From a virus (taxonomy: Duplodnaviria; Caudoviricetes): a stretch of 64,000 bases of DNA. Location of the stretch: the IMG/VR virus record IMGVR_UViG_3300020420_000671. One strand, written 5' to 3'. The notes beneath the pieces are model-generated. The model searched no databases. It was not told the DNA's origin and worked only from the letters and a program-made list of their open reading frames with translations. Below, one piece after another: positions 1 to 64,000 of this stretch. Within the stretch, counting starts at the first letter, position 1. Each line of letters begins with the position of its first letter. Both the position numbers and the translations under genes were made by a program.

Positions 1-1
1 G

Positions 2-388
2 GAAATTACAGATGAAGGTACTAGATGTTGGAAGGGTTATGAACGTAAAGGCATGAAGACCATGTTCGGAAAACGTGTACCTAACTGTGTAAAAAGAGAA
101 CATGTAGACTATTGTGTGAACTGTGGTGATCTTGTATTTTCAGAAGATATGAATTTACATGAAGATTTAAAAAAATGGTTCAAACAAAAATGGGTCCGCT
201 TTGGTCCAGACGGAAAAGTACGTGGATCATGCGGAGGAAAAAGTGAAGGTGAAGGAAAGCCAAAGTGTTTACCAGCCGCAAAGGCCTACGCTATGGGCAA
301 GAAGAAAAGAAAAACTTCTGCCGCTCGTAAACGTAGGAAAGATCCTAATGCAGATAGACGTGGTAAGGCTAAAAACGTTAAAACTTAG
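2..388 (+). CDS. 5'-truncated phage protein with Cys/basic motif cassettes (CWKGY...VPNCV; WFKQKW...KPKCLP)
   Basis: Frame is open from base 2 (EITDEGTRCWKGYERKGMKT...) to TAG at 388; motifs recalled from uncharacterised marine phage proteins. Confidence 0.7.
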   Translation, partial: EITDEGTRCWKGYERKGMKTMFGKRVPNCVKREHVDYCVNCGDLVFSEDMNLHEDLKKWFKQKWVRFGPDGKVRGSCGGKSEGEGKPKCLPAAKAYAMGKKKRKTSAARKRRKDPNADRRGKAKNVKT

Positions 389-397
389 GAGTAGAAT

Positions 398-511
398 ATG
401 GAAAACACTTGTAAATGCGATAAATGTAATCATGATTGTCACTGTGATACTGAATGCCAAGAATGCGTAAATGATATCTGTACAGGTTGTGAATGCGATC
501 ACTGCAGATAA
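398..511 (+). CDS. Metallothionein-like Cys-rich miniprotein (37 aa)
   Basis: Translated by hand: MENTCKCDKCNHDCHCDTECQECVNDICTGCECDHCR; 11 Cys, 3 His; AGGAG RBS 7 nt upstream; below ORF-track cutoff. Confidence 0.7.
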   Translation: MENTCKCDKCNHDCHCDTECQECVNDICTGCECDHCR

Positions 512-627
512 AAGACATACCTATCTACGAAAAGTGGAGTTCTAAATATAAAAAGAGCATAAACTGTTCTAATCCTAAAGGCTTTTCACAAAAAGCTCAT
601 TGTGCCGGAAAGAAAAAGAAGAAATAA
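493..627 (+). CDS. Small basic phage protein (KWSxKYKKSINCSNPKGFSQKAHC motif), 44 aa
   Basis: Hand translation MRSLQIKDIPIYEKWSSKYKKSINCSNPKGFSQKAHCAGKKKKK; fills the gap before 649; start uncertain. Confidence 0.6.
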   Translation: MRSLQIKDIPIYEKWSSKYKKSINCSNPKGFSQKAHCAGKKKKK

Positions 628-648
628 TATCAGATAAATACATTTGAT

Positions 649-1296
649 ATGTCTTTTTTAGTTTGTAACACCCCAATTATTCCAGTATATGTAAAGAAAG
701 AATATCTCTATGATTTAGAAAAAGGTCATGGCGAACTAACTCCTGGCTTTTGGATCACAGCTAAAAGTGTTATGGGTAAAGCTCTGTACTTTGAAACACT
801 TCTAACAGATTACGGTGCTTTATTTGATAAACTTCCTATATCAGCTTTTGTTTGGAAGGAAGATTATGATAAACATAACCAACTACCATTAGATGTTTTA
901 CAGATATGGGATTGTTTTGATTATGACATTACTATTATTAAAAAGTCTATGCTATCCAACTGTCAATTTTTTGGAAAAGATAAAAAAATGCATAACGGTG
1001 AATATCTATTTACTATTGACAATGCTCATAGGGAAAGAAATGTTATTGATACAAACTTTTCTGAACACGATCCCGAACACAAATCGTTTAACATAATTAA
1101 GTTAGACAATGGTCAGTTTGCGGCACAGCCTAACAATAGAATAATATTCACAGATCAAAGCCTAGTTCTAGGTGATAGAAAACAACCAGACTTCAAAGTG
1201 TGTACACAAAATTACACAGTAGAAAATACCCCAAAGTGGTCAGTAGGACATACAGACGAATGGCAATACAAGACAAAAGAGGAAAAAGATTTATAG
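649..1296 (+). CDS. Conserved phage hypothetical protein
   Basis: 215 aa ORF preceded by ATAAATA at 634-640. Confidence 0.75.
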   Translation: MSFLVCNTPIIPVYVKKEYLYDLEKGHGELTPGFWITAKSVMGKALYFETLLTDYGALFDKLPISAFVWKEDYDKHNQLPLDVLQIWDCFDYDITIIKKSMLSNCQFFGKDKKMHNGEYLFTIDNAHRERNVIDTNFSEHDPEHKSFNIIKLDNGQFAAQPNNRIIFTDQSLVLGDRKQPDFKVCTQNYTVENTPKWSVGHTDEWQYKTKEEKDL

Positions 1297-1985
1297 AAGA
1301 TTATCGGCTTTATGATCTTGAAGAACGTGAACTTTATAGAAAACTTCCGCACTTACACAAGTGGTGGAATAAATTGTACCTGGCAGAAACAATGGGCTAT
1401 CAATGTGGACCAGGCGCAACTGAAATTCCTGAAACAAAAGAATACGTAATAAGACCAATTTATAATCTAGGTGGTATGGGTATATGTACCACCATTAAAG
1501 TTTTAGAACAAGGTGATATATCAAGTGTACCGCCAGGTTACTTTTGGTGTGAGTATCTTGAAGGCAACCACTATTCAGCAACATATTTTAAAGAAGATAA
1601 AGGATTTTACCACGAATGGAAACTGCTTCATAACTGGCAGGGCTGGAATGACAAATCAAACGTTGTTAAATTTACAAGATGGCTTAAATTAGATACTGCT
1701 CCGGAACTGCCCAAACAGTTAGCAGAAATAGATGTTCCTGTTATCAATGTAGAATACAAAGGTAGCAATCCTATTGAAATACATTTTAGACCAAGTGGTA
1801 ATCCAGACGGTACAACTGACAACAAATGGAATGAATACATTCCAATATGGCAAGATACAACTGAAAATTATAAAAACTCTTTAGTTGAACAAGGATATGT
1901 TTGGATCGATAATCCATTTGAAGACTGGTATGAGGATATAAAGCCATATTTTAATGAGAAGAGGTTAGGTTATTATGTACGGTAG
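1260..1985 (+). CDS. ATP-grasp-like phage protein (start uncertain)
   Basis: GYQCGPG..YVIRPIYNLGGMG, FWCEYLEG.H.S and INVEYKG.NPIEIHFR resemble ATP-grasp elements. Confidence 0.45.
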   Translation: MAIQDKRGKRFIEDYRLYDLEERELYRKLPHLHKWWNKLYLAETMGYQCGPGATEIPETKEYVIRPIYNLGGMGICTTIKVLEQGDISSVPPGYFWCEYLEGNHYSATYFKEDKGFYHEWKLLHNWQGWNDKSNVVKFTRWLKLDTAPELPKQLAEIDVPVINVEYKGSNPIEIHFRPSGNPDGTTDNKWNEYIPIWQDTTENYKNSLVEQGYVWIDNPFEDWYEDIKPYFNEKRLGYYVR

Positions 1986-2421
1986 AGTAGATTTATCTAA
2001 AATAGAATATGAATTAGATAAAGAAATAGTTAATCAAAAGCCAACATTGGAAGAAGCAACTGATGTGTTTAGGGCATATTGTTTACATAAAAATTTTGCC
2101 AGTGTACATCCATTATATCAAGATGACATAAATTTATTTGAATGGAATTGTCTATATGAAAACGCCAAACTCATTGCTTGGGAACAAACATTGTTATATC
2201 CAAATGATAAGATTGGAATGAGTATTCAATTCGCATGGAATTATGAGGAACCCACAAAACAAATAGGTTGGAGATTTAGTCATCACGTTCCGGCCTGGTT
2301 AAAGTCTATAGGGTATAAGTACTTATACTTGGGAGATCATCACGAGTATAAAGCCAAAATAAAAGGATATGAAGTTTTAGCTCCAATTAGTAAACATATA
2401 GATGGAACATTTTCAAAATGA
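1975..2421 (+). CDS. GNAT-fold protein resembling the Arg/Leu-tRNA-protein transferase C-terminal domain
   Basis: QFAWNY..P...IG and GYKYLYLG...EYK..I.GYE motifs. Confidence 0.45.
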   Translation: MYGRVDLSKIEYELDKEIVNQKPTLEEATDVFRAYCLHKNFASVHPLYQDDINLFEWNCLYENAKLIAWEQTLLYPNDKIGMSIQFAWNYEEPTKQIGWRFSHHVPAWLKSIGYKYLYLGDHHEYKAKIKGYEVLAPISKHIDGTFSK

Positions 2422-2615
2422 CACCAGAATTTCGGAAAGAAGCATACCGAAGATTTTGGATGATAAAAGGTCATTTAGGTTGCCATAATTGGTCTGACGA
2501 CGATATTATTTCAATGAACGATTCCTACTTAAAAAGACTTTGGCATAATGAAGAAGCATATATACATTCAGAAGGTTTTGAAGAAGCATATCAAAAATTA
2601 TTACAAAATGGTTAA
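2418..2615 (+). CDS. Hypothetical protein
   Basis: 65 aa ORF, ATGA overlap with the upstream stop. Confidence 0.65.
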   Translation: MTPEFRKEAYRRFWMIKGHLGCHNWSDDDIISMNDSYLKRLWHNEEAYIHSEGFEEAYQKLLQNG

Positions 2616-2622
2616 ATTTTAC

Positions 2623-2651
2623 TTGACAAAACAACAAAAATACATTATAAT
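2623..2651 (+). promoter_or_regulatory. Sigma70-type promoter
   Basis: TTGACA-17 nt-TATAAT, perfect consensus, intergenic. Confidence 0.85.
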
Positions 2652-2673
2652 TAGGCAACACTAGGAGAATATT

Positions 2674-2934
2674 ATGAGTGATAGAGTTTATGGACAAGAC
2701 GAAAAGGCAAAACTAGAAAGACTAGTAAATGAAGGCGCCACTGTTTTACAAGAAATTAATGATCTTCAAGAAGGTCTTAAAGAAACAGTCAAAGCAGTTT
2801 CAGAAGAATTGAACGTAAAGACAGCATTAATTAACAAAGCGATTAAGGTAGCACACAAAGGTGACTGGCATAAAGTTGCTGATGAATTTGAAGACCTTGA
2901 AACTCTTGTTACTACTGTTGGAAAAGACAAGTAG
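2674..2934 (+). CDS. Small helical DNA-binding protein, T4 DsbA/GapR-like
   Basis: 86 aa amphipathic helical pattern (LQEINDLQEGLKETVKAVSEELNVKTALINKAIK); AGGAG RBS; directly upstream of polB. Confidence 0.5.
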   Translation: MSDRVYGQDEKAKLERLVNEGATVLQEINDLQEGLKETVKAVSEELNVKTALINKAIKVAHKGDWHKVADEFEDLETLVTTVGKDK

Positions 2935-3014
2935 ATATATAAGTTAATAACGCCCTATGCCAAATGGCGGGCATGTAGTATGGTTTTGTTGGCCACAAGC
3001 AACATGGAGATTGA

Positions 3015-5687
3015 ATGAGTTACGTAGACGCCTATTTTGACAGAGATTCTGACATCATCAGAGTAGTAGAACGAGTTGATGGTAAAAGAATTTTTCAAGA
3101 ACATCCTGTAAAATATACTTTTTATTATGACGACCCGAAAGGTAAGCACAGAAGCATCTATGGAGATCCAATCTCGCGTATTGTTTCAAGAAACACAAAA
3201 GACTTTCGCAAAGAACTAGCAATAAACAATAAAAGAAAACTTTTTGAAAGTGATATCAATCCTATATTCCAATGTTTGAGTGAAAACTATCTTAATCAAG
3301 ATGCTCCAAAACTTAATGTAGCATTTTTTGACATTGAAACAGATTTTGATCCTGAAAGAGGATTTGCTGACCCAAGCGATCCTTTTATGCCTATCACTGC
3401 TATTACGGTACATTTACAATGGCTTGATGCCTTGATAACTTTAGCAGTTCCGCCAAAGACTTTGACAATGGAGGAGGCAAAAGAACAGACTAAGGAATGG
3501 GGACAGGAATGTGTACTCTTTGAAAAAGAAGAAGATATGTTACAAGCATTCTTGGATCTGATTCAAGATAGTGATATACTAACAGGTTGGAACAGTGAAG
3601 GTTATGATATTCCTTATACTGTGAATAGAGTAAGCAGAGTCCTAAGCAAAGATGATACAAGACGTTTTTGTTTATGGAAACAACTTCCGAAAAAACGTGA
3701 ATACGAAAAATATGGTAAATCTGCTGAAACCTATGACCTAATAGGTAGAGTACATTTAGATAGTTTAGAATTATATCGTAAATATACATATGAAGAAAGA
3801 CATACTTACAGACTTGATGCCATTGGTGAACTTGAAGTTGGTGAAAAGAAAACTGTGTATGAAGGTACACTCGATCAACTTTATAACAATGACTTCAGAA
3901 CATTCATCGAATACAACAGACAAGACGTTGCACTACTGGACAAGCTGGACAAAAAACTAAGATTCATCGATCTTAGTAATGAATTGGCACATGCGAATAC
4001 TGTTTTGCTACAGACCACTATGGGTGCTGTCGCAGTTACAGAACAAGCTATTGTGAATGAAGCACACAGGCGTGGTATGCGAGTGCCTAATAGGCCGAAA
4101 CGTGATCCTGAGTCTTCGACAGCGGCTGGTGCCTATGTCGCTTTTCCTAAAAAAGGCTTACACAAATGGATAGGATCAATGGACTTGAATTCACTGTATC
4201 CATCTGTTATTAGAGCATTAAACATGGATCCAGCAACTATTGTTGGACAACTACGCCCAACACTTACTGATGAATATCTAAATGAAGCTATGAACTTACA
4301 AAAGAAATCCTTTGCTGGTGCTTGGGAAGGAAAGTTTGGCACATTAGAATATGAAGCAGTAATGGATCAGAAGAGAGATGTTGCTATTACTGTTGATTGG
4401 GAAAATGATAAAGAAGATGTTCTAAGTGGAGCAGAAATTTACAAAATAATTTTTGAAAGCAACAAACCTTGGATGCTTTCCTCAAACGGAACAATCTTTA
4501 CAACTGAACATGAGGGTGTAATTCCAGGATTGCTTAAACGTTGGTATCAAGAAAGAAAAGAATTACAAGGCCAACTTAAAAAGGCAAAAGATGCTGGTAA
4601 TTCTATTGAAATAGAATATTGGGATAAAAGACAGTTAGTAAAAAAGATTAACCTAAATAGTTTATACGGTGCTATTCTAAATCCTGGTTGTAGATTCTTT
4701 GATAAACGTATTGGTCAATCAACAACACTGAGTGGTAGAACTATTGTTAAACACATGTCAGCAGAAGTAAACAAAGTAATTACAGGTACATATGATCATG
4801 TAGGTGATGCGGTTATATATGGAGATACAGATTCTGTTTATTTCAGTGCTTTTCCTATACTTAAAAAAGATATTGATGCTGGTAAAATTCCTTGGAGCAA
4901 AGAAAACGTTATTACACTATATGATCAAGTAGCAGAGGCGGCAAACGCAACATTTGACAAGTTCATGGCTGAAGCTTTTCATTGCCCTAAAAGTCGAGCA
5001 GAGGTTATTGCGGCTGGTAGAGAAATCGTAGCAGAAAGTGGCTTATACATTACAAAGAAAAGATATGCGGCATTGGTTTATGACTTAGAAGGATTTAGAA
5101 CTGATACAGAAGGCAAGCCTGGTAAAGTAAAAGCAATGGGTTTAGACTTGCGTAGATCAGATACTCCGGTATTCATGCAAGAGTTTCTAAGTGAACTTCT
5201 ACTAATGGTATTAACTAATAAAACTGAAAAAGATGTACTAGACAGAATTACTGAATTTAGAACTGACTTTAAACAACGCCCAGGTTATGAAAAAGGTTCT
5301 CCAAAGAGAGCAAACAAGATAGGACACTATCAGAGACTTGAACAAAAGCAAGGAAAAGCTAACATGCCTGGACATGTAAGAGCAAGTATCAACTGGAATA
5401 CACTAAAACGTATGAATGGAGACAAGTATTCGCAGGAAATCGTAGATGGTATGAAAGTAATTGTTTGTAAACTAAAACAAAATCCATTAGGATATACCTC
5501 CGTTGCTTATCCAACAGATCAACTACGTATTCCAGATTGGTTTAAAGAACTTCCGTTTGATAATGATGCGATGGAGGAAACAATAATTGACAATAAACTA
5601 GGAAACTTAATAGGTGTGTTGAATTACGATTTAGAAAATACAAAACAAAACAACACTTTCAACAGCCTATTTGACTTTGGAGAGTAA
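3015..5687 (+). CDS. polB: Family B DNA polymerase with 3'-5' exonuclease domain
   Basis: Exo motifs FDIETD, GWNSEGYD, YNRQD; polymerase motifs DLNSLYPS, KKINLNSLYG, YGDTDS, KKRY; no intein. Confidence 0.97.
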   Translation: MSYVDAYFDRDSDIIRVVERVDGKRIFQEHPVKYTFYYDDPKGKHRSIYGDPISRIVSRNTKDFRKELAINNKRKLFESDINPIFQCLSENYLNQDAPKLNVAFFDIETDFDPERGFADPSDPFMPITAITVHLQWLDALITLAVPPKTLTMEEAKEQTKEWGQECVLFEKEEDMLQAFLDLIQDSDILTGWNSEGYDIPYTVNRVSRVLSKDDTRRFCLWKQLPKKREYEKYGKSAETYDLIGRVHLDSLELYRKYTYEERHTYRLDAIGELEVGEKKTVYEGTLDQLYNNDFRTFIEYNRQDVALLDKLDKKLRFIDLSNELAHANTVLLQTTMGAVAVTEQAIVNEAHRRGMRVPNRPKRDPESSTAAGAYVAFPKKGLHKWIGSMDLNSLYPSVIRALNMDPATIVGQLRPTLTDEYLNEAMNLQKKSFAGAWEGKFGTLEYEAVMDQKRDVAITVDWENDKEDVLSGAEIYKIIFESNKPWMLSSNGTIFTTEHEGVIPGLLKRWYQERKELQGQLKKAKDAGNSIEIEYWDKRQLVKKINLNSLYGAILNPGCRFFDKRIGQSTTLSGRTIVKHMSAEVNKVITGTYDHVGDAVIYGDTDSVYFSAFPILKKDIDAGKIPWSKENVITLYDQVAEAANATFDKFMAEAFHCPKSRAEVIAAGREIVAESGLYITKKRYAALVYDLEGFRTDTEGKPGKVKAMGLDLRRSDTPVFMQEFLSELLLMVLTNKTEKDVLDRITEFRTDFKQRPGYEKGSPKRANKIGHYQRLEQKQGKANMPGHVRASINWNTLKRMNGDKYSQEIVDGMKVIVCKLKQNPLGYTSVAYPTDQLRIPDWFKELPFDNDAMEETIIDNKLGNLIGVLNYDLENTKQNNTFNSLFDFGE

Positions 5688-5688
5688 T

Positions 5689-5904
5689 ATGATACACACT
5701 ATACAACAACTAATGGACAAAGTAAGTGCTATGCATGGCTTGGCTGTACAAGCACACAGAGAAAAATACAAAAGTCACACAAAAGAATACAATGTTGACC
5801 TTGTTACACACTTGGTCGAACAGATTCAAGCTATGGCTGGGGATATCTATAACGACAGGACACCTCATCCTAAGCTGGTAGCAAAGAAGAAGGAGAAGAA
5901 ATAA
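5689..5904 (+). CDS. Hypothetical protein
   Basis: ATG at 5689 after GGAGA; in frame with track ORF 5671..5904. Confidence 0.6.
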   Translation: MIHTIQQLMDKVSAMHGLAVQAHREKYKSHTKEYNVDLVTHLVEQIQAMAGDIYNDRTPHPKLVAKKKEKK

Positions 5905-5905
5905 A

Positions 5906-6328
5906 TTGAATATGTTTGCTAAAATTAGTAGCCGATTGCCAGAGTTTTGTTTGAGCCATTGGTTATTTAGAATACCTTTAGCGATTGTTTTTATACAACA
6001 AGGGTTAGATAAAATACCTGTTGATATAGAAACCGCTGAATCTTTTGGTTTACCTTATCTCGTGTGGTGGTTCGTTGCTTATGGTGAACTAGGTGGAGGT
6101 CTCGGCTTGTTAGCAGGAGGCTTGATGAACAACAAATGGTTAAAAAGATGGCCTTGGATGGGAGATACTGTTACAAGGTTCAGTGGTATTACTATCTGTT
6201 GTATCATGACTGGAGTAATTTGGATCGGAGAGCCTGAAAGTTTCTGGGACGTAATATTATATGATAACCTACATGTATTTTTATGGGTAGGTGGATTGTT
6301 TTTTGCTTTGAGAGGTAATAGGACGTGA
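5906..6328 (+). CDS. DoxX-family membrane protein
   Basis: RIPLAIVFIQQGLDK, GELGGGLGLLAG, several hydrophobic helices. Confidence 0.7.
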   Translation: MNMFAKISSRLPEFCLSHWLFRIPLAIVFIQQGLDKIPVDIETAESFGLPYLVWWFVAYGELGGGLGLLAGGLMNNKWLKRWPWMGDTVTRFSGITICCIMTGVIWIGEPESFWDVILYDNLHVFLWVGGLFFALRGNRT

Positions 6329-6558
6329 GTAATGTAAAAAAAGTAGCACAGGAACAAGCCGAAGAAGCATATGATATATTTTTTAAATTTATGAAAGGCT
6401 TTGCTTGGGTATGTGGGTTTATTATGTTAGCATTAGTAAGTTGTAATTTTGGTGTAGATGGTACAGGTAGTAAATCGGATCCTGCTCTTTATGAAGAATA
6501 TAAAGAACGTATGGAAGAAATGACAGAAGAAATTAAAAGGAAAAAATATGAGCAATGA
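6325..6558 (+). CDS. Small membrane or lipoprotein-like hypothetical protein
   Basis: Hydrophobic stretch ending LVSC; coupled to neighbours. Confidence 0.6.
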   Translation: MSNVKKVAQEQAEEAYDIFFKFMKGFAWVCGFIMLALVSCNFGVDGTGSKSDPALYEEYKERMEEMTEEIKRKKYEQ

Positions 6559-6805
6559 ACCGTATCATAATCAAGGCTTTGGCGTAGCTTTTTTATGGAT
6601 TATATTAGTTGTGTTTCTATTTCCATTGGCGGCAATGATGACCGTAGATGATACATGGGATAGATTTTTGAGCAAGTATGGAGACCCAATTACGACAGAG
6701 TGTTGGGAAAACAGTAAGCATGAAAAAGTTTGTAAAACAAAAAATAGTTGTAAATTTTTAAGAAACTTTTGTATAGAAGAAGTATATAGATGGAGAGCAA
6801 AATGA
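6548..6805 (+). CDS. Small membrane-anchored hypothetical protein
   Basis: N-terminal TM helix, Cys-rich C-terminus. Confidence 0.6.
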   Translation: MSNEPYHNQGFGVAFLWIILVVFLFPLAAMMTVDDTWDRFLSKYGDPITTECWENSKHEKVCKTKNSCKFLRNFCIEEVYRWRAK

Positions 6806-6884
6806 TGATATCAGATACAGAAACAATGTTATTAACATTAGTACTAGGTGGACTATTTTATGCCTACCTATGCTGGAAAAATTT

Positions 6885-7655
6885 ATGAAACTTACACTAA
6901 TAGGATTTGGCTTCGTAGGCAAAGCAGTACATAACTTACTACAAGAACATTACGATGTAAAAGTAGTGGATCCTCAGTATAATAAAAATACAATTACGGA
7001 TGATTCAGATGGTTATATTGTTTGTGTTCCTACTCCAAGTTCACCTAACTTACATGCTTGTGATATGAGCATTGTTTGGGAGGTAGTGAAAGAGTGTCCT
7101 GACGATAAACCAATTTTAATTAAAAGCACAATTAGTTTAGAAGGTTATGAAGAAATCAAGAATTGGAACAAAAGAATTACTTTTAGTCCAGAATTTCTAA
7201 CAGCCGCAAATGCTAATGAAGATTTTAAAAATCAAAAAGATATGTTGTTCGGTGGATATGACACTGACTTTTGGTATGACATATTTATTTTAGTAAAAGG
7301 ATTCAAACCAACGTATGGTACAATAGAAGAACTTATTATGGCAAAGTATCTACGTAATAGTTTTTTAGCTACTAAGGTAGCCTTTTTCAATGAAGTATAT
7401 GATTTTTGTAAAGCAACAAATATTAGTTACGAAAGTGTTGCTGAACTAGTGGGAATGGACAATAGAATAACTAGAAATCACATGAAGGTTCCTGGTCCAG
7501 ATGGTAGTAGAGGATTTGGTGGTGCTTGTTTTCCTAAGGATACTAAAGCACTCTTACATACTTTTTCAACTTACAATAAACCGTTTACTATACTTAAAGA
7601 AGTAGTAGACTCAAACGAAAGGACAATTGATGAACATTCTGATAACAGGACATGA
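6885..7655 (+). CDS. ugd: UDP-glucose/GDP-mannose dehydrogenase family protein (short form)
   Basis: GFGFVG Rossmann motif, SPEFL, KYLRNSFLATKVAFFNE, GFGGACFPKD catalytic Cys motif. Confidence 0.88.
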   Translation: MKLTLIGFGFVGKAVHNLLQEHYDVKVVDPQYNKNTITDDSDGYIVCVPTPSSPNLHACDMSIVWEVVKECPDDKPILIKSTISLEGYEEIKNWNKRITFSPEFLTAANANEDFKNQKDMLFGGYDTDFWYDIFILVKGFKPTYGTIEELIMAKYLRNSFLATKVAFFNEVYDFCKATNISYESVAELVGMDNRITRNHMKVPGPDGSRGFGGACFPKDTKALLHTFSTYNKPFTILKEVVDSNERTIDEHSDNRT

Positions 7656-8346
7656 GGGATTCATAGGAACCGAGTTATGGAAAAAACTATCCACTAAACA
7701 TGATCTAATGGGATTAGATATAAAGAGTGGGGACGACATATTAACCTGCGATTTGCCTCACCCTAGTGTTGTAGAAGTGGTAATACATTTGGCAGGCATA
7801 GGAGGTGTGAGAGAAAGTCTAGCTGACCCACAAAAGTATTGGAATAACAATGTAGAAGGCACTAAAAGACTGCTCAATTACTATCCTAATGCTAGAATAT
7901 GTGTTGCTGGATCAAGTTCGCAATATGAACCACATCTAAATCCTTATGCGGCAAGTAAGAATGCTATAGAATATATTCCACATGATAATTGTTGTTTTAT
8001 GAGATTTCATACAGTATACGGTCCTGTACCAAGAGCAAACATGTTTTTTGATAAACTGCTTAACAACAAATTAGAATACGTAACACATCACAAAAGAGAC
8101 TTTATACATATTGAAGATTTATGTGATGCTATAGAAATTATAATGAACAGTAAAACTGTAGGATCATTAGATGTTGGAACCGGAGTATCTGTAAGTATCC
8201 AAGACATTAGGCCGGATCTACCTGTAAAACTAAATACTGTTGGTGAAAGAAAAATCACACAGGCAAATACAAAACAACTTCGAGATTTAGGTTTTAGATA
8301 TAAACACACAGTAGAAGGCTTTTTAAAAGAAAGAGGCATAAAATGA
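7630..8346 (+). CDS. NAD-dependent epimerase/dehydratase (extended SDR)
   Basis: ITGHEGFIG, HLAG, YAASK, RDFIHIED. Confidence 0.88.
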   Translation: MNILITGHEGFIGTELWKKLSTKHDLMGLDIKSGDDILTCDLPHPSVVEVVIHLAGIGGVRESLADPQKYWNNNVEGTKRLLNYYPNARICVAGSSSQYEPHLNPYAASKNAIEYIPHDNCCFMRFHTVYGPVPRANMFFDKLLNNKLEYVTHHKRDFIHIEDLCDAIEIIMNSKTVGSLDVGTGVSVSIQDIRPDLPVKLNTVGERKITQANTKQLRDLGFRYKHTVEGFLKERGIK

Positions 8347-8750
8347 AAATAGGCTTTACTTGTTCTACATTTGATTTACTACACGCAGGCCATGTTATAA
8401 TGTTGAGAGAGGCAAAACAACAATGCGACTTTTTAATTTGTGGTCTACAAGTTGATCCTAGTTTAGATAGAAAAGATAAAAATCCCCCCGTACAAACACT
8501 AGTAGAAAGATACAGTCAACTACATGCCTGTAAGTATGTAGATGAAATAATCCCTTATCAAACAGAAAAAGATTTAGAAGATATTTTGGAAATGTATGCC
8601 ATTGACGTAAGAATTTTGGGTGAAGAATACATAGAAAAAGAATTTACAGGTAAAGATATCTGTGAGAAAAGAGGTATACAACTATACTTCAATACAAGAG
8701 ATCACCGTTTTAGCAGTAGTGATCTAAGAAAAAGAGTAAAAAACTGTTGA
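8343..8750 (+). CDS. Cytidylyltransferase, TagD/RfaE-like
   Basis: FDLLHAGH (HxGH) and RFSSS motifs, 135 aa. Confidence 0.88.
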   Translation: MKIGFTCSTFDLLHAGHVIMLREAKQQCDFLICGLQVDPSLDRKDKNPPVQTLVERYSQLHACKYVDEIIPYQTEKDLEDILEMYAIDVRILGEEYIEKEFTGKDICEKRGIQLYFNTRDHRFSSSDLRKRVKNC

Positions 8751-8775
8751 CAAATAATGACAAATATCGTATACT
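8747..8775 (+). promoter_or_regulatory. Sigma70-type promoter
   Basis: TTGACA-17 nt-TATACT upstream of the clamp-like gene. Confidence 0.8.
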
Positions 8776-8794
8776 ATAAAATAGGAGAAGCAAT

Positions 8795-9529
8795 ATGAAA
8801 GATATTTTACAAGATGTAGTCGCAAAAACACATGCCCTTGGGTTCCTTAACTTGGTTAAGGTGACAGGCGATGACACATCAACAACAATTGAATCAATGG
8901 CTGAAGACAGAAGTGTGATTCTCACTGCCAACACTAAAGACAAGGTAGAAGAGTTTGGTGCTAATGTTTTCGGTATGCCTAACATGGATAAGTTGGCTTT
9001 ACATTTAAAAAATCCAGAGTATCAAAAGAACAGTAAACTTACAATTACTAAAGCACAAAGAAATGGTGTTGAAGTTCCTACTGGAATACATTTTGAAAAT
9101 GAAGCTGGAGACTTCCAGAATGACTTTAGATTTATGGTAGCAGAAATCATAAATGAAAAACTTAAAAGTGTTAAATTTAAAGGGGCGTCTTGGGACGTGA
9201 ACTTTACTCCGTCTTTAGCATCTATTACTAGAATGAAATTACAGAGTGCGGCACACACAGAAGAAACTGTGTTTACTGTAAAAGTAGAAGACAAAGACTT
9301 GATGTTTTACTTTGGTGATGCTAATACACACGCAGGTAAATTTGTTTTCCAGAATGCTATTGAAGGAGATCTAAAACATACTTGGGCTTATCCGGTAGCA
9401 CAGGTACAAGCTATACTTAATCTGGATGGGACAATAACAATGTCGCTCAGTGATCAAGGAGCAATGCAGATTGCTGTCGATAGTGGAATGGCAACTTACA
9501 ATTACATATTGCCAGCACAAAGTAAATAG
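8795..9529 (+). CDS. Probable sliding clamp / polymerase processivity factor
   Basis: 244 aa, repeated beta-alpha-beta pattern, C-terminal YNYILPAQ; replication context; not motif-proven. Confidence 0.55.
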   Translation: MKDILQDVVAKTHALGFLNLVKVTGDDTSTTIESMAEDRSVILTANTKDKVEEFGANVFGMPNMDKLALHLKNPEYQKNSKLTITKAQRNGVEVPTGIHFENEAGDFQNDFRFMVAEIINEKLKSVKFKGASWDVNFTPSLASITRMKLQSAAHTEETVFTVKVEDKDLMFYFGDANTHAGKFVFQNAIEGDLKHTWAYPVAQVQAILNLDGTITMSLSDQGAMQIAVDSGMATYNYILPAQSK

Positions 9530-9536
9530 GAGGTTT

Positions 9537-9743
9537 ATGACCGAAACAGACGAAAACTTAAGATCAGAAGATACAAGTTATGAAAATGAACAAAGTATGG
9601 TAACAATACCCCTAAAAGAATATGACAAGTTGAAGGGAAGATCTAAATACATTACTGATAGAGATCTTATCAGTTGTATAGACAAGATAGAAGAACTTGT
9701 TAGAGCTTTAAGGAAACACATAGTAAGGACGGACTTAGATTGA
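9537..9743 (+). CDS. Hypothetical protein
   Basis: AGGAGG RBS then ATG at 9537. Confidence 0.65.
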   Translation: MTETDENLRSEDTSYENEQSMVTIPLKEYDKLKGRSKYITDRDLISCIDKIEELVRALRKHIVRTDLD

Positions 9744-11200
9744 ATACTAACCTAACCAACGAACAAAAGGACTACGCAATATTTTTGCCAGCATTGAGCG
9801 GCTTTTTTGCGACCTTTGTCGGAAAACAACGTAAGGAAGAATACGTAGAAAAAACACGTATTCCTAAATGCTTCCCCAATGAGGTTGAAAGTTTAAACTG
9901 GCTTAACCCTAGTAAGTCTATGTTCAATTATCATTGGAGTTTGTATTCAGCGGGTCATGCTGATCTTGACGTAAACAAAGATGCTCCCAAGGAAGATATG
10001 GTTAGAGATAGAGATCATAAGAACAGTTGGTTGTTAGGTGACTCGGGTGGTTTTCAAATTGGTAAAGGTGTATGGGAAGGTGACTGGAAAGATCCTAATT
10101 GTCCTAAGGCAAAGAAGAAACGTGAACAAGTGCTTACATGGATGGATGCCTATATGGATTATGGAATGATACTTGATATTCCAGCTTGGGTATCAAGATC
10201 AGAAGCAGGACAAAAAGCAACAGGAATAACAACTTATCAAGAAGCAGTCAATGCCACACGTATAAACAATGATTACTTTATGAAAAACCGTAATGGTAAC
10301 TGTAAGTTTTTAAATGTTTTACAAGGTGAAAATCATGCTGATGCTGAAGATTGGTATCAACAAATGAAAGACTATTGTGATCCTGTAAAATATCCTAACA
10401 CACATTTTAATGGTTGGTCCATGGGAGGACAAAACATGTGTGATATTCATCTAGTTTTGAAAAGATTGGTAGCACTACGTTTTGATGGTTTACTGGAAAA
10501 AGGTGTACATGACTTCATGCACTTCTTAGGCACATCTAAGTTAGAATGGGCTACCCTATTAACAGATATACAAAGAGCAGTTAGAAAATATCACAACGAA
10601 AACTTTACAATTACTTTTGATTGTGCTTCTCCATTTCTTGCTACTGCTAACGGACAGTTATACATACAAACAGAAACACAAGACAGAACAAAATGGGTCT
10701 ACAGAATGGTGCCTAGCATAGATGACAAGAAATATGCCAGTGACACAAGAATATTCAAGGATGCTGTTTTACAAGATGGTATATTTAAAAATTTTACAGA
10801 CAGTCCTGTGACTAAGGACTTGTTAGTAAAAGACGTTTGTATATATGCTCCAGGTGATTTGAATAAAATAGGCAAGGAAGGAAAGACTAGTTGGGATAGT
10901 TTTAGTTATGCTATACAAATGGCACACAACGTTTGGAGCCATATAAATGCGGTACAAGAAGCGAATAGACAATATGACTCAGGTATAACTCCAGCAATGC
11001 TTATAGATGAATCCTTTGATAGAATTTTATTTAGAGATGTTATTGAAGCAATTTTTGCTACATCTAATAGAGATGAAGCTGAAGCAGTAATAGAAGAATT
11101 CAGTAGATTCTGGATATCAATTATAGGTACACGAGGTGCCGTTGGTAAAAAGACAGTGAATGCTTCTACACAATTTGGAAACCTATTCGAGGAGGTATAA
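9740..11200 (+). CDS. tRNA-guanine transglycosylase-fold protein, probably a DNA deazaguanine transglycosylase (DpdA-like)
   Basis: LGDSGGFQ, MILDIP, NVLQG, MHFLG and FDCASP are TGT-like; TTG start; clustered with folE/queE. Confidence 0.75.
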   Translation: MNTNLTNEQKDYAIFLPALSGFFATFVGKQRKEEYVEKTRIPKCFPNEVESLNWLNPSKSMFNYHWSLYSAGHADLDVNKDAPKEDMVRDRDHKNSWLLGDSGGFQIGKGVWEGDWKDPNCPKAKKKREQVLTWMDAYMDYGMILDIPAWVSRSEAGQKATGITTYQEAVNATRINNDYFMKNRNGNCKFLNVLQGENHADAEDWYQQMKDYCDPVKYPNTHFNGWSMGGQNMCDIHLVLKRLVALRFDGLLEKGVHDFMHFLGTSKLEWATLLTDIQRAVRKYHNENFTITFDCASPFLATANGQLYIQTETQDRTKWVYRMVPSIDDKKYASDTRIFKDAVLQDGIFKNFTDSPVTKDLLVKDVCIYAPGDLNKIGKEGKTSWDSFSYAIQMAHNVWSHINAVQEANRQYDSGITPAMLIDESFDRILFRDVIEAIFATSNRDEAEAVIEEFSRFWISIIGTRGAVGKKTVNASTQFGNLFEEV

Positions 11201-11201
11201 T

Positions 11202-11384
11202 ATGGGGACTGGAAGAGCTAGTAAAAGAGCTAAGAAACTACAAAATCTACACAACTATTTCCACAATAAAGTAGAACAAGTAGAGATTGAAAGAAACGGC
11301 GATAGAACTTGGCAAACAAAGGAACATCTTATTAGATTAAAAAAACAAAAATTAGCAATCAAAGATAGGTTACAGAATGAATAG
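11202..11384 (+). CDS. Small coiled-coil protein (DUF465-like)
   Basis: GGAGG RBS; LKKQKLAIKDRL motif. Confidence 0.55.
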   Translation: MGTGRASKRAKKLQNLHNYFHNKVEQVEIERNGDRTWQTKEHLIRLKKQKLAIKDRLQNE

Positions 11385-11922
11385 AGATTACGAAAACGGA
11401 CAACAAAACGATATAGATTACTTTGTAGGAAGAGAAGTAGAAAAAACTCCAGCCTATGATAAGAATACTTTGTTTGTAGTAGGCATAAAACCTGTGAAAG
11501 ATGTGTTAAAATTAGCAACAAGAAATGATTGCGATCATGTTTATTTAGGAGCAAATCAAAGTTTTCATCTTACAGGAGAATCTGGTACAGAAGAAGAAAG
11601 CCAAGGTTGGGACAATTTGGTCACAGAACTACTTAAAGCAGGACTTTGGGTAACATTGGATTATGATGTAAGATATCATGATTATGTAATAGAAAGCGGA
11701 TACAACGAAAATGACAACTTTATAAGCATGATATCAGTAAAACTACCACACGTTAACCAATTGAACTATAACGCATGTATTAAGTTAGATGATGTTGATT
11801 TCAAAGCTACAAATCCAGGTGTTTGGGTATCATATGTACAAGAACATTTGGATAGAAAAAAATTTACAGATTGGGAAAAATATACCAAAGATCTGCCAAT
11901 TAAGGTTGACAGTGAGCATTAA
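11377..11922 (+). CDS. Hypothetical protein embedded in the deazaguanine cluster
   Basis: 181 aa, coupled between the TGT-like and T-fold genes. Confidence 0.7.
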   Translation: MNRDYENGQQNDIDYFVGREVEKTPAYDKNTLFVVGIKPVKDVLKLATRNDCDHVYLGANQSFHLTGESGTEEESQGWDNLVTELLKAGLWVTLDYDVRYHDYVIESGYNENDNFISMISVKLPHVNQLNYNACIKLDDVDFKATNPGVWVSYVQEHLDRKKFTDWEKYTKDLPIKVDSEH

Positions 11923-11934
11923 AGGTAGTATACT
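11906..11934 (+). promoter_or_regulatory. Sigma70-type promoter
   Basis: TTGACA-17 nt-TATACT. Confidence 0.7.
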
Positions 11935-12021
11935 ATGTTTGGAAATGTTGAATATTCAGAACCAGAGCGATATTATGATTGGATGCTTTGGAAAATGAGA
12001 CAAGAAAGAGAAGAGGCAAAT

Positions 12022-12408
12022 ATGAAAACAAAAGCAAAAAGAATGATTTGGGTAACTTTTAGAAAAGAAGGTATCCACAAATATCCGGCGGCATTAGATG
12101 ATCCTAAATTAGCTACAGGTGACGAGTATGATGTTTCATTTTTAGGATATCCACATAGACATATATTTCATTTTAAAGTAGGTATTACTGTAACACACAA
12201 CGATAGAGATATTGAGTTTATACAATTTAAAAGATGGATGGAGAAACTTTACGCAGAAAAAACACTAGAACTAGATTATAAGTCATGTGAAATGATGGCT
12301 GATGATTTGTACGATAAGGTTACAGAAAAGTATCCTAACAGAGAAGTACATATTGATATTTCAGAGGACGGTGAGAACGGTGCTCACATTGAATACCCTA
12401 GCTACTAG
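12022..12408 (+). CDS. QueD-paralogue T-fold protein (DpdL-like)
   Basis: LGYPHRHIF, SCEMMA and EDGENGA; lacks the canonical QueD Cys..HGH. Start 12022 chosen because the ATG at 11935 abuts the -10 box. Confidence 0.7.
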   Translation: MKTKAKRMIWVTFRKEGIHKYPAALDDPKLATGDEYDVSFLGYPHRHIFHFKVGITVTHNDRDIEFIQFKRWMEKLYAEKTLELDYKSCEMMADDLYDKVTEKYPNREVHIDISEDGENGAHIEYPSY

Positions 12409-12421
12409 AAGGAGAAACAAA

Positions 12422-12679
12422 GTGAAACAGGGTGACTACTTCGTTAAGAATCCAGAGATTGTAAAAATCTTTGACGATTTAGAACAATACAAAAAGTTTT
12501 GCCAAATTGCTTTTGGCTATGGCCATGACGGCTATGTTTTTAATGAGAAAGACCTTTACAATGACAAAAGTCGTGCCTGGCGTGCCTTTTGTAATTTTAG
12601 AAAAGGCAAAAAACGTCCTTACTTTAAAAAGTTTGATAAAAAATTTCAAGGACGTTATTATAGTAAAAGGAGACACTAG
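12422..12679 (+). CDS. Basic hypothetical protein
   Basis: AAGGAG RBS, GTG start, coupled to the GT gene. Confidence 0.55.
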   Translation: MKQGDYFVKNPEIVKIFDDLEQYKKFCQIAFGYGHDGYVFNEKDLYNDKSRAWRAFCNFRKGKKRPYFKKFDKKFQGRYYSKRRH

Positions 12680-13746
12680 TGACGATTTATATAGTAGATA
12701 TTGAAGCAGTTGATACACGTTATACAAAACAATGGAAAGAGCATCTTCCCTCTCAACTAAGACAATCTACTAACCATAAAGTTGTTACTATAAGTGGCGG
12801 AGATACTCCCCAGGCAACAACACCTGGGGCGTTTCTTAACTTTGGTGGTACTAACGTATACAAAAGTAAACAGTTAGAACAGATAGGAGAAATGTTTTGT
12901 AAAGGTGAAGTTAAAAAAGGTGATTACTTTCTTTATACTGATGCTTGGAATCCTACTGTTATACAATTACGTTACATGTCAGAACTATTAGGAGTTCCAA
13001 TTAGAATTGGAGGACTATGGCATGCCGGTTCATATGATCCACAAGACTTTTTAGGTAGATTGATAGGTGATAAACCTTGGGTAAGACATGCTGAAAGAAG
13101 TATGTATGCTTGTTTTGATGATAACTTTTTTGCCACACAGTTTCATATTGATATGTTTCTTGATACGTTTAAACATAAAGGAAGTGACCTCCAATGGATA
13201 CAAGTAGATGAATCTAAAGTAAAGAAAGTTGGCTGGCCAATGGAGTATCTAAAAGATAGTTTAACTTCTTATAGAAAGATGGACAAAATAAATTCTATAG
13301 TATTTCCACATAGACTTGCTCCAGAAAAACAAATTGACATTTTTAAAGATCTAAGAGAAAGTATGCCAGAATATGAGTTTGTAATATGTCAAGAAAGACA
13401 ACTGACAAAGAATGAATATCATAACATACTAGGCGAAGCTAAAATTGTTTTTAGTGCTAACTTACAAGAAACTTTGGGAATAAGTTGGTATGAAGGAGTA
13501 ATAGTAGGTGCCCTTCCACTAGTTCCTGATAGATTAAGTTATAGTGAAATGGCTACACAAGATTTTAAATATCCTAGCATTTGGACTAAGAACTTTGAAC
13601 AGTATCAAAGATACAAACCGCAGTTGATAGCAAAAATAAAAGACCTAATGGAATACTATGATGAATATTTAGGGCCATTAGAAAAACAACGTTTACAACT
13701 TAAAAAGTTTTTTGATGGTGAAAAGTTATACGGGAGTATAAAGTAA
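12679..13746 (+). CDS. GT-B fold glycosyltransferase (GT4-like)
   Basis: FPHRLAPEKQ and QETLGISWYEG (E-x7-E) donor-binding motifs. Confidence 0.75.
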   Translation: MTIYIVDIEAVDTRYTKQWKEHLPSQLRQSTNHKVVTISGGDTPQATTPGAFLNFGGTNVYKSKQLEQIGEMFCKGEVKKGDYFLYTDAWNPTVIQLRYMSELLGVPIRIGGLWHAGSYDPQDFLGRLIGDKPWVRHAERSMYACFDDNFFATQFHIDMFLDTFKHKGSDLQWIQVDESKVKKVGWPMEYLKDSLTSYRKMDKINSIVFPHRLAPEKQIDIFKDLRESMPEYEFVICQERQLTKNEYHNILGEAKIVFSANLQETLGISWYEGVIVGALPLVPDRLSYSEMATQDFKYPSIWTKNFEQYQRYKPQLIAKIKDLMEYYDEYLGPLEKQRLQLKKFFDGEKLYGSIK

Positions 13747-14093
13747 TGGGCGACGATCATAAAATTACAATTAATATTAGCAATCCGGAGGACAACTATT
13801 CTACTTATATTACTAGTGGAACCTCAACGATCGCTCCTAGTTTTAACATAGATGATTTAAATGATACTGGCTCAGAATATGCTATAAACACAGATTACAC
13901 TTATACTACAGACGGTTTTGATATTAGTATGCCTGGTATAGACAATAGCCCAGACACTTGGCCTGCTGAGTATAGAGTAAAGGAAATGATTGAAAAGTAT
14001 CCAGCTTTGAAAATACAATATGAAAAATTTTTAGAGATTTATAATTTAATTAAAGATGACCATAAGGACAATTTGGATGACATTCTTAAGTAA
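13746..14093 (+). CDS. Hypothetical acidic protein
   Basis: 115 aa ORF with TAATG coupling. Confidence 0.6.
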   Translation: MGDDHKITINISNPEDNYSTYITSGTSTIAPSFNIDDLNDTGSEYAINTDYTYTTDGFDISMPGIDNSPDTWPAEYRVKEMIEKYPALKIQYEKFLEIYNLIKDDHKDNLDDILK

Positions 14094-14586
14094 GTTTATG
14101 GATAAAATAGGAAGACGCAGAGTAATTACAGATAGGACTGGGAAGATTCCTTATCTTATAAGATACTATGTGTTTCTAAAAGATAGAAAACATTTTCCGT
14201 TCAACATAACCTTACATAAGGTTTTAGTAAGTGATGAACCTAAACTACATGACCATCCTTGGAACTGGGGAGCAGTAATATTGAAAGGTGGTTATTGGGA
14301 ACACATTCCTATTAGATCAATGGAAGGAGCAGTAGTTGGTAGCACAAGAGAATGGAGAGGTCCTGGGCACATTAGATTTAGAAAAGCAGAAGACTTACAT
14401 TGGTTAGAATTAGAAAAGGATAAGGACGGTAATGAAATACCTTGTGTCAGTTTATTCTTGATGGGTAAGAAACGTAAAGAATGGGGATTTGTAGACTGGT
14501 TTCCAGCAACAGAGAAAAACTGGAGAAACGCAGGTTATAGATGGGTACATAATGAAACATACTTAAAGGAAAGGCAGAATGGTTAA
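14077..14586 (+). CDS. Cupin-superfamily protein
   Basis: LHKV..SD..LHDHPW..ILKGGYWE and LHWLEL cupin metal motifs. Confidence 0.6.
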   Translation: MTFLSKFMDKIGRRRVITDRTGKIPYLIRYYVFLKDRKHFPFNITLHKVLVSDEPKLHDHPWNWGAVILKGGYWEHIPIRSMEGAVVGSTREWRGPGHIRFRKAEDLHWLELEKDKDGNEIPCVSLFLMGKKRKEWGFVDWFPATEKNWRNAGYRWVHNETYLKERQNG

Positions 14587-15112
14587 AAAGCATTACTACA
14601 CTTGGAAAGATGTAGAAAGAAGTTGTATTAGCATCGTTAATCAAATGTATACTGACCAGTGGCGACCAGATTACATTGTTGGTATTACAAGAGGTGGTAA
14701 TATTCCTGCTACGATAATTTCAAACATGACAGGAATACCATGTGAAGCAATTAAAGTAAGTCTTAGAGATGACAGCAAATTAGAAAGCAATACTAGAATG
14801 GCAATGGATGCCTATGGCAAATTTCAACAAGGACAAAACAAAAACGAAGGAAAAAACATTTTAATTGTTGATGATATAAATGACACAGGAGCAACGTTCA
14901 ATTGGATAGTAGATGATTGGGAAAGAAGTTGTAATCCTGGTGATACAGAATGGAGAAACGTTTGGTGTGAAAATGTACGTTTCGCAGTAATAACAGATAA
15001 CTCAGCAAGTGATTTTAAATTTATGGTAAATTATTCAACACATGAAGTGAATAAAAAAGAAGAAGACATTTGGTTAGTTTACCCTTGGGAAAGGGTAGGC
15101 ACATATGATTGA
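14579..15112 (+). CDS. Type I phosphoribosyltransferase (xanthine/guanine PRT-like)
   Basis: GITRGG, ILIVDDINDTGAT PRPP-binding loop, VYPWE. Confidence 0.88.
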   Translation: MVKKHYYTWKDVERSCISIVNQMYTDQWRPDYIVGITRGGNIPATIISNMTGIPCEAIKVSLRDDSKLESNTRMAMDAYGKFQQGQNKNEGKNILIVDDINDTGATFNWIVDDWERSCNPGDTEWRNVWCENVRFAVITDNSASDFKFMVNYSTHEVNKKEEDIWLVYPWERVGTYD

Positions 15113-15689
15113 ACATCAATTAATTTTTCCTACACAGGTATTTAGAGCCCAGTATCAACCTGCTAATGAATTACAAAGGACTGTGGTACCAATATTATTA
15201 GAACAAGAGAAAAATGATCAAAAACCTTTAAAGTATACTGCTAACGGATATACTGACTATGGTAGAGAAAACTTATTAGAAAGACCCGTGTTTAAAGACT
15301 TGAAAGAGTTCATTGATGATGTAGTGGTGCGTTGTCATAAACAGACAGGCTTACAAAACACACCGTCACTTAAAAGCAGTTGGTTTAGTATTAACCGTAA
15401 ATACACATATCACGAAGAGCATAATCATCTTCCAGACACATGGAGCGGAGTATATTATATACAAGCAGATAGAGATCATCCAGGGCTTACTTTGGTTAAT
15501 CCTAACATGAAATCAAACTGGCCTGGTACATATGGTAGAGCAGAATTGAACGATGTTAATTCATCAAGTGTTACTTGTGCGGCATTTACAGGAAGCCTAA
15601 TAGTATTTCCAAGCCATTTACATCACAAAGTAGAACAACAAACAGTAGATAAAGAACGTATAATGGTGGCATTTAATTATGGATTCTAA
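15105..15689 (+). CDS. Putative 2OG-Fe(II) oxygenase
   Basis: HNH..WSGVYYI, IVFPSHLHHKV, RIMVAFN. Confidence 0.8.
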   Translation: MIEHQLIFPTQVFRAQYQPANELQRTVVPILLEQEKNDQKPLKYTANGYTDYGRENLLERPVFKDLKEFIDDVVVRCHKQTGLQNTPSLKSSWFSINRKYTYHEEHNHLPDTWSGVYYIQADRDHPGLTLVNPNMKSNWPGTYGRAELNDVNSSSVTCAAFTGSLIVFPSHLHHKVEQQTVDKERIMVAFNYGF

Positions 15690-16014
15690 ACCTTGGACAG
15701 ATATTTTGATTGATACGAGAGATTATACAGTTTATAGAGACAAGTATCCAGTAACAGAAGGACACATACTTTTTGTACCCAAAGAACAAACCTTTGAAGC
15801 AATACAAAAATGCTATAAAGCCGCATACGGCTGGGGTTATGAATGGGTAGAAAAAGGTTACTGTGATGCTTATAATGTTGGACAAAATGTAGGCAAGGAA
15901 GCAGGTCAAACTGTTCCTTATCCACATATCCATCTCATCCCACGTCGCAAGGGTGATATGGAAGATCCAAGAGGAGGAGTGCGACACGTGATCCCTGAAA
16001 AGGGAAGATATTAG
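15679..16014 (+). CDS. HIT-family nucleotide hydrolase
   Basis: GHILFVPK, GQTVPYPHIHLIPR histidine triad. Confidence 0.9.
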   Translation: MDSKPWTDILIDTRDYTVYRDKYPVTEGHILFVPKEQTFEAIQKCYKAAYGWGYEWVEKGYCDAYNVGQNVGKEAGQTVPYPHIHLIPRRKGDMEDPRGGVRHVIPEKGRY

Positions 16015-16017
16015 GAG

Positions 16018-16239
16018 GTGAAAATGAAGCCAGGTGATGCTCTATTAGTTGCGGCTAGAAAACAAGCAGAAGGTGAAATTGCGGTACATCTTGCTAACAT
16101 TGAAGTTTACAAAACAATGCCAGCAGGTATTGGTGAACATTCAGATGTTACAGAAGCAGTTATCGCAGAGCTTGATAAGTTAGCGGCGGCTGATGACCGG
16201 TTAGAAATGCTTGACAAGTACTTCAAAGATAATGACTAA
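16018..16239 (+). CDS. Small conserved hypothetical protein
   Basis: AGGAGG RBS; GIGEHSD motif. Confidence 0.65.
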   Translation: MKMKPGDALLVAARKQAEGEIAVHLANIEVYKTMPAGIGEHSDVTEAVIAELDKLAAADDRLEMLDKYFKDND

Positions 16240-17059
16240 AACATTATTCTTGGGTGACAGCCATTCACATGGTTACTTCGAAATGGGTGGAAAAGTCCAC
16301 GCATGGGAAAGCAATAACTATGCTGAAATATACGCCAGAGATAATGACAAACAAACTGTAATTTACAGTATTCCAGGCGGGTGTAATAGAAAGTATCCTG
16401 CCTGGTTAAAATCAATGCTTGATAGATATCAAGACATAGATGAAGTATTTGTTCAATCAACTTACTGGAATAGATTTTTATTATCCTGCTCAAGAGACTT
16501 AGGAGTCGGAGAGGAAACTGATTCTAGCCTGTACCTGGACGAAGACCAACCTAAAGACGAACTAATTGATAGATACACAGATCATAGAATAACAGATGGT
16601 TATATAGAAATGATCGAACAAACAAGGAAAGAAAACTATGAAGAATTCAAAGGATTTGCTTTTAATGATATGAAAGTTGGACATGATTTTAAAACATTCC
16701 ATGAAAAATATTCTTATACAAAACTATGGCATGAATTGGTTACACCATTACAGTATAAAGACTATTGTATCGATCTTTATGCCATAGATAATATGTGTAA
16801 GGAAAGAAACATAAAATGGTATCTTTGGAGTATAAATGATAGGGTATTCGTTCCTGAAAATATCAATTACTATGGAAAGCTATCTTGTATTAGAGCGCCT
16901 ATGAGTGCTGAATCTTTTTTCAAAACTAAGATGGATTTGGATATTGAAACGGATCATTATAGACTTGATGGTGAACATTACATTAGAGAAATACACAATA
17001 AGATAGCTAGAGACTATATTGGTTATTTAAAGGATCCTAATTATGAAATTAAGACTTGA
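16232..17059 (+). CDS. SGNH/GDSL-like hydrolase or acyltransferase
   Basis: N-terminal LFLGDSHSHG, C-terminal DGEH. Confidence 0.55.
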   Translation: MTKTLFLGDSHSHGYFEMGGKVHAWESNNYAEIYARDNDKQTVIYSIPGGCNRKYPAWLKSMLDRYQDIDEVFVQSTYWNRFLLSCSRDLGVGEETDSSLYLDEDQPKDELIDRYTDHRITDGYIEMIEQTRKENYEEFKGFAFNDMKVGHDFKTFHEKYSYTKLWHELVTPLQYKDYCIDLYAIDNMCKERNIKWYLWSINDRVFVPENINYYGKLSCIRAPMSAESFFKTKMDLDIETDHYRLDGEHYIREIHNKIARDYIGYLKDPNYEIKT

Positions 17060-17084
17060 CAAAAACCTAAATAAAGTATATAAT
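17056..17084 (+). promoter_or_regulatory. Sigma70-type promoter
   Basis: TTGACA-17 nt-TATAAT upstream of folE. Confidence 0.85.
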
Positions 17085-17127
17085 AAACAGAAATGGCAAT
17101 CCACTGCCTTAACATCGGAGATGAAAA

Positions 17128-17817
17128 TTGGATAAAAGTGAAGAAATTATTAAAAGACTGCGTGATGCCAACATTAGGTATTGGGCAGGTGATAATATTA
17201 GTGAAGTACTAAAACAAGGTGACAAGGAAGCCTTAATTGAAGAACTTACTCCAAAGTTTGAAACAGTACTAGACAGTTTAATTATTGATCGTTATAATGA
17301 TCCTAACAGTAAAGACACTGGTAGACGATTAGCAAAAATGTATATCAATGAAATAATGAGTGGTAGGTATGAGCCTATGCCAAACGCAACTGCTTTTCCT
17401 AACCACGTAGATGATGGTTACAAAGGAATGTTGGTTGTGCGAAGCGAAATAAAAAGTATGTGTTCGCATCATCATCAACCTGTAAATGGTGTGGCATACA
17501 TAGGTATCATTGCCGCAGAAACACTAATAGGACTTTCTAAGTATACACGTATAGCTCAATGGTGTGCTAGAAGAGGAACATTACAAGAAGAACTAAACAA
17601 TGTAATTGCTAACGAAATACAAAAAGCAACAGGTAGTTCAAACATAGGTGTCTATTTACAAGCAACACATGGTTGTTGTGAAAATAGAGGTATAGGTGCT
17701 CATAGTAGTTTAACACAGACTACTGTACTACGTGGAGCATTTAATGAGGATCCAGGAACTAAAAAGGAGTTTATGGACAATATTAAACTACAACAAGAAT
17801 TTGCTTGTGGAAAATAG
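17128..17817 (+). CDS. folE: GTP cyclohydrolase I
   Basis: SMCSHHHQP, GLSKYTR, LQE, HGCCENRG; TTG start after GGAG. Confidence 0.95.
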   Translation: MDKSEEIIKRLRDANIRYWAGDNISEVLKQGDKEALIEELTPKFETVLDSLIIDRYNDPNSKDTGRRLAKMYINEIMSGRYEPMPNATAFPNHVDDGYKGMLVVRSEIKSMCSHHHQPVNGVAYIGIIAAETLIGLSKYTRIAQWCARRGTLQEELNNVIANEIQKATGSSNIGVYLQATHGCCENRGIGAHSSLTQTTVLRGAFNEDPGTKKEFMDNIKLQQEFACGK

Positions 17818-17827
17818 AAAGGATAAC

Positions 17828-18028
17828 ATGAATCATTTTTCAGTTAGTATAGTTAAAAGTATTTTTAGAATCGTAGCAGGTGGATTATTATCCTATGGAG
17901 GCTACGTTTTTTGGTCGGCAAATATGTACAGTGATATCTTTATAGCAGACAGTGGGTTTGTAATAATGTTATCAGGTGGAGCATTTGTCATAGCAGAAGC
18001 ATTAGGTATAATAGAGGAGATAGTGTAA
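17828..18028 (+). CDS. Small membrane protein
   Basis: Two hydrophobic segments. Confidence 0.55.
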   Translation: MNHFSVSIVKSIFRIVAGGLLSYGGYVFWSANMYSDIFIADSGFVIMLSGGAFVIAEALGIIEEIV

Positions 18029-18141
18029 TGAAGTTAAGCGAATTTAGAAAAAAGTTCGGTGAAGGTACAGATTTTGATCTTGACTATGGTAAACTTTTTA
18101 TTATAGCAATTTGTATTTACATTGCGATTAAGGTCAGCTAA
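18028..18141 (+). CDS. 37 aa membrane miniprotein
   Basis: Hand translation MKLSEFRKKFGEGTDFDLDYGKLFIIAICIYIAIKVS; GAGGAG RBS; fills the gap exactly. Confidence 0.55.
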   Translation: MKLSEFRKKFGEGTDFDLDYGKLFIIAICIYIAIKVS

Positions 18142-18144
18142 GAT

Positions 18145-19047
18145 ATGGACAAGGCAGAAAAGAAAGTATATTACAGTGAAATATTCCACTCTATTCAGGG
18201 AGAAGGACACTATACAGGTGTGCCTACTGCTTGGATACGTTTCTTTCTGTGTAACCTACAATGTAGTGGCTTTGGACAGATAGATCCTACAAATCCAGAA
18301 ACATATGATCTTCCGTTTTTAGATTATGATGTAAGTCAAGTAGAAAGAGTAGAAGACTTGCCTGTGTGGGAAAAAGGTTGTGATAGTTCTTACACTTGGG
18401 CAAAAAAATACAAACATCTTATGGGACATGAAGTTCCTAGTGTATTGGCAAACAAGATTGTAGATATACTAAGAACAGATTCGAATCCAGAAGGTTTGTT
18501 TTTACATCCTGTGAGTAAACAAAGACAACACTTATGTTTTACAGGCGGCGAACCCTTAATGATTACTGGACAGACAGCAAGTGTTGGCATTTATGAGGAA
18601 CTTGAAAAATTAGGTAACTTGCCTAGTTCAATGACTTTTGAAACTAACGGTACACAAAAGTTGAGAGATCCTTTTAAAGAATGGGTGAAAAGAATAGATG
18701 AAGAAGTATTCTTTAGTTGTAGTCCTAAACTGTTTACTGTGAGTGGAGAAGAAGCTAAAAAAGCAATTATACCAGAAGTAGTAGGTGAGTATGCTGATCT
18801 TTCTAATAAAGGACAATTAAAATTTGTTGTAGGTTCTGAACAACGACAATGGGATGAAATGGAATCTGTTGTAGAAAAATTTAAAGCACAAGGTGTTGAT
18901 TGGCCAATATGGGTTATGCCTGTAGGAGCCAGAGAAGAAGAACAGAGTGCGACAGCAGGTGATGTAGCAAAAATGGCTTTCCAAAGAGGATATAATGTAG
19001 CGGCAAGAGTACATGTATACTTGTTTGGAAACGCAATTGGAACGTAA
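18145..19047 (+). CDS. queE: 7-carboxy-7-deazaguanine synthase (radical SAM)
   Basis: YSEIFHSIQGEG, WIRF..CNLQC..GCDS, FTGGEPL, FETNGT, SPKL, RVHVYL. Confidence 0.9.
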   Translation: MDKAEKKVYYSEIFHSIQGEGHYTGVPTAWIRFFLCNLQCSGFGQIDPTNPETYDLPFLDYDVSQVERVEDLPVWEKGCDSSYTWAKKYKHLMGHEVPSVLANKIVDILRTDSNPEGLFLHPVSKQRQHLCFTGGEPLMITGQTASVGIYEELEKLGNLPSSMTFETNGTQKLRDPFKEWVKRIDEEVFFSCSPKLFTVSGEEAKKAIIPEVVGEYADLSNKGQLKFVVGSEQRQWDEMESVVEKFKAQGVDWPIWVMPVGAREEEQSATAGDVAKMAFQRGYNVAARVHVYLFGNAIGT

Positions 19048-19057
19048 AGGAGGTGAT

Positions 19058-19447
19058 ATGAAAGATATCATTAATAAGATAAAAGGTCTTGGCAAAAAGA
19101 AAAAAGAAGTAAAGAAACCTCTTAGTGCTGAAGAAGAAAGAAGAGCAGTATTAGCCAAAGAAAAGGAAGAAGCATCTAAGAAAGGTGAACCTTGGGTTGG
19201 TGTATTAGATACAAAAGTAAATCCAGATAACATCAAAAATGGTTTTTTCGAGCTTGATTGGAATAATGAATTTATTGAACAATTACTCGATGCTGGCTAT
19301 ACTGGCGAATCAAATGAGCAAATTGTTGATGCTTGGTTCAAAACTATTGCTAGGCAAGTGCTTGAAGATGGTGGAGAAGACCCAGATAGAAATGCTGGTT
19401 TTATAGACACTACTAAAATTGATGAAAAGAAAACAAAAGTTTCTTGA
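19058..19447 (+). CDS. Conserved phage hypothetical protein
   Basis: AGGAGG RBS; EPWVGV..GFFELDWN. Confidence 0.7.
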   Translation: MKDIINKIKGLGKKKKEVKKPLSAEEERRAVLAKEKEEASKKGEPWVGVLDTKVNPDNIKNGFFELDWNNEFIEQLLDAGYTGESNEQIVDAWFKTIARQVLEDGGEDPDRNAGFIDTTKIDEKKTKVS

Positions 19448-19472
19448 CAAATTACACAATAGAAAGTATAGT
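19444..19472 (+). promoter_or_regulatory. Sigma70-type promoter producing a probable leaderless mRNA
   Basis: TTGACA-17 nt-TATAGT with ATG 6 nt after the -10 box. Confidence 0.75.
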
Positions 19473-19478
19473 AATACT

Positions 19479-20465
19479 ATGACTTACATATTAGTAGATA
19501 CAGCAAATACATTTTTTCGAGCTAGACACGTAATACGTGGAGATTTAGAAACTAAAATTGGTATGGCATTACATATCACGTTAGGTGGTATACGTAAAGC
19601 ATATCAGGACTTTGAAGGTGCTCATGTTGTATTCTGCTTAGAAGGTCGTAGTTGGCGTAAGGATTATTATGAGCCTTACAAAAGAAATAGAAGTGATGCT
19701 CGTGCGGCACAGACAGAAAGAGAACAAGAAGAAGATAAAGTGTTCTGGGAAATATTTGATGAGTTTAATAAGTTTGTAAGTAACAAAACAAATTGTTCTG
19801 TATTACATCACCCTACTTTAGAAGCAGATGATTTGATCGCAGGTTGGATACAAGCACACCCTAATGATAATCATGTTATTATATCAACCGATGGTGACTT
19901 CGGACAACTTATTGCTCCTAATGTAAGTCAATACAATGGCGTACAAAATACTATTATTACACACGAAGGATACTTTGATGATAAGAAAAGATTGCCTGTG
20001 ATAGATAAAAAGACAGGCAAAGAAAAGCCTGCTCCAGATCCTGAATGGTTATTGTTTGAAAAGTGTATGAGAGGTGACACAAGTGATAATGTGTTTAGTG
20101 CTTATCCTGGTGTAAGAACAAAAGGCACAAAAAATAAAGTAGGCTTGTTAGAAGCATACGCAGATAGAAAAAGTAAAGGATTTAATTGGAATAATCTAAT
20201 GTTACAACGTTGGATGGATCACAAAGGAGAAGAACATAGAGTTCTTGACGATTACAATAGAAATGTTGTTCTGTGTGATTTATCAGCACAGCCTGGTAAC
20301 GTTAGGTCAATTATAAATGACGTAGTAGAAGATGCTATGGAACAACCGAAAAGCATATCACAAGTTGGATTACATCTTATGAAGTTCTGTGCTAAACATG
20401 ACCTACAAAAGATAGCAGATAATGTTCAACAATATGCTGAACCACTACAGGCAAAATACTCATAG
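19479..20465 (+). CDS. rnh: 5'-3' exonuclease / T4 RNase H-like (PIN fold)
   Basis: ILVD, YKRNR, EADDLIA, STDGDFGQL, GDTSDNV. Confidence 0.9.
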   Translation: MTYILVDTANTFFRARHVIRGDLETKIGMALHITLGGIRKAYQDFEGAHVVFCLEGRSWRKDYYEPYKRNRSDARAAQTEREQEEDKVFWEIFDEFNKFVSNKTNCSVLHHPTLEADDLIAGWIQAHPNDNHVIISTDGDFGQLIAPNVSQYNGVQNTIITHEGYFDDKKRLPVIDKKTGKEKPAPDPEWLLFEKCMRGDTSDNVFSAYPGVRTKGTKNKVGLLEAYADRKSKGFNWNNLMLQRWMDHKGEEHRVLDDYNRNVVLCDLSAQPGNVRSIINDVVEDAMEQPKSISQVGLHLMKFCAKHDLQKIADNVQQYAEPLQAKYS

Positions 20466-20474
20466 GAGGCAAAT

Positions 20475-20951
20475 ATGATAAAAGCAAAACCAATACTAAA
20501 AAATAAATTTTGGATTATAGAAAACAATGGACAAAGAATAGGCACATTATCTAAGCAAGAAGATAAAAGATATATGTATAGTTGTGCTACTGGTACTGAA
20601 TATTTTTCGGATACAAAAAGTTTCAACAGTTACATAGGAGGAGTAAGCTGGGATAAAACAAGTATTTCAGATGCTGACTCTGTCACAAAAGAAATACACG
20701 GATTTAGTACTTCAACTAAACCACACAATGTGATTTATAATGTACAGAAAAAACTTCCGCTTTTTACAAAAAGTAAAAAGTCTAAAAGTTTATATTGTGC
20801 TGGATATTATATAATTAAGTTTGACAAGGGTTGGGTAAGAAGTTTTTGTCCTAAACTTGTTACTCTTGAAACCTATGATTACAAAGGACCTTTCAAGACA
20901 GAATTTACTATGAGAGAGGAACTTAAAAATGCAAACAAAAGAAGCTATTAA
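20475..20951 (+). CDS. Hypothetical protein
   Basis: AGGAGG RBS, 158 aa. Confidence 0.7.
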   Translation: MIKAKPILKNKFWIIENNGQRIGTLSKQEDKRYMYSCATGTEYFSDTKSFNSYIGGVSWDKTSISDADSVTKEIHGFSTSTKPHNVIYNVQKKLPLFTKSKKSKSLYCAGYYIIKFDKGWVRSFCPKLVTLETYDYKGPFKTEFTMREELKNANKRSY

Positions 20952-21174
20952 TACTATTCCTATACAAAAGTTTATCCAACAGGTAAAGATTGCTGATTCA
21001 GGTCAGCATAAAGAAATTAGGATGAATATACAAGAAGCAAAAAATCTTATGTTTTCTTTAAGCACACTCATTGCTAATACACAAGGCAGACTAGAACAAC
21101 TTATTGTTGATAACAAATCAACTGGTGAAGAGACTGTTACAATAGCAATGGACGGTGGTTCTGAATGGAAATAA
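20929..21174 (+). CDS. Hypothetical protein
   Basis: 81 aa, coupled to the upstream gene. Confidence 0.65.
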   Translation: MQTKEAINTIPIQKFIQQVKIADSGQHKEIRMNIQEAKNLMFSLSTLIANTQGRLEQLIVDNKSTGEETVTIAMDGGSEWK

Positions 21175-21234
21175 ACAGATAGTTTAACCTAAAAAGAGAT
21201 AAATATATACGTATATAATTTGAAGGATACGTAT

Positions 21235-21525
21235 ATGAGTAGACCAAAACCTACAGTAATATTAGAGAACATTGATAAGAACAATTACAAGTGTGAACAA
21301 ATACTAAAGGCAGAAGCTATATGGGCTGTCTTTTTTAAAGGTGCTCCTTTTAATTTAAAAACCTCTAATGCTCTTACAAATTACCCCGGACCTAAATATA
21401 AGAAAGTTTCTTTTTCAAATCCAGGCCATGCTCATAATCTAGCTAAGAAGCTAAATGAGATGTTCAAGTGCGAAGACTTTTCCGTGTATAAACTTACAAG
21501 TGGAGAAGTGGTAACGGATGAATGA
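21235..21525 (+). CDS. Conserved phage hypothetical protein
   Basis: MSRPKPTVILE start; ATAAATA at 21199-21205 upstream. Confidence 0.7.
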   Translation: MSRPKPTVILENIDKNNYKCEQILKAEAIWAVFFKGAPFNLKTSNALTNYPGPKYKKVSFSNPGHAHNLAKKLNEMFKCEDFSVYKLTSGEVVTDE

Positions 21526-21905
21526 ACTGGAAAGAAACATACACTAAGATCTTCCTAAAACAGGCTGATATTGCAATTAGTGAAACATCACTAAAGCAGT
21601 ACATGCCTCTATGGTGGCAAAACACCAGAGGCAAAACACAAGGCGGATTACGTCTTACTGATGATGGCTTTGATTTTCTTGCTGAAAGAATAGATCTACA
21701 GATGTATGAAATACCGTTTCCTAAAGATTTTACCATGACTACCCAAACTGTCATTTTTTTAGACCAATTCATAAATTGTCCATACTATCTTGGTAACAGA
21801 AGTATATGGGTAACGGATGAAAAGAAGTCTATGGAACTACATCTTTTCTCAGGTGATCTCCGAAAATATGGTTTAGTGAAAGCAATCGAACGCCAAAAAA
21901 AATAA
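21522..21905 (+). CDS. Hypothetical protein
   Basis: 127 aa, ATGA coupling. Confidence 0.7.
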   Translation: MNWKETYTKIFLKQADIAISETSLKQYMPLWWQNTRGKTQGGLRLTDDGFDFLAERIDLQMYEIPFPKDFTMTTQTVIFLDQFINCPYYLGNRSIWVTDEKKSMELHLFSGDLRKYGLVKAIERQKK

Positions 21906-21924
21906 TATTTTGGTAAAAAAGAGG

Positions 21925-21952
21925 TTGACTTTTATCTAATTGATGCTATACT
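21925..21952 (+). promoter_or_regulatory. Sigma70-type promoter with extended -10
   Basis: TTGACT-16 nt-TATACT, TG at the extended -10 position. Confidence 0.65.
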
Positions 21953-21998
21953 GTATACATAGTTAGAAATTAGGCACTGACACAAAAAGGAGTACAAA

Positions 21999-23087
21999 AT
22001 GGAAAATATCGCACTAAGAACAGTTAGTCCGAACGGAGCCAAAAGAAGCATCCGTAGGGCATTCAAGAAGAAAAGACCAATTTTTATTTGGGGACCTCCA
22101 GGCATTGGTAAGTCTGAAGTAGTTCACCAGATTGGTGATGAATACAAGAAAGCTCTTGTAATAGACATTAGACTTTCATTATGGGAACCTACAGACATTA
22201 AAGGTATTCCATATTTTGATAGCAATGCTGGTACAATGGTTTGGGCACCACCATCAGAGCTTCCAGACGAAGCAACTGCTAAAAAATATGAAGTAGTTAT
22301 TTTGTTTATGGACGAAATGAATTCTGCTCCGCCGGCAGTACAAGCGGCGGCTTATCAGCTTATATTAAACAGACGTGTTGGCACATATCATTTGCCAGAT
22401 AACGTTGTTATTGTTGCGGCTGGTAACAGAGATGCTGACAAAGGTGTTACTTATAGAATGCCTGCTCCGTTGGCAAACAGATTTGTACACCTAGAAATGA
22501 AAGTTGATTTTGAGGATTGGTTACAATGGGCCGCCGAACATCAATTACATTCAGACGTTGTAGGTTATTTGACTTTCGCAAAGAAAGACTTGTATGACTT
22601 TGATCCTAAAAGTCCAAGTCGTTCCTTTGCTACACCGCGTTCTTGGTCATTTGTTTCCGAATTACTGGAAGACGATGATGACGAGAATACCACTACCGAT
22701 TTGGTAAGTGGTGCCGTAGGAGAAGGACTTGCCGTTAAGTTTATGGCGCATCGTAAGGTTGCTTCGAAACTCCCTCAACCAATTGACATCTTAGATGGCA
22801 AGGTAAAGGAGTTAGAGACTAAAGAAATCAGTGCCATGTATTCCTTAACAGTCTCTTTATGCTATGAACTGAAAGAAGCCTGTGATAAAAAGGATAAAAA
22901 GTTTGATACGAAAGTTAATAACTTCCTTAGATTCGCAATGGATAATTTTGATACAGAATTGGTTGTAATGGGTATTAAGTTAGCCCTCACACAATACTCA
23001 CTACCAATTGACCCAGATGAGGTTGACTGTTTCGATGAGTTCCATAACAGGTTTGGTAAGTACGTAACTGCGGCTCAAAGTGCATAA
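21999..23087 (+). CDS. MoxR-type AAA+ ATPase
   Basis: Walker A GPPGIGKS, Walker B ILFMDE, AAGNR, LANRF, TPRSW. Confidence 0.9.
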   Translation: MENIALRTVSPNGAKRSIRRAFKKKRPIFIWGPPGIGKSEVVHQIGDEYKKALVIDIRLSLWEPTDIKGIPYFDSNAGTMVWAPPSELPDEATAKKYEVVILFMDEMNSAPPAVQAAAYQLILNRRVGTYHLPDNVVIVAAGNRDADKGVTYRMPAPLANRFVHLEMKVDFEDWLQWAAEHQLHSDVVGYLTFAKKDLYDFDPKSPSRSFATPRSWSFVSELLEDDDDENTTTDLVSGAVGEGLAVKFMAHRKVASKLPQPIDILDGKVKELETKEISAMYSLTVSLCYELKEACDKKDKKFDTKVNNFLRFAMDNFDTELVVMGIKLALTQYSLPIDPDEVDCFDEFHNRFGKYVTAAQSA

Positions 23088-23101
23088 TAGCACTGGGAGT
23101 T

Positions 23102-23133
23102 TGGGCGTCTCCTTTAAAAAACGCCCATTTTTT
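23102..23133 (+). terminator. Rho-independent terminator
   Basis: TGGGCGT...ACGCCCA stem followed by a T run. Confidence 0.75.
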
Positions 23134-23136
23134 CAC

Positions 23137-23165
23137 TTGACAAATGATGAAAAATGTTGTATATT
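23137..23165 (+). promoter_or_regulatory. Sigma70-type promoter
   Basis: TTGACA-17 nt-TATATT. Confidence 0.7.
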
Positions 23166-23196
23166 AAATATATAATAAGGCAATACGGAGAGGCAC

Positions 23197-24465
23197 ATGA
23201 CAATAGATACTAAAGGATTTGAACCAAAAAAGCTCACAAAAGAAGAGCTAGAGGTAATGAGAGCAGACGTTGCTGATAGAATTATCGTAGCAAGAGTTGG
23301 TTTATTACTACGACATCCGTTCTTTGGTAACATGGCAACTAGACTTAAAGTTGAAAACTGTGATGCTTGGTGCCCTACTGCCGCTACAGACGGTAAGCAT
23401 TTATTTTACAATACACAATTTTTTAATGCTCTTTCTAACAAGGAAATAGAGTTTGTTATAGCACATGAAATACTTCATTGTGTTTTTGATCACATTATAA
23501 GAAGAGAAGATAGAGATCCAGAAATATACAATATTGCTTGTGACTATATTGTAAACAATACACTGGTCCGTGATAAAATAGGTGATCCTGTAAAAATGAT
23601 TCCAATATATCAAGACTGGAAATATGATAACTGGCAATCAGAAGCAGTATACGATGATATTTACGAAAAGGCAAAAGAGAACGGTAAAAAGTTCTTAGAA
23701 CAAATGGGTCAGTTACTTGATGAACATATTGATTGGGAAAAGAAGCCTGGACAAAGTAAAAAAGGTAAAGGTGGAAAAGGGCAACAACGTCCATATTACA
23801 CAAAAGATGAAATGAAAAAGATTAGAGATCAGGTTAAAGAAAACATGATTTCTGCGGCACAATCCGCTGGTGCTGGTAATGTTCCTGCTGAAATAGAAAG
23901 AATGATAAAGGAACTAACAGAACCAAAAATGAATTGGAGAGAAATACTAAGACAGCAAATACAGGCAACTATAAGAAACGATTATACTTTTAGTCGACCT
24001 AGTAGAAAAGGTTGGCATACTGGTGTTGTATTGCCAGGTATGAATTTTGATCAACAAATAGATTGTGCTATTGCTTTTGACATGTCAGGTTCTATTGGAG
24101 ATGATCAAGCAAAAGACTTCCTATCAGAAGTAAAGGGCATAATGGATGAATTCAAAGAATACAATGTTAAGTTGTGGTGTTTTGATACAGCCGTGTATAA
24201 TGAACAGGATTTTTCCAGCACAGACGGGGAAGACTTTTCAAACTATCAACCCATTGGTGGCGGCGGTACAGAGTTTATGTGTAATTGGGAATACATGAAA
24301 GAACATGATATACAACCTAAAAAGTTGATTATGTTTACAGATGGTTATCCTTTTGGTAGTTGGGGTGAAGATGATTACTGTGATACAGTCTTTGTAATTC
24401 ATGGACATCATGATAAAAACTTTACTGCTCCTTTTGGAATAACTGCCCATTATGAGGATGCCTAA
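23197..24465 (+). CDS. Metallopeptidase-like plus VWA domain protein (DUF2201-like), MoxR partner
   Basis: AHEILH zincin motif; MIDAS DMSGS, GGGT, FTDG. Confidence 0.85.
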   Translation: MTIDTKGFEPKKLTKEELEVMRADVADRIIVARVGLLLRHPFFGNMATRLKVENCDAWCPTAATDGKHLFYNTQFFNALSNKEIEFVIAHEILHCVFDHIIRREDRDPEIYNIACDYIVNNTLVRDKIGDPVKMIPIYQDWKYDNWQSEAVYDDIYEKAKENGKKFLEQMGQLLDEHIDWEKKPGQSKKGKGGKGQQRPYYTKDEMKKIRDQVKENMISAAQSAGAGNVPAEIERMIKELTEPKMNWREILRQQIQATIRNDYTFSRPSRKGWHTGVVLPGMNFDQQIDCAIAFDMSGSIGDDQAKDFLSEVKGIMDEFKEYNVKLWCFDTAVYNEQDFSSTDGEDFSNYQPIGGGGTEFMCNWEYMKEHDIQPKKLIMFTDGYPFGSWGEDDYCDTVFVIHGHHDKNFTAPFGITAHYEDA

Positions 24466-24471
24466 TATTAT

Positions 24472-24753
24472 ATGAAATTAGAATACAAACTAAATCCACA
24501 AGATTATTTTAAGTTTAGGAAACTTAATCACCAGTCACCTCATTTGGCTGTAATTGACCTACCACTAAAATATAATATCCAAAATGCTATAGAAACTTGG
24601 ATAGATTCAAATCTTAAAAACAGATATTTTATTGGAAAATCAATAGGCTTAACCAAAAGTAATAGCATTGATCAAGTTCTTAGAGTAGGATTTGAGGATC
24701 CAAAAGAGCTGTCTTTTTTCGTTTTAGCTTGTCCACTTTTGAAGTACAAGTAA
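24472..24753 (+). CDS. Hypothetical protein
   Basis: 93 aa ORF. Confidence 0.6.
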   Translation: MKLEYKLNPQDYFKFRKLNHQSPHLAVIDLPLKYNIQNAIETWIDSNLKNRYFIGKSIGLTKSNSIDQVLRVGFEDPKELSFFVLACPLLKYK

Positions 24754-24792
24754 ATACTGAGCAGATAATTACTATATAAAGGAGTATAAAAT

Positions 24793-25086
24793 ATGTCTGA
24801 AAACACAACTGTACAAGGTACAAAACCCGCTGAAGCACCTACTGGAGCACCGGCTCAAGGCACACCGCCTGCTGGATCACCTGTAGAACTTACAGTACAA
24901 GATCTTGGAGTTATTAAATCCATTATCGATGTTGCTTCACAGAGGGGTGCTTTTAGAGCAAATGAAATGGAAGCCGTTGGCAAAACTTTTAACAAACTGG
25001 ACTCATTCCTTTCAACTGTTCAAAAAGCTGAAGAAGAAGCAAAAAAGGCCAACGAAGGCAAAGAAGAGTCTAAAGGAGACAAATAA
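24793..25086 (+). CDS. Hypothetical protein
   Basis: AAGGAG RBS; LTVQDL..IID.ASQRGAF motif. Confidence 0.7.
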   Translation: MSENTTVQGTKPAEAPTGAPAQGTPPAGSPVELTVQDLGVIKSIIDVASQRGAFRANEMEAVGKTFNKLDSFLSTVQKAEEEAKKANEGKEESKGDK

Positions 25087-25742
25087 TGGCTGATATAAAA
25101 CACGTAGGTCGACTTAAAGCAAACCAACGAAAGGTTGTTGTCGCTTACAAAGTCATACCAAATGAAGATCCAGCAGTAAGTGCATTGATAATTGATACGG
25201 CAACTTTAGAAGATGCTGATCACGATGCTTTAATTAATACTGTCCAAGGTAACGCAGGCCAGTCAGCATTTGAATTTGCTGAAGTAATGGCAAGAAGCAC
25301 ATTACCTGATGGTTCGAACATGTTAGCTAGATTCCATGCTACTGGAAAATTAGTTAAAGTTCCGCACACTTCAGTTGAAATGATGCCTAATCCAAACACA
25401 ATGATAGGGTTAGATGAATTAGTGAAAATTATTGCTGAACAAAGAGGCACAACTGTTGCAGGTTTGGCTATGGAAGATCCAAACAAATTGCCAGAAGGCA
25501 CAACAATTACAGAAGCTGGTTCAGTAAGCGAGATGCCAAAAACATCAAACGTAGCGGCTGAAGCACAGGCGGCAAGTATTCAAGCCCCAGACAACGCGGC
25601 ATTATCAGATGAGCAATTAGCGGCGAGCTATAGATCTCAAGCTGATAGACTTTATAAAGAAGCAAAAAGTCTTAGAGAACAAGCTGAAGAGCTAGTTCCT
25701 ACTAAAAAGAAAAGCAAAGCCAGTGTCAAAGCGGCTTCCTGA
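25086..25742 (+). CDS. Hypothetical protein
   Basis: 218 aa, TAATG coupling. Confidence 0.7.
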   Translation: MADIKHVGRLKANQRKVVVAYKVIPNEDPAVSALIIDTATLEDADHDALINTVQGNAGQSAFEFAEVMARSTLPDGSNMLARFHATGKLVKVPHTSVEMMPNPNTMIGLDELVKIIAEQRGTTVAGLAMEDPNKLPEGTTITEAGSVSEMPKTSNVAAEAQAASIQAPDNAALSDEQLAASYRSQADRLYKEAKSLREQAEELVPTKKKSKASVKAAS

Positions 25743-26040
25743 TGATGTAATAAAGCATTGGCCAGACGTTTTCAAAGATATTGATATTCACACTATCCCC
25801 ATAAACTATCTTAGTTCTATTAAGGTAGAGTTTAAAAAAGGTAGAGTATGGGAGATAGATTGTAATGCTAAAAGAGAAACTGGCGCTGATCTAGACAAAA
25901 GCATATCAGATCTATTTAAACAGTACGGAGACGATATATTACACGTCGATTTTAGGCTTAATACACCTAGACTTAAGAGGGACATAGAAAAACGTACTAG
26001 AGCATTCCTAAAAAACCCAAGAAAAAAGAGAACACGATAA
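25723..26040 (+). CDS. Hypothetical protein
   Basis: 105 aa ORF, GTG start. Confidence 0.6.
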   Translation: MSKRLPDDVIKHWPDVFKDIDIHTIPINYLSSIKVEFKKGRVWEIDCNAKRETGADLDKSISDLFKQYGDDILHVDFRLNTPRLKRDIEKRTRAFLKNPRKKRTR

Positions 26041-26086
26041 TTGATTAATGTGATAAATATATATAACAATGAATTAGGAGTATTAG

Positions 26087-27184
26087 ATGGGTACTTTAAG
26101 ACTTAAAAGAGGAACAAAAGAAGCACTACAAACCAACCCGGGTTTTACACCTGCGGAGGGTGAACTTGTTTATACAACCGATAGCAAAGAGGTATTTGTA
26201 GGCGATGGTGCCACACAAGGTGGCATAGCAGTTTCAGTATCCACACAGAACCTAGAAGATTTAGGTAACGTTCAAGCACTAGCGGCACAAAAAGACCAAA
26301 TATTAGTATATACAGGATCTAATTGGGCGGCGACAGACAATCCAGCAGTAGACATACGTGGTAACATTTACGGTGATGATTCAACACTATTAGTTGATGC
26401 TATCAACGGAAAAATAGTAGGACCAGTTGAAACTTCAACTGTAGCGGCAACTACACTAACAGGAAACCTTACAGGTGATACTAACGGATCACATACAGGC
26501 GGAGTAGTAGGTGATGTTGTAGGTAATGTAGTAGGAACTATCACTGGTTCATTAACAGGTACTATGACCGGTTCAGTGTTTGGTGACGACAGTTCAGGAT
26601 TACTAGTAGACGGTATCAATAACAAAATTACTGGTGCTATTAATGCTATGAATGTTTCAACCTTTGATAATACTATCAACATAGGTACAAAAGTAGCTAA
26701 TCCAGCTTTTAATTATAACACAACGTCAACAAACGGTTCTTTTCCACAATCAACTATACAGATAAGAAATGTACATAACGATGTAACAGCAGACGAATTA
26801 GGTCTTTTCAGATCCAGAGGAACTTTAGGAGCAAGAACAACTGTACAAGCAAATGATGTAATAGGTGGATTTGGTTGGTCAGCATATGATGGAGCATCAG
26901 TTTTAATTGGTGCGAACATGAATAGTGTTATTAATAGTGTTTCCGCTAATAATCTATCAGCAGATTTAATTATTAGAACAAGAAACGGTGCTATATCAAC
27001 ATACGGCGAAGCAATGAGAATCAAAGCAGATAAAGGTGTGACAACAGCAAGTTACGTCCAGTTTGGTAGTTTAACAACTACACAAAGAGATGCTCTAACA
27101 GCCGCGAATGGTATGGTGATATATAATTCTACAGATAATAAGTTCCAAGGCTATGAAAATGGTGCTTGGGCTAATTTAATTTAA
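26087..27184 (+). CDS. Tail fibre / virion appendage protein
   Basis: LKRGT..GELVYTTD.KEVFVGDG N-terminal module, Gly-x-x-x repeats, duplicated GDDS..LLVD.IN.KI motif; ATAAATA at 26053-26059. Confidence 0.7.
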   Translation: MGTLRLKRGTKEALQTNPGFTPAEGELVYTTDSKEVFVGDGATQGGIAVSVSTQNLEDLGNVQALAAQKDQILVYTGSNWAATDNPAVDIRGNIYGDDSTLLVDAINGKIVGPVETSTVAATTLTGNLTGDTNGSHTGGVVGDVVGNVVGTITGSLTGTMTGSVFGDDSSGLLVDGINNKITGAINAMNVSTFDNTINIGTKVANPAFNYNTTSTNGSFPQSTIQIRNVHNDVTADELGLFRSRGTLGARTTVQANDVIGGFGWSAYDGASVLIGANMNSVINSVSANNLSADLIIRTRNGAISTYGEAMRIKADKGVTTASYVQFGSLTTTQRDALTAANGMVIYNSTDNKFQGYENGAWANLI

Positions 27185-27755
27185 ATAATTTACCCTTATC
27201 ATATAAATCAACAATTTCACCAAAAGGTATATCTGTACTAAATTGGCAATGAAATCTATAATCATTTGTCTCGTTTGTAGCATTATGATATTCTAACAAG
27301 TTAAAAATCACAGCAGTATGATCTTGATAATTTATAGTTTCCTGTAATTTAAATTTAGCATTATCGTAATCATTGTACTCCCCCTCCTCTAAAGTCCAAA
27401 ACTTTGTTGGTCCGAAACTACGAATATCTAAAGGATAAACAGGAATACTAATTACACTTACTCTTGGCACAAAAGGATTCTTTTGGTCTACATGAATCTT
27501 TCCTATGGTAAAAGGCGTTTGTCCTAGTATTTCATAGTGTACATCAACCATAAACTTTTTGCCAATTTCATCCATAAGTTCTGTAGGAATCAAATCTCTA
27601 GGACAATACCAATTCCAATCTGTTTTACCATACTTGTCTGGCTTTGTACCAGTATAAGCAAAATTGTCTTTGTGTTTCAGTATATGATCTGCTAATTTAG
27701 ATCTAGTTTCTTTACAGAAAGTTAATTCTTTTATGTGTTGATAATAAGGTCTCAT
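27171..27755 (-). CDS. Putative Fe(II)/2OG-type oxygenase
   Basis: HVD...YHNA...R facial-triad pattern. Confidence 0.55.
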   Translation of the reverse strand: MRPYYQHIKELTFCKETRSKLADHILKHKDNFAYTGTKPDKYGKTDWNWYCPRDLIPTELMDEIGKKFMVDVHYEILGQTPFTIGKIHVDQKNPFVPRVSVISIPVYPLDIRSFGPTKFWTLEEGEYNDYDNAKFKLQETINYQDHTAVIFNLLEYHNATNETNDYRFHCQFSTDIPFGEIVDLYDKGKLFKLN

Positions 27756-28312
27756 TTATTTCTCTCTTTAATTTTTTGCTTAACATCCTCGTAAGAGTCC
27801 TTAGTAAAACGTAATGTATATAACACCCTTTTCATATCAGTTTGAACCGGAACACTATGTGGAATAGTTATGTTTAACAATGCTATGTCATAAAAATCTT
27901 CATTGTAGCCTTTGAATACAACCGGTGTGTGGCCGCCCTGTAGCACAAAATTAATCTTACAGGTAGTTCCAGGATCAGTATGTAGAAGCACCTCTGTGTT
28001 CTTCTCCTGTGTAAGAAAATTTGATTTGATATCATCAGTGTCGCACATTGTTTTAAATAATGCTAATATGCGTCTGCTTTCTGAAATATCAAACTCACTT
28101 GTTTTAGGTTCTCTTGATGCGTTCCAGGATGTCTGCTCTTCCCACCATTGTCCGTTATTCTCAATAAAAGACAAATCATCATTATGTATCTCATCGCTAG
28201 ATCTTGTTAAAAAATTTTGTTTGTTAACAGGTTTGTAATTAAACACCTTTGACTCTTGTAATAGTTTATTTTTATCAAAATCAATTTTAAATTTATATAA
28301 ACAGTTCTCCAT
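27752..28312 (-). CDS. Putative Fe(II)/2OG-type oxygenase (tandem paralog A)
   Basis: HTD...PHSV...KR; same N-terminus as the next gene. Confidence 0.6.
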   Translation of the reverse strand: MENCLYKFKIDFDKNKLLQESKVFNYKPVNKQNFLTRSSDEIHNDDLSFIENNGQWWEEQTSWNASREPKTSEFDISESRRILALFKTMCDTDDIKSNFLTQEKNTEVLLHTDPGTTCKINFVLQGGHTPVVFKGYNEDFYDIALLNITIPHSVPVQTDMKRVLYTLRFTKDSYEDVKQKIKERNK

Positions 28313-28315
28313 TTA

Positions 28316-28888
28316 CTATCTCCACATCGGATAATTATTTTGAATACATTGCTTTATCTCATCGAAAGTATGATGTGTAAAACGTAATTTGAATAATATT
28401 CTATTTTGATCTTTTTGTACTGGCACACTATGATTCACACTTACATTCAATAATGCTGTATCATAATATTCATCTGCGTATCCTTCAAAATTAATAGGAG
28501 TTTGCCCTCCTTCTAAAATAAAATTTATAGCACATAAGGTTCCTACGTCTGTATGTGTAGGTACTTCTGACCCTTGTGTCTGTGTTAAAAAGTTAGCTTT
28601 GATTTTATCTGTTTTACATATTTCTTTCATTAACTTTGTTATACGTATACTCTCTGAAAGATCAACTTTTTCTGACATAGGTTCTCTTGAAGCCGCCCAT
28701 GATTCTTGTTCTGTCCACCATTTATCATCCTTTTCAATAAAAGAAATATCATCGTTAAATTCTATTCCTTCATTGTATATCCATGTTAAAGTCTCTTTGT
28801 TGATCGGTTTATAATTGAAAACCTTAGATTCTTCTATAAGTTTTTCCTTGTCATGATCCATTTTAAATTTATAAAGGCAATTCTCCAT
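28316..28888 (-). CDS. Putative Fe(II)/2OG-type oxygenase (tandem paralog B)
   Basis: HTD...NHSV...NR. Confidence 0.6.
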   Translation of the reverse strand: MENCLYKFKMDHDKEKLIEESKVFNYKPINKETLTWIYNEGIEFNDDISFIEKDDKWWTEQESWAASREPMSEKVDLSESIRITKLMKEICKTDKIKANFLTQTQGSEVPTHTDVGTLCAINFILEGGQTPINFEGYADEYYDTALLNVSVNHSVPVQKDQNRILFKLRFTHHTFDEIKQCIQNNYPMWR

Positions 28889-29599
28889 TTATTTTTTCCT
28901 ACCTAGGTAATACATTCTATTTGCCATATCTAAAGCTACTATATCCCCTGTAGCAAACCAATCATCATATATACAAGTATCTCCTTTTACATAAAGTTCA
29001 TGATCAATTATTTTCCAGTCACAATAAAATTTATTTCCTAAAATTGTATAACCTTCAAAACATCTTTCCTTTACGTATTTTACATATTCTAAATTATCAA
29101 ATTCTATATTAATAGTGATAGGCCCTATTTCACTCATTCCCCAATTTGGTTGTACTATTGCTCCTCTTTCTACAAACGACTCTATCATTTCCCAAGACAC
29201 AGGATCACTTCCACCTAATATTCTTTTTCCAGATAGATCACAATCCTTAAATCCTTTTGTATTCATCAATGCTTTCATTTGAGCAGGTGCTAAGAAAGTA
29301 TGTGTGTAATGTTCTAAATTTTTTAAGAAAGTAAAAGGATTAAATTTATTTAATACTGTTACTTCTGCGTTTACACTAAAAGCTGGTAAACTTTGTGCTA
29401 ATAAACCACCAGCATGACTCATCCTAGTCACAGTTAATATTTTACTGGTTACTGATATTTTCTGAGCTTCTACAGCTACCTTATTTGCCGCTTTGAGATT
29501 TTCTGGTGTTCTAAAAATTTCTTTGGCAGGACCTGTTGTGCCACTACTAGAAATGGTTACACCCTCTTCCAAAATTTTTCCAAAATCAATCATTTTCAT
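28889..29599 (-). CDS. Truncated ANL-superfamily adenylating (AMP-binding) enzyme
   Basis: SSGTTGPAK, WGMSE, TGD, ends at YYLGRKK. Confidence 0.8.
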   Translation of the reverse strand: MKMIDFGKILEEGVTISSSGTTGPAKEIFRTPENLKAANKVAVEAQKISVTSKILTVTRMSHAGGLLAQSLPAFSVNAEVTVLNKFNPFTFLKNLEHYTHTFLAPAQMKALMNTKGFKDCDLSGKRILGGSDPVSWEMIESFVERGAIVQPNWGMSEIGPITINIEFDNLEYVKYVKERCFEGYTILGNKFYCDWKIIDHELYVKGDTCIYDDWFATGDIVALDMANRMYYLGRKK

Positions 29600-30632
29600 A
29601 TCTTTCCAAACTATTATTGATTTGATTATTCACTTTAATAAACGTGCAAAGCTCATATAAGCGGTTTATGTGTTCTGCGCCTACATACGTACATGTACTC
29701 CTTAAACCCCCTTGTAACTGCTTTAAAATGCGTTTAATAGGCCCTTTACAGGGTATTAACAAGTCTCTACCTTCGTTAGGTTTGTAGTCCATTTCGTCTG
29801 GATTTGTTTTATTGTACATTTTGGTACTGCCCAATCCATATAAATTCACATAGTGTTTTCCATCTATTTCTACCTGGTTATCACACTCATCACTACCACT
29901 TACCATACCTGCTATCATAACAATTTTGGCTCCTGCTCCTATTGCTTTCGCAACATCACCCGGAGTTACACAACCTCCATCAGATATAATATCCAATCCA
30001 AATTTTGTTGCTTCAGGATAACAATCCATGATAGCACTCAATTGTGGTACACCGACTCCGACTTCTGATCTTGTTTTACAAGCCGCTCCACTGCCTACAC
30101 CTACCTTTATTAAATTTGCTCCTGCCATTGCTAATTTTTTAATTACTGATGGAGTTGCTATGTTTCCGGCACAAATTTTTATGTGAGGAAATTCTTTTCT
30201 AAATTGTTTAATTGTTTCTACCATTCCTTCAACATTAGCATACACATTAGCAATATCAATATTAATAATTCCTACGTCCGGAAAATGAGATATTATTTTA
30301 ATTGTTTTTTCTCTATCCTTAGGACGCACACCGCTTGTTATAGCAATGTATCTTCTATCTTCTATTTCTTGTAAATGCTTCAGATGATCTTCTAACTTAT
30401 ATTCTTTATGTATGAAAGTAAAAAATCGCAATGGTGTAAGAATTTTTGCTATGTTATATGTGCCAGTGCTTGTCATATTAGCAACTGCGATAGGATGGAC
30501 TGTAGTATCTAACCAGTCAATCTCTATGTTTATATCTTTACGTGTGAGTGATTTAGATGCCTCACGAGGTTCTATTAATACATCTTTAAAGTCTAATTTT
30601 GTATCTTGTTTTACTTTAATATTCATTTTCAT
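29586..30632 (-). CDS. guaC: GMP reductase (IMPDH/GMPR family)
   Basis: LDFKDVLI, KVGVGSGAACKTR, ISDGG, GGLRSTCTYVG; no CBS domains. Confidence 0.8.
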   Translation of the reverse strand: MKMNIKVKQDTKLDFKDVLIEPREASKSLTRKDINIEIDWLDTTVHPIAVANMTSTGTYNIAKILTPLRFFTFIHKEYKLEDHLKHLQEIEDRRYIAITSGVRPKDREKTIKIISHFPDVGIINIDIANVYANVEGMVETIKQFRKEFPHIKICAGNIATPSVIKKLAMAGANLIKVGVGSGAACKTRSEVGVGVPQLSAIMDCYPEATKFGLDIISDGGCVTPGDVAKAIGAGAKIVMIAGMVSGSDECDNQVEIDGKHYVNLYGLGSTKMYNKTNPDEMDYKPNEGRDLLIPCKGPIKRILKQLQGGLRSTCTYVGAEHINRLYELCTFIKVNNQINNSLERYEND

Positions 30633-31548
30633 TCATTTTTACATGTTCATAAAAAGGAGCTAACTTCCAATCTTTTGTAATTCTTCCTCTACGTGTGCTT
30701 CCAGGATCAGGAATACCTACTTCATTATCTGTATCCCAATCTGTTATTTTTACCCATTGCCCTTTGTATCTTTCTTTGTTACTAGGATCTAATGGAAATT
30801 CTATTGTGCCGGGTTCAACTACATTACTATATCTATGAGGCTTACCATAATGACTCCAAATATAATCTTCTGTAAAATTTAATTGATCAGCACAAAGTTT
30901 TACCATGTCCTTCATTTTTAAATTCTCATCAGCTTCTTTTTGATATCTTCCAAGTTGTCCTACATTTTTAAAACGTAAAGTTATATCAGGAACCTTTTCT
31001 CTAGTAATTAAATCGAGAGCGGCCGCTGGTGCTTCTTCATTTATACCTTTAACTAAAATTATTCCTGCGTTCATGTTAAATTTATCTTTACAATTTTTAA
31101 ATGCTTTTATTTTTTTTGTGGCACATCTCATTTCATCTATTTGCTCGTACCAGTCATCATTATCTATTCCATTAAGACTCATGTAAACATGTTTCAATCC
31201 AGTGGCTTCTATTTTATCTACAAAAGATTGGCTAGCCATTCTCAATCCATTTGTAATCAAAATACAATTATGTCCATACTTAAATCCAATGTTTATAAAA
31301 TCTACAAGCTGTGGATGTAGTGTTGGTTCTGCTCCAACGATACGTAGCATAATTGGTTTAGGAAGTTTAGAAACAAATTTTTCATATGGCTCTACTTCCA
31401 TATCAGGTATGAATCTATTTGGAACATAACAGTTTTTACATTCCATATTACAGCGATGAGTTATGTCAGTAACAACATCAAAAAAAGAATTATTTTCAGG
31501 CTCAACTTCATAATAATTCATATTGTTAAGATCTATTTGTTTTGTCAT
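30616..31548 (-). CDS. Radical SAM enzyme (MoaA-like N-terminus)
   Basis: CNMECKNC, GAEPTLHP, ITNG. Confidence 0.85.
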   Translation of the reverse strand: MTKQIDLNNMNYYEVEPENNSFFDVVTDITHRCNMECKNCYVPNRFIPDMEVEPYEKFVSKLPKPIMLRIVGAEPTLHPQLVDFINIGFKYGHNCILITNGLRMASQSFVDKIEATGLKHVYMSLNGIDNDDWYEQIDEMRCATKKIKAFKNCKDKFNMNAGIILVKGINEEAPAAALDLITREKVPDITLRFKNVGQLGRYQKEADENLKMKDMVKLCADQLNFTEDYIWSHYGKPHRYSNVVEPGTIEFPLDPSNKERYKGQWVKITDWDTDNEVGIPDPGSTRRGRITKDWKLAPFYEHVKMNENEY

Positions 31549-31568
31549 ATAGGTGCTCTTTTACAAAG

Positions 31569-31587
31569 TATTTATAGGATATAAATA
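31569..31587. promoter_or_regulatory. Back-to-back T4-late-like promoters
   Basis: TATAAATA on the minus strand (31569-31576) and plus strand (31580-31587) between divergent genes. Confidence 0.65.
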
Positions 31588-31592
31588 TACGT

Positions 31593-32288
31593 ATGTATGA
31601 TGTGAACAAATGGAAAGAATTATATACGCCACATACTGATTATGAAAAAAGTCAGCATAGTGTGATAAGTTTACCTGAAAAGTATAACGTAAATTTACAA
31701 GAAATAGATAAAGGAATAGAATCAGTCCTGAATAATTTTGAGATGGTTGCTTATACTGTAGATACTCCTGTAGGAAAAGTCCAAGTTCCGGGATATTATG
31801 GACTTTGTTTTAAAACAAAATCAAAAACTGTTGATCCTTTAGGTGAAGGCTTGACTAGTAATATACATTCCCATTCAAACATGGACAGTCCTGTAGACAT
31901 AGAATATACAGAAAAAAGTCCTGCTTGGTTTCCATATTTAGATGAAATTGTTGATAAATTTCAAGGACAAGTGACACAGATAAGACTAATAAAATTAGAA
32001 GCAGGACATGATTTATTAAGTAGAGAAAAAACGTCTCATATTGACTATCCGTGGTATAGAGGTATAAGGATTCATATTTGTTTGACTCCTGATGTTGATT
32101 ATGTATGGAGGGTCTTAGATAAAGATTATCATTTCCAAAGATCTAACAAAATGAATTATTTAGATACCGGCAAACCACACGGTGCTGTAAATAATCATAA
32201 TGATAAAGATAGATATGTTTTAAATATAAATCTAGTGCCTAAATTAAATAATCACATTGATTATCAAATTTTAAATCAAATTATTTAA
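31593..32288 (+). CDS. Aspartyl/asparaginyl beta-hydroxylase-like 2OG oxygenase
   Basis: RLIKLEAG, HID, RIHI, LDTGKPHGAVN, DRY. Confidence 0.7.
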   Translation: MYDVNKWKELYTPHTDYEKSQHSVISLPEKYNVNLQEIDKGIESVLNNFEMVAYTVDTPVGKVQVPGYYGLCFKTKSKTVDPLGEGLTSNIHSHSNMDSPVDIEYTEKSPAWFPYLDEIVDKFQGQVTQIRLIKLEAGHDLLSREKTSHIDYPWYRGIRIHICLTPDVDYVWRVLDKDYHFQRSNKMNYLDTGKPHGAVNNHNDKDRYVLNINLVPKLNNHIDYQILNQII

Positions 32289-33789
32289 AAATAGATAGTT
32301 TTTTTTGTTTGTAATCTTCTATTCTTTTATTATTAACAGCACTATACTTTCTTTGTATATACATTTCGTCTAAAGTTAATTCTAATAATTCATCACTATT
32401 TGGAAACTTTCCTATATATTCTGTCATATCAAAGTTAGAGAGTTTTTGTTTAAAGAAATAATCCTTGTGATACATTTCTCCAAACTCTGTAGCCTCTTTG
32501 AAGTTGGTTATATCACTTTCCCAAATCAATGCTCGATTATCAAGTTTATTATTAAGTCTTCCCATAGAATCTGCTTTAAACGGAACGTTGTATCCTTTTT
32601 TAAGTGACCAGTCAATCAACTCTTTATTTTTAGTTGGAAGGTAACCAAATTTTTTCGCATCAACGCTGAAGTCACTGTGTGTCTTTGTATCAGGATCATC
32701 ACTAATATGTAATCCCCAGTAGAAAAAACTTTCCCAATTTTTATTTAACCAGTCCAAACTATTATACCAAGACTCAACAGGTTCATAAGGTAGTCCTGCT
32801 ATCATTCCCACAGTACCTCTATATAAACCTAATCTAGCATTGAACTCATCTCTTATCCACAGTAAGCCTTTTTTTATTTTATCTGGGTGCATTCCTTTGC
32901 CTATTGCCTTTGCGGCTTCAGGATGAAATGTTTCTATCCCATAAAAATGTCCCCAAACTCTTGCTCTAACTAACAATGCAATTTGTTGTGGTCTTGAAAT
33001 TACTAAATCTAACCTTATAAAACAGGTAAAATTTGGTTCGAATGGAAGACGCTCAACAGCCAAAGCTAGTTTTTCTATTTTGCTATCTCTATCGTTAAAA
33101 GTATCGTCACTGATAATATAGTTAGTTGTACCCCATCTTTCATAATTACGCATCATCTCGTTATACATATCATCTTCGGTTCTGCCATAATCTTCCTTTA
33201 CTCCTAAAAAGGCATAGTTACAATACTTACATTTGAATCTACATCCTCTACTTGTTTCTAAAGTAAGTGCTTCATGATTTTGTATGTAATCATGTTCGTG
33301 GTAATTACAATCAAATTTATCTATATCTAGTCCCGCATACATGTGATTTGCATCTACAAGGAAACTGTTAGGTGCCCATTCAGGATATTTTCCTATTGGT
33401 TGTTCTCCGCCTTCGAACATCCAACTTAAAATAGGCATTAATGATTTTTCACTATAACCAAATACCATACAGTCTGCTCCGTAATCCATTTGATAAGGCT
33501 TGGGTCCTCCCATTAAAACTTTAGCTTTAGGATATTCTTTTTTTAAAAAATTAATTTTGTTGAATACCATTGTATCATCCATCCACAAGTTTCCGAAGGC
33601 GAATAGATCGACATCATAAGGTAACGAATCTACAAACTGTTTTACCTCTTTATCTGACCATTTAGATAGCCAATCTATTACTTCAACTGTCCATCCTTGC
33701 GGACGCATCATATCAGCAATTTTATAGGCTCCCATAGTACGTCTGGTAATATCCATTCCGCTGTCGTTAAAGATTACTGCGTATTTCAT
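32281..33789 (-). CDS. Cobalamin-dependent-type radical SAM enzyme
   Basis: N-terminal B12-binding-like region (VLMGGP), ETSRGCRFKCKYC, DDTF, GIETF; start set to MKYAV at 33789. Confidence 0.8.
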   Translation of the reverse strand: MKYAVIFNDSGMDITRRTMGAYKIADMMRPQGWTVEVIDWLSKWSDKEVKQFVDSLPYDVDLFAFGNLWMDDTMVFNKINFLKKEYPKAKVLMGGPKPYQMDYGADCMVFGYSEKSLMPILSWMFEGGEQPIGKYPEWAPNSFLVDANHMYAGLDIDKFDCNYHEHDYIQNHEALTLETSRGCRFKCKYCNYAFLGVKEDYGRTEDDMYNEMMRNYERWGTTNYIISDDTFNDRDSKIEKLALAVERLPFEPNFTCFIRLDLVISRPQQIALLVRARVWGHFYGIETFHPEAAKAIGKGMHPDKIKKGLLWIRDEFNARLGLYRGTVGMIAGLPYEPVESWYNSLDWLNKNWESFFYWGLHISDDPDTKTHSDFSVDAKKFGYLPTKNKELIDWSLKKGYNVPFKADSMGRLNNKLDNRALIWESDITNFKEATEFGEMYHKDYFFKQKLSNFDMTEYIGKFPNSDELLELTLDEMYIQRKYSAVNNKRIEDYKQKKLSIFK

Positions 33790-34409
33790 TTTGTTTTTGC
33801 TACCATGTTCCAACAAGGGTACGCCCAATAATCACTGAACGATGGTAATGTTTCCTTTTCCAATAATACTATATCAAAATTTTTAAAAGTATCTACTAAA
33901 TCTTCTTCTTCTAATTGAGGGGGTGTATAGTCATCACTACCTATTTTATTTTCTGCCCTTCCTGATTGGTTACAATATACACCATCTTTACTTAACATTT
34001 TGTAAATATTATCCGTATATTGTTTTCTAAATTCATATGGTACAAAGTGGTATAAACCAAAATCTATTATCACGTCATACTTTGTATCCGTGTTCATTTC
34101 AAATACATCAATACACGTAAACACACAATCACTTTGTTTTTTGTTAGCAATATCTATAGCAGTACTTGAGATATCTATACCATGTACTTCATAACCTTTT
34201 TTACTTAATGGTATGCTGTTGCGTCCTTCACCACAACCTATGTCTAAAATTTTGCCTTGTATAGGAAAATAGGTCGTAAATTTTTCTAATATATTAGCAG
34301 GTGCTTTCCCCCAAGCAGGATTTCCTTCATCATAAATCTTATCCCAAAAATTAGGTAGCTTTATCTCATAATCACTGAGATGTTTGTTAATAGGATATTG
34401 AATTGGCAT
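33786..34409 (-). CDS. Class I SAM-dependent methyltransferase
   Basis: ILDIGCGEGRN, GIDIS, YDVIID. Confidence 0.9.
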   Translation of the reverse strand: MPIQYPINKHLSDYEIKLPNFWDKIYDEGNPAWGKAPANILEKFTTYFPIQGKILDIGCGEGRNSIPLSKKGYEVHGIDISSTAIDIANKKQSDCVFTCIDVFEMNTDTKYDVIIDFGLYHFVPYEFRKQYTDNIYKMLSKDGVYCNQSGRAENKIGSDDYTPPQLEEEDLVDTFKNFDIVLLEKETLPSFSDYWAYPCWNMVAKTK

Positions 34410-34978
34410 CAGACAAGATCCGCACGTGCCTCTTCATATGGAGCATCGTACGCCCAACTAAAAATTATCCTTACGGAATCAGTACTATTAGTAACCTGAT
34501 GTGGTGCTTTGGTGTTAATTAAAGTTGGCATGACTGTAGCATGTTCTACAGCAAGTTCTGCGTTTTCTATATATGTAAGCCATTCGTTAGATTCCCATAC
34601 ACCTTTTCTATCTCCGAATTGGTCATAAATTTTTTCTGCTACCTCTCCGCCTTTGAAAAACTTTGTAGTCTTGGTGTCATCACAGTTAGTCACAGGTATG
34701 CTTATAGCAGAACTCCTATGTTCATCAATGTGTACTGGCCAAGAGCCTTTACTACATTTCATTAACTTTATGTAACTCTTTAATTTAGGATATTTTGCTC
34801 TTATGCTTTTTAAGTAGTCATCTGCTTCTACATCAACAACCTTTAAATCAGTGTATAAAGCCAATGCTTCTACATCAGATAAGCTCATCCATTCGTCTGT
34901 AAGCATGTTATCAGCAATACCTTTCATGTAATCCATGTCAATGAATCCAGGTAGCTCTGTTAAATATGGTTCCTTCAT
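34409..34978 (-). CDS. Putative Fe(II)/2OG-type oxygenase
   Basis: PVHIDE...PHQV...VR. Confidence 0.6.
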   Translation of the reverse strand: MKEPYLTELPGFIDMDYMKGIADNMLTDEWMSLSDVEALALYTDLKVVDVEADDYLKSIRAKYPKLKSYIKLMKCSKGSWPVHIDEHRSSAISIPVTNCDDTKTTKFFKGGEVAEKIYDQFGDRKGVWESNEWLTYIENAELAVEHATVMPTLINTKAPHQVTNSTDSVRIIFSWAYDAPYEEARADLV

Positions 34979-35496
34979 AATGTTATACCTTTCAATTTAT
35001 CTTCAAATATTTGGCAAACATCTTCGTATGCTTCTTCAAAGCACAACTGGAACACTATTCTCGTGTCGTTGTTTTCAGTGAAGTAAACATTATGATAATG
35101 TCCACCAGTATTTAATATTGCTCCGTATCCTTCATAATTGATACTGGCTACTTTATTTAGTGACTCATCATAGAACCAAGTTTCACCACAATTTTCTGTT
35201 AAAGGAAAACTTACCACAGTCTGTCGTGGTATATATGTTCCTTCAAACTCATTGTAACGATTTTTATCCTTATGAATTTTACTTCCTGATTCGTTGACTC
35301 TTAGGAGCTGGCAAACACAGTTTAAACCTGTGTTGTTAAATTTTTGTATTGTGCTGGGTAATTTAAAAAAACTTATTTTATAACTTATATCTACGAAAGC
35401 ATTTGGCTTTAATGCTATTTCCAAAAGTTCTTTCTTTGTATTTTCACCTAAAATATTAGGTACAACTCTGTAATAGGGATCATAACTCTGTAGCAT
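34975..35496 (-). CDS. Putative Fe(II)/2OG-type oxygenase
   Basis: IHKD...YHNV...TR. Confidence 0.6.
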   Translation of the reverse strand: MLQSYDPYYRVVPNILGENTKKELLEIALKPNAFVDISYKISFFKLPSTIQKFNNTGLNCVCQLLRVNESGSKIHKDKNRYNEFEGTYIPRQTVVSFPLTENCGETWFYDESLNKVASINYEGYGAILNTGGHYHNVYFTENNDTRIVFQLCFEEAYEDVCQIFEDKLKGITL

Positions 35497-36316
35497 ATTC
35501 TTCTTTTTTTTGTTCATACTTATCTATCAATAAATCAGTGATTGATCCTGTTTTAGTTGTTGCTGTGACTCCCCCGCTAGAACTTGTAATGAATACTTCA
35601 TCAGCAGATTCAAAAAGTTCAATAGAAATAGGTGTTCTATTGAATTCTAAATTACACTCTTTTGCTATGTCCTCAACTACAGTCATTGTTACTCCACGTA
35701 ATACATTGGCACTAGCTGTCATTATTCTTTTATCTTTTACTATTCCGACATTGAACCCAGGACCTTCGGTTACATTTCCTGAAGTATCAACAAGCACCGT
35801 GGTGTCAAAATCCTTAGGACGCTGTATTTGACTCATTGTTAATTCTATCCATGCCATATTTTTAAAAGTCTGTCCATAATAAGCATCATGAACTCTTTTA
35901 ACATGTTTGTCTAAATAAAGTTTAACCATCGGTGTAGATGCTATAGGATAACTAGGTTTCATATACATAGCAAAATTCACAGGACAGTTTTCAAGGTCTC
36001 TTGGATTACCGCTAGGAGGAAATCCTCTCCATAATATAAACCACACAAAAGCATCTTTGATTTCATTTTTGCTTTTAAGCGTTTTACAAATTTCTAAAAA
36101 ATTCACATCTGGTATTTTCAGTCCATATCTTTTAGCACTATTTCTAAATCTATTTTCATGACGATCAAAACAAAACGCATTTCCGTTGTATACTGGCATT
36201 ACATCGTAAGTAGCATCACAATGTATGAATCCAAAATCTAAAATACTTGGTCCTATGTCTTTCAACGGCATATATTCACCGTTTTTATATGCTGTCAGTT
36301 CTAATACATTACTCAT
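35480..36316 (-). CDS. Fold-type IV PLP aminotransferase
   Basis: GFIHCDATYDV, FKN (PLP Lys), EGPGFN, LRGVT, ADEVFITSS. Confidence 0.88.
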   Translation of the reverse strand: MSNVLELTAYKNGEYMPLKDIGPSILDFGFIHCDATYDVMPVYNGNAFCFDRHENRFRNSAKRYGLKIPDVNFLEICKTLKSKNEIKDAFVWFILWRGFPPSGNPRDLENCPVNFAMYMKPSYPIASTPMVKLYLDKHVKRVHDAYYGQTFKNMAWIELTMSQIQRPKDFDTTVLVDTSGNVTEGPGFNVGIVKDKRIMTASANVLRGVTMTVVEDIAKECNLEFNRTPISIELFESADEVFITSSSGGVTATTKTGSITDLLIDKYEQKKEEYATEL

Positions 36317-36566
36317 CAAATTTTACCTTCTTTAGTTGCGGATCGTCAGGCAATTTTTTCTTAAGTTCTTTTAATCTATTAATACGCCATTCTAATAATT
36401 TAAAATCAAGAACCCAAGGAAAAATTGCGTGGATAAGACTTCCTATTGTTACTCCAAGTAGAAAAAAGAATTCTGACATTGCTAATTTAAAATGCCACCA
36501 GTATCCAGCATCTTCTCTACCCGCCTTTGCTTTTGCTTCTTTTAAATGTTTAGGATTGTACCACAT
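36309..36566 (-). CDS. Small protein, DUF6356-like
   Basis: HL......YWWHF..A.......IHAIFPW. Confidence 0.55.
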   Translation of the reverse strand: MWYNPKHLKEAKAKAGREDAGYWWHFKLAMSEFFFLLGVTIGSLIHAIFPWVLDFKLLEWRINRLKELKKKLPDDPQLKKVKFDE

Positions 36567-37110
36567 AATTTCCTTTCAGCAAACTTCTACGCCTATTGTA
36601 TTCAGCAATATCTAGTTGCCAAACAGTTTGCTCACAGTTATATAATTCCATATCACAATGTTTTTCTAATATACCTTGCTTTGCTAAAAGACCCATTAAT
36701 CTATGATTGCGGGCCGCTTTACCGTTTGAATGTTCTCGGTAAATGTTTGTAGTAATATATAGCTTATCTGTAGGGCAGTAGTCTATAAAGCGGGGTATAA
36801 ATTCTCTTTGAGTAACGCTGTTCCAGTCACCTTTCCCTAATCCTTTAAAATTATTATTATGAGGCAATTCACAACCCCTAAATAATATTCTCCAAGCATC
36901 TTTGCTTACCTCTGGTAGAGGATGACAACCAGCCACTGCTATGATGTTTCCGTTTTCTACAGCACAAAAGTATTCACCCCATTCTTTTGTTTTTTCGAAT
37001 CTCATTTCTCTCAAACTGCTGTTGTTTACATAACCTAATTCTTTTGCTTTTTTACAAAAGTTTTCTAATTTAGGAATGAGATCATCCGTGATTATTTTAA
37101 CTTCAATCAT
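36550..37110 (-). CDS. GNAT-like acyltransferase
   Basis: YFCAVENGNIIAVAGCH..WRILFRG pattern. Confidence 0.45.
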   Translation of the reverse strand: MIEVKIITDDLIPKLENFCKKAKELGYVNNSSLREMRFEKTKEWGEYFCAVENGNIIAVAGCHPLPEVSKDAWRILFRGCELPHNNNFKGLGKGDWNSVTQREFIPRFIDYCPTDKLYITTNIYREHSNGKAARNHRLMGLLAKQGILEKHCDMELYNCEQTVWQLDIAEYNRRRSLLKGNYVVQS

Positions 37111-37736
37111 AGTGGCATCAAATTTGTTACTATTGTTTCTGCTGTTTTTTCATTAAGTTCAAGATTAACTACTAACCAATAACTATCTTCGTTCGTGCTG
37201 TTGAATAATTGATGTACCTTTGCTGTATTTAAAAAATATAAATGTCCTACACGCCAATTTAAAATTTTATCTTCTAAAACAAACGTACAAGGATTTTTCA
37301 TAGGAGATATTAATCTACAGCTATCTAAATTAAGATGTCGAAAATCTCTATGGGTAGGAAAGTATCCGCCTGGTGCTAATTTTAAAATATGTGTTCTAAA
37401 GAAATGTCCTTCAAATGGCTGTAAAAAATTTTTTATATCGTCATTTTTTGTATACGCATCTGTGTATACATTAAAATCACTCTCTTCATAATTTGTATTA
37501 TTTTCTTGATTGTATTCGTGTAAACTATCTAGATCTGGTATTCCAGATAACCCGCCGTCTAAACTGGTTAGGCTTAATCCGTACCTAGCAATAGGTTTCC
37601 TAGGATTATATTTGACATAGTCAAAATTTTCTTCTGTCCATTTTATATATGTTGTGCTATTAAAATTGAAACCTAGCCTAATAAAATCTCCGTATTGTGT
37701 TATTGTTTGATACAAGCCAGACAAGATATCCTCCAA
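37107..37736 (-). CDS. Aspartyl/asparaginyl beta-hydroxylase-like 2OG oxygenase
   Basis: LKLAPGGYFPTHRD, FLNTAKVHQLFN; the start may be TTG at 37724 after GGAGG. Confidence 0.7.
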   Translation of the reverse strand: MEDILSGLYQTITQYGDFIRLGFNFNSTTYIKWTEENFDYVKYNPRKPIARYGLSLTSLDGGLSGIPDLDSLHEYNQENNTNYEESDFNVYTDAYTKNDDIKNFLQPFEGHFFRTHILKLAPGGYFPTHRDFRHLNLDSCRLISPMKNPCTFVLEDKILNWRVGHLYFLNTAKVHQLFNSTNEDSYWLVVNLELNEKTAETIVTNLMPL

Positions 37737-37746
37737 ATTCTATTCA

Positions 37747-37760
37747 TATAAATATTTATT
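37747..37760. promoter_or_regulatory. Palindromic bidirectional late-promoter-like element
   Basis: TATAAATATTTATT contains the perfect 12 bp palindrome ATAAATATTTAT between divergent genes. Confidence 0.6.
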
Positions 37761-37786
37761 GAACGTATGAAAAGGTTTTAGTCAAT

Positions 37787-38665
37787 ATGAATAGACAAAC
37801 TCAGCTAGAAAATCAAATAAAATTTATGAATTATGACCGTAGTAAAAACATGGACATAATTCGTAATATGCAGAAATGTCAAAGGAATTGGGACTACTCT
37901 AAAAAAATATGGGACGAAATAGTCGAATATTTACTATGGATTGCAGAAAACAGTCCTTCCAAACAATGGGAAGCCTATTACGATGTGTATTGGAGTGCTG
38001 ACCGGAAAGTGATACAAGAAATATCAAGGTATACTTGGGGGTGTACACATAGCAGAAATCCTCCTAGCACATGGAGAAATGCCCAAGCTAATGCTAACAT
38101 GTATATGTTATTTGTTGCCAAAGAGCCTGAAACTCAAGAGAATTGTAATCCCGACGGAACTTTAAAATCTAACACAAAAAATTCTAGATGGGAAAATGCT
38201 TATGTCAGTATAGGTATAGCAATGGGACTTGTAATGCATGCCGCTCATAAATTAGAGATGGTTACAGGTTGTAATAAAAGTCACGGTGATATAAATGGCG
38301 ACATGTTCTGGGAAAAAAGGCTTGGCATTTTAGATGATGTAAAAGCAGGTAGGAAAAAAATTGCTTATGGCATAGGCATAGGTTATCCACAAGCAGACAA
38401 AGAAAGATGGCAAACAGATGAGACAGAATTAGCAATAGGTGCTGGCAACGGAGATACATTAACAACGTTAAATGAAAAAGATCCTAATTGGGTAGATACA
38501 CATATTGATACTGGAAAAACTGTAAGAAAAATTAAGATAGTAAACATAAAAGAAAACACAGAAGCAGTTGATCCTTATGGCAATTTACATCCACTACCTC
38601 TGACCAGTGATATAAAAATCAACACACAAAAAATACGTAAAATCAATGTGACGGAGATTAAATGA
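37787..38665 (+). CDS. Nitroreductase-fold flavoprotein
   Basis: QRNWD, SPSKQ, IGIAMG, GIGIGYP. Confidence 0.6.
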   Translation: MNRQTQLENQIKFMNYDRSKNMDIIRNMQKCQRNWDYSKKIWDEIVEYLLWIAENSPSKQWEAYYDVYWSADRKVIQEISRYTWGCTHSRNPPSTWRNAQANANMYMLFVAKEPETQENCNPDGTLKSNTKNSRWENAYVSIGIAMGLVMHAAHKLEMVTGCNKSHGDINGDMFWEKRLGILDDVKAGRKKIAYGIGIGYPQADKERWQTDETELAIGAGNGDTLTTLNEKDPNWVDTHIDTGKTVRKIKIVNIKENTEAVDPYGNLHPLPLTSDIKINTQKIRKINVTEIK

Positions 38666-39555
38666 TAAACATAGTTGTTACAAGCAAACCATGTGACGGT
38701 TTGTTTTACTATAGTTATGAATACAAATCAGCTTTAAAAAGTCTAGGTATGCCTGTACAAGTTATAGTAATCACACATAGAAAATTTAAGGAACAAGATT
38801 ATTTAGACAGCATAAATGAAAAATATATTCATTGTGAAGATATATTTTTTAACAATTTTAATCCTGAAGAAAATGACACAACTTTAATAATGGGTAGAAG
38901 CATGATGACATTAGGTTATCAAGATTTCAAAGAATATACAGAATCTCAACAGGAAACCTTAAAAAAAGTTTTTAGTAAAAATCTAATAGCAGTATATTCA
39001 GAAAATCATCCTACCAGATATCATCAAGCTGTTGGATTTTTTAATCCTGCGAAAATAATAGATTTATGCGATACAGATGTATATCCAGAAGCGCCTACAG
39101 ACTTACATTTTGAGAAACATATTAACTTTACAATTCATAAAGATATAGTAGATGATGTTAAATTTGAACATTTATTTTTAGGAACTAACGACAAATACTA
39201 TGCTACTGTAAATTCAATAATTAAAGACTATCCTGATCATGGAATTATTACATATGATGAAGATTATATAAATGAAAACAATAATAATGTTTTTGCTCCA
39301 GTCAAAAATATTATGGGAATGTTTAAAACTTATGTATATACTAAAGATACTTTTGATCCAGCACCAAGAATATTTCAAGAATGTAGATATTTTGGTAAGG
39401 AAGTAATTTATCAAAGAGATAAAAGTATAAAAGATGGAGGTAGTGTGTATTGGGATAGAGGCTTGAAAGATCCTGATATATCTAACATAGCAATAGCAAT
39501 AAAACAATTTGCAGGACAGAAGAATGTTGTTCCTGTCAAAAAGGAGCAAGTATGA
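38662..39555 (+). CDS. Hypothetical protein, possibly GT-B-like
   Basis: 297 aa; FDPAPRIFQEC.YFGK resembles a GT-B C-terminal motif (weak). Confidence 0.45.
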   Translation: MINIVVTSKPCDGLFYYSYEYKSALKSLGMPVQVIVITHRKFKEQDYLDSINEKYIHCEDIFFNNFNPEENDTTLIMGRSMMTLGYQDFKEYTESQQETLKKVFSKNLIAVYSENHPTRYHQAVGFFNPAKIIDLCDTDVYPEAPTDLHFEKHINFTIHKDIVDDVKFEHLFLGTNDKYYATVNSIIKDYPDHGIITYDEDYINENNNNVFAPVKNIMGMFKTYVYTKDTFDPAPRIFQECRYFGKEVIYQRDKSIKDGGSVYWDRGLKDPDISNIAIAIKQFAGQKNVVPVKKEQV

Positions 39556-40631
39556 TATCTTACGAAGGTTGGGATAGAGAATATATAGAAAACAAAGATG
39601 CCTACATAGAAATATTTGATATTTTTATGAATCAACTTAATTATGAAGACGCAGACGATTTTGAAAAACAAATAGCAGAATATGTAGGTAGAAAACATGT
39701 TGTCAGTGTTGCTTGTGCTACTGATGCCTTAGGATTTTCTCTGATGAGTCATGGCATAGGACCTGGCGCGGAAGTTTTAGTAACAGACTTCAGTTGGATA
39801 TCTAGTTCATCCTGTATTAGTATGACAGGAGCCACACCTGTGTTTTGCGATATAGATTTAGATTCATATCATATAAGTTTCGATAGTATTAAGCGTATGG
39901 TCAGTCCAAGGACAAAAGCAATAATATACACACACCTATTTGGAAATATGGTTGATGTAACAGAAATAATAGAATTTTGTAAAGAAAACAAAATATTTTT
40001 CATTGAAGATGCCGCACAATCTCTTGGTTCTAGTTATAATAAAGTAAAAGCAGGAAGCATAGGACATTGTAGTTCTTTTAGTTTTAATACAAATAAAGTT
40101 ATAGCAGGCATAAATGGTGGTGGTGTTTTTATGACTGACAATGAAGAAATTGCTAACATAGTGAAGAAGTTAAGAAGACATGGTAAAGATAAAGACTTTG
40201 AAATGATAGGATACAATTCTAGAATGTACGTCCTGAATTCAATGATAATAAAACAACGTATGAAAAATATTGTTGAGACACAAAAAACAAGACAGGAAAT
40301 AGCACAAAAATACAACGAAGCTTTCAAAGATCTTCCTGTAATCACACAGAAGCCCACTCCTATTTTAGATCATAATTTTCATAAGTATACGGTAAGATTT
40401 GAAAACAAAGATATTAGAAAAAAAGTCAAAAACGATTTAAGTCTATCAATACATTATGAACGGCCCTTATCTAAAAACTCAATGTATGAACATTTGAAAT
40501 ATAGAAAAGATGATTGTAAAAATTCTAAACTAGTATCAGATACTATTGTATCACTTCCTGTACATGCTTGGTTAAAGGAAGAAGAAATTAATAAAATAAT
40601 AGATACAGTTAAATCGAACTTTTCCGCATAA
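39552..40631 (+). CDS. DegT/DnrJ/EryC1/StrS sugar aminotransferase
   Basis: VFCDID, HLFG, IEDAAQS, SFSFNTNK, GYNSRM, LPVH. Confidence 0.92.
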   Translation: MISYEGWDREYIENKDAYIEIFDIFMNQLNYEDADDFEKQIAEYVGRKHVVSVACATDALGFSLMSHGIGPGAEVLVTDFSWISSSSCISMTGATPVFCDIDLDSYHISFDSIKRMVSPRTKAIIYTHLFGNMVDVTEIIEFCKENKIFFIEDAAQSLGSSYNKVKAGSIGHCSSFSFNTNKVIAGINGGGVFMTDNEEIANIVKKLRRHGKDKDFEMIGYNSRMYVLNSMIIKQRMKNIVETQKTRQEIAQKYNEAFKDLPVITQKPTPILDHNFHKYTVRFENKDIRKKVKNDLSLSIHYERPLSKNSMYEHLKYRKDDCKNSKLVSDTIVSLPVHAWLKEEEINKIIDTVKSNFSA

Positions 40632-41316
40632 AGTCTTGTATATCTCTTGCGGCAACCATATGTGACCCACGTCCTGGATGTAAACTATCTCTAGCCATAT
40701 CAACAAAAAATGATTTAGTTGTTACTTGATATAAATTTACTCGGTTCCAATTGAAATGAGGAATTTTTTCTATATGCTCACCTTCACATGTAACATGGTA
40801 ATTTTTAATTCCTATTGCGTCTAAATGATATTTCGCCATGTTCATTCTCACTATTGAATCATAACAAGCATCAACGTCATTATGTATATGCTCATAGTAC
40901 GCTAGTGATTTACTTATATTTGTACCCTGGGGAGGTATTCTATTTGTGCCTACTTTCTGAAGATCCATAGGCATAAATCTTTGAATTGCTCCGCCCCTCC
41001 AATTAGCCCTATTCAACCCTTGGAAAACACAATATCTATCAAAATAACTCCACATGATAACTACTATATCCCCTTTTACAAATTTAGTGTGTAGTATTAT
41101 ATCTAGTATATGTTTATTAGAAGCACCAGGGACAGCAAAATTTACGCACTTACGCTTTAGGTTATCGGCAATTAATCTTGGCCAAGCAAATTTACTAGGC
41201 TTTGGTCCATGTTGTCCTACTTTGGTTAGACTAGGATTACCATTTTCATCTATCCAACAATCAGGAAGTCCTTCACCGTATGTGTTACTACAACCAAATG
41301 CTACTAATCTGTCCAT
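40609..41316 (-). CDS. SGNH-like hydrolase or acyltransferase
   Basis: VAFGCSNTYG, GASN, DSLHPG. Confidence 0.6.
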   Translation of the reverse strand: MDRLVAFGCSNTYGEGLPDCWIDENGNPSLTKVGQHGPKPSKFAWPRLIADNLKRKCVNFAVPGASNKHILDIILHTKFVKGDIVVIMWSYFDRYCVFQGLNRANWRGGAIQRFMPMDLQKVGTNRIPPQGTNISKSLAYYEHIHNDVDACYDSIVRMNMAKYHLDAIGIKNYHVTCEGEHIEKIPHFNWNRVNLYQVTTKSFFVDMARDSLHPGRGSHMVAARDIQDFMRKSSI

Positions 41317-41321
41317 GCTAA

Positions 41322-41369
41322 TATTTACCTGCCAGGCTTACGCACACTTAATTTCACGGAAAATAAATA
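41322..41369. promoter_or_regulatory. Divergent late-promoter-like pair
   Basis: TAAATA minus (41322-41327) and AATAAATA plus (41362-41369) between divergent genes. Confidence 0.55.
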
Positions 41370-41387
41370 TTCAAGCAAGAGTTGTAT

Positions 41388-42233
41388 ATGAGAAAACCAA
41401 TAACATTAAAAGAATTAAAAGGTTCAGAATACAGAACAGTAGATTTTTATCTATCAAAATCCTGTAACAAGTCGTGCCACTACTGCACTGCTTGGACACT
41501 TGAAATGCGATATCTACACACAGACATGGATCTAGTACGGACTATACTAAAAGGATTGTCTCCATACAAGACAAGAATATGTTTACTAGGAGGCGAACCT
41601 GGACTGATAAAAAATTTAGATGAGATAATCGCAGAAATAAAGAAGCATGATAATCTAATTCCACAAGTTTTATCAAACAGTTTAGTAAGAAAGTTTTATC
41701 CCCACATACTTGAAGATCCTGAAATAATTTACATAGAACATTTAGTTTTAGATTTTTATGAAGATAGAATAGAAAAACTAGGCAACTGGCCTTTCTTGCC
41801 TATGAATAATAAAAATAACTACAACTTAATAATAGAGACGCCTGGATATTTTAAATACAGAGATAGATTTGATTTGACAGAAATAGATCATGAAAATACG
41901 GAATTCAAGGAATACAATTCTAGATCACCTGATTTTCATAGTGACCATGATATAATACAGGCGCCAGAAATAGAACGTAGGATATGTGCTAAATTTCCAC
42001 AAGTTCCTGTATTTGATTTTGAAATACAAAAGATAAGACATTGTAGTAGAAAAGCCATCGACGGTTCGAGAGAATTTGATATCACTGTAGAAAACATTCA
42101 AAAGATGATGGAATATAAATTATTTGATTTTGAAAAATATTGTACTACTTGTATGGATATCATTCCTCCTAGACCAGAAGCTAGAAGATTTGAAATATTA
42201 GAAAAAATAGCATTGGAAAAAACACCAGTATGA
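41388..42233 (+). CDS. Radical SAM enzyme
   Basis: CNKSCHYC, LLGGEPGL, C-terminal Cys cluster. Confidence 0.8.
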   Translation: MRKPITLKELKGSEYRTVDFYLSKSCNKSCHYCTAWTLEMRYLHTDMDLVRTILKGLSPYKTRICLLGGEPGLIKNLDEIIAEIKKHDNLIPQVLSNSLVRKFYPHILEDPEIIYIEHLVLDFYEDRIEKLGNWPFLPMNNKNNYNLIIETPGYFKYRDRFDLTEIDHENTEFKEYNSRSPDFHSDHDIIQAPEIERRICAKFPQVPVFDFEIQKIRHCSRKAIDGSREFDITVENIQKMMEYKLFDFEKYCTTCMDIIPPRPEARRFEILEKIALEKTPV

Positions 42234-43741
42234 ACATTTATTCAGTAGCTTTAAATATTCATGACCATAATACATATGACGGGATTTTTCATAATCAAAT
42301 TGAACGTCATAACAGAATTAAGCACAACTTAAATTATGAATGGTCACATGATCCTAATCCTAGTAAAAAGTTCTTTAATGAACATGTATTAGACAAATAT
42401 AAAAGTAGAGATGAAAATAATATATTTGCGTTTACTGTATCTAATTTAGGACAAGAATTTGTAACAGATTTAATTAATGAAAATTTTCCTAATAATGACT
42501 TTTTAAAATTTAAACCAAAAAGTTTATGGGAACCATTTTACAATGAATTTGTGTATTATATTGATCATCATCAATCACACGCTACCTATGCTTTTCTCAC
42601 TTCAGGATTTCCAGAAGCTGACATATTAGCAATAGATGGTAGAGGCTGGCAGTTCAATTGTATCTTTATTGGCAAAGATGGTATGATTAAAGACCTGTCT
42701 AATAAGATTCCAATTGGTGGACTATGGAATAGATTAGCTCAGGATATAGGATTTAGATATCTTGACGCAGGCAAAGTAATGGGATTAGCAGGATATGGAA
42801 AATACAACTATCAAACGGATGCTATGATAGAAACTTATCTAATGAATCCTAATCATACACTACCTAGTTTTGCTCCAGAAGTAATTAAAAATAACAAAAG
42901 AGAAGATATAGCTTATACTTTACAATTTAAAACTATAGAACTTATTAAAAAGTATGTGTACCCACTTAAAACCTGCGATAACATTTGTGTAGCAGGAGGA
43001 GTAGCATACAACGGTTATATGAATGAAGAATTGACAACACACTACAAAAACGTTCACGTTCCTCCAGCTGTAGGAGATGAAGGACAAGCACTAGGTACAT
43101 ATATGCACGCCGACTACTATCTAAATGACAACGTACACAAACCCAGTGTATTTGCTGGTAAAGAACAAAAAATATCTACAGATTTATTTACGGGTATGAA
43201 TTTTGAAAAGTGGCCTTTTGAAAAATTAACAACTAAAGTCGCAGAAGAGATAGCAAACGGAAAAATAGTAGGATGGTATCAAGGAAAATCAGAAAGCGGA
43301 AATAGAGCTTTAGGAAATAGAAGTATTCTTGCTGACCCAAGGAATCCAAATATAAAAGATACCATTAATAGAAGAATAAAAAAACGTGAAGACTTTAGAC
43401 CATTTGCTCCAAGTGTTTTAGAAGAACACTATCAAGATTTTTTCCATACAAGTCAACCTAGTCCTTATATGTCAAGAATTATGCCTGTAAAAGTAGACAC
43501 AGTACCTGGTATAACTCATGTAGACGGAACTGCTAGAATACAAACTGTTAATAGACAATTCAACGAAAGATATTATGATTTAATCACTGCTTTCTACAAG
43601 CATACAGGTATACCCATGCTATTGAATACCAGTTTCAACTGCCAAGAACCTATAGTAGAAACTCCAGAAGATGCTTTACAAACTTTTAAAAATAGTGGTT
43701 TAGATTTGTTAGTTTTAGGAGATTATTTGTTATGGAAGTAA
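42230..43741 (+). CDS. Carbamoyltransferase (NodU/CmcH/TobZ family)
   Basis: HHQSHA, GKVMGLAGYG, GGVAYN, GNRSILADP, RPFAP, LLNTSFN. Confidence 0.92.
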   Translation: MNIYSVALNIHDHNTYDGIFHNQIERHNRIKHNLNYEWSHDPNPSKKFFNEHVLDKYKSRDENNIFAFTVSNLGQEFVTDLINENFPNNDFLKFKPKSLWEPFYNEFVYYIDHHQSHATYAFLTSGFPEADILAIDGRGWQFNCIFIGKDGMIKDLSNKIPIGGLWNRLAQDIGFRYLDAGKVMGLAGYGKYNYQTDAMIETYLMNPNHTLPSFAPEVIKNNKREDIAYTLQFKTIELIKKYVYPLKTCDNICVAGGVAYNGYMNEELTTHYKNVHVPPAVGDEGQALGTYMHADYYLNDNVHKPSVFAGKEQKISTDLFTGMNFEKWPFEKLTTKVAEEIANGKIVGWYQGKSESGNRALGNRSILADPRNPNIKDTINRRIKKREDFRPFAPSVLEEHYQDFFHTSQPSPYMSRIMPVKVDTVPGITHVDGTARIQTVNRQFNERYYDLITAFYKHTGIPMLLNTSFNCQEPIVETPEDALQTFKNSGLDLLVLGDYLLWK

Positions 43742-44376
43742 TTAATAAAAATTATTGGAAAGTATGGTGGGAAGGAATACAACATGGCCATGAAATAAAA
43801 GATATCCTTTACAGCGTAGGTCCTGATCAGATGGATTCGAAAATACATCTAGTTGATTGTATTCCGTTAGATGAAATGAAAAAATTTAATGACTTGAAAA
43901 TACATTTATATGGCGGCTGGTATGGTTATCCTTTAATTAATCTTTTGTTGACTAAATTTTTAAATATAGAACATATTACTAACATAGACTTAGATGAAAA
44001 GGCATTGGATCTGTCTAGAAAATACACACAGACACTAGAACTAGAACACAAAGTTTTTTTCAAACATAGGGACGTAAAGGATAAAATAGAAACATCATAC
44101 TATAAAGATAAAGACGTAAGATTAGTGATTAACACATCAAGCGAACACATGGCAGATCTGCCTGATTTAATAGCAAATAAAGATTACACCCCTAACTGTG
44201 TATTTGCTTTACAAAGTAATAATATGTTTCATGTAAAAGATCAACATATTAATTGTTCTAATAATTTAGATGAATTTGTAAAAAAGACTGGACTTACTAA
44301 GATATGGTTTGCTGACACTTACAAAATGTCAAATGGATATGAACGATATACTGTTATTGGCAATCATCGAACTTAG
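43732..44376 (+). CDS. Rossmann-fold methyltransferase-like protein
   Basis: LYGGWYG, NIDLD, INTSSEHM. Confidence 0.5.
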   Translation: MEVINKNYWKVWWEGIQHGHEIKDILYSVGPDQMDSKIHLVDCIPLDEMKKFNDLKIHLYGGWYGYPLINLLLTKFLNIEHITNIDLDEKALDLSRKYTQTLELEHKVFFKHRDVKDKIETSYYKDKDVRLVINTSSEHMADLPDLIANKDYTPNCVFALQSNNMFHVKDQHINCSNNLDEFVKKTGLTKIWFADTYKMSNGYERYTVIGNHRT

Positions 44377-45043
44377 ATTTTAACCAATCAAAATCATTTA
44401 TCAACCTAAGATTAGACCCCCTAGAAAAGCCAAACTCCATACCAGCATTAGCACCTCTAATCGCATCTTCACGAAATCTTCCATTAGCTGTAGTGGTCCA
44501 TACTTTAAGTCTTTCATTAGTTTCTCCTTGTTGTTGTCTATCTATCACTCTACTACTTAATTTAGCACATTCTCTAAACGCACTTTTCCATGTATTGAAC
44601 GAGTCAGTATCAAAAGCTGTAATGTTACTAACTTTATCAAACACAATAAAATTATCTGAAATACTAGTGGTCATATCGTGACTATCTACATTTATATTTT
44701 TTGTTAGTTTTGTTGGGAGTAATTTTACTCCCCCATAACCGTAAGTAAGATCATTTACAGGATTTACACTTTTATATACATGGACAATATTTTCATTTTG
44801 TGAAGTAACAAAATAATCGAACTTGAATTCTGGTGTAATCACAGCATCACCATCTACCACAAAAAAATATCTAGTACTTGCTTTCTTTGCCGCTTCGATA
44901 TGGGCTTTGTGTATTCCCTTGACCCCGTCTATTCGTTTGACCCTGTCTCCAAAAACTCCTTTTGTGTTAAATCTTTTATAAAGGTTGTCGAAGTTTTTAT
45001 CCGCATGCGGTTCACCATAACTAATAAAAATTATATCATGCAT
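44354..45043 (-). CDS. GT-A-like glycosyltransferase
   Basis: IFISYGEP, GVKGIHKAH, VVDGD (DxD), YGYGGVK. Confidence 0.55.
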   Translation of the reverse strand: MHDIIFISYGEPHADKNFDNLYKRFNTKGVFGDRVKRIDGVKGIHKAHIEAAKKASTRYFFVVDGDAVITPEFKFDYFVTSQNENIVHVYKSVNPVNDLTYGYGGVKLLPTKLTKNINVDSHDMTTSISDNFIVFDKVSNITAFDTDSFNTWKSAFRECAKLSSRVIDRQQQGETNERLKVWTTTANGRFREDAIRGANAGMEFGFSRGSNLRLINDFDWLKSKFDDCQ

Positions 45044-46400
45044 TCTTAACTTCCTTATAAAATTCTTTGTATTCCGGAAATGTTTTTACAAAATCTAAAT
45101 TCCTTCTATTGTCATATTCCTTTATAAATTTATAAAATAATTTTTGTGCTTGTCTTTGTTCTTCTCTGAATTTTTTATTTTTAAACCTAAACAATACATC
45201 AGCTACAATTCTTTTAAGTTTTGCTGTCTCTATATCTCCAAAGCTACCAACATCAGTATTTTCTATCATAAAATCTACTGCTGGTATTAGATGTTTTTTT
45301 ATAAGTTCTTCACTTGCTACTTTCACATCTAAGAATTGTGGATTGCGGACATACGGAATGTCAACCTTGATTCTATGATCCGCTCTGTGTTTTCTATAAT
45401 ATGTTGTTTTGAGATGAAGCACCCAAATTAAAAAATTTTTAAACGTTGGTAGGCTCAATATATTAAAGGCACTCATAAAACTTATTCTACTATTTGTATT
45501 CCTAGCAAAGTATTCTATGTTGTCTTTAAACAAAAACCAATCCATACCGTACCGACTGTATTCTGCTTGAGCTCCACTGCTCTCGGCGCTTGTAAACAAG
45601 GTAAACTGATTGACACTCTTTTTATTTTCTAGTTCCTTAATACTTTTAGTAAATTTTTTCCATAGATCTTTAGGAGGACATCCGTTTGAATTAATAGCAA
45701 AATCTAAATTAGGTTGTGGATTTTCTATCAAGTAATCAATAACCTTTTGTGTATGTTTACTCAACAAAGGTTCACCGCCTGTAATTCGAAAAACTTTCAT
45801 GTGTTTTACCGCTTCAGGAAACCATTTCCAAAATGCTTCTATGTAAGGATTATGTTCCCTTTCTAATATCTGTACTTCCTCAGGATCAATTGAATTATAT
45901 TGCCATATGCCTAGATCATAAGAACCTTTTTGTTTTACTTCTTCTACCCATTTACTGCTAAACGCAGGGCCACAGTAAGAACATTTAAAATTACATATAT
46001 TACTGAAACTTATTTCAACATATCTAGGATAAAAATCTTCATGCCCTGTTGAATTAGATATGACAGAAAAATCTTCCCAACTAAAATGATCAGCACTTTT
46101 GTATACCCTATCGCTGAACTTATCAGTGTTATCTTCTATTCTCCAACAATAGTCACATTCTTCAGGACGTTCATTATTAAGCATTCTACGTCTTGTGTTC
46201 TTTTTGAACTCCGTATTATGAAGTACGTTTGGATTATTTTTAAGATCTTCTAAAGGAATTTTATGAGCTTTGACATGATGACAGCTATGATTTATCCCCG
46301 ATCCTAAGTGAATAGTTACCTGTGTCCATTTTGCTAAACAAAATCCACAGCCAACTTTATTTAATTTTTCTTGAACTTCAGCTGGATCAGCTCTAATCAT
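45036..46400 (-). CDS. Radical SAM enzyme with extra Cys-rich region
   Basis: CLAKW, CDYCW, CNFKCSYC, ITGGEPLL. Confidence 0.85.
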   Translation of the reverse strand: MIRADPAEVQEKLNKVGCGFCLAKWTQVTIHLGSGINHSCHHVKAHKIPLEDLKNNPNVLHNTEFKKNTRRRMLNNERPEECDYCWRIEDNTDKFSDRVYKSADHFSWEDFSVISNSTGHEDFYPRYVEISFSNICNFKCSYCGPAFSSKWVEEVKQKGSYDLGIWQYNSIDPEEVQILEREHNPYIEAFWKWFPEAVKHMKVFRITGGEPLLSKHTQKVIDYLIENPQPNLDFAINSNGCPPKDLWKKFTKSIKELENKKSVNQFTLFTSAESSGAQAEYSRYGMDWFLFKDNIEYFARNTNSRISFMSAFNILSLPTFKNFLIWVLHLKTTYYRKHRADHRIKVDIPYVRNPQFLDVKVASEELIKKHLIPAVDFMIENTDVGSFGDIETAKLKRIVADVLFRFKNKKFREEQRQAQKLFYKFIKEYDNRRNLDFVKTFPEYKEFYKEVKNA

Positions 46401-47310
46401 TATCTATTACCGATTTATTAATTACCCTGCCATAGTTTTTATTAACAGTTTTAAAAAAAATACTTTGTTCTTCGCTCAGTGGTTGAGTAGCAATAGGTAA
46501 TTGTAATTGATTTATTAAATTAGTTCCTATGTTCCATATTTCATTATGTAAAATATCTTCTGGTAATTCATCTCTATTTGCCCATATCTCATCTAAATGT
46601 GTAAAGTCTCTTACATTCACGTAATCCCAGTCTGAAAGCATTGTCATTTCTAAACCTTCTCTTGCTCCGTAAATAGCCCAGTCGCCATTTTTTACATCAC
46701 TACCAACCATTGTCCAAATATATAACATGTTTAAATTTTTAGGATGTCCTTTTAAAAACTCAGAATGTGCTATCCTTTCTCCCCTATTAAGAGATAATTT
46801 TACACCTTCTCTGAAACCTGCTCGCCAGGCTTGTTTAGGAGTATAATTGTTGTGAGTCAAACTAAAACAACTATTCTGTTGTATGTATTGTGCATCCCAA
46901 CAAAAATCAACCTGTGCGTTTGTATTATCTGGATCTGCGTTTTCATGTGTTTTCATATCTAAAACATATTGTTTCGGCCAGCATTTAAGGCCACCATTGC
47001 CATACATTAAGCCGTTAATAATATTTTGTCCACACCAACTAATAACACTTTTTTCTAAATTAGCATGAGTATCAAAGTCTAAAACTTGATCTAAAAATTC
47101 TTGCTTTATTGTATTATCACCATCTACTGTGATAAATCTATCTGTATCACTTATCCTAGCACATTCTTTGTGAGCGGCATCTGAACCTAATATACCATGA
47201 ACACGTTTTGCCCATGGCACCTTGTTTTTTAAATCAGCCCAATTTTTTTCAGCATTAGGTTCGTCATAACTTAAAAATATAATATCTAGTTCTGCTATTT
47301 TAATTTTCAT
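46393..47310 (-). CDS. GT-A-like glycosyltransferase (paralog of 44354..45043)
   Basis: IFLSYDEP, AAHKECA, TVDGD, YGNGGLK, AWRAGFRE. Confidence 0.55.
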   Translation of the reverse strand: MKIKIAELDIIFLSYDEPNAEKNWADLKNKVPWAKRVHGILGSDAAHKECARISDTDRFITVDGDNTIKQEFLDQVLDFDTHANLEKSVISWCGQNIINGLMYGNGGLKCWPKQYVLDMKTHENADPDNTNAQVDFCWDAQYIQQNSCFSLTHNNYTPKQAWRAGFREGVKLSLNRGERIAHSEFLKGHPKNLNMLYIWTMVGSDVKNGDWAIYGAREGLEMTMLSDWDYVNVRDFTHLDEIWANRDELPEDILHNEIWNIGTNLINQLQLPIATQPLSEEQSIFFKTVNKNYGRVINKSVIDND

Positions 47311-47476
47311 AATCACTCCTAATCACGCTGTCTCCAAACATCAAATATATTAATGCTTCATATTTTTCGTCTATTTCAATCCACAGTTCACCTACGAATT
47401 CGTTTGTAAAAGCTCTACACGGAAACGCTTTTTGAATACCATAATACGGTCCAAGATGTTTACAAATAATTTTCAT
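47300..47476 (-). CDS. 58 aa hypothetical protein
   Basis: Hand translation MKIICKHLGPYYG...DYEN fills the gap with coupled ends. Confidence 0.5.
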   Translation of the reverse strand: MKIICKHLGPYYGIQKAFPCRAFTNEFVGELWIEIDEKYEALIYLMFGDSVIRSDYEN

Positions 47477-47981
47477 CTGTTTCTCTTGTTACACAATCAG
47501 CAAATATATTTTTTGTATATACGCTGTAAGATTCTATATTTTTAAAAGGAAATGATTCCTCTGATCCTATTTTGAAAGTAAAAGTATTTAATAAGAAATG
47601 CGGATCTCCTTTTTTTGTTACATAAAAAACTATTTCATCTAAATTTTTTGGCGTATCTAGTGTGTTAATGTAACATTTATTCATGCTCTTATCTACTACA
47701 AATTCTATATCGTGAAAATTATCTTCTGGTTGGGATAACTCATTAAGCAAAAATGCCTGTTGTTCTTCATCATCATTTTTCTTCAATTCGAAATCTTTAT
47801 TTCTTTTATTATATACTACTTTCCAGTACATAAAATTTTCTTTAAGTGTTTGAAAAGGCTCTGCTTGTTCATCTGTAATTTCAATATGAGTATATGCCTC
47901 ATTGATACTTGGTCCAATACTAAAAATTTGTCCTGTATCTTTATCAAAACATACATACTGACGGGTCTCAAACATATTCAT
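47460..47981 (-). CDS. Hypothetical protein
   Basis: 173 aa coupled ORF. Confidence 0.65.
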   Translation of the reverse strand: MNMFETRQYVCFDKDTGQIFSIGPSINEAYTHIEITDEQAEPFQTLKENFMYWKVVYNKRNKDFELKKNDDEEQQAFLLNELSQPEDNFHDIEFVVDKSMNKCYINTLDTPKNLDEIVFYVTKKGDPHFLLNTFTFKIGSEESFPFKNIESYSVYTKNIFADCVTRETDENYL

Positions 47982-48768
47982 TTAAGATCCTTTCACAAAA
48001 ATTATTTTTGGTATAATGAATTATACCATGCTGTAAATAATTTCCTATTTTAAGTTGTTTTTGTTCGTTGAAATAAAATGGAATAGTTTCTGTCCAATCT
48101 TCTTGTGTAGTTTCCCAATCTTGTACATGAGATTTCATGTGGACAAAACTTGCTGGTTTAAAAATATAATTTTTGATATCTTCATCTAATATAGTAATCG
48201 CATGATTTAAATCCATACTACTCACTTTGGGAGTAAGTTTAGGAACATATATTTTATAATATTCCTTATAGTTTCTACAAACTTGTTTAAGTTTTAAATA
48301 ATATTTCAGAGCTGTTTCATTTTGTTTAAAATAATGAAACGCACAATAGATATTAGGTATATTATTTTTTTCAAATGTTTTTCTATAGTATTGACTAGTT
48401 ACAGGGTTATTCTTATACGTTCTCACATTATTTGTAAAGCATACGTCATAATTTTTTAAATATGACCACCAATAACTTACGTCATTTAAAAAAAGCATGT
48501 CAGTATCTAACAAAACAGTTTCTTGATACGGAGTTTCATGATAGGCTTTCCATCTAATATCTGTTCTATAAAAATTTTGTGTATTCCTATCAGAGGTTGG
48601 AATGTCAATTACATGATCAAAAATACTTTTATATTGATCAGAAACATTGTCTCCAGTAAGTAATGATACATTTTTTATAGTTTGTGTTTGTTTAATGCTT
48701 TTAGCACACAGATAAGCCTGTTTGATATGCTCTTCTCCAGAAGCTATCATTATGTAACCTTTAGACAT
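47968..48768 (-). CDS. GT8-like glycosyltransferase
   Basis: TPYQETVLLDTDMLF (DxD), HMK. Confidence 0.6.
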   Translation of the reverse strand: MSKGYIMIASGEEHIKQAYLCAKSIKQTQTIKNVSLLTGDNVSDQYKSIFDHVIDIPTSDRNTQNFYRTDIRWKAYHETPYQETVLLDTDMLFLNDVSYWWSYLKNYDVCFTNNVRTYKNNPVTSQYYRKTFEKNNIPNIYCAFHYFKQNETALKYYLKLKQVCRNYKEYYKIYVPKLTPKVSSMDLNHAITILDEDIKNYIFKPASFVHMKSHVQDWETTQEDWTETIPFYFNEQKQLKIGNYLQHGIIHYTKNNFCERILNEYV

Positions 48769-49591
48769 TTAAACTTCTTTCCAAGCTAAATTTATTCATG
48801 ACATGTATATTCATGCCCTTCACTGAAGAAAGTATATACTCATTAAATAGTTTTTCCTTTTGTATTAAAAATGTTAAACTATCGTCTTGTATCTTATACA
48901 GTATATCTCTATCAAGTGTGTAATACATTTTTCCAGGTAATTTTTTAGCCCAGTCCCCATCTTGAAACCCGTTCATTATATGTATACCCATGCTGAAGAG
49001 ATGATCGTTCCTAAAATTTCTACTTGCTAAATCATATACATCACTGTAATGACCCCAATTGTTATATAGATGTCTAAGCAAATCAAAAAATATTTTGTTT
49101 TCTTTGCTTTTTGTAAAATAAAAACACGTTGCCCAGTAAAAAGGAATGCCTTTGTCATTGATATAATCAAACTCTTTATAGTTTCTCCAAGAACATAGAT
49201 CAACTCCTTGTCTATATATTTGAAAATCATCATTTCTTAGAAAAGAATGCTTAAATTTATCATTACAAATTATATAATCAGTATCTAAAACCAAAGTTTT
49301 ATCGTATGGACTCAAATTAAAAGCATTGAATCTTTCGTTATTTTTAAAATTTAGTTTTGTTTTAATCTGTTGTCCGTCATAATATCTTTTTTCATTATCT
49401 TGAGAATCTTCAATTGTTATTATTTTATCAAAAACATCATGGTATTGAATATCTAATTTATCAAATGTAGAAGTAACAATAGATACTGGTAAATTAAGAT
49501 ATTTTTTTGAACGGGAGGCAAGTTCTACTGCTTGTTTTATATAATTAATAGAACCATTATTATTAGCAAAGCATAAAATTCCATTAGACAT
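48761..49591 (-). CDS. GT8-like glycosyltransferase (paralog)
   Basis: SPYDKTLVLDTDY, RND, HVMNK. Confidence 0.6.
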   Translation of the reverse strand: MSNGILCFANNNGSINYIKQAVELASRSKKYLNLPVSIVTSTFDKLDIQYHDVFDKIITIEDSQDNEKRYYDGQQIKTKLNFKNNERFNAFNLSPYDKTLVLDTDYIICNDKFKHSFLRNDDFQIYRQGVDLCSWRNYKEFDYINDKGIPFYWATCFYFTKSKENKIFFDLLRHLYNNWGHYSDVYDLASRNFRNDHLFSMGIHIMNGFQDGDWAKKLPGKMYYTLDRDILYKIQDDSLTFLIQKEKLFNEYILSSVKGMNIHVMNKFSLERSLNV

Positions 49592-49928
49592 CTACTAGAC
49601 CTTCTACACTACGTTTAGTGCTGAGAATTTCATACTCCTCATTATACTGATTTGTAGCTTCAGTGTATTTGTGTAACAGTGATTCAGTAAAGTCTTCCAA
49701 ATCAGGTATTTGAATAGGAGTTTTGTTGTCGTCAATTACCAAAGAAGATGATGTTTTAGATAACAACATGGTACAAAAATTAATAAGCTCTTTACTTGCT
49801 GTAAATGTGCCGCCAAGATAATACAGAATTAAGTTTTCTTCATACTTTTCATACAGAATCCTCTTTTGATTATTCAGAGTGACAGAATAGTTTGAAAATT
49901 CTAATGCTTTTTCAAGGGATTCTTCCAT
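49584..49928 (-). CDS. Hypothetical protein
   Basis: AGGAG RBS; TAAATA at 49955-49960 upstream. Confidence 0.7.
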   Translation of the reverse strand: MEESLEKALEFSNYSVTLNNQKRILYEKYEENLILYYLGGTFTASKELINFCTMLLSKTSSSLVIDDNKTPIQIPDLEDFTESLLHKYTEATNQYNEEYEILSTKRSVEGLVDV

Positions 49929-49963
49929 AGTTATACTCCTAGTTAATGTATAACTATTTAATC

Positions 49964-50878
49964 TTACAGAGCGTTGGTGGTATTGAAAGTTGGCGCCGGT
50001 ACATTGACGCTATTTGTGTTATTTGGTCTGTTTTGTTGAGCCGTGCTTGACGTTGTTGCTGTTACAGCTTCGTCAAAATTTGGATTTGGTCCTTTATCTT
50101 CATTAAATGTAACTCTAAAATATAAAGTAGCACCACTTTTATATGCTTCAATCAAATAATCGTTGGCACTATACGCACTAGCAGTCTTATTAAAAATTGT
50201 TACGTAAGATCCAGGCAAATTGTTATAACCATAACTGGTTCCTACTGAACCATTGCTAGTTGAACTTCTTCCAAACACAACAGTACCTACTGAAGCCATT
50301 AAACTTCTCCAGTCATTGTTAATAGGAGTGTTGCCTGACCCTATTAATCCACTTATGTTAATAGTTCCTCCAGCATTAAAATACACTCTCATGTGATCTG
50401 TGCCACTGATTGTGGTTTGACTTCCGTCTCCGTTTGTAACTGAGTATCCGCCAAATGTTACTGTGAAGTAATGATCGATATCAGTTGACCATGATGCTGT
50501 TCTTGAACTAGTTACTCCTGATTCTAATCCTAACTGTCCCGCACTTACAGACAATCTTGCGGCCTGTGCTGTAATACTCAATGATTCGTATTGAGCATAA
50601 CCTTCTTTAGAACTATTATTGCTATCTTCTACAGTATCTCCAACAGATGGTGGAGCAATCTCGGAAGGTAAACTTCCTGTTTGATGGATTCTTATTTTAG
50701 TTAGGTCTGTATCAAGATTAATCATATCTTGAGCTGTAACTGTGTTACCTACTGTAACAGTTTGACTGGTTACTGCTTGTCCGTATCCTTCGTCTCCTGC
50801 CCCTAATCCTAAAACTGCCGCTACTCTTGCTCTGATATTGTTATATCTTGCCGCGGTAATTGTATCGCCTACTGCCAT
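49964..50878 (-). CDS. Virion structural protein (tail-associated)
   Basis: Gly/Ser/Thr-rich, FNAGG motif, downstream of tail fibre genes. Confidence 0.6.
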   Translation of the reverse strand: MAVGDTITAARYNNIRARVAAVLGLGAGDEGYGQAVTSQTVTVGNTVTAQDMINLDTDLTKIRIHQTGSLPSEIAPPSVGDTVEDSNNSSKEGYAQYESLSITAQAARLSVSAGQLGLESGVTSSRTASWSTDIDHYFTVTFGGYSVTNGDGSQTTISGTDHMRVYFNAGGTINISGLIGSGNTPINNDWRSLMASVGTVVFGRSSTSNGSVGTSYGYNNLPGSYVTIFNKTASAYSANDYLIEAYKSGATLYFRVTFNEDKGPNPNFDEAVTATTSSTAQQNRPNNTNSVNVPAPTFNTTNAL

Positions 50879-50894
50879 TTTACTTCCTTATATT

Positions 50895-52370
50895 TTACAA
50901 CTTTAAAATACATTCAACTAAAGTTTCTTCATGCCTGTCATTGCTTTCTAACGCTATAGCAATCATGTCTCCGTTTCCGTCAACACTTGCTGTTCCGTTT
51001 TCCGCAACATATACAGCTTCCCCTTTATTTACCGGACCTGTAATTCTTACTGGCACTCTTCCGACTAAAGCCACTGCTTGACCCTCAGCCTCTGAATTCA
51101 TCAAATAAGCTGGCTTTGTACTAATGACTCCTATACACATTGCGTCACCTTCCGCCGCTGTAGCTTCTTTTTCTCCACCTATCATCATAAGTGTGCCTAC
51201 TGGATATTCTATATCAGTAGCATATTTCTCTGCCAAGTCAGCGTATCTAGCTTGAGTTGAAATACCATTAAACACATTTGCCGCTAAATTTCCGCTTGAA
51301 TCTCTAACAGCTACAGTATTATTAGTAGCACTTGTATCACCTGTTCTAAAGTTACTGCCTACTTGTAAATTTGTAGCGTTTGTTGCCAATCCAATAAAAG
51401 ATGTAGCATACATAGCCCTAAACTTATAGTTATTATCACCTATGTCATAGGTCGTTGTAGCTGTGGGAATAAGTCCTGCCGCCTGTACGTGGAATGGTTC
51501 TGTAGTTACTCCTCCACTTGATTTTACTTTGAACCTTATTTTTTGCCCAACAGTATTATCTATGACTGCTTCGTCACCACTTCCTGCTGTATCTATCTTT
51601 ATAGCTAAATCGTTAGCATCACCAATAGTCAATCCAGAATCTGTAAATCTAACAATACTGTTAAAGTTTGCCGCACCTGATAACGCATAGTCACTAGCAG
51701 GCAATCCGTTTAATTTATCTGCGTTTGTGGCTGTACCATAAAATCTAAATGCTCCACTTGTAACTCCGTCAGTGCCTGAAGTTGTATTTCTAAGTGTTAC
51801 ACCTTGTCTTACAACATCAAAACCTGTAATGACGTTTTGTGGATCAGTAGAGTCAATTGTAAATTCTGAATTACTAATAATGAATACAACGCCATCTTCT
51901 ACAGTACCTTTAATAATTGTTCTGTTGTTTTGGCTTGAATCTCTTACCTGCCCAGTTACCATTGCTGAAACTGTAGCACCAATACTTTGTGGACCAATTA
52001 AAACAAATCCACCGTTGGCGTTTTGTGCGTATAGTTGGTTGTTGCCACTATCCCACCAAAAATCACCAGTTGTTAATCCTACAGGCTGTGTTGAACTTAC
52101 TTCTGCTCCGCCTGTTGATCTAAATTTTGTACCATCGTAAAACTTTAACTTGCTACCAGCACTATCAAACCAAATTTGACCTGTTAAAGGTGATGCTGGT
52201 TGATTAGCACTTGAAAAGTTTTCAAGTAAATGTACAAAGTTTTCGTTCTGTATTTCTCCGTAGCCGGCATAATTCTTACCAACTAGCTTAAGAGATGTGC
52301 TTTGATCAATAGTACCATCTTCAACAGTTGCTAACTGCGATCCGTTTGTTAAGTTTATTACGTATGCCAT
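50895..52370 (-). CDS. Tail fibre/baseplate protein with C-terminal YADLAE domain
   Basis: Shared MAY.IN..ENF.HLLENF module; ARYADLAEKY..VALVGRVPV chaperone-like tail. Confidence 0.7.
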   Translation of the reverse strand: MAYVINLTNGSQLATVEDGTIDQSTSLKLVGKNYAGYGEIQNENFVHLLENFSSANQPASPLTGQIWFDSAGSKLKFYDGTKFRSTGGAEVSSTQPVGLTTGDFWWDSGNNQLYAQNANGGFVLIGPQSIGATVSAMVTGQVRDSSQNNRTIIKGTVEDGVVFIISNSEFTIDSTDPQNVITGFDVVRQGVTLRNTTSGTDGVTSGAFRFYGTATNADKLNGLPASDYALSGAANFNSIVRFTDSGLTIGDANDLAIKIDTAGSGDEAVIDNTVGQKIRFKVKSSGGVTTEPFHVQAAGLIPTATTTYDIGDNNYKFRAMYATSFIGLATNATNLQVGSNFRTGDTSATNNTVAVRDSSGNLAANVFNGISTQARYADLAEKYATDIEYPVGTLMMIGGEKEATAAEGDAMCIGVISTKPAYLMNSEAEGQAVALVGRVPVRITGPVNKGEAVYVAENGTASVDGNGDMIAIALESNDRHEETLVECILKL

Positions 52371-52397
52371 CTATAACCCCTAATATGTTATATGTAT

Positions 52398-54233
52398 TTA
52401 TATTAAATTGCCCGGAGTTAGGTCTTGTACATAACCCCAGCTACCCCCATTTATCCTAAATAATTTCAAAGATCTTTGTACTGTAGATGTAATAGCACCA
52501 GTAACATCGTTAAATGTTGCGTCTCCTATTACTGATACACTACCGCTATCACTTCCACCACCGTCTAATTGTTGTACAACTACTAAACTTTTGTTGAAAC
52601 TTGCGTTCAAGTTTGCCGCTGACAGCGTTGCTGTAGCGCCAGTTGTTGCTGTACAGTGAACTCTTGCTTCACAGCCTTCTACTTTACCTCCAGCTGGAGC
52701 AATATCTTGTATAATTGTTGCTATATTTGTATTTAAATTACTGCCTGTTCCTAATCCCGTAATATCTAAAGCTAAAGCAATTACTTCAGTACCTATTGCT
52801 GTATCTACATAGTTTTTTGTTGTTACATCTGTCGTTCCTGTGGGATCTGATACTCCAGTAATTTTTCTCGGAGTAACAAAATTCATGTTGCCTGCTAGTG
52901 TAAGATTAAGTCCATTTCCACTACCGTCAACAACTCCTGTGCTTACTCCTATACCGCCGGTAAAGCTGATATTTCCTATATTAGCAGTAGTCAAATTACC
53001 AATGGATGTAATACCTGGAGCATCTGTACCACTGATAATAGTAACACCATTAAATTTTAATCCACCAGTTCCGGTAAAGTTAATACTATTTCCTGTCGTC
53101 CATGCGTTACTAGCCTGTCTCCATAAAAATTCTTTGTCGCCATCTGAAGATTTTACTATAATACCAGCAGAATCTACCTGTGTATCGTTAAGTAAAGTAC
53201 TATCAGAACCTAATCCAAGTTCAATATTCTTATCTTCAACTCTTAATGTAGCCGAATCAATAGTTGTAGTTGAGCCTGAAACTGTTAAGTCACCTGAAAT
53301 TTTCATATCGCCAGCGACATCTAATGTAGCACTTGGACTTGAATTGTAAATACCTACTCTATTGTTTGCTGAATTAATTGTCACAGCATCTCTTTTTCCT
53401 AAGCTGGTTGTCATTCTAATAATGTAGTTTTCTCCACTAACATTATTTTCTGATACAACACCCAGGTTTGTTACTTTCAATACATTGTTGTCTGTTAATC
53501 CAACTGTAAGTCCATTGTTGTTTCTAATTGATAAAGCACCACTTGTAGAATCATCTGAATCACTAGCTAAAAACTGTGCGGCCGTTCTAACAACACCTTG
53601 TGAATCAACAAGTGATGATGTTCTTGAAGCTGTACCAGCATACACAAAGTCTGCGTCAACAACATTAAATCCTTTTACAACATTTCCTGTAAAGCTAGGA
53701 ATAGTATCTATGTTCTGTGGTGTAAATCCAATCTTACTCCATAAACCAACAAGTGTACCTCCAACCCAATACTTTACAATGGTTCTGCTTGTACCTGTGT
53801 TATCAAGTACAGTAACAACCTGTGGACCTGAACGTCCTTGGAAAGCATTGTATATTGGACCTGCTAATTCTAAATCTGTACCATCATAAAAATATAGTTG
53901 GTTTTGTTCGTTATTAATCCACAAGTCACCAGCAACCATTGATGGTTGGCTTGATTGTACAATAGGTCCACCACCTGTTGTCCAAGCTGTTCCTGTGTAA
54001 ACTTTTAATCTAGATGTTGCTGTGTCCCACCAAATTTGTCCTGCTAAAGGTGTACTTGGTGCTGAAGAATTAGCAAAGTTTTCAAGCATGTGAAGAAAGT
54101 TTTCATTAATAGCTTCACCAAATCCTGAATAGTTTTTACCAATTAATGATATGTCAGTGGTTGTAGTATCTATTTGTCCGTCTGCTAAATTTACAAGCAA
54201 CGTACCACTAGTTTTGTTTATTTGATATGCCAT
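52398..54233 (-). CDS. Tail fibre/baseplate protein
   Basis: Same N-terminal module; DATNKNYVD-like motif (DVTTKNYVD). Confidence 0.7.
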   Translation of the reverse strand: MAYQINKTSGTLLVNLADGQIDTTTTDISLIGKNYSGFGEAINENFLHMLENFANSSAPSTPLAGQIWWDTATSRLKVYTGTAWTTGGGPIVQSSQPSMVAGDLWINNEQNQLYFYDGTDLELAGPIYNAFQGRSGPQVVTVLDNTGTSRTIVKYWVGGTLVGLWSKIGFTPQNIDTIPSFTGNVVKGFNVVDADFVYAGTASRTSSLVDSQGVVRTAAQFLASDSDDSTSGALSIRNNNGLTVGLTDNNVLKVTNLGVVSENNVSGENYIIRMTTSLGKRDAVTINSANNRVGIYNSSPSATLDVAGDMKISGDLTVSGSTTTIDSATLRVEDKNIELGLGSDSTLLNDTQVDSAGIIVKSSDGDKEFLWRQASNAWTTGNSINFTGTGGLKFNGVTIISGTDAPGITSIGNLTTANIGNISFTGGIGVSTGVVDGSGNGLNLTLAGNMNFVTPRKITGVSDPTGTTDVTTKNYVDTAIGTEVIALALDITGLGTGSNLNTNIATIIQDIAPAGGKVEGCEARVHCTATTGATATLSAANLNASFNKSLVVVQQLDGGGSDSGSVSVIGDATFNDVTGAITSTVQRSLKLFRINGGSWGYVQDLTPGNLI

Positions 54234-56323
54234 TAGCCCCCAACTCCTGAATAAATTATATATTTGACTGTCAAGAAAGGATTTAACACATTGAAAGGTG
54301 TGCCTAATTCTGAAATATCAAAAGTTTCAAATTGTTCTAATCCTGTATTTTGATTATAAGTAATATTTCTTCTATTCAACAATCCTCCCGAAGAAGTTCT
54401 AGCCTGTCCTGCTTGGTTTCCTGTAGGAGCATCATATACTATTGTATCAGCATCTTGTGGAGTACCACTGTCATCTAAAATTACATAAAATTGAGCACCT
54501 TTTGGAGAACGTAAATCGTGTTCGTGTTCTGGTAAGTTCTTCACATCAATTGCTCTACTTTCAACTCCAGATGCTAATCCTACTGTATCAGCATTTACGT
54601 CTGTAACTCTGTTAGCACTTGTGCCTCCCATGTTGTCAGCACCTAATGGAAATCTGCCTCTAAAATCAGGCAATCCAAAAAATCCTGAAGCAACTTGGCT
54701 TTGATCTTTAAATTGAAACTGTATAGCATTGTATAAAGAAAGATAGTCTGCTATTCTCTGTTCGCTACCATCACATAGTAACCAGCCTGCTGGAAGATTC
54801 ACACCACCAAATGGAACTATTGTTCCTATTGGAATAACTGGAACACTACTTACTAGAGCACTTTGTGAAATCTTAAATACACCTGTTGAATCTCCAGATA
54901 CTCTGTTTATTATTACTTCATCATCTTGTCTTGGAGCGGTAGCTAAAGTTTTATTAGCAATAAATGTATTACTAATAGCTGTTGTAAATACTTTTGTTGT
55001 ACCGCCTGTACTACCATCAAATGTAATTTGATTTGAACTTACATCACCTGACAATTGGAAAGTTGACGCTGTAGTTAACTTATTAGCATTTGCTGATCCA
55101 CCTGTAACTGTACCTGTTACGTTACCAACAATATCTCCTCTAAACTGCACAGCATGAACTGTTTGCCATCTTTTGTCTGATGATCCTAAATTATAAGTTT
55201 GTGTAGCACTAGGTTCTATTGAAGCAGACGTTGTTGTTCCTGCTATATTAACATTATTTCCTACCCAAAGTTTTTTAGCAATTCCTACACCACCTGAAAT
55301 TTTTACTGAGCCAGTTCCTATACTAGAACTATCTGTTGTACCTTGTATAATTAAGTTTGTACTTGCTTGTATAGAACCTGCTACATCTAATGCTTCTGCT
55401 GGAGTAATTGTGTTAATACCTACTTTTTCAGTTGAATCTATTCTTAATACGTTTTTCTGTAAACCGTCGTCATTTTTAATTTTAAAATCTAATGGAGCAC
55501 CTTGTGTCTGGTTAACCATCTGTCCTGTACCGTTACTTACAGCTATATCGATAGTATTTGTTACTCCTATTCTTAGTCCTTTATCATTACTAATAATTAA
55601 TTGTTCATTTGTTGTACTGGAAACATCACTTCTTAAAAATTTACTTGCCGCTACAGGAAGTTCATTTGCGGATACAACAAGATTCTCAGCCTTTTCTGCT
55701 GTTCCATAATACTTGCCTATTCCTGCTCCTGAAATATTAGCGGTTGATAAGTTCAACCCTGGTTGAATAATTGAAAATCCTACGATTGTACTTTTAGGTG
55801 AAAATGATCTAGTTGAATAAATTGCTATAGGATTACCTTGTACTTCTATTTGAAGGACTGTATAATTGACTTCGTCTTTACCTGTAACTGTTGTTGGTTT
55901 TGCTCCTGTAAGTAAACCATCACTGTACTCAGGACCAACTAAAGTCCAAGCACTTCCTGTAAAAATATATAACTGGTTGTTATCTGTATCAGCCCATAAA
56001 TCTCCTGTAAGAGAAGATGCTACTGCTGGAGCATTGTTTCCTTTTTTAAGTCCTCCAGCATTTACCCATGATGTTCCGTCATAAAGTTTTAAACTGTTTA
56101 CTCCTGTAGATGTATCATACCAAAGTTGTCCTTGTATTGGATTTCTTGGAGCGGCTGTGTTAGAAAAGTTTTCTAGTAATTTTAAAAAACTCTCTGCTAT
56201 CACAGAACCATAGCTTGTTGTATTTCTACCAGGAATATCCAAACTTGTTGTTTGGTTGATTGTACTATCTTCTATTGAAATAGTTCCTTTGTTTGAGTCT
56301 GAATAATTAATTAAATAAGCCAT
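54233..56323 (-). CDS. Tail fibre protein with tail-collar domain
   Basis: Same N-terminal module; PIGTIVPFGG..PAGWLLCDG..LPDFRGRFPLG collar motif. Confidence 0.8.
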   Translation of the reverse strand: MAYLINYSDSNKGTISIEDSTINQTTSLDIPGRNTTSYGSVIAESFLKLLENFSNTAAPRNPIQGQLWYDTSTGVNSLKLYDGTSWVNAGGLKKGNNAPAVASSLTGDLWADTDNNQLYIFTGSAWTLVGPEYSDGLLTGAKPTTVTGKDEVNYTVLQIEVQGNPIAIYSTRSFSPKSTIVGFSIIQPGLNLSTANISGAGIGKYYGTAEKAENLVVSANELPVAASKFLRSDVSSTTNEQLIISNDKGLRIGVTNTIDIAVSNGTGQMVNQTQGAPLDFKIKNDDGLQKNVLRIDSTEKVGINTITPAEALDVAGSIQASTNLIIQGTTDSSSIGTGSVKISGGVGIAKKLWVGNNVNIAGTTTSASIEPSATQTYNLGSSDKRWQTVHAVQFRGDIVGNVTGTVTGGSANANKLTTASTFQLSGDVSSNQITFDGSTGGTTKVFTTAISNTFIANKTLATAPRQDDEVIINRVSGDSTGVFKISQSALVSSVPVIPIGTIVPFGGVNLPAGWLLCDGSEQRIADYLSLYNAIQFQFKDQSQVASGFFGLPDFRGRFPLGADNMGGTSANRVTDVNADTVGLASGVESRAIDVKNLPEHEHDLRSPKGAQFYVILDDSGTPQDADTIVYDAPTGNQAGQARTSSGGLLNRRNITYNQNTGLEQFETFDISELGTPFNVLNPFLTVKYIIYSGVGG

Positions 56324-56934
56324 TATTCATTAAATCCTGTCAAGCTCTGTACTCTGACTGTGTAGTCAATTTGTACCAATCTGTTTAAACTTTTTTGTAC
56401 AGGATGGAATACCACATGCGTAAGTAATCTTCCTGTGCCTGCGGCATTGTAACTAACAAGTCCTAGCTCATCAAAAACATATAAACTATTACTGTTAGTG
56501 GCATTATCAACAGCATCTTGGCCAGTTGGTTCACCGTAGTCTAGTAAACATGTAACTAGTATGTCTGTATAGTTTGTGCCACTTACGTGTCTTGATTCAA
56601 TCTTATTTCTAGCAGGGTCTGTGTTGTTAACACTTCTATCATCTACTACCTTAACAAAAGTTTGATTATAAAGACTTGCGTTAGTGCCTGTGGAATTTGG
56701 TGTAAGGTATGTAATTATACCCGTTGGATCAATGCTTGTACCACCATTTCCAAATGCCATCTGATATATGAATCCTTCACCAGCGTTTCCTAAACTTTCT
56801 GCTAGTGAAATACTCATATTTTCATAATGGATAGCATTACGCTTATCAACAATAATCTCACCATTAGTTGGGTCAAAAATCTTGATATGCCCTTGTAAAA
56901 GCACCCCGTTATCTTCTTTGAAATTGTCTATCAT
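56323..56934 (-). CDS. Baseplate/tail structural protein
   Basis: FDELGL..LLTHVVFHPVQKSLNR motif; structural context. Confidence 0.55.
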   Translation of the reverse strand: MIDNFKEDNGVLLQGHIKIFDPTNGEIIVDKRNAIHYENMSISLAESLGNAGEGFIYQMAFGNGGTSIDPTGIITYLTPNSTGTNASLYNQTFVKVVDDRSVNNTDPARNKIESRHVSGTNYTDILVTCLLDYGEPTGQDAVDNATNSNSLYVFDELGLVSYNAAGTGRLLTHVVFHPVQKSLNRLVQIDYTVRVQSLTGFNE

Positions 56935-56955
56935 ATCACTTTCCTACAACTGTAT

Positions 56956-59900
56956 TTATTTTGGTAGCTCCACCTTTTCCGCCTTAAAGAAACGTGCTAC
57001 CAAACTTTCCGCATCATTTAAGGATTGTCCGCTGTCTGTCCATAGTGTACCTGTGCGTCTAATGACTTGTATTTTAGCTAAATTTGCCGGTGTATTGGTC
57101 AAAGTAAGCTGATTTGTTGTCCCATCAACACTAAATTGGGCAGGTGATGTTATATCTGCTTCAGGAGAATCCTGATTTCTTGTAACATCGAACATCTGTA
57201 TACTAGTTTTTCTAAGTCTCTTGCCAGCTACAAATACTTCGAATTCATTTACTGAACTAGGCGTAAATGATAATTCATATACACTAGTGGAGCCATCTCC
57301 TACAAAATCTTCCGTTATTGTTGTATCAGCGTATGGTGCTGTCTGTTGTAATCCTTGATTATATACATCACTACCAACCGGATGTACATCTGGTGCTCCT
57401 GTACCTAATGTAGCTCTTTGTAACTGCTTTAAAACATTACCTTGTTTTATTAAGAAAGTTATCCTTTCGCCATTAATAAACAATATTCCTGGTATTCCGC
57501 TGTTTTTATCTGGAGCACTAATTGTACTAGCATCTATTAAATTAATTTGTTTATCTGTAACTTTAAGTTCTTCAGCAAGTTTTAATGGCGCAACGTCACC
57601 AAGCCTTTTGTAAATGTTTCTATTAAGAATATCTTTAAATTGACTAAAACCAAATTTAGGTGTAAGGGGACCATCTGAACTGTATTGAATTATTTCGACA
57701 ACATCATTATCTACTAAATTATTATTATACTTAACAAATTTTTTGTCATCTGTTAGGTAATAATCAACACTAGGTGTTTTTAGTTCGCCGTTGACTATAA
57801 ACCAAATATATTGAGCATCTATGGCTGTTTTTCTAAGTTCAACTAATCCTGCCTTAAGATGATTGTATTGTATGTGGTCTTCACTTCCAACTGCTAAAGT
57901 TGATCTCGCTATTACATCAAAATTTTGTCTTTCAAAATCTTGTACATCGTGCTTACTGTATGTTGTGATTTTTACTGTTTCTCCTACAGCAGGCGCTACA
58001 TCTAGTTTTAGTATTCCAGGTGTTTCTACCCAAGTGTTTTGATTGTCGATTACTTCAACTGCTCCAAAAGCATATTCGCCATCATCTCTAATGTAAACTT
58101 CTAATATATCTCCTGGTTGTCCTATACCTGGTTCAAGAATAATACTACTATTGGCTGGACGTATGTTAAATTCTGTAGCAATTTTTAATTCTGTTCCATT
58201 TAGTATAGCCAATACATTGGAGTTATCAAAACTTCCAATAGGTGTTTGCCATATTTCTAAAAAGTATTCAGACACCCCTGCTTGGACTGTAAATTGTTGA
58301 TTATACCCAGCATTAAGTATTTTGTTTCCTACTTGTACAACAACGTTATGTGTGTGCGGAATAGCAGAGTATGGTGTTTTTTCCAAAGTAAAGTTGAGTG
58401 TGCTACCGTCTCCAGTAAATTCTTGTGTTTCTATTTTACTATAACTTTGAACTTTGTCATATACAGCAAAATTAATTACACTTCCATCTCTTGGAGCTCT
58501 ACCAAATACAATTACTGCTTTAGGATCTTCAATCGCACTATCTTCACTAGATACTAATACCGATTGTACTTCTTTTCCGTCTACGGTAGCAATATAATCT
58601 AGTTTTGTTGTCCAGTGAGCTTTTGTTTTAAATTGTGTGGTACAACCGTCACCAGTGAATTCATCAAACTCAACAATATTTTCTCCATTACCGCTTACAC
58701 TTATAATATTTACTGACGTACCATTTGTTGGCGTAGCATTCAATCTAACCGTTTTATTTTTGTAATCTACTGTATATGCTGTAGGTGCCTGTGTAATTCT
58801 ATTCAATCTTACATACAATCCATTTTCACTTTGTGGTTGAATTCCAAAACCAAAGTCTACTGTGTTACCGTCAGCATTATAACAATTACTACTTAATAAA
58901 CTACCACCCTGTTCTGGTCTGTGAAACACTTTGATATCAACCGTATCTAAAACTTGTCCTGGAACCTGTTCTTCTGGTCCTTTGCTTGTTGTAGGAGTTA
59001 CAAAGCCGTCACCATCTATAATTATTTCTTCTGGATTTATACCTTTAGCTGTACTAAACTGTAAATCACCGCCACTTAATATAGTATCATAAGATCTTGG
59101 ATCAGGTAAGAAAGAACCATCTGAAGTTGTTTTTCTAAATACAACTACATCATTTGCTTTAAACTTCTGAATATCATTAGTTATGGTAATAGTAGTTTGT
59201 GTACCATTGCCTGTGATACTACTCATTACAGCATTTACGTTTGTTTGTGATGCGGTGCCAAAATTAGGATCATCAATTCTTTTGCCGTTTAGATACACGT
59301 TATACACAGCATTATTTTCTAAAGGTTTGCTAAGAGTGAATACTTCAGTGCTTCCATCCATTTGAAATATTTCATCATCAAATGTAGTATCAAACGTATC
59401 ATATGTTGTTGTGAACCAACCATCTGAATCCCAACCAGTACCTGTGCCAAAGCTATAACTGCTTACTTCAACTCCACCATAATCAACCCCGTCTAATATC
59501 TGACCTAAATCATTTCCAAACATACCAGTCGTTGGGTTGTAGTAAAAATTAATTCTGTCCTGGGCTTGTAAAAGCTCTGCGGATTTATTATATGTTATTA
59601 CAACACTTTTACTTGCTGTCTGAGGTTCTGTAAAAAATATTCTTCCATATTTTCTCAGATATCCTTTGGTGGTATCTGATTTGTTTTCAAATGTATATTC
59701 ACTTCTTAATGCTTCCAATCCATCTACCGTTACTGTAATTTGTGTGTTCTTTAATTGCATTGGCCATTTTAAATCAAATATTTGTTGATTTGAACTAGTT
59801 GTAAATGTTTCTGACGTAGATAACTGACTAAACAAATATGTGCCTGTTACTCTATCAAACTTACATCTTAGATGAGTTGATCTAGCTTTCCCTCCACCTA

Positions 59901-62900
59901 ATACTGGACTTAATCTAGCAGGTGTACCCCCGTCTTGTAAAGTGCCTTCTAATGTTATAGTTGGTTGTGAAAGATATCCTGAGCCTGTGCTATTAACTTT
60001 TACAGCAGTAATCTTACCGTCGGTACCTATAAACGCTGTAGCTTTTGCTCCTGAGCCACCACCACCTGTAATTTTAATTATAGGAGCATCTAAATAACCT
60101 GATCCAGTGTCTGCTATGTTTAGACTTTGTAATTCAAAACCTATATTTTCTGCCCAATGTTTACTAGGATATTTTGTTATTTCAGAAAATCCACTTTCGA
60201 TCTTGTTATCAATAACTTGTATTGATTGTGGTGTAATTCTACCTTCTAACTCATTGTATACTGTAGGTAAATCAAAGTCAGTAACAACAGTAGAACTAGG
60301 ATCTGTTTTTTCATACGAGCTTAAATATTCTCTAACTTTTGTTCTATATGGCTTCACTTCGTTTATGTAAGATTCATAACTTGGTAGACTATCATTTTTA
60401 AAAGTAATACGTTGATCTAGTTCTCCTACATTGTGTTTGGCTTTTATAAAACTTGTTTTGAACGCCCAATCAACATTTGGTTGTTCAGTGAACACATATC
60501 TTAATCCAGCAAAGAAACATTCGTTCCAATGTTTAAGCAAGTCATCCACAAAGATATTATTTTCTAATATTCCTATTATTAAACGCATCTCAGCAACAGG
60601 CTCAGTGTCATAAAATATCTTATCAAATCCACTACCATCATATGCTATATTTTCATTTGTTACATCATACAAAGAATTTTTAAATTCAATAGTTCCGTTT
60701 TGTCTTCCTATAGTTTTATAGTTGATAGTATAATCTTCAGTATCTTGATTATCTTCTTTTTCTAAAAGTAACCAACCACCTGTTCCTACATTATTAATTT
60801 TGACCACATCACCTATTTTATCTCCTAAACCATACAATTCATAACTACTTGTAATTGTATAATTGATAGGAGTAAAACTATTATAATCTGTTTCATACCA
60901 ATCAATATACTGCCAGTAAGCATTGACATCATATGCTTGAGTTAATGTTCTTAACCATTCAGTACCATCCCAAGCAAATACAGCCCATTTACCTCCTACT
61001 GTTTCATCTGTCTTCGCTAGTACACTAAACTTTCTAACTTCAATAGTTGGAGACACATAGTTTGTTCCTCCATTAACGATGTTAACAGCAGAAATACTAC
61101 CATCGGTGGCAAGTACAAAACTTAATTCGGCACCTGTTCCTGTAGTATCTTTTATTTTGTAAGTAGGTGAATTAATGTATCCTTTACCAGCATCATTGAT
61201 TAACACATTTATAATGGTACCGTTTTCTACTTCTAAGGTCAAACTTGCTTGTTTTACATTAGCAACACTAATAAATCTTAATTCAGCAAACGTATCCGAT
61301 GTAGTATCGTATATTCCTGAAACACTTGAAGGTTGTGGATCTACTGAATTCAAACCAGATAAGTCTTTGTTGTCAACAATTAATTGTGTTTTTAAAATTT
61401 TGTTGACACGCTCTGTAAATTGTTTTCTTGCTTCAGTTCTATTAACAAACCAGCTTTGTCTTGGTTCATTTAAATTTCCATATTTTTGTCTTATTGGTAA
61501 ATCTTCGTCTGGTACTGGTCTGTCGTTTACATCAAAGCCAACTAAACTGTCAATCCATTTTTGCTTTATTGTGTTGTTAGGTATACTTGTTTCTAAACCA
61601 TCGGAAATTATTTGATATTCATTATGAACGTTTTGTTCTTGATTGTCTATTGTCCACCAATTGAATGTAATTCCAACATCTTTATCCTTGATCAAACTTG
61701 AACAATTATATAATGAAAATCTATTGTTTCCTAAAGGTGCTATAAATCGCACACCTTGTTGTGCTGGGGCTGTAATTAATCTACCTACATCTAAAGCTGT
61801 TGTTTTTCTTGTAGTATCACTTGGTAGTGTTGCCTTGTCTTTTACCCAATAGTAATAATTATTTGAAAAAGTTTGCGAGGCCGAATCATAAATTCTTCTT
61901 GTACTATATGCTGAATCTCCATATTTCGTTGTACCACTGATACCGTTTGATAATCCTTCTTCTGTTCCTGTTTGTGAATCCCACTCACTTGGAAGTAGAT
62001 CACTTTGAACCCACTCATATACATCAGCTGTAGTGCCAGAAAATAGTGTATTGAAGTTAGCAGTGGATTCTAAAATATCTCCTTGATGATGATTAATAAA
62101 TCTAGCACTTCCAATATCCCACCAAATTTTTCCTACCCATTTGTCTGCTGTATAGTCAAGTGTGTCTAATGTAGTTCCTGAAGCAGTAGCTACACTATAT
62201 TTTGCCGGATCATAGGATACCTTAAATGTAATTTCCTGTTCAGCAGTTCCAGCAATTTTTCCTTGTAAAGGATCAATATAATCTAAGTAAGTAACTAGTC
62301 CATTGGTTGTTTTATCAAATAAATTAATTCCTTTTAATTTTTCTACATCAATAGGTACAACAGGTTGGCGACCTATTGTCCAAGAAGTACTGTTTACAGC
62401 TTTTCTGTACTCAGCAACTAATCCTCTATCTACTGTATTATTCGAAAGTATTTGTTGTTTAGGTAATCCCAAATACACATGATTATCTTTTACTAGCATA
62501 ATACTTCCAAAGTCTTGCGTATCTTTATCATAAGCAAAATCTTGTCCGTATAGCAAACTATTATTAACTGTTTCATATATGCTTACTAATCCGCTATCAT
62601 TGTCAATAACCTTGAAAGGAGTATTACCATTATCAAAAATTGTTGTATCTTGATCAAGAGTTGTAACTCTTTCAAGATCTCCTCCTCTTGAAGCTATAGC
62701 TAAAGTATTACCATCAAAGTCTAGTTTACTTCCAAATCTAGTATTAGATGTTCTGTCAATTGGTCTTAAAGTTTGATTTAAGCTAAAGTTGCCGTCAGTT
62801 CCTTGAAGATATATGTATACTGCTCCGCCTCTAATATCTCTTGTACTGTTATCCGGAGCACCAACTGCTATTTTCTTACCATCATTGCTAATCGCTATTG

Positions 62901-63999
62901 TTTGCCCCCAATTTTCTGTTATATCCTGTGTTTCTAACAATTGAGAATATTGATAATGGTTTCCGCTTTTTCTATAAACAACAATTCTTCTATTAGGAAC
63001 ACTACTATCATTAGCATTTAAATATCTCGCTGTTGATATTAAGACATTTCCGTCCGTGCTTACATCATAGTCTGCTCCAAATTCTTCTAAGAATTTTTGT
63101 TCTAATGTACTTTCAGTGATACTAAAATTTGTATCGTTTGGAACGTAACCTAGTAAATCTACTCCGCTGTTCACTGTGTCCCATAAATTTAAATTAAATG
63201 CTCCAGGGACAGTATTTGTTTTTGCTTTGTATATTGTTTCTCCAAATCGTACAAGGTCATTAGTGAAGTAAGTAGATGCTGTGCTGTAAGTTCCCCTGTA
63301 GTTATTATCATTAGATAAAACAAAATCATCAGTACTGTTTTTATCAAATATATAAATTCTACCCTCATTCAACTCTGTCTTGTCACCGCCTGCTGAAACA
63401 AATAATTTATATGTACTTGCGTCTATTTGAGCAAACTTAATTTTTGTTCCTAATTTTCTATTAGGTGCCGAGTTTGGTACTGTATAATATCCTTTCAATG
63501 CAAAAGTTAATTCTTTTCTTTCGTATATGGCAAATGTACCTTCTTTGTCCAAGTTAGAACTGTAACCGCCTGTTGTTAATGGAATATTATAAGTCCTGTT
63601 CCAATCAAGATTTAAAGGTCCTGGCGGATTAGCTGAATCTTCAACACCAAGTATAGTTCTTGTGTTGTAAATCCAGTATTCTCTATCCTGTAAAAATATA
63701 GATGTACCAACTTGAATGTTTTGTCCTTTATCAACTATCAACATCACGCCAGCTGTGGTATTTTCTAAATGTGAACTACTAATAGGACCTATGGTTCTGA
63801 CTGTACTGTCATTTTCAACAAATGTCATACTAGACGTTTCACCAAAGTCTACACCTTTGCTAAATGTGCCGTTACGATTTTTAAGATAAATTCTTATTGT
63901 AGCAAATTCTCTTTGAATATAAGCCACTTCTGCTGTACTTCCAGTAGTCGAACAAGTAACAGTATCTCCTATTTGTGGTAGGAAAGGATCTCCGCTGAG
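56956..63999 (-). CDS. Very large baseplate-wedge-like structural protein, 5' end outside the window
   Basis: Frame stays open to the window edge; propeller-like FG..AIS.DG repeats, GSGY..P.I..GGGG repeats, F.GDG...F repeats. Confidence 0.75.
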   Translation of the reverse strand, partial: LSGDPFLPQIGDTVTCSTTGSTAEVAYIQREFATIRIYLKNRNGTFSKGVDFGETSSMTFVENDSTVRTIGPISSSHLENTTAGVMLIVDKGQNIQVGTSIFLQDREYWIYNTRTILGVEDSANPPGPLNLDWNRTYNIPLTTGGYSSNLDKEGTFAIYERKELTFALKGYYTVPNSAPNRKLGTKIKFAQIDASTYKLFVSAGGDKTELNEGRIYIFDKNSTDDFVLSNDNNYRGTYSTASTYFTNDLVRFGETIYKAKTNTVPGAFNLNLWDTVNSGVDLLGYVPNDTNFSITESTLEQKFLEEFGADYDVSTDGNVLISTARYLNANDSSVPNRRIVVYRKSGNHYQYSQLLETQDITENWGQTIAISNDGKKIAVGAPDNSTRDIRGGAVYIYLQGTDGNFSLNQTLRPIDRTSNTRFGSKLDFDGNTLAIASRGGDLERVTTLDQDTTIFDNGNTPFKVIDNDSGLVSIYETVNNSLLYGQDFAYDKDTQDFGSIMLVKDNHVYLGLPKQQILSNNTVDRGLVAEYRKAVNSTSWTIGRQPVVPIDVEKLKGINLFDKTTNGLVTYLDYIDPLQGKIAGTAEQEITFKVSYDPAKYSVATASGTTLDTLDYTADKWVGKIWWDIGSARFINHHQGDILESTANFNTLFSGTTADVYEWVQSDLLPSEWDSQTGTEEGLSNGISGTTKYGDSAYSTRRIYDSASQTFSNNYYYWVKDKATLPSDTTRKTTALDVGRLITAPAQQGVRFIAPLGNNRFSLYNCSSLIKDKDVGITFNWWTIDNQEQNVHNEYQIISDGLETSIPNNTIKQKWIDSLVGFDVNDRPVPDEDLPIRQKYGNLNEPRQSWFVNRTEARKQFTERVNKILKTQLIVDNKDLSGLNSVDPQPSSVSGIYDTTSDTFAELRFISVANVKQASLTLEVENGTIINVLINDAGKGYINSPTYKIKDTTGTGAELSFVLATDGSISAVNIVNGGTNYVSPTIEVRKFSVLAKTDETVGGKWAVFAWDGTEWLRTLTQAYDVNAYWQYIDWYETDYNSFTPINYTITSSYELYGLGDKIGDVVKINNVGTGGWLLLEKEDNQDTEDYTINYKTIGRQNGTIEFKNSLYDVTNENIAYDGSGFDKIFYDTEPVAEMRLIIGILENNIFVDDLLKHWNECFFAGLRYVFTEQPNVDWAFKTSFIKAKHNVGELDQRITFKNDSLPSYESYINEVKPYRTKVREYLSSYEKTDPSSTVVTDFDLPTVYNELEGRITPQSIQVIDNKIESGFSEITKYPSKHWAENIGFELQSLNIADTGSGYLDAPIIKITGGGGSGAKATAFIGTDGKITAVKVNSTGSGYLSQPTITLEGTLQDGGTPARLSPVLGGGKARSTHLRCKFDRVTGTYLFSQLSTSETFTTSSNQQIFDLKWPMQLKNTQITVTVDGLEALRSEYTFENKSDTTKGYLRKYGRIFFTEPQTASKSVVITYNKSAELLQAQDRINFYYNPTTGMFGNDLGQILDGVDYGGVEVSSYSFGTGTGWDSDGWFTTTYDTFDTTFDDEIFQMDGSTEVFTLSKPLENNAVYNVYLNGKRIDDPNFGTASQTNVNAVMSSITGNGTQTTITITNDIQKFKANDVVVFRKTTSDGSFLPDPRSYDTILSGGDLQFSTAKGINPEEIIIDGDGFVTPTTSKGPEEQVPGQVLDTVDIKVFHRPEQGGSLLSSNCYNADGNTVDFGFGIQPQSENGLYVRLNRITQAPTAYTVDYKNKTVRLNATPTNGTSVNIISVSGNGENIVEFDEFTGDGCTTQFKTKAHWTTKLDYIATVDGKEVQSVLVSSEDSAIEDPKAVIVFGRAPRDGSVINFAVYDKVQSYSKIETQEFTGDGSTLNFTLEKTPYSAIPHTHNVVVQVGNKILNAGYNQQFTVQAGVSEYFLEIWQTPIGSFDNSNVLAILNGTELKIATEFNIRPANSSIILEPGIGQPGDILEVYIRDDGEYAFGAVEVIDNQNTWVETPGILKLDVAPAVGETVKITTYSKHDVQDFERQNFDVIARSTLAVGSEDHIQYNHLKAGLVELRKTAIDAQYIWFIVNGELKTPSVDYYLTDDKKFVKYNNNLVDNDVVEIIQYSSDGPLTPKFGFSQFKDILNRNIYKRLGDVAPLKLAEELKVTDKQINLIDASTISAPDKNSGIPGILFINGERITFLIKQGNVLKQLQRATLGTGAPDVHPVGSDVYNQGLQQTAPYADTTITEDFVGDGSTSVYELSFTPSSVNEFEVFVAGKRLRKTSIQMFDVTRNQDSPEADITSPAQFSVDGTTNQLTLTNTPANLAKIQVIRRTGTLWTDSGQSLNDAESLVARFFKAEKVELPK

Positions 64000-64000
64000 A

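What the first reader, a model, noticed from the sequence alone, without database searches (positions are those of the whole stretch)
8795..19047. Candidate new DNA hypermodification system: 7-deazaguanine pathway without QueC, plus glycosyltransferase and tailoring enzymes
Seen: a TGT/DpdA-like gene directly behind the clamp-like gene, then a T-fold QueD paralogue, GT-B glycosyltransferase, cupin, PRTase, 2OG oxygenase, HIT, SGNH protein, FolE and QueE, all under sigma70 promoters. Known: FolE-QueD-QueE make 7-carboxy-7-deazaguanine (CDG), QueC is needed for preQ0, and phage DpdA inserts deazaguanines into DNA to block restriction. No QueC, QueF or Gat-QueC is in the window. Inference: the base derives from CDG and is further oxidised, glycosylated or acylated, giving a deazaguanine derivative outside the set I know (dPreQ0, dPreQ1, dG+, dADG, dCDG, dDG and methyl/formyl forms).
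Basis: partly seen in the sequence, partly recalled or inferred. Interest (0 to 1): 0.88.

Follow-up and report, generated by a model that had tools for sequence, protein, structure and literature searches.

The report
Deazaguanine DNA-modification cluster with conserved glycosyltransferase
A very abundant marine giant phage carries a gene set for replacing guanine in its DNA with 7-deazaguanine, a known way of escaping bacterial restriction enzymes, and a sugar-transferring enzyme always travels with that gene set, so the final base may carry a sugar that nobody has yet described.

Summary

**What the cluster is**
- Lack of QueC is not new. The "QueD paralogue" is a DpdL homologue (motif LGYPHRHIF). 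DpdL is the proposed 7-carboxy-7-deazaguanine decarboxylase of Cellulophaga phage phiST, whose DNA carries plain 2'-deoxy-7-deazaguanine (dDG).
- So this is a DpdL-type, QueC-independent 7-deazaguanine system: FolE, QueE, DpdL and a TGT-fold DpdA-like enzyme. No true QueD lies in the window.

**What looks new**
- A GT4-like glycosyltransferase lies beside DpdA or DpdL in this marine lineage and in Pseudomonas PA5oct, Acidovorax ACP17, Xanthomonas X1 and Synechococcus BUCT-ZZ01. It is also near DpdL in Sinorhizobium Phosso and Burkholderia BCSR5. phiST lacks it.
- A 181-aa orphan protein occurs only in phages with that trio.
- A purine phosphoribosyltransferase is strongly enriched in DpdL phages.
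- The papers I could read do not mention these links.

**What is not specific**
- The cupin and HIT genes are not specific to deazaguanine phages.
- The 2OG oxygenase and SGNH genes are variable accessories within the lineage.

**Open question**
- PA5oct DNA is known to carry an undefined G modification, so a glycosylated deazaguanine is plausible (about 0.4) but unproven.

Other first-stage notes of this scan flagged the same stretch. None had been followed up.

The parts
9740..11200 (+). DpdA-like DNA-guanine transglycosylase, 486 aa. TGT-fold TIM barrel with catalytic motifs GDSGGFQ (D101) and FDCASP (D294). It has no CxCxxC..H zinc site.
   Evidence: AF2 model has pLDDT 92.4. All top 50 PDB Foldseek hits are TGT, E about 1e-6. 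Viral hits include the Achromobacter phage Motura TGT and the Vibrio phage nt-1 protein. hhalign: 96% to ACP17 gp123 and the X1 TGT; 90% to E. coli Tgt with both Asp motifs aligned. D101, S102, G104 and D294 are invariant in 45 diverse homologues.
11377..11922 (+). 181-aa acidic orphan protein ('o181'); a system-specific partner of unknown fold.
   Evidence: No Pfam, PHROG or NCBIfam hit, and no Atlas relative. Present in 73 of 80 related marine loci. Among 50,697 phage records, homologues occur only in the PA5oct group and ACP17. In ACP17 it is gp122, directly upstream of DpdA.
12022..12408 (+). DpdL homologue, a T-fold QueD paralogue and proposed CDG decarboxylase. The ORF is open from 11935; the likely start is the ATG at 12022.
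   Evidence: It carries the DpdL signature LxxxHRHxF as LGYPHRHIF (definition in PMC10516641). tblastn: phiST CGPG_00067 at 32% and E 5e-10; ACP17 gp125 at 56%; PA5oct gp166 at 58%. HMM hits in nine phage lineages. A promoter-like site at 11906-11934 overlaps the upstream ATG.
12679..13746 (+). GT4-like (GT-B fold) glycosyltransferase, 355 aa, with a conserved E264-x7-E272 motif and an HR..PEKQ motif.
   Evidence: AF2 model has pLDDT 83. PDB top hits are BshA, MshA, glycogen synthase and PglA. Swiss-Prot AFDB hits are all GT4. Atlas features point to Glycos_transf_1. Motifs are conserved in PA5oct, ACP17, X1 and BUCT-ZZ01 homologues. It lies adjacent to DpdA or DpdL in those phages.
14579..15112 (+). 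6-oxopurine-type phosphoribosyltransferase, 177 aa.
   Evidence: PF00156. Nearest solved structures are archaeal purine PRTases, HGPRT and XGPRT. Only 9 phage records hold a homologue, and 6 of them are DpdL phages: the phiST group and BUCT-ZZ01. In BUCT-ZZ01 it sits between QueE and QueD. A weak homologue, PA5oct gp163, lies inside that phage's cluster.
17128..17817 (+). GTP cyclohydrolase I (FolE).
   Evidence: PF01227, E 1e-37. NCBIfam FolE models hit at E 8e-40 but below the equivalog cut-off. 39% identical to phiST FolE.
18145..19047 (+). QueE-like radical SAM enzyme (CDG synthase). The cluster-binding cysteines are split by an insertion of about 35 aa.
   Evidence: phrog_2076, E 4e-53. 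Weak NCBIfam QueE hits. Alignment with PA5oct gp162, ACP17, phiST, X1 and BUCT QueE shows conserved QGEG, CNLxC, GCDS and TGGEP motifs.
14056..14586 (+). Cupin-like protein. It is core in the marine lineage but not specific to deazaguanine phages.
   Evidence: phrog_4786 'cysteine dioxygenase', E 1e-27. 87 phage records hold a homologue, mostly actinophages. None found in the PA5oct, ACP17, X1, BUCT or phiST loci.
15105..15689 (+). 2OG-Fe(II) oxygenase; a variable accessory gene.
   Evidence: PF13759. Present as a close homologue in only a minority of related loci.
15679..16014 (+). HIT-family nucleotide hydrolase or transferase. It is core in the marine lineage but not specific to deazaguanine phages.
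   Evidence: PF01230. PDB relatives are Fhit and Hint. The 66 phage records with a homologue are mostly actinophages.
16211..17059 (+). SGNH/GDSL-like protein (DUF6071-like); a variable accessory gene.
   Evidence: Atlas features score 0.95-0.98 to DUF6071/GDSL clusters. GDS and DxxH motifs are present. In many related loci it is only 25-30% identical or absent.
8795..9529 (+). 244-aa conserved protein upstream of DpdA. The 'clamp-like' label is unverified.
   Evidence: phrog_12062, unknown function. Syntenic with PA5oct gp170, annotated as a structural protein. No PDB hit with profile A4.
6870..8750 (+). Three sugar/alcohol-nucleotide genes: a Ugd-like dehydrogenase lacking the C-terminal domain, an SDR epimerase/dehydratase, and a small cytidylyltransferase. 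They are possible donor supply for the GT but are not conserved with the system.
   Evidence: Pfam hits. The cytidylyltransferase is nearest to ethanolamine-phosphate and glycerol-3-phosphate cytidylyltransferases. The genes are present in only some related loci. The PA5oct 'cytidyltransferase' is unrelated.

Best explanation
This is a QueC-independent, DpdL-type 7-deazaguanine DNA-modification system. It belongs to a globally abundant marine jumbo-phage lineage distantly related to Pseudomonas phage PA5oct.

Proposed steps (all inferred from homology; none shown experimentally here):
1. FolE (17128-17817), a QueD encoded elsewhere in the genome, and QueE (18145-19047) convert GTP to 7-carboxy-7-deazaguanine (CDG).
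2. DpdL (12022-12408) removes the carboxyl group to give 7-deazaguanine. This activity is proposed in the literature and has never been demonstrated.
3. The TGT-fold DpdA-like enzyme (9740-11200) swaps the base for guanine in phage DNA after replication.
4. The purine PRTase (14579-15112) most likely converts the released guanine to GMP. That would pull the exchange forward and refill the GTP pool that feeds FolE.

The GT4-like glycosyltransferase (12679-13746) and the 181-aa orphan (11377-11922) are genuine extra components, specific to the branch of the family with a long-form DpdA. Their most likely role is to add a sugar to the deazaguanine, either as free base or in DNA. That step is a hypothesis.

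The cupin, HIT, 2OG oxygenase and SGNH genes are lineage accessories with no demonstrated link to the base.
For: Gene identities:
- The DpdA-like protein has the TGT fold and both catalytic Asp motifs.
- The T-fold gene carries the DpdL signature and is homologous to phiST CGPG_00067.
- FolE and QueE are supported.

Absence of QueC and location of QueD:
- No QueC, QueF or QueD was found in the window.
- No QueC was found in the complete PA5oct genome or in four partial marine relatives.
- A true QueD lies elsewhere in relatives: about 60 kb away in G001, and at 169-172 kb beside FolE in PA5oct.

Published precedent:
- phiST, with DpdA3, DpdL, FolE, QueD and QueE and no QueC, has dDG replacing all G (PMC10516641).
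- PA5oct DNA resists G-containing restriction sites and is attacked by nucleases that sense modified G (PMC12191111).

Conservation:
- In the related marine loci, counts of complete homologous ORFs (of 80 loci, many of which are truncated): o181 73, DpdL 67, GT 62, cupin 53, PRT 52.
- GT adjacency: PA5oct has DpdA-GT-DpdL; ACP17 has o181-DpdA-GT-DpdL-QueE; X1 has GT-DpdA-DpdL-QueE; BUCT-ZZ01 has DpdA-DpdL-GT.
- o181 homologues occur only in PA5oct-group phages and ACP17.
- PRTase homologues are concentrated in DpdL phages.
Against: - No chemistry has been measured for this phage or for any GT-bearing relative.
- DpdL decarboxylase activity has never been shown. DpdL plus DpdA of phiST or ACP17 gave no dDG in E. 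coli (PMC10516641).
- The DpdA-like protein lacks the TGT zinc site and has no significant sequence hit to Pfam TGT.
- 7-deazaguanine offers no hydroxyl for a sugar, so the acceptor atom is unclear.
- The GT family is acidic to neutral (pI 5.5-6.5) and looks more like small-molecule GT4 enzymes than like T4 DNA glucosyltransferase, which was absent from the top 50 hits.
- QueD was not seen in the window itself.
Confidence: 0.72

Rival explanations
1. Plain dDG is the end product. The system works exactly as in phiST. The GT4-like enzyme and o181 serve something else, such as glycosylating another target, acting on a pterin or precursor, or a structural role. No new base exists.
For: - phiST and Vibrio phage VP1 reach full dDG substitution, and phiST does so without this GT.
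- 7-deazaguanine has no obvious glycosyl acceptor.
- The GT resembles small-molecule GT4 enzymes, including a tetrahydrobiopterin glucosyltransferase at rank 27.
- A distant GT relative in Xanthomonas phage PhiXhv-15 sits in a context without deazaguanine genes.
Against: - The GT is immediately adjacent to DpdA or DpdL in at least five unrelated phage lineages, and its catalytic motifs are conserved.
- DpdA plus DpdL of ACP17 alone failed to give dDG in E. coli, which is consistent with missing partners.
Confidence: 0.4
2. Nucleotide-level route. As in tubercidin and toyocamycin biosynthesis, the PRTase attaches ribose phosphate to CDG or 7-deazaguanine. DpdL and the HIT enzyme would act on nucleotides, and the modified dNTP would be built in by the phage polymerase. 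The DpdA-like enzyme would be auxiliary.
For: - Tubercidin gene clusters lack QueC and combine CDG synthesis with a PF00156 PRTase and a decarboxylase (bioRxiv 10.64898/2026.04.15.718813).
- The PRTase is enriched in DpdL phages and lies inside the BUCT-ZZ01 cluster.
- Full G replacement in phiST would be easy to reach through the dNTP pool.
- HIT and a GMP-reductase-like gene (29586-30632) are in the window.
Against: - A DpdA homologue is present in every lineage examined.
- ACP17 and X1 show no PRTase in their clusters.
- The GMP-reductase-like gene is absent from all ten relatives searched.
- HIT is not specific to these phages.
- No dGTP-clearing enzyme was identified in the cluster.
Confidence: 0.12
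3. The cluster does not modify DNA. The TGT-fold enzyme would act on host or phage tRNA, or FolE, the T-fold protein and the GT4 enzyme would make a pterin glycoside as an auxiliary metabolite.
For: - TGT enzymes are tRNA enzymes by default.
- Cyanobacterial pteridine glycosyltransferases are GT4 enzymes working downstream of FolE and PTPS (PDB 9v0l appears).
Against: - The cluster sits in the replication module between the DNA polymerase and the 5'-3' exonuclease.
- QueE commits the pathway to deazapurines.
- The relative PA5oct has G-specific restriction resistance.
- The T-fold protein lacks the QueD/PTPS catalytic Cys motif.
Confidence: 0.05

Closest known systems
Cellulophaga phage phiST dDG system (DpdA3, DpdL, FolE, QueD, QueE; Cui, Hutinet et al., NAR 2023, PMC10516641)
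   Same: - No QueC.
- A DpdL with the LxxxHRHxF motif, plus FolE and QueE.
- A TGT-superfamily transglycosylase.
- A homologous purine PRTase elsewhere in the genome.
   Different: - phiST DpdA3 is short (259 aa) and only marginally similar to the window's 486-aa enzyme (hhalign 68%; Foldseek E 2e-3).
- phiST has no GT4-like gene and no o181 homologue.
- phiST has a MazG-like gene in its cluster.
Pseudomonas phage PA5oct (Wroclawvirus) gp168-gp162 cluster
   Same: - Syntenic order: DNA polymerase, gp170, DpdA-like gp168 (36% identity), GT gp167 (44%), DpdL gp166 (58%), PRT-like gp163, QueE gp162, exonuclease gp159.
- No QueC.
- FolE, QueD and o181 lie elsewhere in the genome.
- G-specific restriction resistance has been shown (PMC12191111).
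   Different: - No cupin, HIT, 2OG oxygenase or SGNH genes in the cluster.
- Different host and GC content.
- The chemistry of its base is also unknown.
Acidovorax phage ACP17, Xanthomonas phage X1 and Synechococcus phage BUCT-ZZ01 clusters (T4-like phages)
   Same: The same long DpdA, GT4-like and DpdL trio next to QueE, FolE and QueD.
   Different: - Gene order differs.
- o181 is found only in ACP17; the PRTase only in BUCT-ZZ01.
- These are not jumbo phages.
Huimycin HuiG and vertebrate tRNA-queuosine mannosyltransferase (QTMAN)
   Same: Both are GT4-type enzymes that put a sugar on a 7-deazaguanine derivative.
- HuiG adds GlcNAc to the 2-amino group of the free base (PMC7439116).
- QTMAN appears among the structural hits at rank 22.
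   Different: - No specific sequence relationship to either was shown.
- Their acceptors carry groups (preQ0-derived base, queuosine diol) that plain 7-deazaguanine lacks in part.
- Neither acts on DNA.
T4 alpha/beta-glucosyltransferases
   Same: Phage-encoded GT-B enzymes that decorate a modified DNA base after replication.
   Different: - Not among the top 50 structural matches.
- Their acceptor is hydroxymethylcytosine, and no dCMP hydroxymethylase is present here.

Membership tests
TGT/DpdA superfamily (nucleic-acid guanine transglycosylases) | TGT-type TIM-barrel fold | tested here: met
   AF2 model has pLDDT 92.4. All top 50 PDB hits are TGT (prob 1.0, TM by target up to 0.57). Viral TGT/DpdA hits.
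TGT/DpdA superfamily (nucleic-acid guanine transglycosylases) | Two catalytic aspartates, in the DSGGFQ and FDC(V/A)xP motifs | tested here: met
   D101 and D294 are invariant in 45 homologues. hhalign aligns them with the corresponding motifs of E. coli Tgt.
TGT/DpdA superfamily (nucleic-acid guanine transglycosylases) | C-terminal zinc site CxCxxC...H of bacterial TGT | tested here: not met
   The C-terminal half has a single Cys and no CxCxxC. Significant sequence matches to Pfam TGT and to PDB TGT chains are also absent.
TGT/DpdA superfamily (nucleic-acid guanine transglycosylases) | Exchange of guanine in DNA for a 7-deazaguanine base | not testable with these tools
   Needs an enzyme assay, or DNA mass spectrometry with and without the gene.
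DpdA3 subfamily (phiST, CP220) | Specific similarity to phiST CGPG_00065 | tested here: inconclusive
   hhalign gives 68% over 116 columns. Foldseek E 2.4e-3 is weaker than to the nt-1, Motura and ACP17-type long enzymes. I do not file it as DpdA3; it is better described as an unclassified long-form DpdA.
DpdL (proposed CDG decarboxylase) | LxxxHRHxF in place of the QueD motif CxxxHGH | tested here: met
   The motif reads LGYPHRHIF. The definition was read in PMC10516641.
DpdL (proposed CDG decarboxylase) | Homology to phiST CGPG_00067 and ACP17 DpdL | tested here: met
   tblastn gives 32% at E 5e-10 and 56% at E 1e-35. HMM E values are 5e-17 and 3e-47.
DpdL (proposed CDG decarboxylase) | Genomic context with FolE, QueE and DpdA, and without QueC | tested here: met
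DpdL (proposed CDG decarboxylase) | Decarboxylation of CDG to 7-deazaguanine | not testable with these tools
   This has never been shown experimentally, even for phiST.
QueE (CDG synthase, radical SAM) | Radical SAM cysteine triad and SAM-binding motif; family profile match | tested here: met
   phrog_2076, E 4e-53. The CNLQC...GCDS triad with an insertion, and TGGEP, are conserved with phage QueE proteins. NCBIfam QueE models hit only below cut-off.
GT4 / GT-B retaining glycosyltransferases | Two-Rossmann GT-B fold | tested here: met
   The model has pLDDT 83. Hits include BshA, MshA, PglA and glycogen synthase at prob 1.0 and TM about 0.6.
GT4 / GT-B retaining glycosyltransferases | EX7E motif in the C-terminal domain | tested here: met
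   E264-x7-E272 is invariant in 17 marine homologues. It is kept (E or D, then E) in PA5oct, ACP17, X1 and BUCT-ZZ01.
GT4 / GT-B retaining glycosyltransferases | Significant match to Pfam Glycos_transf_1 or Glyco_transf_4 | tested here: not met
   No Pfam hit even at E 10, and no PDB sequence hit with a profile. The assignment rests on fold, motif and language-model features.
T4-type DNA glucosyltransferases | Structural likeness to T4 BGT or AGT | tested here: not met
   Neither enzyme appears in the top 50 PDB matches.
6-oxopurine phosphoribosyltransferases | PRPP-binding type I PRTase domain; nearest relatives are purine PRTases | tested here: met
   PF00156, 51.6 bits. Nearest PDB chains are 1vdm, GpT-1/2, HGPRT and XGPRT. 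Base specificity is not testable here.

The most novel reading that the evidence does not exclude
Phages carrying the long DpdA, GT4-like and DpdL trio may replace guanine with a glycosylated 7-deazaguanine, an undescribed DNA hypermodification. The group includes this cosmopolitan marine jumbo-phage lineage, PA5oct-like therapeutic Pseudomonas phages, ACP17, Xanthomonas X1 and Synechococcus BUCT-ZZ01. The sugar could sit on the 2-amino group, as in huimycin, or on the electron-rich C7 freed by DpdL. The orphan o181 protein would be a further required factor, and the PRTase would close a guanine-recycling loop.
Probability: 0.4. Interest if true: 0.85.

Novelty: new variant of a known kind. 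Interest (0 to 1): 0.66.

Why it matters
- **New base class.** 7-deazaguanine DNA modifications are a main phage counter-defence against restriction and CRISPR. All known members are small substituents at C7. A sugar-bearing purine would be a new chemical class, since glycosylated bases in phage DNA are so far pyrimidines.
- **Abundance.** The lineage is extremely common in seawater. More than 7,900 close homologues of its DpdA were found, in Tara and many other marine metagenomes.
- **Testable now.** The same gene trio sits in PA5oct, a cultured therapy-candidate phage whose G modification is known to exist but is chemically undefined. The question can be settled at once with existing material.
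- **Explains a negative result.** The co-conserved GT and o181 may explain why DpdA plus DpdL alone failed in E. coli.
- **If the product is plain dDG.** The finding would still extend the DpdL system to jumbo phages and add a guanine-salvage PRTase as a recurrent component.

Tried and rejected
**Searches that gave nothing**
- Sequence searches of the DpdA-like protein, the GT and the 244-aa 'clamp-like' protein against Pfam, NCBIfam and PDB sequences, alone and as profiles, found nothing significant. Only structure prediction and profile-profile comparison resolved the first two. 'Clamp-like' stays unverified.
- No whole genome is held for the window. QueC and QueD absence outside the window was therefore tested only in relatives.
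- Complex prediction of the DpdA-like protein with o181 returned no verdict.
- A search for nanopore runs holding the stretch listed none.
- The 2024 MMBR review on 7-deazaguanines and the supplementary tables of the 2023 NAR paper are not held. I could not check how ACP17's DpdA was classified, or whether the neighbouring GT is mentioned there.

**Links that were tested and dropped**
- The GMP-reductase-like gene at 29586-30632 is absent from all ten relatives searched.
- The sugar-nucleotide trio at 6870-8750 is variable in the lineage, and the PA5oct cytidyltransferase is unrelated. It is not a conserved donor supply.
- The cupin and HIT genes are not specific tailoring enzymes. Their homologues are mostly in actinophages without the system.
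- A weak QueC-like hit in marine relative G003 (15.7 bits, below cut-off) is a different PP-loop ATPase and has no homologue in the window.

Full report
**Setting**

The window is AT-rich (about 35% GC) phage DNA. The stretch from 3 to 21 kb is a replication module on the plus strand.
- It holds a family-B DNA polymerase (3015-5687), three sugar-nucleotide genes, the cluster in question, and a 5'-3' exonuclease (19419-20465).
- The 486-aa protein at 9740-11200 has more than 7,900 close homologues in marine metagenomes, on contigs up to 333 kb, and 976 clusters at 50% identity.
- The stretch is held by marine, seawater and ballast-water DNA runs from at least seven studies.
- The only cultured relatives are jumbo phages: the Pseudomonas PA5oct group (36% identity), Sinorhizobium Phosso and a Vibrio phage.
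- PA5oct is syntenic. Its order is DNA polymerase, gp170, DpdA-like gp168, gp167, gp166 ... QueE gp162, exonuclease gp159.

**Checking the genes**

Pfam confirms the PRTase, 2OG oxygenase, HIT and FolE genes. PHROGs supports QueE and the cupin.

The TGT-like protein has no significant sequence match to Pfam or to PDB chains, even as a 45-sequence profile.
- Its AlphaFold model is confident (pLDDT 92.4).
- All 50 best PDB matches are tRNA-guanine transglycosylases.
- Viral matches include annotated phage TGT/DpdA proteins.
- hhalign aligns its invariant GDSGGFQ and FDCASP motifs with the two catalytic aspartate motifs of E. coli Tgt.
- It is homologous to the DpdA of ACP17 and to the annotated TGT of Xanthomonas phage X1 (96% probability), and only marginally to phiST DpdA3.
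- It lacks the zinc site.

I call it an unclassified long-form DpdA.

**The T-fold gene changes the interpretation**

- The T-fold protein carries LGYPHRHIF, which fits the signature LxxxHRHxF. Cui, Hutinet and colleagues used that signature to define DpdL, the proposed CDG decarboxylase of phiST (PMC10516641).
- It hits phiST CGPG_00067 and ACP17 DpdL by tblastn.
- phiST has DpdA3, DpdL, FolE, QueD and QueE, no QueC, and dDG in place of all G.
- A deazaguanine pathway without QueC is therefore a published situation. The expected base is 7-deazaguanine, not a CDG derivative.
- No true QueD is in the window (Pfam scans). Relatives encode it far from the cluster. Another first-stage note places a QueD about 47 kb upstream in this genome; I could not check that.
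- QueC is absent from the complete PA5oct genome.

**The glycosyltransferase**

- The 355-aa protein has no Pfam hit.
- Its model (pLDDT 83) is a GT-B fold. It is closest to GT4 enzymes: BshA, MshA, PglA and glycogen synthase.
- It keeps an EX7E motif.

The important observation is its distribution.
- Homologues lie directly beside DpdA or DpdL in PA5oct (gp167, 44%), ACP17 (gp124, 39%, E 1e-72), Xanthomonas X1 and Synechococcus BUCT-ZZ01 (hhalign 98%). In Sinorhizobium Phosso the homologue is adjacent to DpdL, and in Burkholderia BCSR5 it lies about 3 kb away.
- It was found as a complete ORF in 62 of the 80 related marine loci, many of which end before reaching it.
- phiST and several other DpdL phages lack it near DpdL.
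- The 2019 and 2023 deazaguanine papers contain no mention of a glycosyltransferase.
- The 2023 paper reports that DpdA plus DpdL of ACP17 gave no dDG in E. coli and suggests unknown extra enzymes. In ACP17 the GT lies between exactly those two genes.

**Two more specific partners**

- The 181-aa orphan at 11377-11922 has homologues in only 13 of 50,697 phage records. All are PA5oct-group phages or ACP17, where it is the gene upstream of DpdA.
- The PRTase resembles 6-oxopurine PRTases. It has homologues in only nine phage records, and six of them are DpdL phages.
  - In BUCT-ZZ01 it lies between QueE and QueD.
  - PA5oct gp163 is a weak homologue inside that phage's cluster.
- I read the PRTase as salvage of the guanine released by base exchange.
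- The alternative is phosphoribosylation of the deazapurine, as in tubercidin clusters, which also lack QueC. I kept that as a rival.

**Genes that are not specific**

- Cupin and HIT homologues are mostly in actinophages.
- The 2OG oxygenase and the SGNH protein are variable within the lineage.
- The sugar-nucleotide genes upstream are also variable.

**What the sugar could do**

- GT4-type enzymes that glycosylate 7-deazaguanine derivatives have precedent. HuiG puts GlcNAc on the 2-amino group of the free base (PMC7439116). The tRNA-queuosine mannosyltransferase is among the structural hits.
- PA5oct DNA resists several restriction enzymes in a pattern pointing to modified G. It is also targeted by nucleases that sense modified G, but its chemistry was not determined (PMC12191111).
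- A glycosylated deazaguanine is therefore plausible and directly testable. Nothing here shows it.

**Verdict**

- The system is a new variant of a known kind, the DpdL-type 7-deazaguanine modification. Its conserved GT4-like, orphan and PRTase partners are not mentioned in the papers I could read.

Noticed in passing
window 28889-47316, mostly minus strand: A metabolic island lies here. It contains an AMP-binding enzyme fragment (28889-29599), a GMP reductase/IMPDH-like gene (29586-30632, E 3e-59), three radical SAM proteins (30616-31548, 41382-42233, 45036-46400), a methyltransferase (33786-34409), a class IV aminotransferase (35480-36319), a DegT-type sugar aminotransferase (39552-40631), a carbamoyltransferase (42230-43741) and a spermine-synthase-like gene (43732-44376). 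The GMP-reductase-like gene was not found in ten related phage records.
   Followed up: partly
window 21999-24465: An AAA (MoxR-like) ATPase is followed by a DUF2201 metallopeptidase/VWA-like protein, a recurrent two-gene pair.
   Followed up: no
window 26087-27184: This protein has an N-terminal domain of the major tropism determinant (Mtd_N, E 8.5e-11). Mtd is the target protein of diversity-generating retroelements in Bordetella phage. No reverse transcriptase was looked for.
   Followed up: no
window 18145-19047, and L001, L089, L091: The QueE of this lineage, PA5oct, X1 and BUCT-ZZ01 has an insertion of about 35 aa between the CxxxC pair and the third cluster cysteine. ACP17 QueE has the compact CxxxCxxC.
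   Followed up: partly
L090 (Xanthomonas phage PhiXhv-15) 3861-7095: A distant relative of the GT (25% identity) sits next to a GlmS-like amidotransferase and an LmbE/BshB-like deacetylase in Xanthomonas/Erwinia jumbo phages. No DpdL homologue was found in these phages by tblastn, so this may be a different sugar-based system.
   Followed up: no
L094 (Vibrio phage Bakedbeans) 9221-10372: Here DpdL is the C-terminal part of a 383-aa annotated protein, directly after FolE. It may be a fusion with an unknown N-terminal domain.
   Followed up: no
L082 (marine relative G003, 61783-61947): A 238-aa PP-loop ATPase (SGGxDS motif) resembles QueC weakly (15.7 bits, below cut-off). It lies about 25 kb from the DpdA cluster of a marine relative and has no homologue in the window.
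   Followed up: partly
Same genome, about 122.8 kb before the window start (first-stage note e1-5401364): Another reader reported a 1.6-kb block in which no G is followed by A or G. PA5oct seems to be modified at GA/GG (PMC12191111), so the block could be a region that avoids the DpdA target motif. It lies outside my window and was not checked.
   Followed up: no
PA5oct (NC_071039.1) 168575-171944: FolE lies directly beside two different PTPS/QueD-family genes, about 55 kb from the DpdA-GT-DpdL-QueE cluster. The END-nuclease preprint names a PTPS-family gene (gp230).
   Followed up: partly

What the first reader, a model, noticed from the sequence alone, without database searches (positions are those of the whole stretch)
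12679..13746. Glycosyltransferase inside the deazaguanine operon
A GT-B enzyme is co-transcribed with the T-fold gene from the 11906 promoter. T4 alpha/beta-glucosyltransferases are GT-B enzymes that glycosylate modified DNA bases. Here the likely acceptor is a modified purine rather than hmC, since no dCMP hydroxymethylase is in the window.
Basis: inference. Interest (0 to 1): 0.7.

Follow-up and report, generated by a model that had tools for sequence, protein, structure and literature searches.

The report
Glycosyltransferase paired with deazaguanine DNA-modification genes
A marine giant phage carries a sugar-adding enzyme that, in every related phage examined with enough flanking DNA, sits beside the genes that swap guanine in DNA for 7-deazaguanine, so these phages probably put a sugar on a modified purine, which has not been reported for any DNA.

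Summary
The ORF at 12679-13746 is real and encodes a 355-aa GT-B, GT4-like glycosyltransferase. The AF2 model has pLDDT 95 and matches BshA, MshA and sucrose-phosphate synthase at Z 24-25. The EX7E motif (E264/E272) is intact.

It lies inside a 7-deazaguanine DNA-modification cluster:
- a TGT-fold DpdA-like enzyme (9740-11200);
- DpdL (11935-12408), carrying the published LxxxHRHxF signature;
- FolE and QueE;
- no QueC.

The main new result is a conserved gene pair. In ten further gene contexts whose GTs are only 25-50% identical to this one (PA5oct, Phosso, ACP17, Xanthomonas X1 and six metagenomic contexts), the GT lies directly beside DpdL in eight, and DpdA or two small genes intervene in the other two. 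Gene order varies. DpdA is usually within two genes.

DpdL also occurs without the GT, as in phiST, whose DNA carries plain dDG. The GT is therefore an add-on to the dDG route.

Sugar-nucleotide and sugar-tailoring genes near the pair differ between lineages. The GT segment is also a hot spot of allele replacement.

The family is virus-specific, very abundant in metagenomes (many from Tara Oceans), and not specifically close to T4 AGT/BGT. The acceptor is unproven.

Best reading (about 0.55): the GT glycosylates a 7-deazaguanine-derived base in, or destined for, phage DNA. Earlier first-reader notes of this scan on the same window say much the same.

The parts
12679..13746 (+). GT4-like GT-B glycosyltransferase (the finding), 355 aa
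   Evidence: AF2 pLDDT 95. PDB matches at Z 22-25 to BshA, MshA, SPS and PglA. 35 of 60 relatives hit PF00534. EX7E at E264/E272, plus R212 and K217.
11935..12408 (+). DpdL, a QueD-paralogue T-fold protein and predicted 7-carboxy-7-deazaguanine decarboxylase; the conserved partner of the GT
   Evidence: Carries the LxxxHRHxF signature (LGYPHRHIF), which is invariant in the family and matches the DpdL definition in PMC10516641 section 16. tblastn hits phiST gp040 and ACP17 ASD50405.
12422..12679 (+). Small ORF (85 aa, GTG start, AAGGAG RBS) between DpdL and the GT; its stop overlaps the GT start
   Evidence: Read from the sequence. Homologues are present in 63 of 82 related loci. Function unknown.
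9740..11200 (+). DpdA-like DNA (guanine) transglycosylase with a TGT fold
   Evidence: All top-50 Foldseek PDB hits are tRNA-guanine transglycosylases (model pLDDT 67, pTM 0.76). DSGGFQ, HxLG and FD motifs are invariant with the ACP17 and X1 DpdA proteins. Atlas features point to TGT clusters.
11377..11922 (+). Conserved unknown protein (181 aa), homologous to ACP17 ASD50402, which lies just upstream of that phage's DpdA
   Evidence: No family hit.
13746..14093 (+). Fast-evolving small ORF (115 aa) translationally coupled to the GT stop; replaced together with the GT in close relatives
14056..14586 (+). Cupin-like protein
   Evidence: phrog_4786 at 1e-27. Present in 69 of 82 related loci.
14579..15112 (+). 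Purine-type phosphoribosyltransferase (best match xanthine/guanine PRT)
   Evidence: PF00156 at 9e-14. NCBIfam xanthine PRT at 3e-12, below the cut-off. Present in 75 of 82 loci, with a weak homologue in the PA5oct cluster.
15105..15689 (+). 2OG-Fe(II) oxygenase (PF13759)
   Evidence: Present in only 27 of 82 related loci.
15679..16014 (+). HIT-family nucleotide hydrolase/transferase
   Evidence: PF01230 at 4e-11. Present in 62 of 82 loci.
17128..17817 (+). GTP cyclohydrolase I (FolE)
   Evidence: PF01227 at 1e-37. NCBIfam FolE at 8e-40, below the curated cut-off.
18145..19047 (+). QueE-like radical SAM enzyme (7-carboxy-7-deazaguanine synthase)
   Evidence: phrog_2076 at 4e-53. tblastn matches phage genes annotated QueE.
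6870..8750 (+). Three sugar-nucleotide genes: NDP-sugar dehydrogenase-like (6870-7655), SDR epimerase/dehydratase (7627-8346), and a cytidylyl/adenylyl-transferase (8343-8750); candidate donor supply for the GT
   Evidence: No other GT was found among the roughly 60 window ORFs scanned. The link to this GT is inferred.
11906..11934 (+).
   Evidence: 11 of 12 matches. Unverified; its -10 hexamer abuts the ATG at 11935.

Best explanation
The ORF encodes a virus-specific, catalytically intact GT4-like GT-B glycosyltransferase. It is a dedicated accessory enzyme of a DpdA/DpdL-type 7-deazaguanine DNA-modification pathway.

Proposed pathway:
1. FolE, a QueD encoded elsewhere in the genome, and QueE make 7-carboxy-7-deazaguanine (CDG) from GTP.
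2. DpdL converts CDG, probably by decarboxylation, to 7-deazaguanine.
3. The TGT-fold DpdA exchanges it for guanine in phage DNA.
4. The GT transfers a sugar from an NDP-sugar onto the deazaguanine-derived base. This happens either on DNA after insertion, as with T4 glucosyltransferases, or on the free base or nucleotide before insertion.

The result would be a glycosylated deazapurine in virion DNA that shields it from restriction enzymes and from host glycosylases specific for 7-deazaguanine. In this lineage the donor is partly supplied by the three phage sugar-nucleotide genes.

Shown here: the fold, the catalytic motifs, the identities of the neighbouring genes, and the conserved GT-DpdL(-DpdA) linkage. 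Inferred: the acceptor, the attachment atom, the donor and the biological role.
For: (1) GT-B/GT4 fold with EX7E, R212 and K217. 35 of 60 relatives hit PF00534.

(2) The neighbours are deazaguanine genes: DpdA-like TGT fold, DpdL signature, FolE and QueE. A canonical QueD is present elsewhere in relatives' genomes, and no QueC scores over the cut-off.

(3) HMM scan of divergent loci with the annotations. In ten further gene contexts the GT (25-50% identical) lies directly beside DpdL in eight, and DpdA or two small genes intervene in the other two.
- PA5oct: DpdA-GT-DpdL.
- ACP17: DpdA-GT-DpdL-QueE.
- Xanthomonas X1: GT-DpdA-DpdL-QueE.
- Phosso: DpdL-GT.
- Six metagenomic contexts: L085/86, L087, L090/91, L092-94, L095, and the 80 marine IMG/VR loci.
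Gene order flips between lineages, so the linkage is not just inherited synteny.

(4) GT-bearing phage records match the DpdL-bearing set by host genus where both were detected. DpdL also occurs without the GT, as in phiST, Vibrio and Aeromonas phages. phiST DNA is 100% dDG (PMC10516641). The GT therefore looks like a downstream add-on.

(5) Lineage-specific sugar genes sit beside the core:
- polysaccharide deacetylase and a methyltransferase (L087);
- dTDP-sugar isomerase and UDP-GlcNAc 2-epimerase (L092);
- a second GT4 (the P0208 contig);
- NDP-sugar dehydrogenase, SDR and nucleotidyltransferase (this window).

(6) The GT and the next ORF form an allele-replacement hot spot. Nucleotide identity to L006 is 72-80% there, against 96-99% on both flanks, as expected for an arms-race determinant.

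(7) PA5oct DNA resists restriction enzymes whose sites contain G, and is sensed by nucleases specific for hypermodified DNA (PMC12191111).

(8) Chemical precedent: HuiG, a GT4-type enzyme, puts GlcNAc on N2 of a 7-deazapurine (PMC7439116 and bioRxiv 10.64898/2026.04.15.718813).

(9) Hosts encode many DNA glycosylases specific for 7-deazaguanine (bioRxiv 10.1101/2025.10.29.685425), which gives a selective reason to cap the base.

(10) The family is viral: the nearest ESM Atlas clusters are 95-100% viruses.
Against: - No direct evidence shows that any sugar is on DNA.
- 7-deazaguanine has no hydroxyl, so the attachment atom is unclear (N2, C7/C8, or a substituent made by another enzyme). The minimal ACP17 cluster has no oxygenase.
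- The family is acidic (median pI 5.7; N-domain 5.6). Its closest solved structures mostly use small soluble acceptors. Both favour a precursor over duplex DNA as the acceptor.
- DpdL's decarboxylase activity has itself never been shown. Heterologous DpdL + DpdA from ACP17 and phiST gave no dDG.
- Much of the gene linkage comes from phages whose replication modules are related, although the flipped gene order and the low identity argue against pure ancestry.
Confidence: 0.55

Rival explanations
1. The GT works in the deazaguanine pathway, but only on a soluble intermediate or side product, and no sugar ends up in DNA. Candidates are a pterin such as the FolE/QueD-type products, CDG, 7-deazaguanine or its nucleotide. 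The product would be a pterin or deazapurine glycoside, or a transient glycosylated carrier.
For: - The nearest solved structures are small-molecule GT4 enzymes (BshA, MshA, SPS, LmbT, GlgM). A tetrahydrobiopterin glucosyltransferase (9v0l) is among the Foldseek hits at rank 48.
- The family has an acidic pI.
- T-fold proteins such as DpdL bind pterins or purines.
- A purine PRTase, HIT and, in one lineage, NUDIX and ATP-grasp genes are co-located. This resembles nucleotide-level deazapurine natural-product routes such as tubercidin.
Against: - The GT is never seen apart from DpdL where the flank allows a check, and a DNA transglycosylase (DpdA) lies within 1-2 genes in 7 lineages.
- The cluster sits in the replication module.
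- A phage has no obvious use for a free glycoside.
- The match to 9v0l is no better than to dozens of other GT4 enzymes.
Confidence: 0.2
2. The GT glycosylates a non-nucleic-acid acceptor, such as a host envelope glycan or lipid, or a phage or host protein. Its place in the cluster would then reflect only co-expression with early genes.
For: - Most GT4 enzymes act on glycans, lipids or proteins (PglA, PimA, TarM and GtfA are among the hits).
- JGI auto-annotation calls relatives 'glycosyltransferase involved in cell wall biosynthesis'.
- The window has other sugar-modifying islands (DegT aminotransferase, carbamoyltransferase).
Against: - Immediate adjacency to DpdL is kept down to 25-30% identity, with variable gene order, in proteobacterial phages and marine metagenomic phage contigs of unknown host.
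- There is no signal peptide or membrane-anchor feature in the model.
- The family is restricted to viruses.
Confidence: 0.1
3. It is a T4-like DNA glucosyltransferase acting on a hydroxymethylated pyrimidine (hmC or hmU), unrelated to the purine pathway.
For: T4 AGT/BGT are GT-B enzymes encoded among early genes (established knowledge). Relatives' genomes carry a thymidylate-synthase-family gene.
Against: - That gene scores above NCBI's thymidylate synthase equivalog cut-off (352 bits against 327), so it is ThyA rather than a hydroxymethylase.
- No hydroxymethylase or TET/JBP-like gene was found among the window ORFs scanned.
- T4 AGT/BGT are not among the top 50 structural matches.
- This reading does not explain the GT-DpdL pairing.
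Confidence: 0.05
4. The TGT-like enzyme and the GT act on tRNA, making a glycosylated queuosine-like base as QTMAN/QTGAL do in vertebrates.
For: Glycosylated 7-deazaguanine derivatives are known only in tRNA (manQ, galQ). TGT-fold enzymes are classically tRNA enzymes.
Against: - DpdA3-type enzymes with DpdL accompany complete DNA substitution in phiST.
- PA5oct DNA resists G-site restriction.
- The window has no tRNA genes.
- The genes needed for a queuosine-type side chain are absent: no QueC scored over the cut-off, and no QueF, QueA or QueG was seen among the window ORFs scanned.
Confidence: 0.05

Closest known systems
Phage DpdA3/DpdL 7-deazaguanine (dDG) DNA-modification pathway, e.g. Cellulophaga phage phiST (Cui et al. 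2023, PMC10516641)
   Same: FolE and QueE are present, with QueD in relatives. DpdL carries LxxxHRHxF. There is a divergent TGT-fold DpdA and no QueC. The cluster lies beside the replication genes.
   Different: phiST has no GT and carries plain dDG. Here, and in PA5oct, ACP17, Phosso, X1 and many marine phages, a GT is wedged next to DpdL, often together with sugar-nucleotide or sugar-tailoring genes. The paper does not mention a GT in the text searched (0 occurrences of 'glycosyl'). ACP17 DpdL + DpdA without the GT gave no product in E. coli.
T4 alpha- and beta-glucosyltransferases (DNA hmC glucosylation)
   Same: Phage-encoded GT-B enzymes expressed with replication genes. They cap an already modified DNA base with a sugar to defeat host nucleases (established knowledge).
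   Different: The acceptor chemistry differs: hmC hydroxyl against a deazapurine. No hydroxymethylase is present. The T4 enzymes are not among the top 50 structural neighbours. This protein carries the GT4 EX7E motif.
HuiG of the huimycin cluster (Kutzneria albida), and the dapiramicin pathway
   Same: A GT4-type (PF13439) glycosyltransferase encoded next to FolE/QueD/QueE-type genes. It glycosylates a 7-deazaguanine-derived base at the exocyclic N2.
   Different: HuiG belongs to an actinomycete secondary-metabolite cluster with QueC and no DpdA. Its acceptor is a free O6-methyl-preQ0 base, not DNA. No sequence comparison was made here because no HuiG sequence was at hand.
QTMAN/QTGAL, the vertebrate queuosine glycosyltransferases
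   Same: They add mannose or galactose to a 7-deazaguanine derivative already installed in a nucleic acid by a TGT enzyme.
   Different: Their substrate is tRNA and the sugar goes on the cyclopentenediol hydroxyls of queuosine. No such side chain can be made by this cluster. Homology was not tested.
GT4 retaining glycosyltransferases BshA, MshA and sucrose-phosphate synthase
   Same: Best structural matches over the whole length (Z 24-25, about 300-315 residues aligned, rmsd about 3 A), with the same EX7E and R/K donor-site motifs.
   Different: Only 9-13% sequence identity. The query itself misses every Pfam GT model. The N-terminal (acceptor) domain has its own invariant set (Q65, D88, W90, H115, D120, D123, E139). 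The family is virus-only.

Membership tests
GT-B fold, GT4-like (Glycos_transf_1) glycosyltransferases | Two Rossmann-like domains with an inter-domain cleft | tested here: met
   AF2 pLDDT 95.1 with alternating beta/alpha elements in two halves. Z 22-25 over residues 1-355 to many GT4 structures.
GT-B fold, GT4-like (Glycos_transf_1) glycosyltransferases | EX7E motif and basic R/K pair in the C-terminal donor-binding domain | tested here: met
   E264 is over 90% conserved and E272 is invariant. R212 and K217 are nearly invariant in 60 relatives.
GT-B fold, GT4-like (Glycos_transf_1) glycosyltransferases | Match to Pfam PF00534/PF13439 | tested here: inconclusive
   The query has no hit at E<0.01. 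35 of 60 relatives hit PF00534 and 2 hit PF13439. A profile of the family hits a PDB GT (8xsg) at 3.6e-5.
T4 AGT/BGT-type DNA glucosyltransferases | Specific sequence or structural kinship to T4 alpha- or beta-GT | tested here: inconclusive
   Neither is in the top 50 of Foldseek PDB, VIA-align or BFVD. Lower ranks were not visible.
T4 AGT/BGT-type DNA glucosyltransferases | Companion dCMP (or dUMP) hydroxymethylase that supplies the acceptor | tested here: not met
   None was found among the window ORFs scanned. The thymidylate-synthase-family gene in relatives passes the ThyA equivalog cut-off.
T4 AGT/BGT-type DNA glucosyltransferases | Acts on duplex DNA | not testable with these tools
   Needs an enzyme assay. 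The acidic pI is only a weak hint against it.
Phage 7-deazaguanine DNA-modification system (DpdA3/DpdL type) | DpdA: TGT-fold transglycosylase with the catalytic DSGGFQ and FD aspartates | tested here: met
   All top-50 PDB fold hits are TGT. The motifs are invariant with ACP17 and X1 DpdA. The Pfam TGT HMM does not detect any of these phage proteins.
Phage 7-deazaguanine DNA-modification system (DpdA3/DpdL type) | DpdL: QueD paralogue with LxxxHRHxF in place of CxxxHGH | tested here: met
   LGYPHRHIF is present in the window protein. L41, H45, H47 and F49 are invariant in 11 divergent homologues. The definition is read from PMC10516641.
Phage 7-deazaguanine DNA-modification system (DpdA3/DpdL type) | CDG supply (FolE, QueD, QueE) and absence of QueC | tested here: met
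   FolE and QueE are in the window. QueD is not in the window but lies elsewhere in 2 of 5 partial relatives' genomes. No QueC scores over the cut-off.
Phage 7-deazaguanine DNA-modification system (DpdA3/DpdL type) | A 7-deazaguanine derivative actually present in virion DNA | not testable with these tools
   There is only indirect data for the relative PA5oct, whose DNA resists G-site restriction enzymes.
HuiG-like deazapurine N-glycosyltransferases | Sequence homology to HuiG and N2-glycosylation of a deazapurine | not tested
The resemblance is functional and contextual only.

The most novel reading that the evidence does not exclude
These phages make a glycosylated 7-deazaguanine, which would be the first sugar-bearing purine in DNA. 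The GT-DpdL pair would be the core of a widespread module, abundant in marine metagenomes, in which the sugar is varied between lineages (hexosamine, uronic acid, deoxy-sugar) by swapping GT alleles and sugar-nucleotide genes. That would make it a purine counterpart of the T-even hmC glucosylation arms race, here directed against host DNA glycosylases specific for deazaguanine.
Probability: 0.45. Interest if true: 0.9.

Novelty: new variant of a known kind. Interest (0 to 1): 0.75.

Why it matters
DNA glycosylation is known so far only on hydroxymethyl-pyrimidines (T-even phages, base J, SP-15-type bases). 7-deazaguanine modifications are known only with small C7 substituents.

A glycosyltransferase locked to DpdL and DpdA predicts a further chemical layer on modified guanine. 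It may also explain why DpdL + DpdA from ACP17 gave no product on their own.

The gene family is very abundant. Many come from Tara Oceans samples, on contigs up to 330 kb.

The family also occurs in cultured, tractable phages: Pseudomonas PA5oct and relatives, Acidovorax ACP17, Sinorhizobium Phosso, and Xanthomonas jumbo phages. The prediction can therefore be tested directly by nucleoside mass spectrometry.

The outcome bears on phage therapy candidates (the PA5oct group), on restriction and glycosylase-based defence, and on new enzymes for DNA labelling.

Tried and rejected
- Single-sequence searches of the GT found nothing useful: Pfam, PHROGs, NCBIfam and phmmer against PDB.
- Megablast of the region against phage genomes found no match. 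No whole genome is held for the window.
The single-protein scan returned only close marine relatives of 69-90% identity.
- Profiles of DpdL and of the DpdA-like protein found nothing in PDB. The Pfam TGT model found nothing in five phage records, even where a 'queuine tRNA-ribosyltransferase' is annotated. BLASTP of the 486-aa protein against the X1 and ACP17 DpdA was insignificant except for the shared DSGG(F/L)Q motif.
- A search for longer, fused forms of the GT (623-2000 aa) gave none. No DpdL or DpdA domain was found inside GT-family proteins.
- Complex prediction of GT with DpdL returned no verdict (score 0.00). This counts neither for nor against binding.
- T4 AGT/BGT did not appear in the top 50 of three structural lists.
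- Literature searches found no paper linking a GT to DpdL/DpdA in phages or reporting a glycosylated deazaguanine in DNA: deazaguanine + glycosyltransferase + phage; deazaguanine + glycosylated; DpdA + glycosyltransferase; DpdL. One search timed out. The library lacks most subscription journals.
- No supplementary files were held for Cui et al..
- The pterin-glycoside idea was considered because FolE and a PTPS-like protein accompany the GT. It was ranked low because QueE and DpdA always accompany the GT.
- The 181-aa conserved neighbour remained unidentified.
Full report
**Observation.** The window is a 34% GC phage sequence. No whole genome is held for it, and it has no near-identical match among deposited phages. 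A protein identical to one encoded here lies on metagenomic contigs up to 332,763 bp, so this is a jumbo phage.

The ORF 12679-13746 (+) is 355 aa with a GTG start. An AAAGGAGA ribosome-binding site lies 6 nt upstream. Its start overlaps the stop of a small upstream ORF, and its stop overlaps the next ATG.

The protein itself misses every profile library and PDB sequence search. An exhaustive HMMER scan finds 1206 clusters at 50% identity, 252 of them below 1e-30.

**Fold.** An AF2 model built on 60 diverse relatives (alignment A1) has pLDDT 95.1 and pTM 0.92, with two Rossmann-like halves.
- Foldseek and VIA-align place it among GT4-type GT-B enzymes over its whole length. Sucrose-phosphate synthase scores Z 25.5; BshA and MshA score about 24.5; PglA and glycogen synthase score about 22.
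- 35 of 60 relatives hit PF00534. The family profile finds a PDB glycosyltransferase at 3.6e-5.
- E264 and the invariant E272 form the EX7E motif, and R212 and K217 are nearly invariant. The enzyme therefore looks catalytically competent.
- T4 alpha- and beta-glucosyltransferases are not among the top 50 matches in PDB or BFVD. The best viral match is the ACP17 homologue.
- All of the nearest ESM Atlas clusters are viral.

**Surroundings.** All genes from PolB (3015-5687) to the 5'-3' exonuclease (19419-20465) are on the + strand.
- FolE is at 17128-17817. QueE is at 18145-19047.
- The 157-aa protein at 11935-12408 carries LGYPHRHIF. This matches the LxxxHRHxF signature that Cui et al. 2023 give for DpdL, the QueD paralogue proposed to decarboxylate CDG to 7-deazaguanine (PMC10516641, section 16). 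It hits phiST gp040 and ACP17 ASD50405, the DpdL proteins of that paper's phages. The signature is invariant in 11 homologues down to 30% identity.
- The 486-aa protein at 9740-11200 has invariant DSGGFQ, HxLG and FD motifs. It shares them with the ACP17 protein upstream of the GT and with the X1 protein annotated queuine tRNA-ribosyltransferase. Its AF2 model (pLDDT 67, pTM 0.76) returns only tRNA-guanine transglycosylases in the top 50. ESM Atlas features agree. It is a DpdA-like enzyme.
- A canonical QueD is absent from the window but present elsewhere in two larger relatives' genomes. No QueC scores over the cut-off.
- The cluster is therefore of the DpdA/DpdL (dDG) type.
- Other conserved neighbours are an unknown 181-aa protein homologous to ACP17 ASD50402, a cupin, a purine-type PRTase, a HIT protein and, in a minority of relatives, a 2OG oxygenase.
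- Three sugar-nucleotide genes lie between PolB and the clamp-like gene: an NDP-sugar dehydrogenase-like gene, an SDR epimerase and an RfaE-II/TagD-like nucleotidyltransferase. No other glycosyltransferase was found among about 60 window ORFs scanned.

**The conserved pair.** tblastn finds the GT in 22 deposited phage records. They are the PA5oct group, Phosso, ACP17, and Xanthomonas, Burkholderia and Erwinia jumbo phages, at 25-50% identity.

I fetched the annotated regions. I also fetched contigs for seven distant metagenomic representatives, 29-38% identical. I then scanned all of them with HMMs for GT, DpdL and DpdA.

Wherever the flank is long enough, DpdL lies next to the GT. It is directly adjacent in eight contexts; DpdA (X1) or two small genes (L087) intervene in the other two.

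| Phage or locus | Gene order |
|---|---|
| PA5oct | DpdA-GT-DpdL |
| ACP17 | DpdA-GT-DpdL-QueE |
| Xanthomonas X1 | FolE ... GT-DpdA-DpdL-QueE |
| Phosso | DpdL-GT-x-FolE |
| L085/86 | DpdL-GT |
| L087 | DpdL-x-x-GT-DpdA |
| L090/91 | GT-DpdL |
| L092-94 | FolE-DpdL-GT-x-QueE |
| L095 | QueD-FolE-DpdA-DpdL-GT |

Eighty closer marine loci keep PolB ... DpdA-u181-DpdL-GT ... FolE-QueE.

The order flips between lineages and identity falls to 25-30%, so the pairing is functional rather than merely inherited. Two short contigs (L088, L089) were uninformative.

Conversely, DpdL occurs without the GT in phiST and in Vibrio, Aeromonas, Rhizobium, Synechococcus and Chryseobacterium phages. phiST DNA carries plain dDG at 100%. 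The GT therefore behaves as an add-on downstream of DpdL.

**Supporting patterns.**
- Sugar-related genes next to the core vary by lineage:
  - a polysaccharide deacetylase and a methyltransferase beside DpdA in L087;
  - a dTDP-sugar isomerase and a UDP-GlcNAc 2-epimerase in L092;
  - a second GT4 in the P0208 contig;
  - the three sugar-nucleotide genes in this window.
- Against a near-identical relative (L006), identity is 96-99% on both flanks. It falls to 72-80% across 12900-14100, which covers most of the GT and the following small ORF. This points to allele replacement at that spot.
- PA5oct DNA resists G-site restriction enzymes and is targeted by nucleases that sense hypermodified DNA.
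- Hosts carry many DNA glycosylases specific for 7-deazaguanine, which gives a selective reason to cap the base.
- HuiG is a GT4-type enzyme encoded next to FolE/QueD/QueE genes. It puts GlcNAc on N2 of a 7-deazapurine. This is chemical precedent for a deazaguanine acceptor.
- QTMAN and QTGAL glycosylate queuosine in tRNA.

**What is not shown.** The acceptor, the attachment atom and the donor are all inferred.
- 7-deazaguanine has no hydroxyl group. N2, as in huimycin, or the pyrrole carbons are the candidates. The minimal ACP17 cluster has no oxygenase that could create one.
- The family is acidic (median pI 5.7) and its structural neighbours mostly use small soluble acceptors. Glycosylation of a free base or nucleotide before DpdA insertion is therefore as plausible as action on DNA.
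- A soluble end product cannot be excluded.
- The hmC/hmU alternative is unlikely. No hydroxymethylase was seen, and the thymidylate-synthase-family gene in relatives passes the ThyA equivalog cut-off.
- A tRNA target is unlikely.
- A complex prediction for GT and DpdL gave no verdict.

No paper in the searchable library links a glycosyltransferase to DpdL/DpdA or reports a glycosylated deazaguanine in DNA. I class it as a new variant of a known kind. It is directly testable in PA5oct or ACP17 by nucleoside mass spectrometry. Earlier first-reader notes of this scan on the same window reach similar readings. I checked their DpdL and TGT claims independently.

Noticed in passing
window 12900-14100: Against the near-identical metagenomic relative L006, nucleotide identity is 96-99% on both flanks. 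It drops to 72-80% across most of the GT and the following 115-aa ORF. This is a recombination or allele-replacement hot spot.
   Followed up: partly
window 14056-16014: A cupin, a purine-type PRTase (best match xanthine/guanine PRT), a 2OG-Fe(II) oxygenase and a HIT protein follow the GT. The PRTase is kept in 75 of 82 related loci and weakly in PA5oct. It could recycle guanine released by DpdA, or ribosylate CDG or deazaguanine as TubE does in tubercidin synthesis.
   Followed up: partly
window 11377-11922: An unknown 181-aa protein is homologous to ACP17 ASD50402, the gene just upstream of ACP17 DpdA. It is a further conserved, unnamed member of the module and has no family or PDB match.
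   Followed up: partly
window 11906-12024: The strong sigma70-like motif ends one base before the ATG at 11935. The N-terminal extension of DpdL encoded from that ATG is nevertheless conserved in marine relatives. A second possible start, with a GAGG site upstream, is at 12022.
   Followed up: partly
window 6870-8346: The NDP-sugar dehydrogenase-like protein (261 aa) covers only positions 75-299 of a 413-position model. The SDR epimerase is 239 aa, also short. The dehydrogenase is present in only 18 of 82 related loci, so these may be trimmed or degenerate enzymes.
   Followed up: no
window 27171-37736 (- strand): An auxiliary metabolic island: an AMP-binding enzyme fragment, a GMP reductase-like protein (302 bits, below the equivalog cut-off), two radical SAM enzymes (one with a B12-binding domain), a SAM methyltransferase, a class IV aminotransferase and an Asp/Arg beta-hydroxylase-like protein.
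   Followed up: no
window 37787-47316: A second island of sugar or small-molecule tailoring genes: a DegT/DnrJ sugar aminotransferase, a GDSL hydrolase, radical SAM enzymes, a NodU/CmcH-type carbamoyltransferase and a spermine-synthase-like methyltransferase. No glycosyltransferase was detected among them.
   Followed up: no
L087 11017-14475; L092 6316-8026: In distant relatives the GT-DpdA core is flanked by a polysaccharide deacetylase, a methyltransferase and QueD (L087). In L092 it is flanked by a dTDP-sugar isomerase and a UDP-GlcNAc 2-epimerase. This suggests that different sugars, possibly a deacetylated hexosamine, are used in different lineages.
   Followed up: partly
window 23197-24465 and 21999-23087: A DUF2201 metallopeptidase/VWA-like protein lies next to an AAA (MoxR-like) ATPase, downstream of the replication block.
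   Followed up: no

Follow-up and report, generated by a model that had tools for sequence, protein, structure and literature searches.

A tailoring-gene island with late-type promoter boxes between the tail-fibre gene sets of a marine jumbo myovirus

Introduction

Why does a phage carry about 30 enzymes for the tailoring of sugars or small molecules next to its tail-fibre genes, and in which units are they inherited? The locus that raises this question belongs to an uncultured marine jumbo myovirus whose DNA polymerase is nearest to those of Atu_ph07/RaK2-type jumbo phages. We analyzed it within a stretch of 64,000 nucleotides, here called the window. A preliminary description had proposed a natural-product-like island at 27171-44376, built from three bidirectional cassettes that serve as units of exchange and decorate the virion late in infection. 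There is a precedent for an island beside fibre genes: in pelagimyophages and cyanomyophages a 'host recognition cluster' has been described (PMC7029224) that combines fibres with glycosyltransferases, LPS-type genes and radical SAM cassettes.

Extent and gene content of the island

The accessory island spans 23 kb (27171-49928) between two tail-fibre gene sets and encodes soluble enzymes under T4-style late promoters (Table 1). The right border given before, 44376, is not a natural one: genes for tailoring enzymes go on along the minus strand as far as 49928. The left-flank gene runs towards the island, the two overlapping by 14 nt, and all relatives compared have the same flank. We distinguish module I (27171-37736), module II (37787-44376) and module III (44354-49928), the last being co-directional with the right-flank fibre genes and directly downstream of them.

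Table 1. Features of the island and its flanks
Feature	Position	Strand	Evidence or remark
Fibre-like gene, left flank	26087..27184	+	Mtd_N domain, Pfam 8.5e-11
Three short HxD...H proteins, 2OG-Fe(II) oxygenase-like	27171-27755, 27752-28312, 28316-28888	-	
Mini adenylating enzyme, 236 aa	28889..29599	-	Pfam AMP-binding 2.4e-14
GMP-reductase-like TIM-barrel enzyme	29586..30632	-	NCBIfam GMP reductase 302 bits (below cut-off, 397)
Radical SAM enzyme, 310 aa	30616..31548	-	CxxxCxxC at residue 33
Divergent gap 1	31549..31592		back-to-back TATAAATA boxes 31569-31576 (-), 31580-31587 (+); TAAATA 31569(-), 31582(+)
Single reverse-oriented 2OG oxygenase	31593..32288	+	Pfam Asp_Arg_Hydrox 0.005
B12-binding radical SAM, putative C-methyltransferase type	32281..33828	-	Pfam Radical_SAM 4.6e-15, B12-binding 1.3e-4
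SAM-dependent methyltransferase	33786..34409	-	Pfam Methyltransf_25 1e-15
Two short 2OG-Fe(II) oxygenases	34409-34978, 34975-35517	-	paralogues linked by hhalign
Fold-type IV transaminase	35480..36319	-	Pfam Aminotran_4 3.8e-33
85-aa protein (one membrane-like helix, DUF6356-like) and 186-aa weakly GNAT-like protein	36309..37110	-	
Asp/Asn-hydroxylase-family 2OG oxygenase	37107..37736	-	Pfam 4.7e-5; first gene of module I operon
Divergent gap 2	37737..37786		overlapping palindromic boxes 37747-37759; TAAATA 37749(+), 37753(-)
Nitroreductase-like, putative flavoprotein	37787..38665	+	Atlas features 0.97 to viral clusters with PF00881
GT-B-fold glycosyltransferase	38662..39555	+	Atlas structure search TM 0.61-0.68 to GT4/GT1 clusters
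DegT-family sugar or inositol aminotransferase	39552..40631	+	Pfam 3e-86; NCBIfam LegC/PseC-like, below cut-off
Single reverse-oriented SGNH/GDSL-like gene	40609..41316	-	Pfam Lipase_GDSL 5.9e-4
Divergent gap 3	41317..41387		GGTAAATA 41322-41329 (-), AATAAATA 41362-41369 (+); TAAATA 41322(-), 41364(+)
Radical SAM enzyme	41388-42233	+	Pfam
NodU/TobZ-family carbamoyltransferase	42230-43741	+	Pfam
Methyltransferase-like protein	43732-44376	+	Pfam
Two paralogous GT-A-fold glycosyltransferases	44354-45043, 46393-47316	-	AF2 pLDDT 86
Twitch-domain radical SAM	45036-46400	-	NCBIfam N_Twi_rSAM 305 bits, above cut-off; GT-A genes on both sides
173-aa protein, two GT8-like paralogues (47968-48768, 48761-49591), 114-aa protein	47460..49928	-	
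Fibre genes, right flank	49964..56934	-	include the next two
Peptidase_G2 chaperone domain gene	50895-52370	-	
Tail Collar domain gene	54233-56323	-	
Convergent overlaps	27171-27184, 32281-32288, 40609-40631, 44354-44376		14, 8, 23 and 23 nt
Late boxes at fibre genes	26053-26059, 52395-52402, 56953-56959		

Module I reads 2OG oxygenase, GNAT-like protein, small membrane protein, fold-IV amine transaminase, two oxygenases, SAM methyltransferase, B12 radical SAM, radical SAM, GMP-reductase-like enzyme, mini-adenylase and oxygenases. For its first gene, the TTG at 37724, which lies behind a GGAGGA, is the more probable start; the product is 44% identical to that of the gene at the same position in phage Mosig. 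The AF2 model of the oxygenase 34409-34978 (pLDDT 92.9) shows a double-stranded beta-helix fold that matches PiuC, SnoN/SnoK, prolyl hydroxylases and PKHD hydroxylases, with H83, D85, H160 and R170 invariant. By PDB ranking the transaminase is closest to (R)-selective amine transaminases. The B12 radical SAM enzyme has 476 marine homologues; searches of the PDB and of 50,697 phage records gave none. The GMP-reductase-like enzyme scores 257 bits against human GMPR2 and retains the Cys/Thr/Glu catalytic positions. The mini-adenylase keeps the AMP-binding core (motifs SSGTTGPAK and FATGD) without the N- and C-terminal subdomains, and its homologues in relatives have the same length, with 50-94% identity over full coverage. 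Two of the terminal oxygenase-like proteins (27752-28312 and 28316-28888) are 56% identical; relatives have one copy only.

Most members of module II have counterparts in Mosig. The nitroreductase-like protein is 56% identical to a Mosig protein annotated as nitroreductase, the GT-B protein 51%, and the radical SAM, carbamoyltransferase and methyltransferase-like trio, in the same order, 53%, 57% and 33%. The order of the radical SAM-carbamoyltransferase pair is also kept in contigs L001, L021 and L031, where the third member is separated by, or replaced with, other genes. The best PDB match of the DegT protein is scyllo-inositol transaminase, besides QdtB, perosamine synthase and WbpE. In module III, the GT-A proteins match WrtF, RmlT, TarS and PBCV-1 A64R in Foldseek (probability 1.0) as well as GT2-like AFDB clusters, and the GT8-like family profile reaches glycogenin (GT8) with E 3e-5.

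Using Pfam and NCBIfam, the tailoring-enzyme set that had suggested a natural-product cluster was borne out. Three radical SAM proteins including one with a B12 domain (all with CxxxCxxC), an adenylating enzyme in the form of a 236-aa core fragment, two aminotransferases (DegT and fold type IV), a carbamoyltransferase, two methyltransferase-like proteins and the oxygenases, which are seven short HxD...H proteins, were found as described. The nitroreductase-like protein is the best candidate for the flavoprotein; the IMPDH-fold protein was rejected for this role and is GMP-reductase-like instead. The acyltransferase comes down to weak GNAT and SGNH matches, and the earlier list had missed five glycosyltransferases, including the GT-B enzyme. 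A fourth radical SAM gene (45036-46400) lies just beyond the range first described. Since a DegT sugar aminotransferase, one GT-B, two GT-A and two GT8-like transferases are located in the region, its link to sugars is likely.

Late-type boxes in the divergent gaps

Gene layout and strand switches agree exactly with the preliminary description, down to the third plus unit beginning at 41388, and the four convergent overlaps could be read directly from the ORF coordinates. All three divergent gaps contain oppositely oriented TAAATA pairs. The window has 79 TAAATA sites (136 expected), and ATAAATA, the form of five of the six gap boxes (the sixth, at 41322 on the minus strand, is GGTAAATA), is strongly avoided, with 11 sites compared to 40.3 +/- 6.0 in shuffles. 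Eight of these 11 sites are wholly intergenic, the intergenic share of the window being 3.3% (binomial P about 2e-10), and 10 point to a gene start 5-32 nt away. The placement of the paired boxes is far beyond chance, and in relatives the boxes are kept at the same junctions with flanking genes only 67-75% identical. Sigma-70-like sites and terminators occur at chance level; because there are no terminators, the convergent operons overlap at their stops.

The reading of the boxes as late-type promoters stood up: the same box precedes fibre-type genes (26087, 50895-52370 and 56323-56934), and ATAAATA is the predicted late promoter in RaK2-like jumbo phages, phage CBB (PMC5259590).

Proposed late glycan tailoring and the host-envelope alternative

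The best reading of the island is late glycan tailoring. Modules II and III would make a modified sugar (aminated, carbamoylated, methylated) and transfer it late in infection to an acceptor reachable from the cytoplasm; the likeliest candidates are the fibre and other virion proteins whose genes flank the island. Module I may supply or tailor a further substituent by ketone amination, C- and O/N-methylation, hydroxylation and adenylate-dependent ligation. Action in the cytoplasm is suggested because no membrane segments are predicted in the island enzymes and transferases (the sole membrane-like helix is in the 85-aa protein) and because no flippase, polymerase or polyprenol-linked transferase was found in the island with Pfam. 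The link to the fibres follows from the flanking Mtd_N, Collar and Peptidase_G2 genes and from the position of module III downstream of fibre genes in the same direction. Virion decoration, which had been proposed before, is plausible. Against glycan tailoring, enzymes that make nucleotide sugars (nucleotidyltransferase, 4,6-dehydratase) are absent from the island. Module I has no clear sugar link, and a nucleotide or an amino-acid-derived product would fit its GMP-reductase-like enzyme, amine transaminase and adenylase just as well.

The published reading of similar islands is a change of the host surface and not virion decoration (PMC7029224). Remodelling of the host envelope, proposed there for the glycosyltransferase-rich islands of pelagimyophages including the homologous region in SAR11 myophages, would change the infected cell's LPS or capsule precursors and so block superinfection or the sticking of progeny to debris. 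The GT8-like, GT2-like, DegT and carbamoyltransferase proteins are indeed typical of O-antigen/core pathways. However, the roughly 30 proteins include no membrane enzyme, flippase, polymerase or ligase, and nothing in module I is LPS-like. Moreover, with promoters of the late type, as at the fibre genes, there would be little time left for the surface to turn over. We regard envelope remodelling as unlikely, though the strongest of the alternatives.

Units of inheritance in related phages

The comparison covered Pelagibacter phage Mosig and thirty related contigs of marine origin. Modules I and II are inherited independently: L027 and class D have module I in a single operon and lack module II, and Mosig and L031 have module II but not module I (L031 also has module III). 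Since each occurs without the other, the two need not feed one product.

Gap 2 is, by comparison, an old conserved hinge of back-to-back promoters with two overlapping late boxes. In the window and its close relatives, as in L027 and Mosig, the 2OG-led operon starts from this hinge, with differing operons on the opposite side. The palindrome is identical at the Mosig junction, L027 has paired boxes and L021 retains only one exact box; a similar divergent junction occurs in L031, where the first minus-strand gene is unannotated.

Gaps 1 and 3 arose by insertion of one reverse-oriented gene, apparently together with a promoter pair, into operons that have a single direction in other relatives. 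Gap 1 is kept in classes A and C and partly in B. In class D and L027 it is absent together with 31593-32288, and a single uninterrupted operon takes in the minus-strand genes of both cassette 1 and cassette 2; in L007, L008, L011 and L027, which lack this gene, the flanking genes abut. The gene is a lineage-specific insertion splitting an ancestral operon. Similarly, class C, Mosig and L031 have no gap 3: their DegT, radical SAM and carbamoyltransferase genes share one orientation, and the SGNH-like gene is absent at this position. This gene, too, is a lineage-specific insertion, between the DegT and radical SAM genes; it diverges separately from its neighbours, and its L021 homologue, 35% identical, stands elsewhere in another orientation.

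These data bear on the proposal that phages exchange genes in the form of three bidirectional cassettes, each centred on its promoters. The gap 2 hinge and the two single genes that apparently arrived with a promoter pair speak for it, and the PeSL cassettes are a known analogue among early genes (PMC2839356, PMC4122927). Three cassettes as exchange units are nevertheless improbable. Besides the absence of gaps 1 and 3 in other lineages, single genes without promoters come and go (the twitch radical SAM gene, missing in L016, L017, L022 and L023, and the extra paralogue 27752-28312) or undergo allelic replacement (35480-36319, 38662-39555 and 40609-41316, each alone). Mosaic breakpoints lie inside genes, and a low-identity block that starts inside 30616-31548 crosses gap 1 and one convergent junction. 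The proposal is right in part, as the hinge at gap 2 with its paired boxes is conserved.

This frequent gain, loss and replacement of single genes might also indicate a dump of unrelated auxiliary genes, without a common pathway, at a recombination-tolerant spot near the fibre genes. The content varies (relatives add radical SAMs, nitroreductases, a halogenase and a TctA transporter), and seven paralogous oxygenases suggest expansion and not a fixed pathway. Yet gene order within modules is kept across identities from 56% to 95%, for module I over at least 11 genes down to 56%, and for module II across phage families with DNA polymerases 31% identical, the module II proteins being 50-57% identical to those of Mosig (methyltransferase-like member 33%). 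Order conserved at such low identity argues for selection on gene sets, and we think it rather improbable that the genes are unrelated.

The least probable alternative is a soluble small molecule or modified nucleotide (aminoglycoside- or nucleoside-type, or a 7-deazapurine derivative) made late with no protein decorated. The GMP-reductase-like enzyme with its intact catalytic residues recalls ToyE/TubD of the toyocamycin and tubercidin pathways, and a QueE-like gene lies 10 kb upstream. The DegT match to scyllo-inositol transaminase, the TobZ/NodU-family carbamoyltransferase, the B12 radical SAM and the term 'antibiotic synthesis genes' used for similar cyanophage genes (PMC12801897) point the same way, but a scaffold-forming enzyme (e.g. 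2-deoxy-scyllo-inosose synthase), exporter or resistance gene was not found in the island, five glycosyltransferases and the fibre linkage favour a polymer or protein acceptor, and modules I and II are inherited separately.

Conclusion

Taken together, the island consists of independently inherited modules, and we give an even chance to the reading that it makes and transfers a modified sugar, late in infection, to an acceptor reachable from the cytoplasm, most likely the virion proteins encoded in its flanks. The locus is a real case of a kind already known from marine T4-like phages, the variable "host-recognition" islands.

Gene content of the tailoring block

Pfam and NCBIfam searches bore out the enzymes that the preliminary description had named from the sequence: three radical SAM enzymes, an adenylating enzyme in the form of a 236-aa AMP-binding core, two aminotransferases (a fold-IV transaminase and a DegT sugar or inositol aminotransferase), a carbamoyltransferase of the NodU/TobZ type and two methyltransferase-like proteins. 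An SGNH match was weak. A fourth radical SAM enzyme of the twitch type was found in addition, and all four contain CxxxCxxC. The oxygenases were recovered as seven short proteins that all possess HxD...H; profile comparison connects several of them to each other, and two match Pfam Asp_Arg_Hydrox near or below the cut-off. The model of 34409-34978 (pLDDT 92.9) has the double-stranded beta-helix fold of 2OG oxygenases and matches such enzymes, with H83, D85, H160 and R170 invariant. The coordinates of the main features are compiled in the table.

Features of the 64,000-nt window that are discussed in the text
Feature	Position	Strand	Remarks
Family B DNA polymerase	3015-5687	plus	replication genes, left side
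QueE-like gene and exonuclease	left side	plus	among the replication genes
Tandem pair	27752-28888		27752-28312 and 28316-28888
Mini-adenylase	28889-29599		A3 to A8 motifs
GMP-reductase-like enzyme	29586-30632		in a predicted late operon
Radical SAM enzyme	30616-31548
Gap 1	31549-31592		divergent gap
B12 radical SAM enzyme	32281-33828		weak B12 domain
2OG oxygenase	34409-34978
Fold-IV transaminase	35480-36319
85-aa protein	36309-36566		membrane-like segment
Gap 2 (hinge)	37737-37786		divergent gap
Nitroreductase-like protein	37787-38665
Glycosyltransferase	38662-39555		GT-B fold
Gap 3	41317-41387		divergent gap
Radical SAM enzyme	41388-42233
Glycosyltransferase-like protein	44354-45043		GT-A fold
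Twitch radical SAM enzyme	45036-46400
Paralogue of 44354-45043	46393-47316		GT-A fold
GT8-like proteins	47968-48768, 48761-49591		match glycogenin, E 3e-5
Peptidase_G2 chaperone domain gene	50895-52370	minus	fibre genes, right side
Tail Collar domain gene	54233-56323	minus	fibre genes, right side
Very large ORF (>2,300 aa)	56956-63999	minus	after the fibre genes

The B12 radical SAM enzyme shows a radical SAM core of 56.6 bits with the motif CRFKCKYC. Its putative B12-binding domain reached 22.2 bits against a cut-off of 32.1, and homologues carry PF02310 in precomputed tables. The family has 476 marine members, none from an isolate and none with a solved structure; tblastn with the enzyme against 50,697 phage records was without a match, and by sequence the PDB contains no relative. 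The adenylating core comprises the A3 to A8 motifs and has neither the N-terminal nor the C-terminal subdomain; since its length is kept in all relatives (50-94% identity), it represents a distinct mini-adenylase family. The GMP-reductase-like protein aligns over residues 7-340 with human GMPR2, has the IMPDH/GMPR barrel with no CBS insert and keeps the equivalents of Cys186, Thr188 and Glu289 (catalytic Cys, Thr and Glu). Its score with the NCBIfam GMP reductase equivalog, 302, is below the cut-off of 397, so that the substrate may differ. For the fold-IV transaminase, the PDB ranking places (R)-selective amine transaminases first (115 bits) and the branched-chain and D-amino-acid enzymes behind them; its substrate may be a ketone without a carboxylate.

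Among the transferases, 38662-39555 has a GT-B glycosyltransferase fold. The modelled GT-A protein (pLDDT 86) matches WrtF, RmlT, TarS and PBCV-1 A64R, the last being among the best PDB hits. With these newly annotated transferases the tailoring block extends to 49928, where it adjoins the fibre genes and is transcribed in the same direction. Among the island proteins only the 85-aa protein has a membrane-like segment. Sequence-profile searches of the PDB with the families of 34409, 38662 and 44354 gave nothing useful, a PHROGs scan of ten proteins of unknown function returned no function, and Pfam searches with more distant homologues yielded nothing beyond sub-threshold hints of GNAT and Asp_Arg_Hydrox. 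Members of the carbamoyltransferase family were found on thousands of marine contigs, all of phage size and with no cellular context, and the family is common in cyanophages. The two genes of the tandem pair are 56% identical to each other.

Late-type promoter boxes in the divergent gaps

The gene units and the four convergent overlaps (14, 8, 23 and 23 nt) agree exactly with our ORF map. Paired TAAATA motifs had been reported in each divergent gap, and two boxes in opposite orientation are indeed present in all three (44, 50 and 65-71 nt); in two details the earlier record was corrected, one box being GTAAATA and the likely start of 37107-37736 lying at 37724. Five of the six island boxes read ATAAATA and one GTAAATA, at a distance of 5-32 nt from the gene starts.

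On both strands of the 64 kb ATAAATA was found 11 times, compared with 40.3 +/- 6.0 in shuffled sequences, an approximately four-fold depletion; TAAATA is likewise depleted in the window (79 versus 136 expected). This suggests selection against stray late promoters within genes. Eight of the 11 ATAAATA sites are wholly intergenic, while intergenic DNA makes up 3.3% of the window (binomial P ~2e-10), ten are directed at a gene start 5-32 nt downstream, and five are located in the island. The fibre-type genes 26087, 50895-52370 and 56323-56934 also lie behind ATAAATA boxes. In relatives the boxes are kept at their position, with flanking genes only 67-75% identical. No -35 element accompanies the island boxes, sigma-70-like sites occur at chance level with no enrichment, and a scan for intrinsic terminators gave chance level and none at the convergent junctions.

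In the RaK2-like phage CBB, ATAAATA ahead of structural genes is a predicted late promoter, and CBB also encodes a gp55-like sigma factor (Buttimer et al. 2017, PMC5259590). Judged by the motif, the missing -35, the position before virion structural genes and the avoidance of spurious copies, the boxes described here would fit a T4/RaK2-type late promoter. T4 late promoters (TATAAATA) and the RaK2-like ATAAATA share the same box before structural genes and the lack of a -35; in contrast, the boxes here stand back to back, and the pair in gap 2 overlaps as a palindrome and would serve two divergent enzyme operons.

The starts at 31593 (+) and 41316 (-) are located exactly 5 nt past a late box (31580-31595; 41316-41329). 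T4 late transcripts start about 6 nt past the box, and by this rule the predicted +1 would be the A of the ATG, resulting in a leaderless message. The spacing at 31593 is kept in synteny classes A and C of the related marine loci and changed in class B, and the idea of a leaderless message was therefore set aside.

The carrier phage and its traces in the sea

The window has a G+C content of 32-38%. Its DNA polymerase is closest to those of jumbo myoviruses (Sinorhizobium phage Phosso, 50%; Agrobacterium phage Atu_ph07, 45%; RaK2-like phages, ~42%), and is about 31% identical to the polymerase of Mosig (EXVC030M, MT647606), a cultured phage of Pelagibacter. With the island as query, megablast found nothing among 50,697 phage records; ten studies have marine metagenomes with near-identical DNA, one of these studies possibly being that of the source sample. 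The very large ORF after the fibre genes has a weak FG-GAP repeat match and no similarity to VrlC of Mosig, and no similarity was detected between the flanking fibre and large ORFs and the Mosig region.

A sequencing-run look-up listed no RNA libraries that match the 10-kb stretch. Two seawater metatranscriptomes from different studies each cover a small part of it, in contigs of 140-179 nt identical to 35047-35186 and 38184-38410, which as contigs from RNA libraries carry no evidence on transcription, ends or timing; the remaining matches in these two data sets are spurious 18-nt matches. The identical contigs hint at activity of the phage in seawater.

Exchange of genes among related loci

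The preliminary description had proposed the promoter-centred cassette as the unit of exchange. We compared the window with thirty related loci. Among these there are five synteny classes, with indels of single genes and a mosaic pattern of identity. Gene order in classes A and B follows that of the window, with one copy of the 27752/28316 pair instead of two; some of these loci differ further solely by a missing twitch radical SAM gene. The single gene is 71-78% identical to 28316-28888 and 56-60% identical to 27752-28312, and the extra copy in the window is thus a diverged or imported paralogue and not a recent duplication. In class C the DegT gene, a nitroreductase, the radical SAM, the carbamoyltransferase and the methyltransferase-like gene are co-directional with module I (27171-37736, left of gap 2), and genes 37787, 38662 and 40609 are missing. 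Class D and the more distant locus L027, whose B12 enzyme is 56% identical to that of the window, have neither 31593-32288 nor gap 1; here module I forms a single operon that begins with the leading 2OG oxygenase, extends to the last gene and converges, as in the window, on the Mtd_N fibre-like gene. In Mosig, the DegT, radical SAM and carbamoyltransferase genes are direct neighbours in one orientation; in two further loci, L031 and L021, they also share one orientation, with other genes in between. The reverse SGNH gene between DegT and radical SAM is absent from all three. From these layouts gaps 1 and 3 are lineage-specific, and each was probably created by one reverse-oriented gene that arrived with its promoter pair.

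Gap 2, judged from its distribution, is old. In the window and its close relatives, in Mosig and in L027, paired boxes separate a 2OG-led operon from a second, divergent operon, and the Mosig hinge has the same overlapping palindrome. The operon on the other side carries nitroreductase, GT-B and DegT genes in the window and in Mosig, and two radical SAM enzymes in L027. At this position L021 has one exact box only; L031 has a divergent junction of similar form, in which the first gene is unannotated.

Sliding identity plots revealed mosaic blocks of gene size and of sub-gene size. Low identity is confined to 35480-36319 in class A and to 38662-39555 and 40609-41316 in class B, and one low-identity block begins within 30616-31548 and spans gap 1 and the next convergent junction. 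Taken together, mosaic and layout evidence indicates exchange at several scales, mostly not by cassette: of the proposed exchange unit the conserved hinge at gap 2 stands, but gaps 1 and 3 and the single-gene and sub-gene blocks do not follow it. The same region of the relatives also holds other cargo (L021:14210-15283, L021:17649-19082, L007:1542-3172, L011:2142-4902), namely a gene that resembles flavin-dependent Trp halogenases, a TctA transporter subunit and tracts with two or three additional radical SAM genes.

PeSLs, the mobile regulatory cassettes described in T4-type phages, are short conserved regulatory motifs composed of an early promoter and a stem-loop terminator. They stand at module borders of variable regions, and a role in shuffling has been proposed for them (Arbiol et al. 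2010, PMC2839356; Comeau et al. 2014, PMC4122927). The conserved promoter hinge with differing partners on one side is similar, but the boxes here are of the late type, stem-loops and terminators are missing and many exchanges bypass the boxes. An assignment to PeSL was rejected because of the late-type box and of terminator-like sites that are at chance level, with none at junctions.

Modules and their probable movement between phage families

Module I is present without module II (37787-44376) in class D and L027, and module II without module I in Mosig and L031; the two are distinct functional sets. The identity to Mosig amounts to 50-57% for module II proteins, 44% for the 2OG oxygenase and 33% for the methyltransferase-like protein. 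Compared with ~31% for the DNA polymerase, the module II values point to lateral transfer of the module from one phage family to another, with a shared host range as the probable setting; by analogy with Mosig, which infects Pelagibacter, the host may be of this kind. Mosig 9415-10281, annotated as 'molybdenum cofactor biosynthesis enzyme', is 51% identical to the GT-B-fold protein, and the deposited name looks wrong.

The host recognition cluster of pelagimyophages and cyanomyophages is a hypervariable island beside the tail-fibre genes that contains glycosyltransferases, prominently of GT8, together with LPS-type sugar enzymes and radical SAM cassettes (Zaragoza-Solas et al. 2020, PMC7029224). 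The island described here is also variable, adjoins fibre genes and holds glycosyltransferases, LPS-type and radical SAM genes. With Mosig it shares the 2OG/nitroreductase hinge with the same palindromic late box and homologues of the GT-B, DegT, radical SAM, carbamoyltransferase, methyltransferase and nitroreductase genes (33-57% identity) in partly the same order. In contrast to these systems the carrier is a jumbo phage with a polymerase nearest to the Atu_ph07/RaK2 type (50%); unlike in Mosig, where the leading 2OG oxygenase is the only match to it, module I is present, and the window has two extra strand switches. Owing to the jumbo lineage and the lack of VrlC similarity, the island does not occupy the defining position, the stretch from VrlC to the neck gene gp14 of a T4-like genome of the Kyanoviridae type. 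In kind it nevertheless equals the host-recognition hypervariable island of marine T4-like myophages, carried by another phage lineage.

Possible functions of the island

The late-type promoters, the lack of membrane segments in the enzymes, the presence of five glycosyltransferase-like proteins, a sugar aminotransferase and a carbamoyltransferase beside fibre genes, and the conserved module order are consistent with a modified sugar that would be made and transferred late in infection. Its acceptor would be accessible from the cytoplasm, with virion fibre proteins as the most plausible candidates, and module I would contribute or prepare an additional substituent. Virus-encoded virion glycosylation is exemplified by the capsid and tail-tube glycans of mycobacteriophages (Freeman et al. 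2023, as cited in PMC12619734). As in mycobacteriophages and in chlorovirus PBCV-1 (A64R), predicted soluble viral glycosyltransferases are located beside structural genes; the enzyme set here is much larger, with radical SAM, B12, 2OG and carbamoyl chemistry, and the island is connected to those systems by gene adjacency and fold matches.

The main rival is a change of the host surface, the published view of similar islands (PMC7029224), but the island contains no membrane enzyme, flippase or polymerase, and it carries late-type boxes. The product may also be a free metabolite or a modified nucleotide: the GMP-reductase-like enzyme with deazaguanine genes nearby would speak for it, and a 7-deazapurine nucleotide is a conceivable product by analogy. 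This pair of features is reminiscent of the toyocamycin and tubercidin routes (ToyE/TubD). Against a free product, Pfam and NCBIfam revealed no scaffold-forming enzyme and no export or self-resistance gene among the island ORFs, and for this reason an aminoglycoside or nucleoside natural-product cluster was rejected. A RiPP pathway, considered in view of the protein hydroxylases, radical SAM enzymes and nitroreductase, was dismissed after a non-systematic look in which no precursor peptide or leader-recognition domain was noticed. The catalytic residues of the GMP-reductase-like enzyme are intact, and its gene is 10 kb from a FolE/QueD/QueE-type cluster (8795-19047).

Overall, the observations of the preliminary description were confirmed, whereas its interpretation, a modular late system for unusual sugars or decorations of the virion, is supported in part only. 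We consider it unlikely that the most far-reaching version holds, in which the partly palindromic back-to-back late box would be a portable hinge that swaps enzyme operons between unrelated marine myophage lineages (jumbo phages and Kyanoviridae pelagimyophages, probably sharing SAR11-type hosts) and the modules would build a carbamoylated, C-methylated amino-sugar glycan on the phage's own tail fibres. In that case the virus would make a fibre glycan by radical SAM and B12 chemistry that is not known from any virion.

Implications

Variable islands beside fibre genes are thought to shape the host range of the most abundant marine phages, and we know of no product of any such island. A module shared by a jumbo phage and a cultured Pelagibacter myophage provides an experimental handle (Mosig on HTCC1062). 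Module I, a conserved set of 11 genes including the B12 radical SAM enzyme, amine transaminase, GMP-reductase-like enzyme and mini-adenylase, is absent from isolated phages and common in seawater. The lack of predicted membrane segments in the island enzymes together with the late-type promoters makes virion decoration testable against a change of the host surface. The fold-IV amine transaminase, the small 2OG oxygenases and the truncated adenylase may be of interest for biocatalysis.
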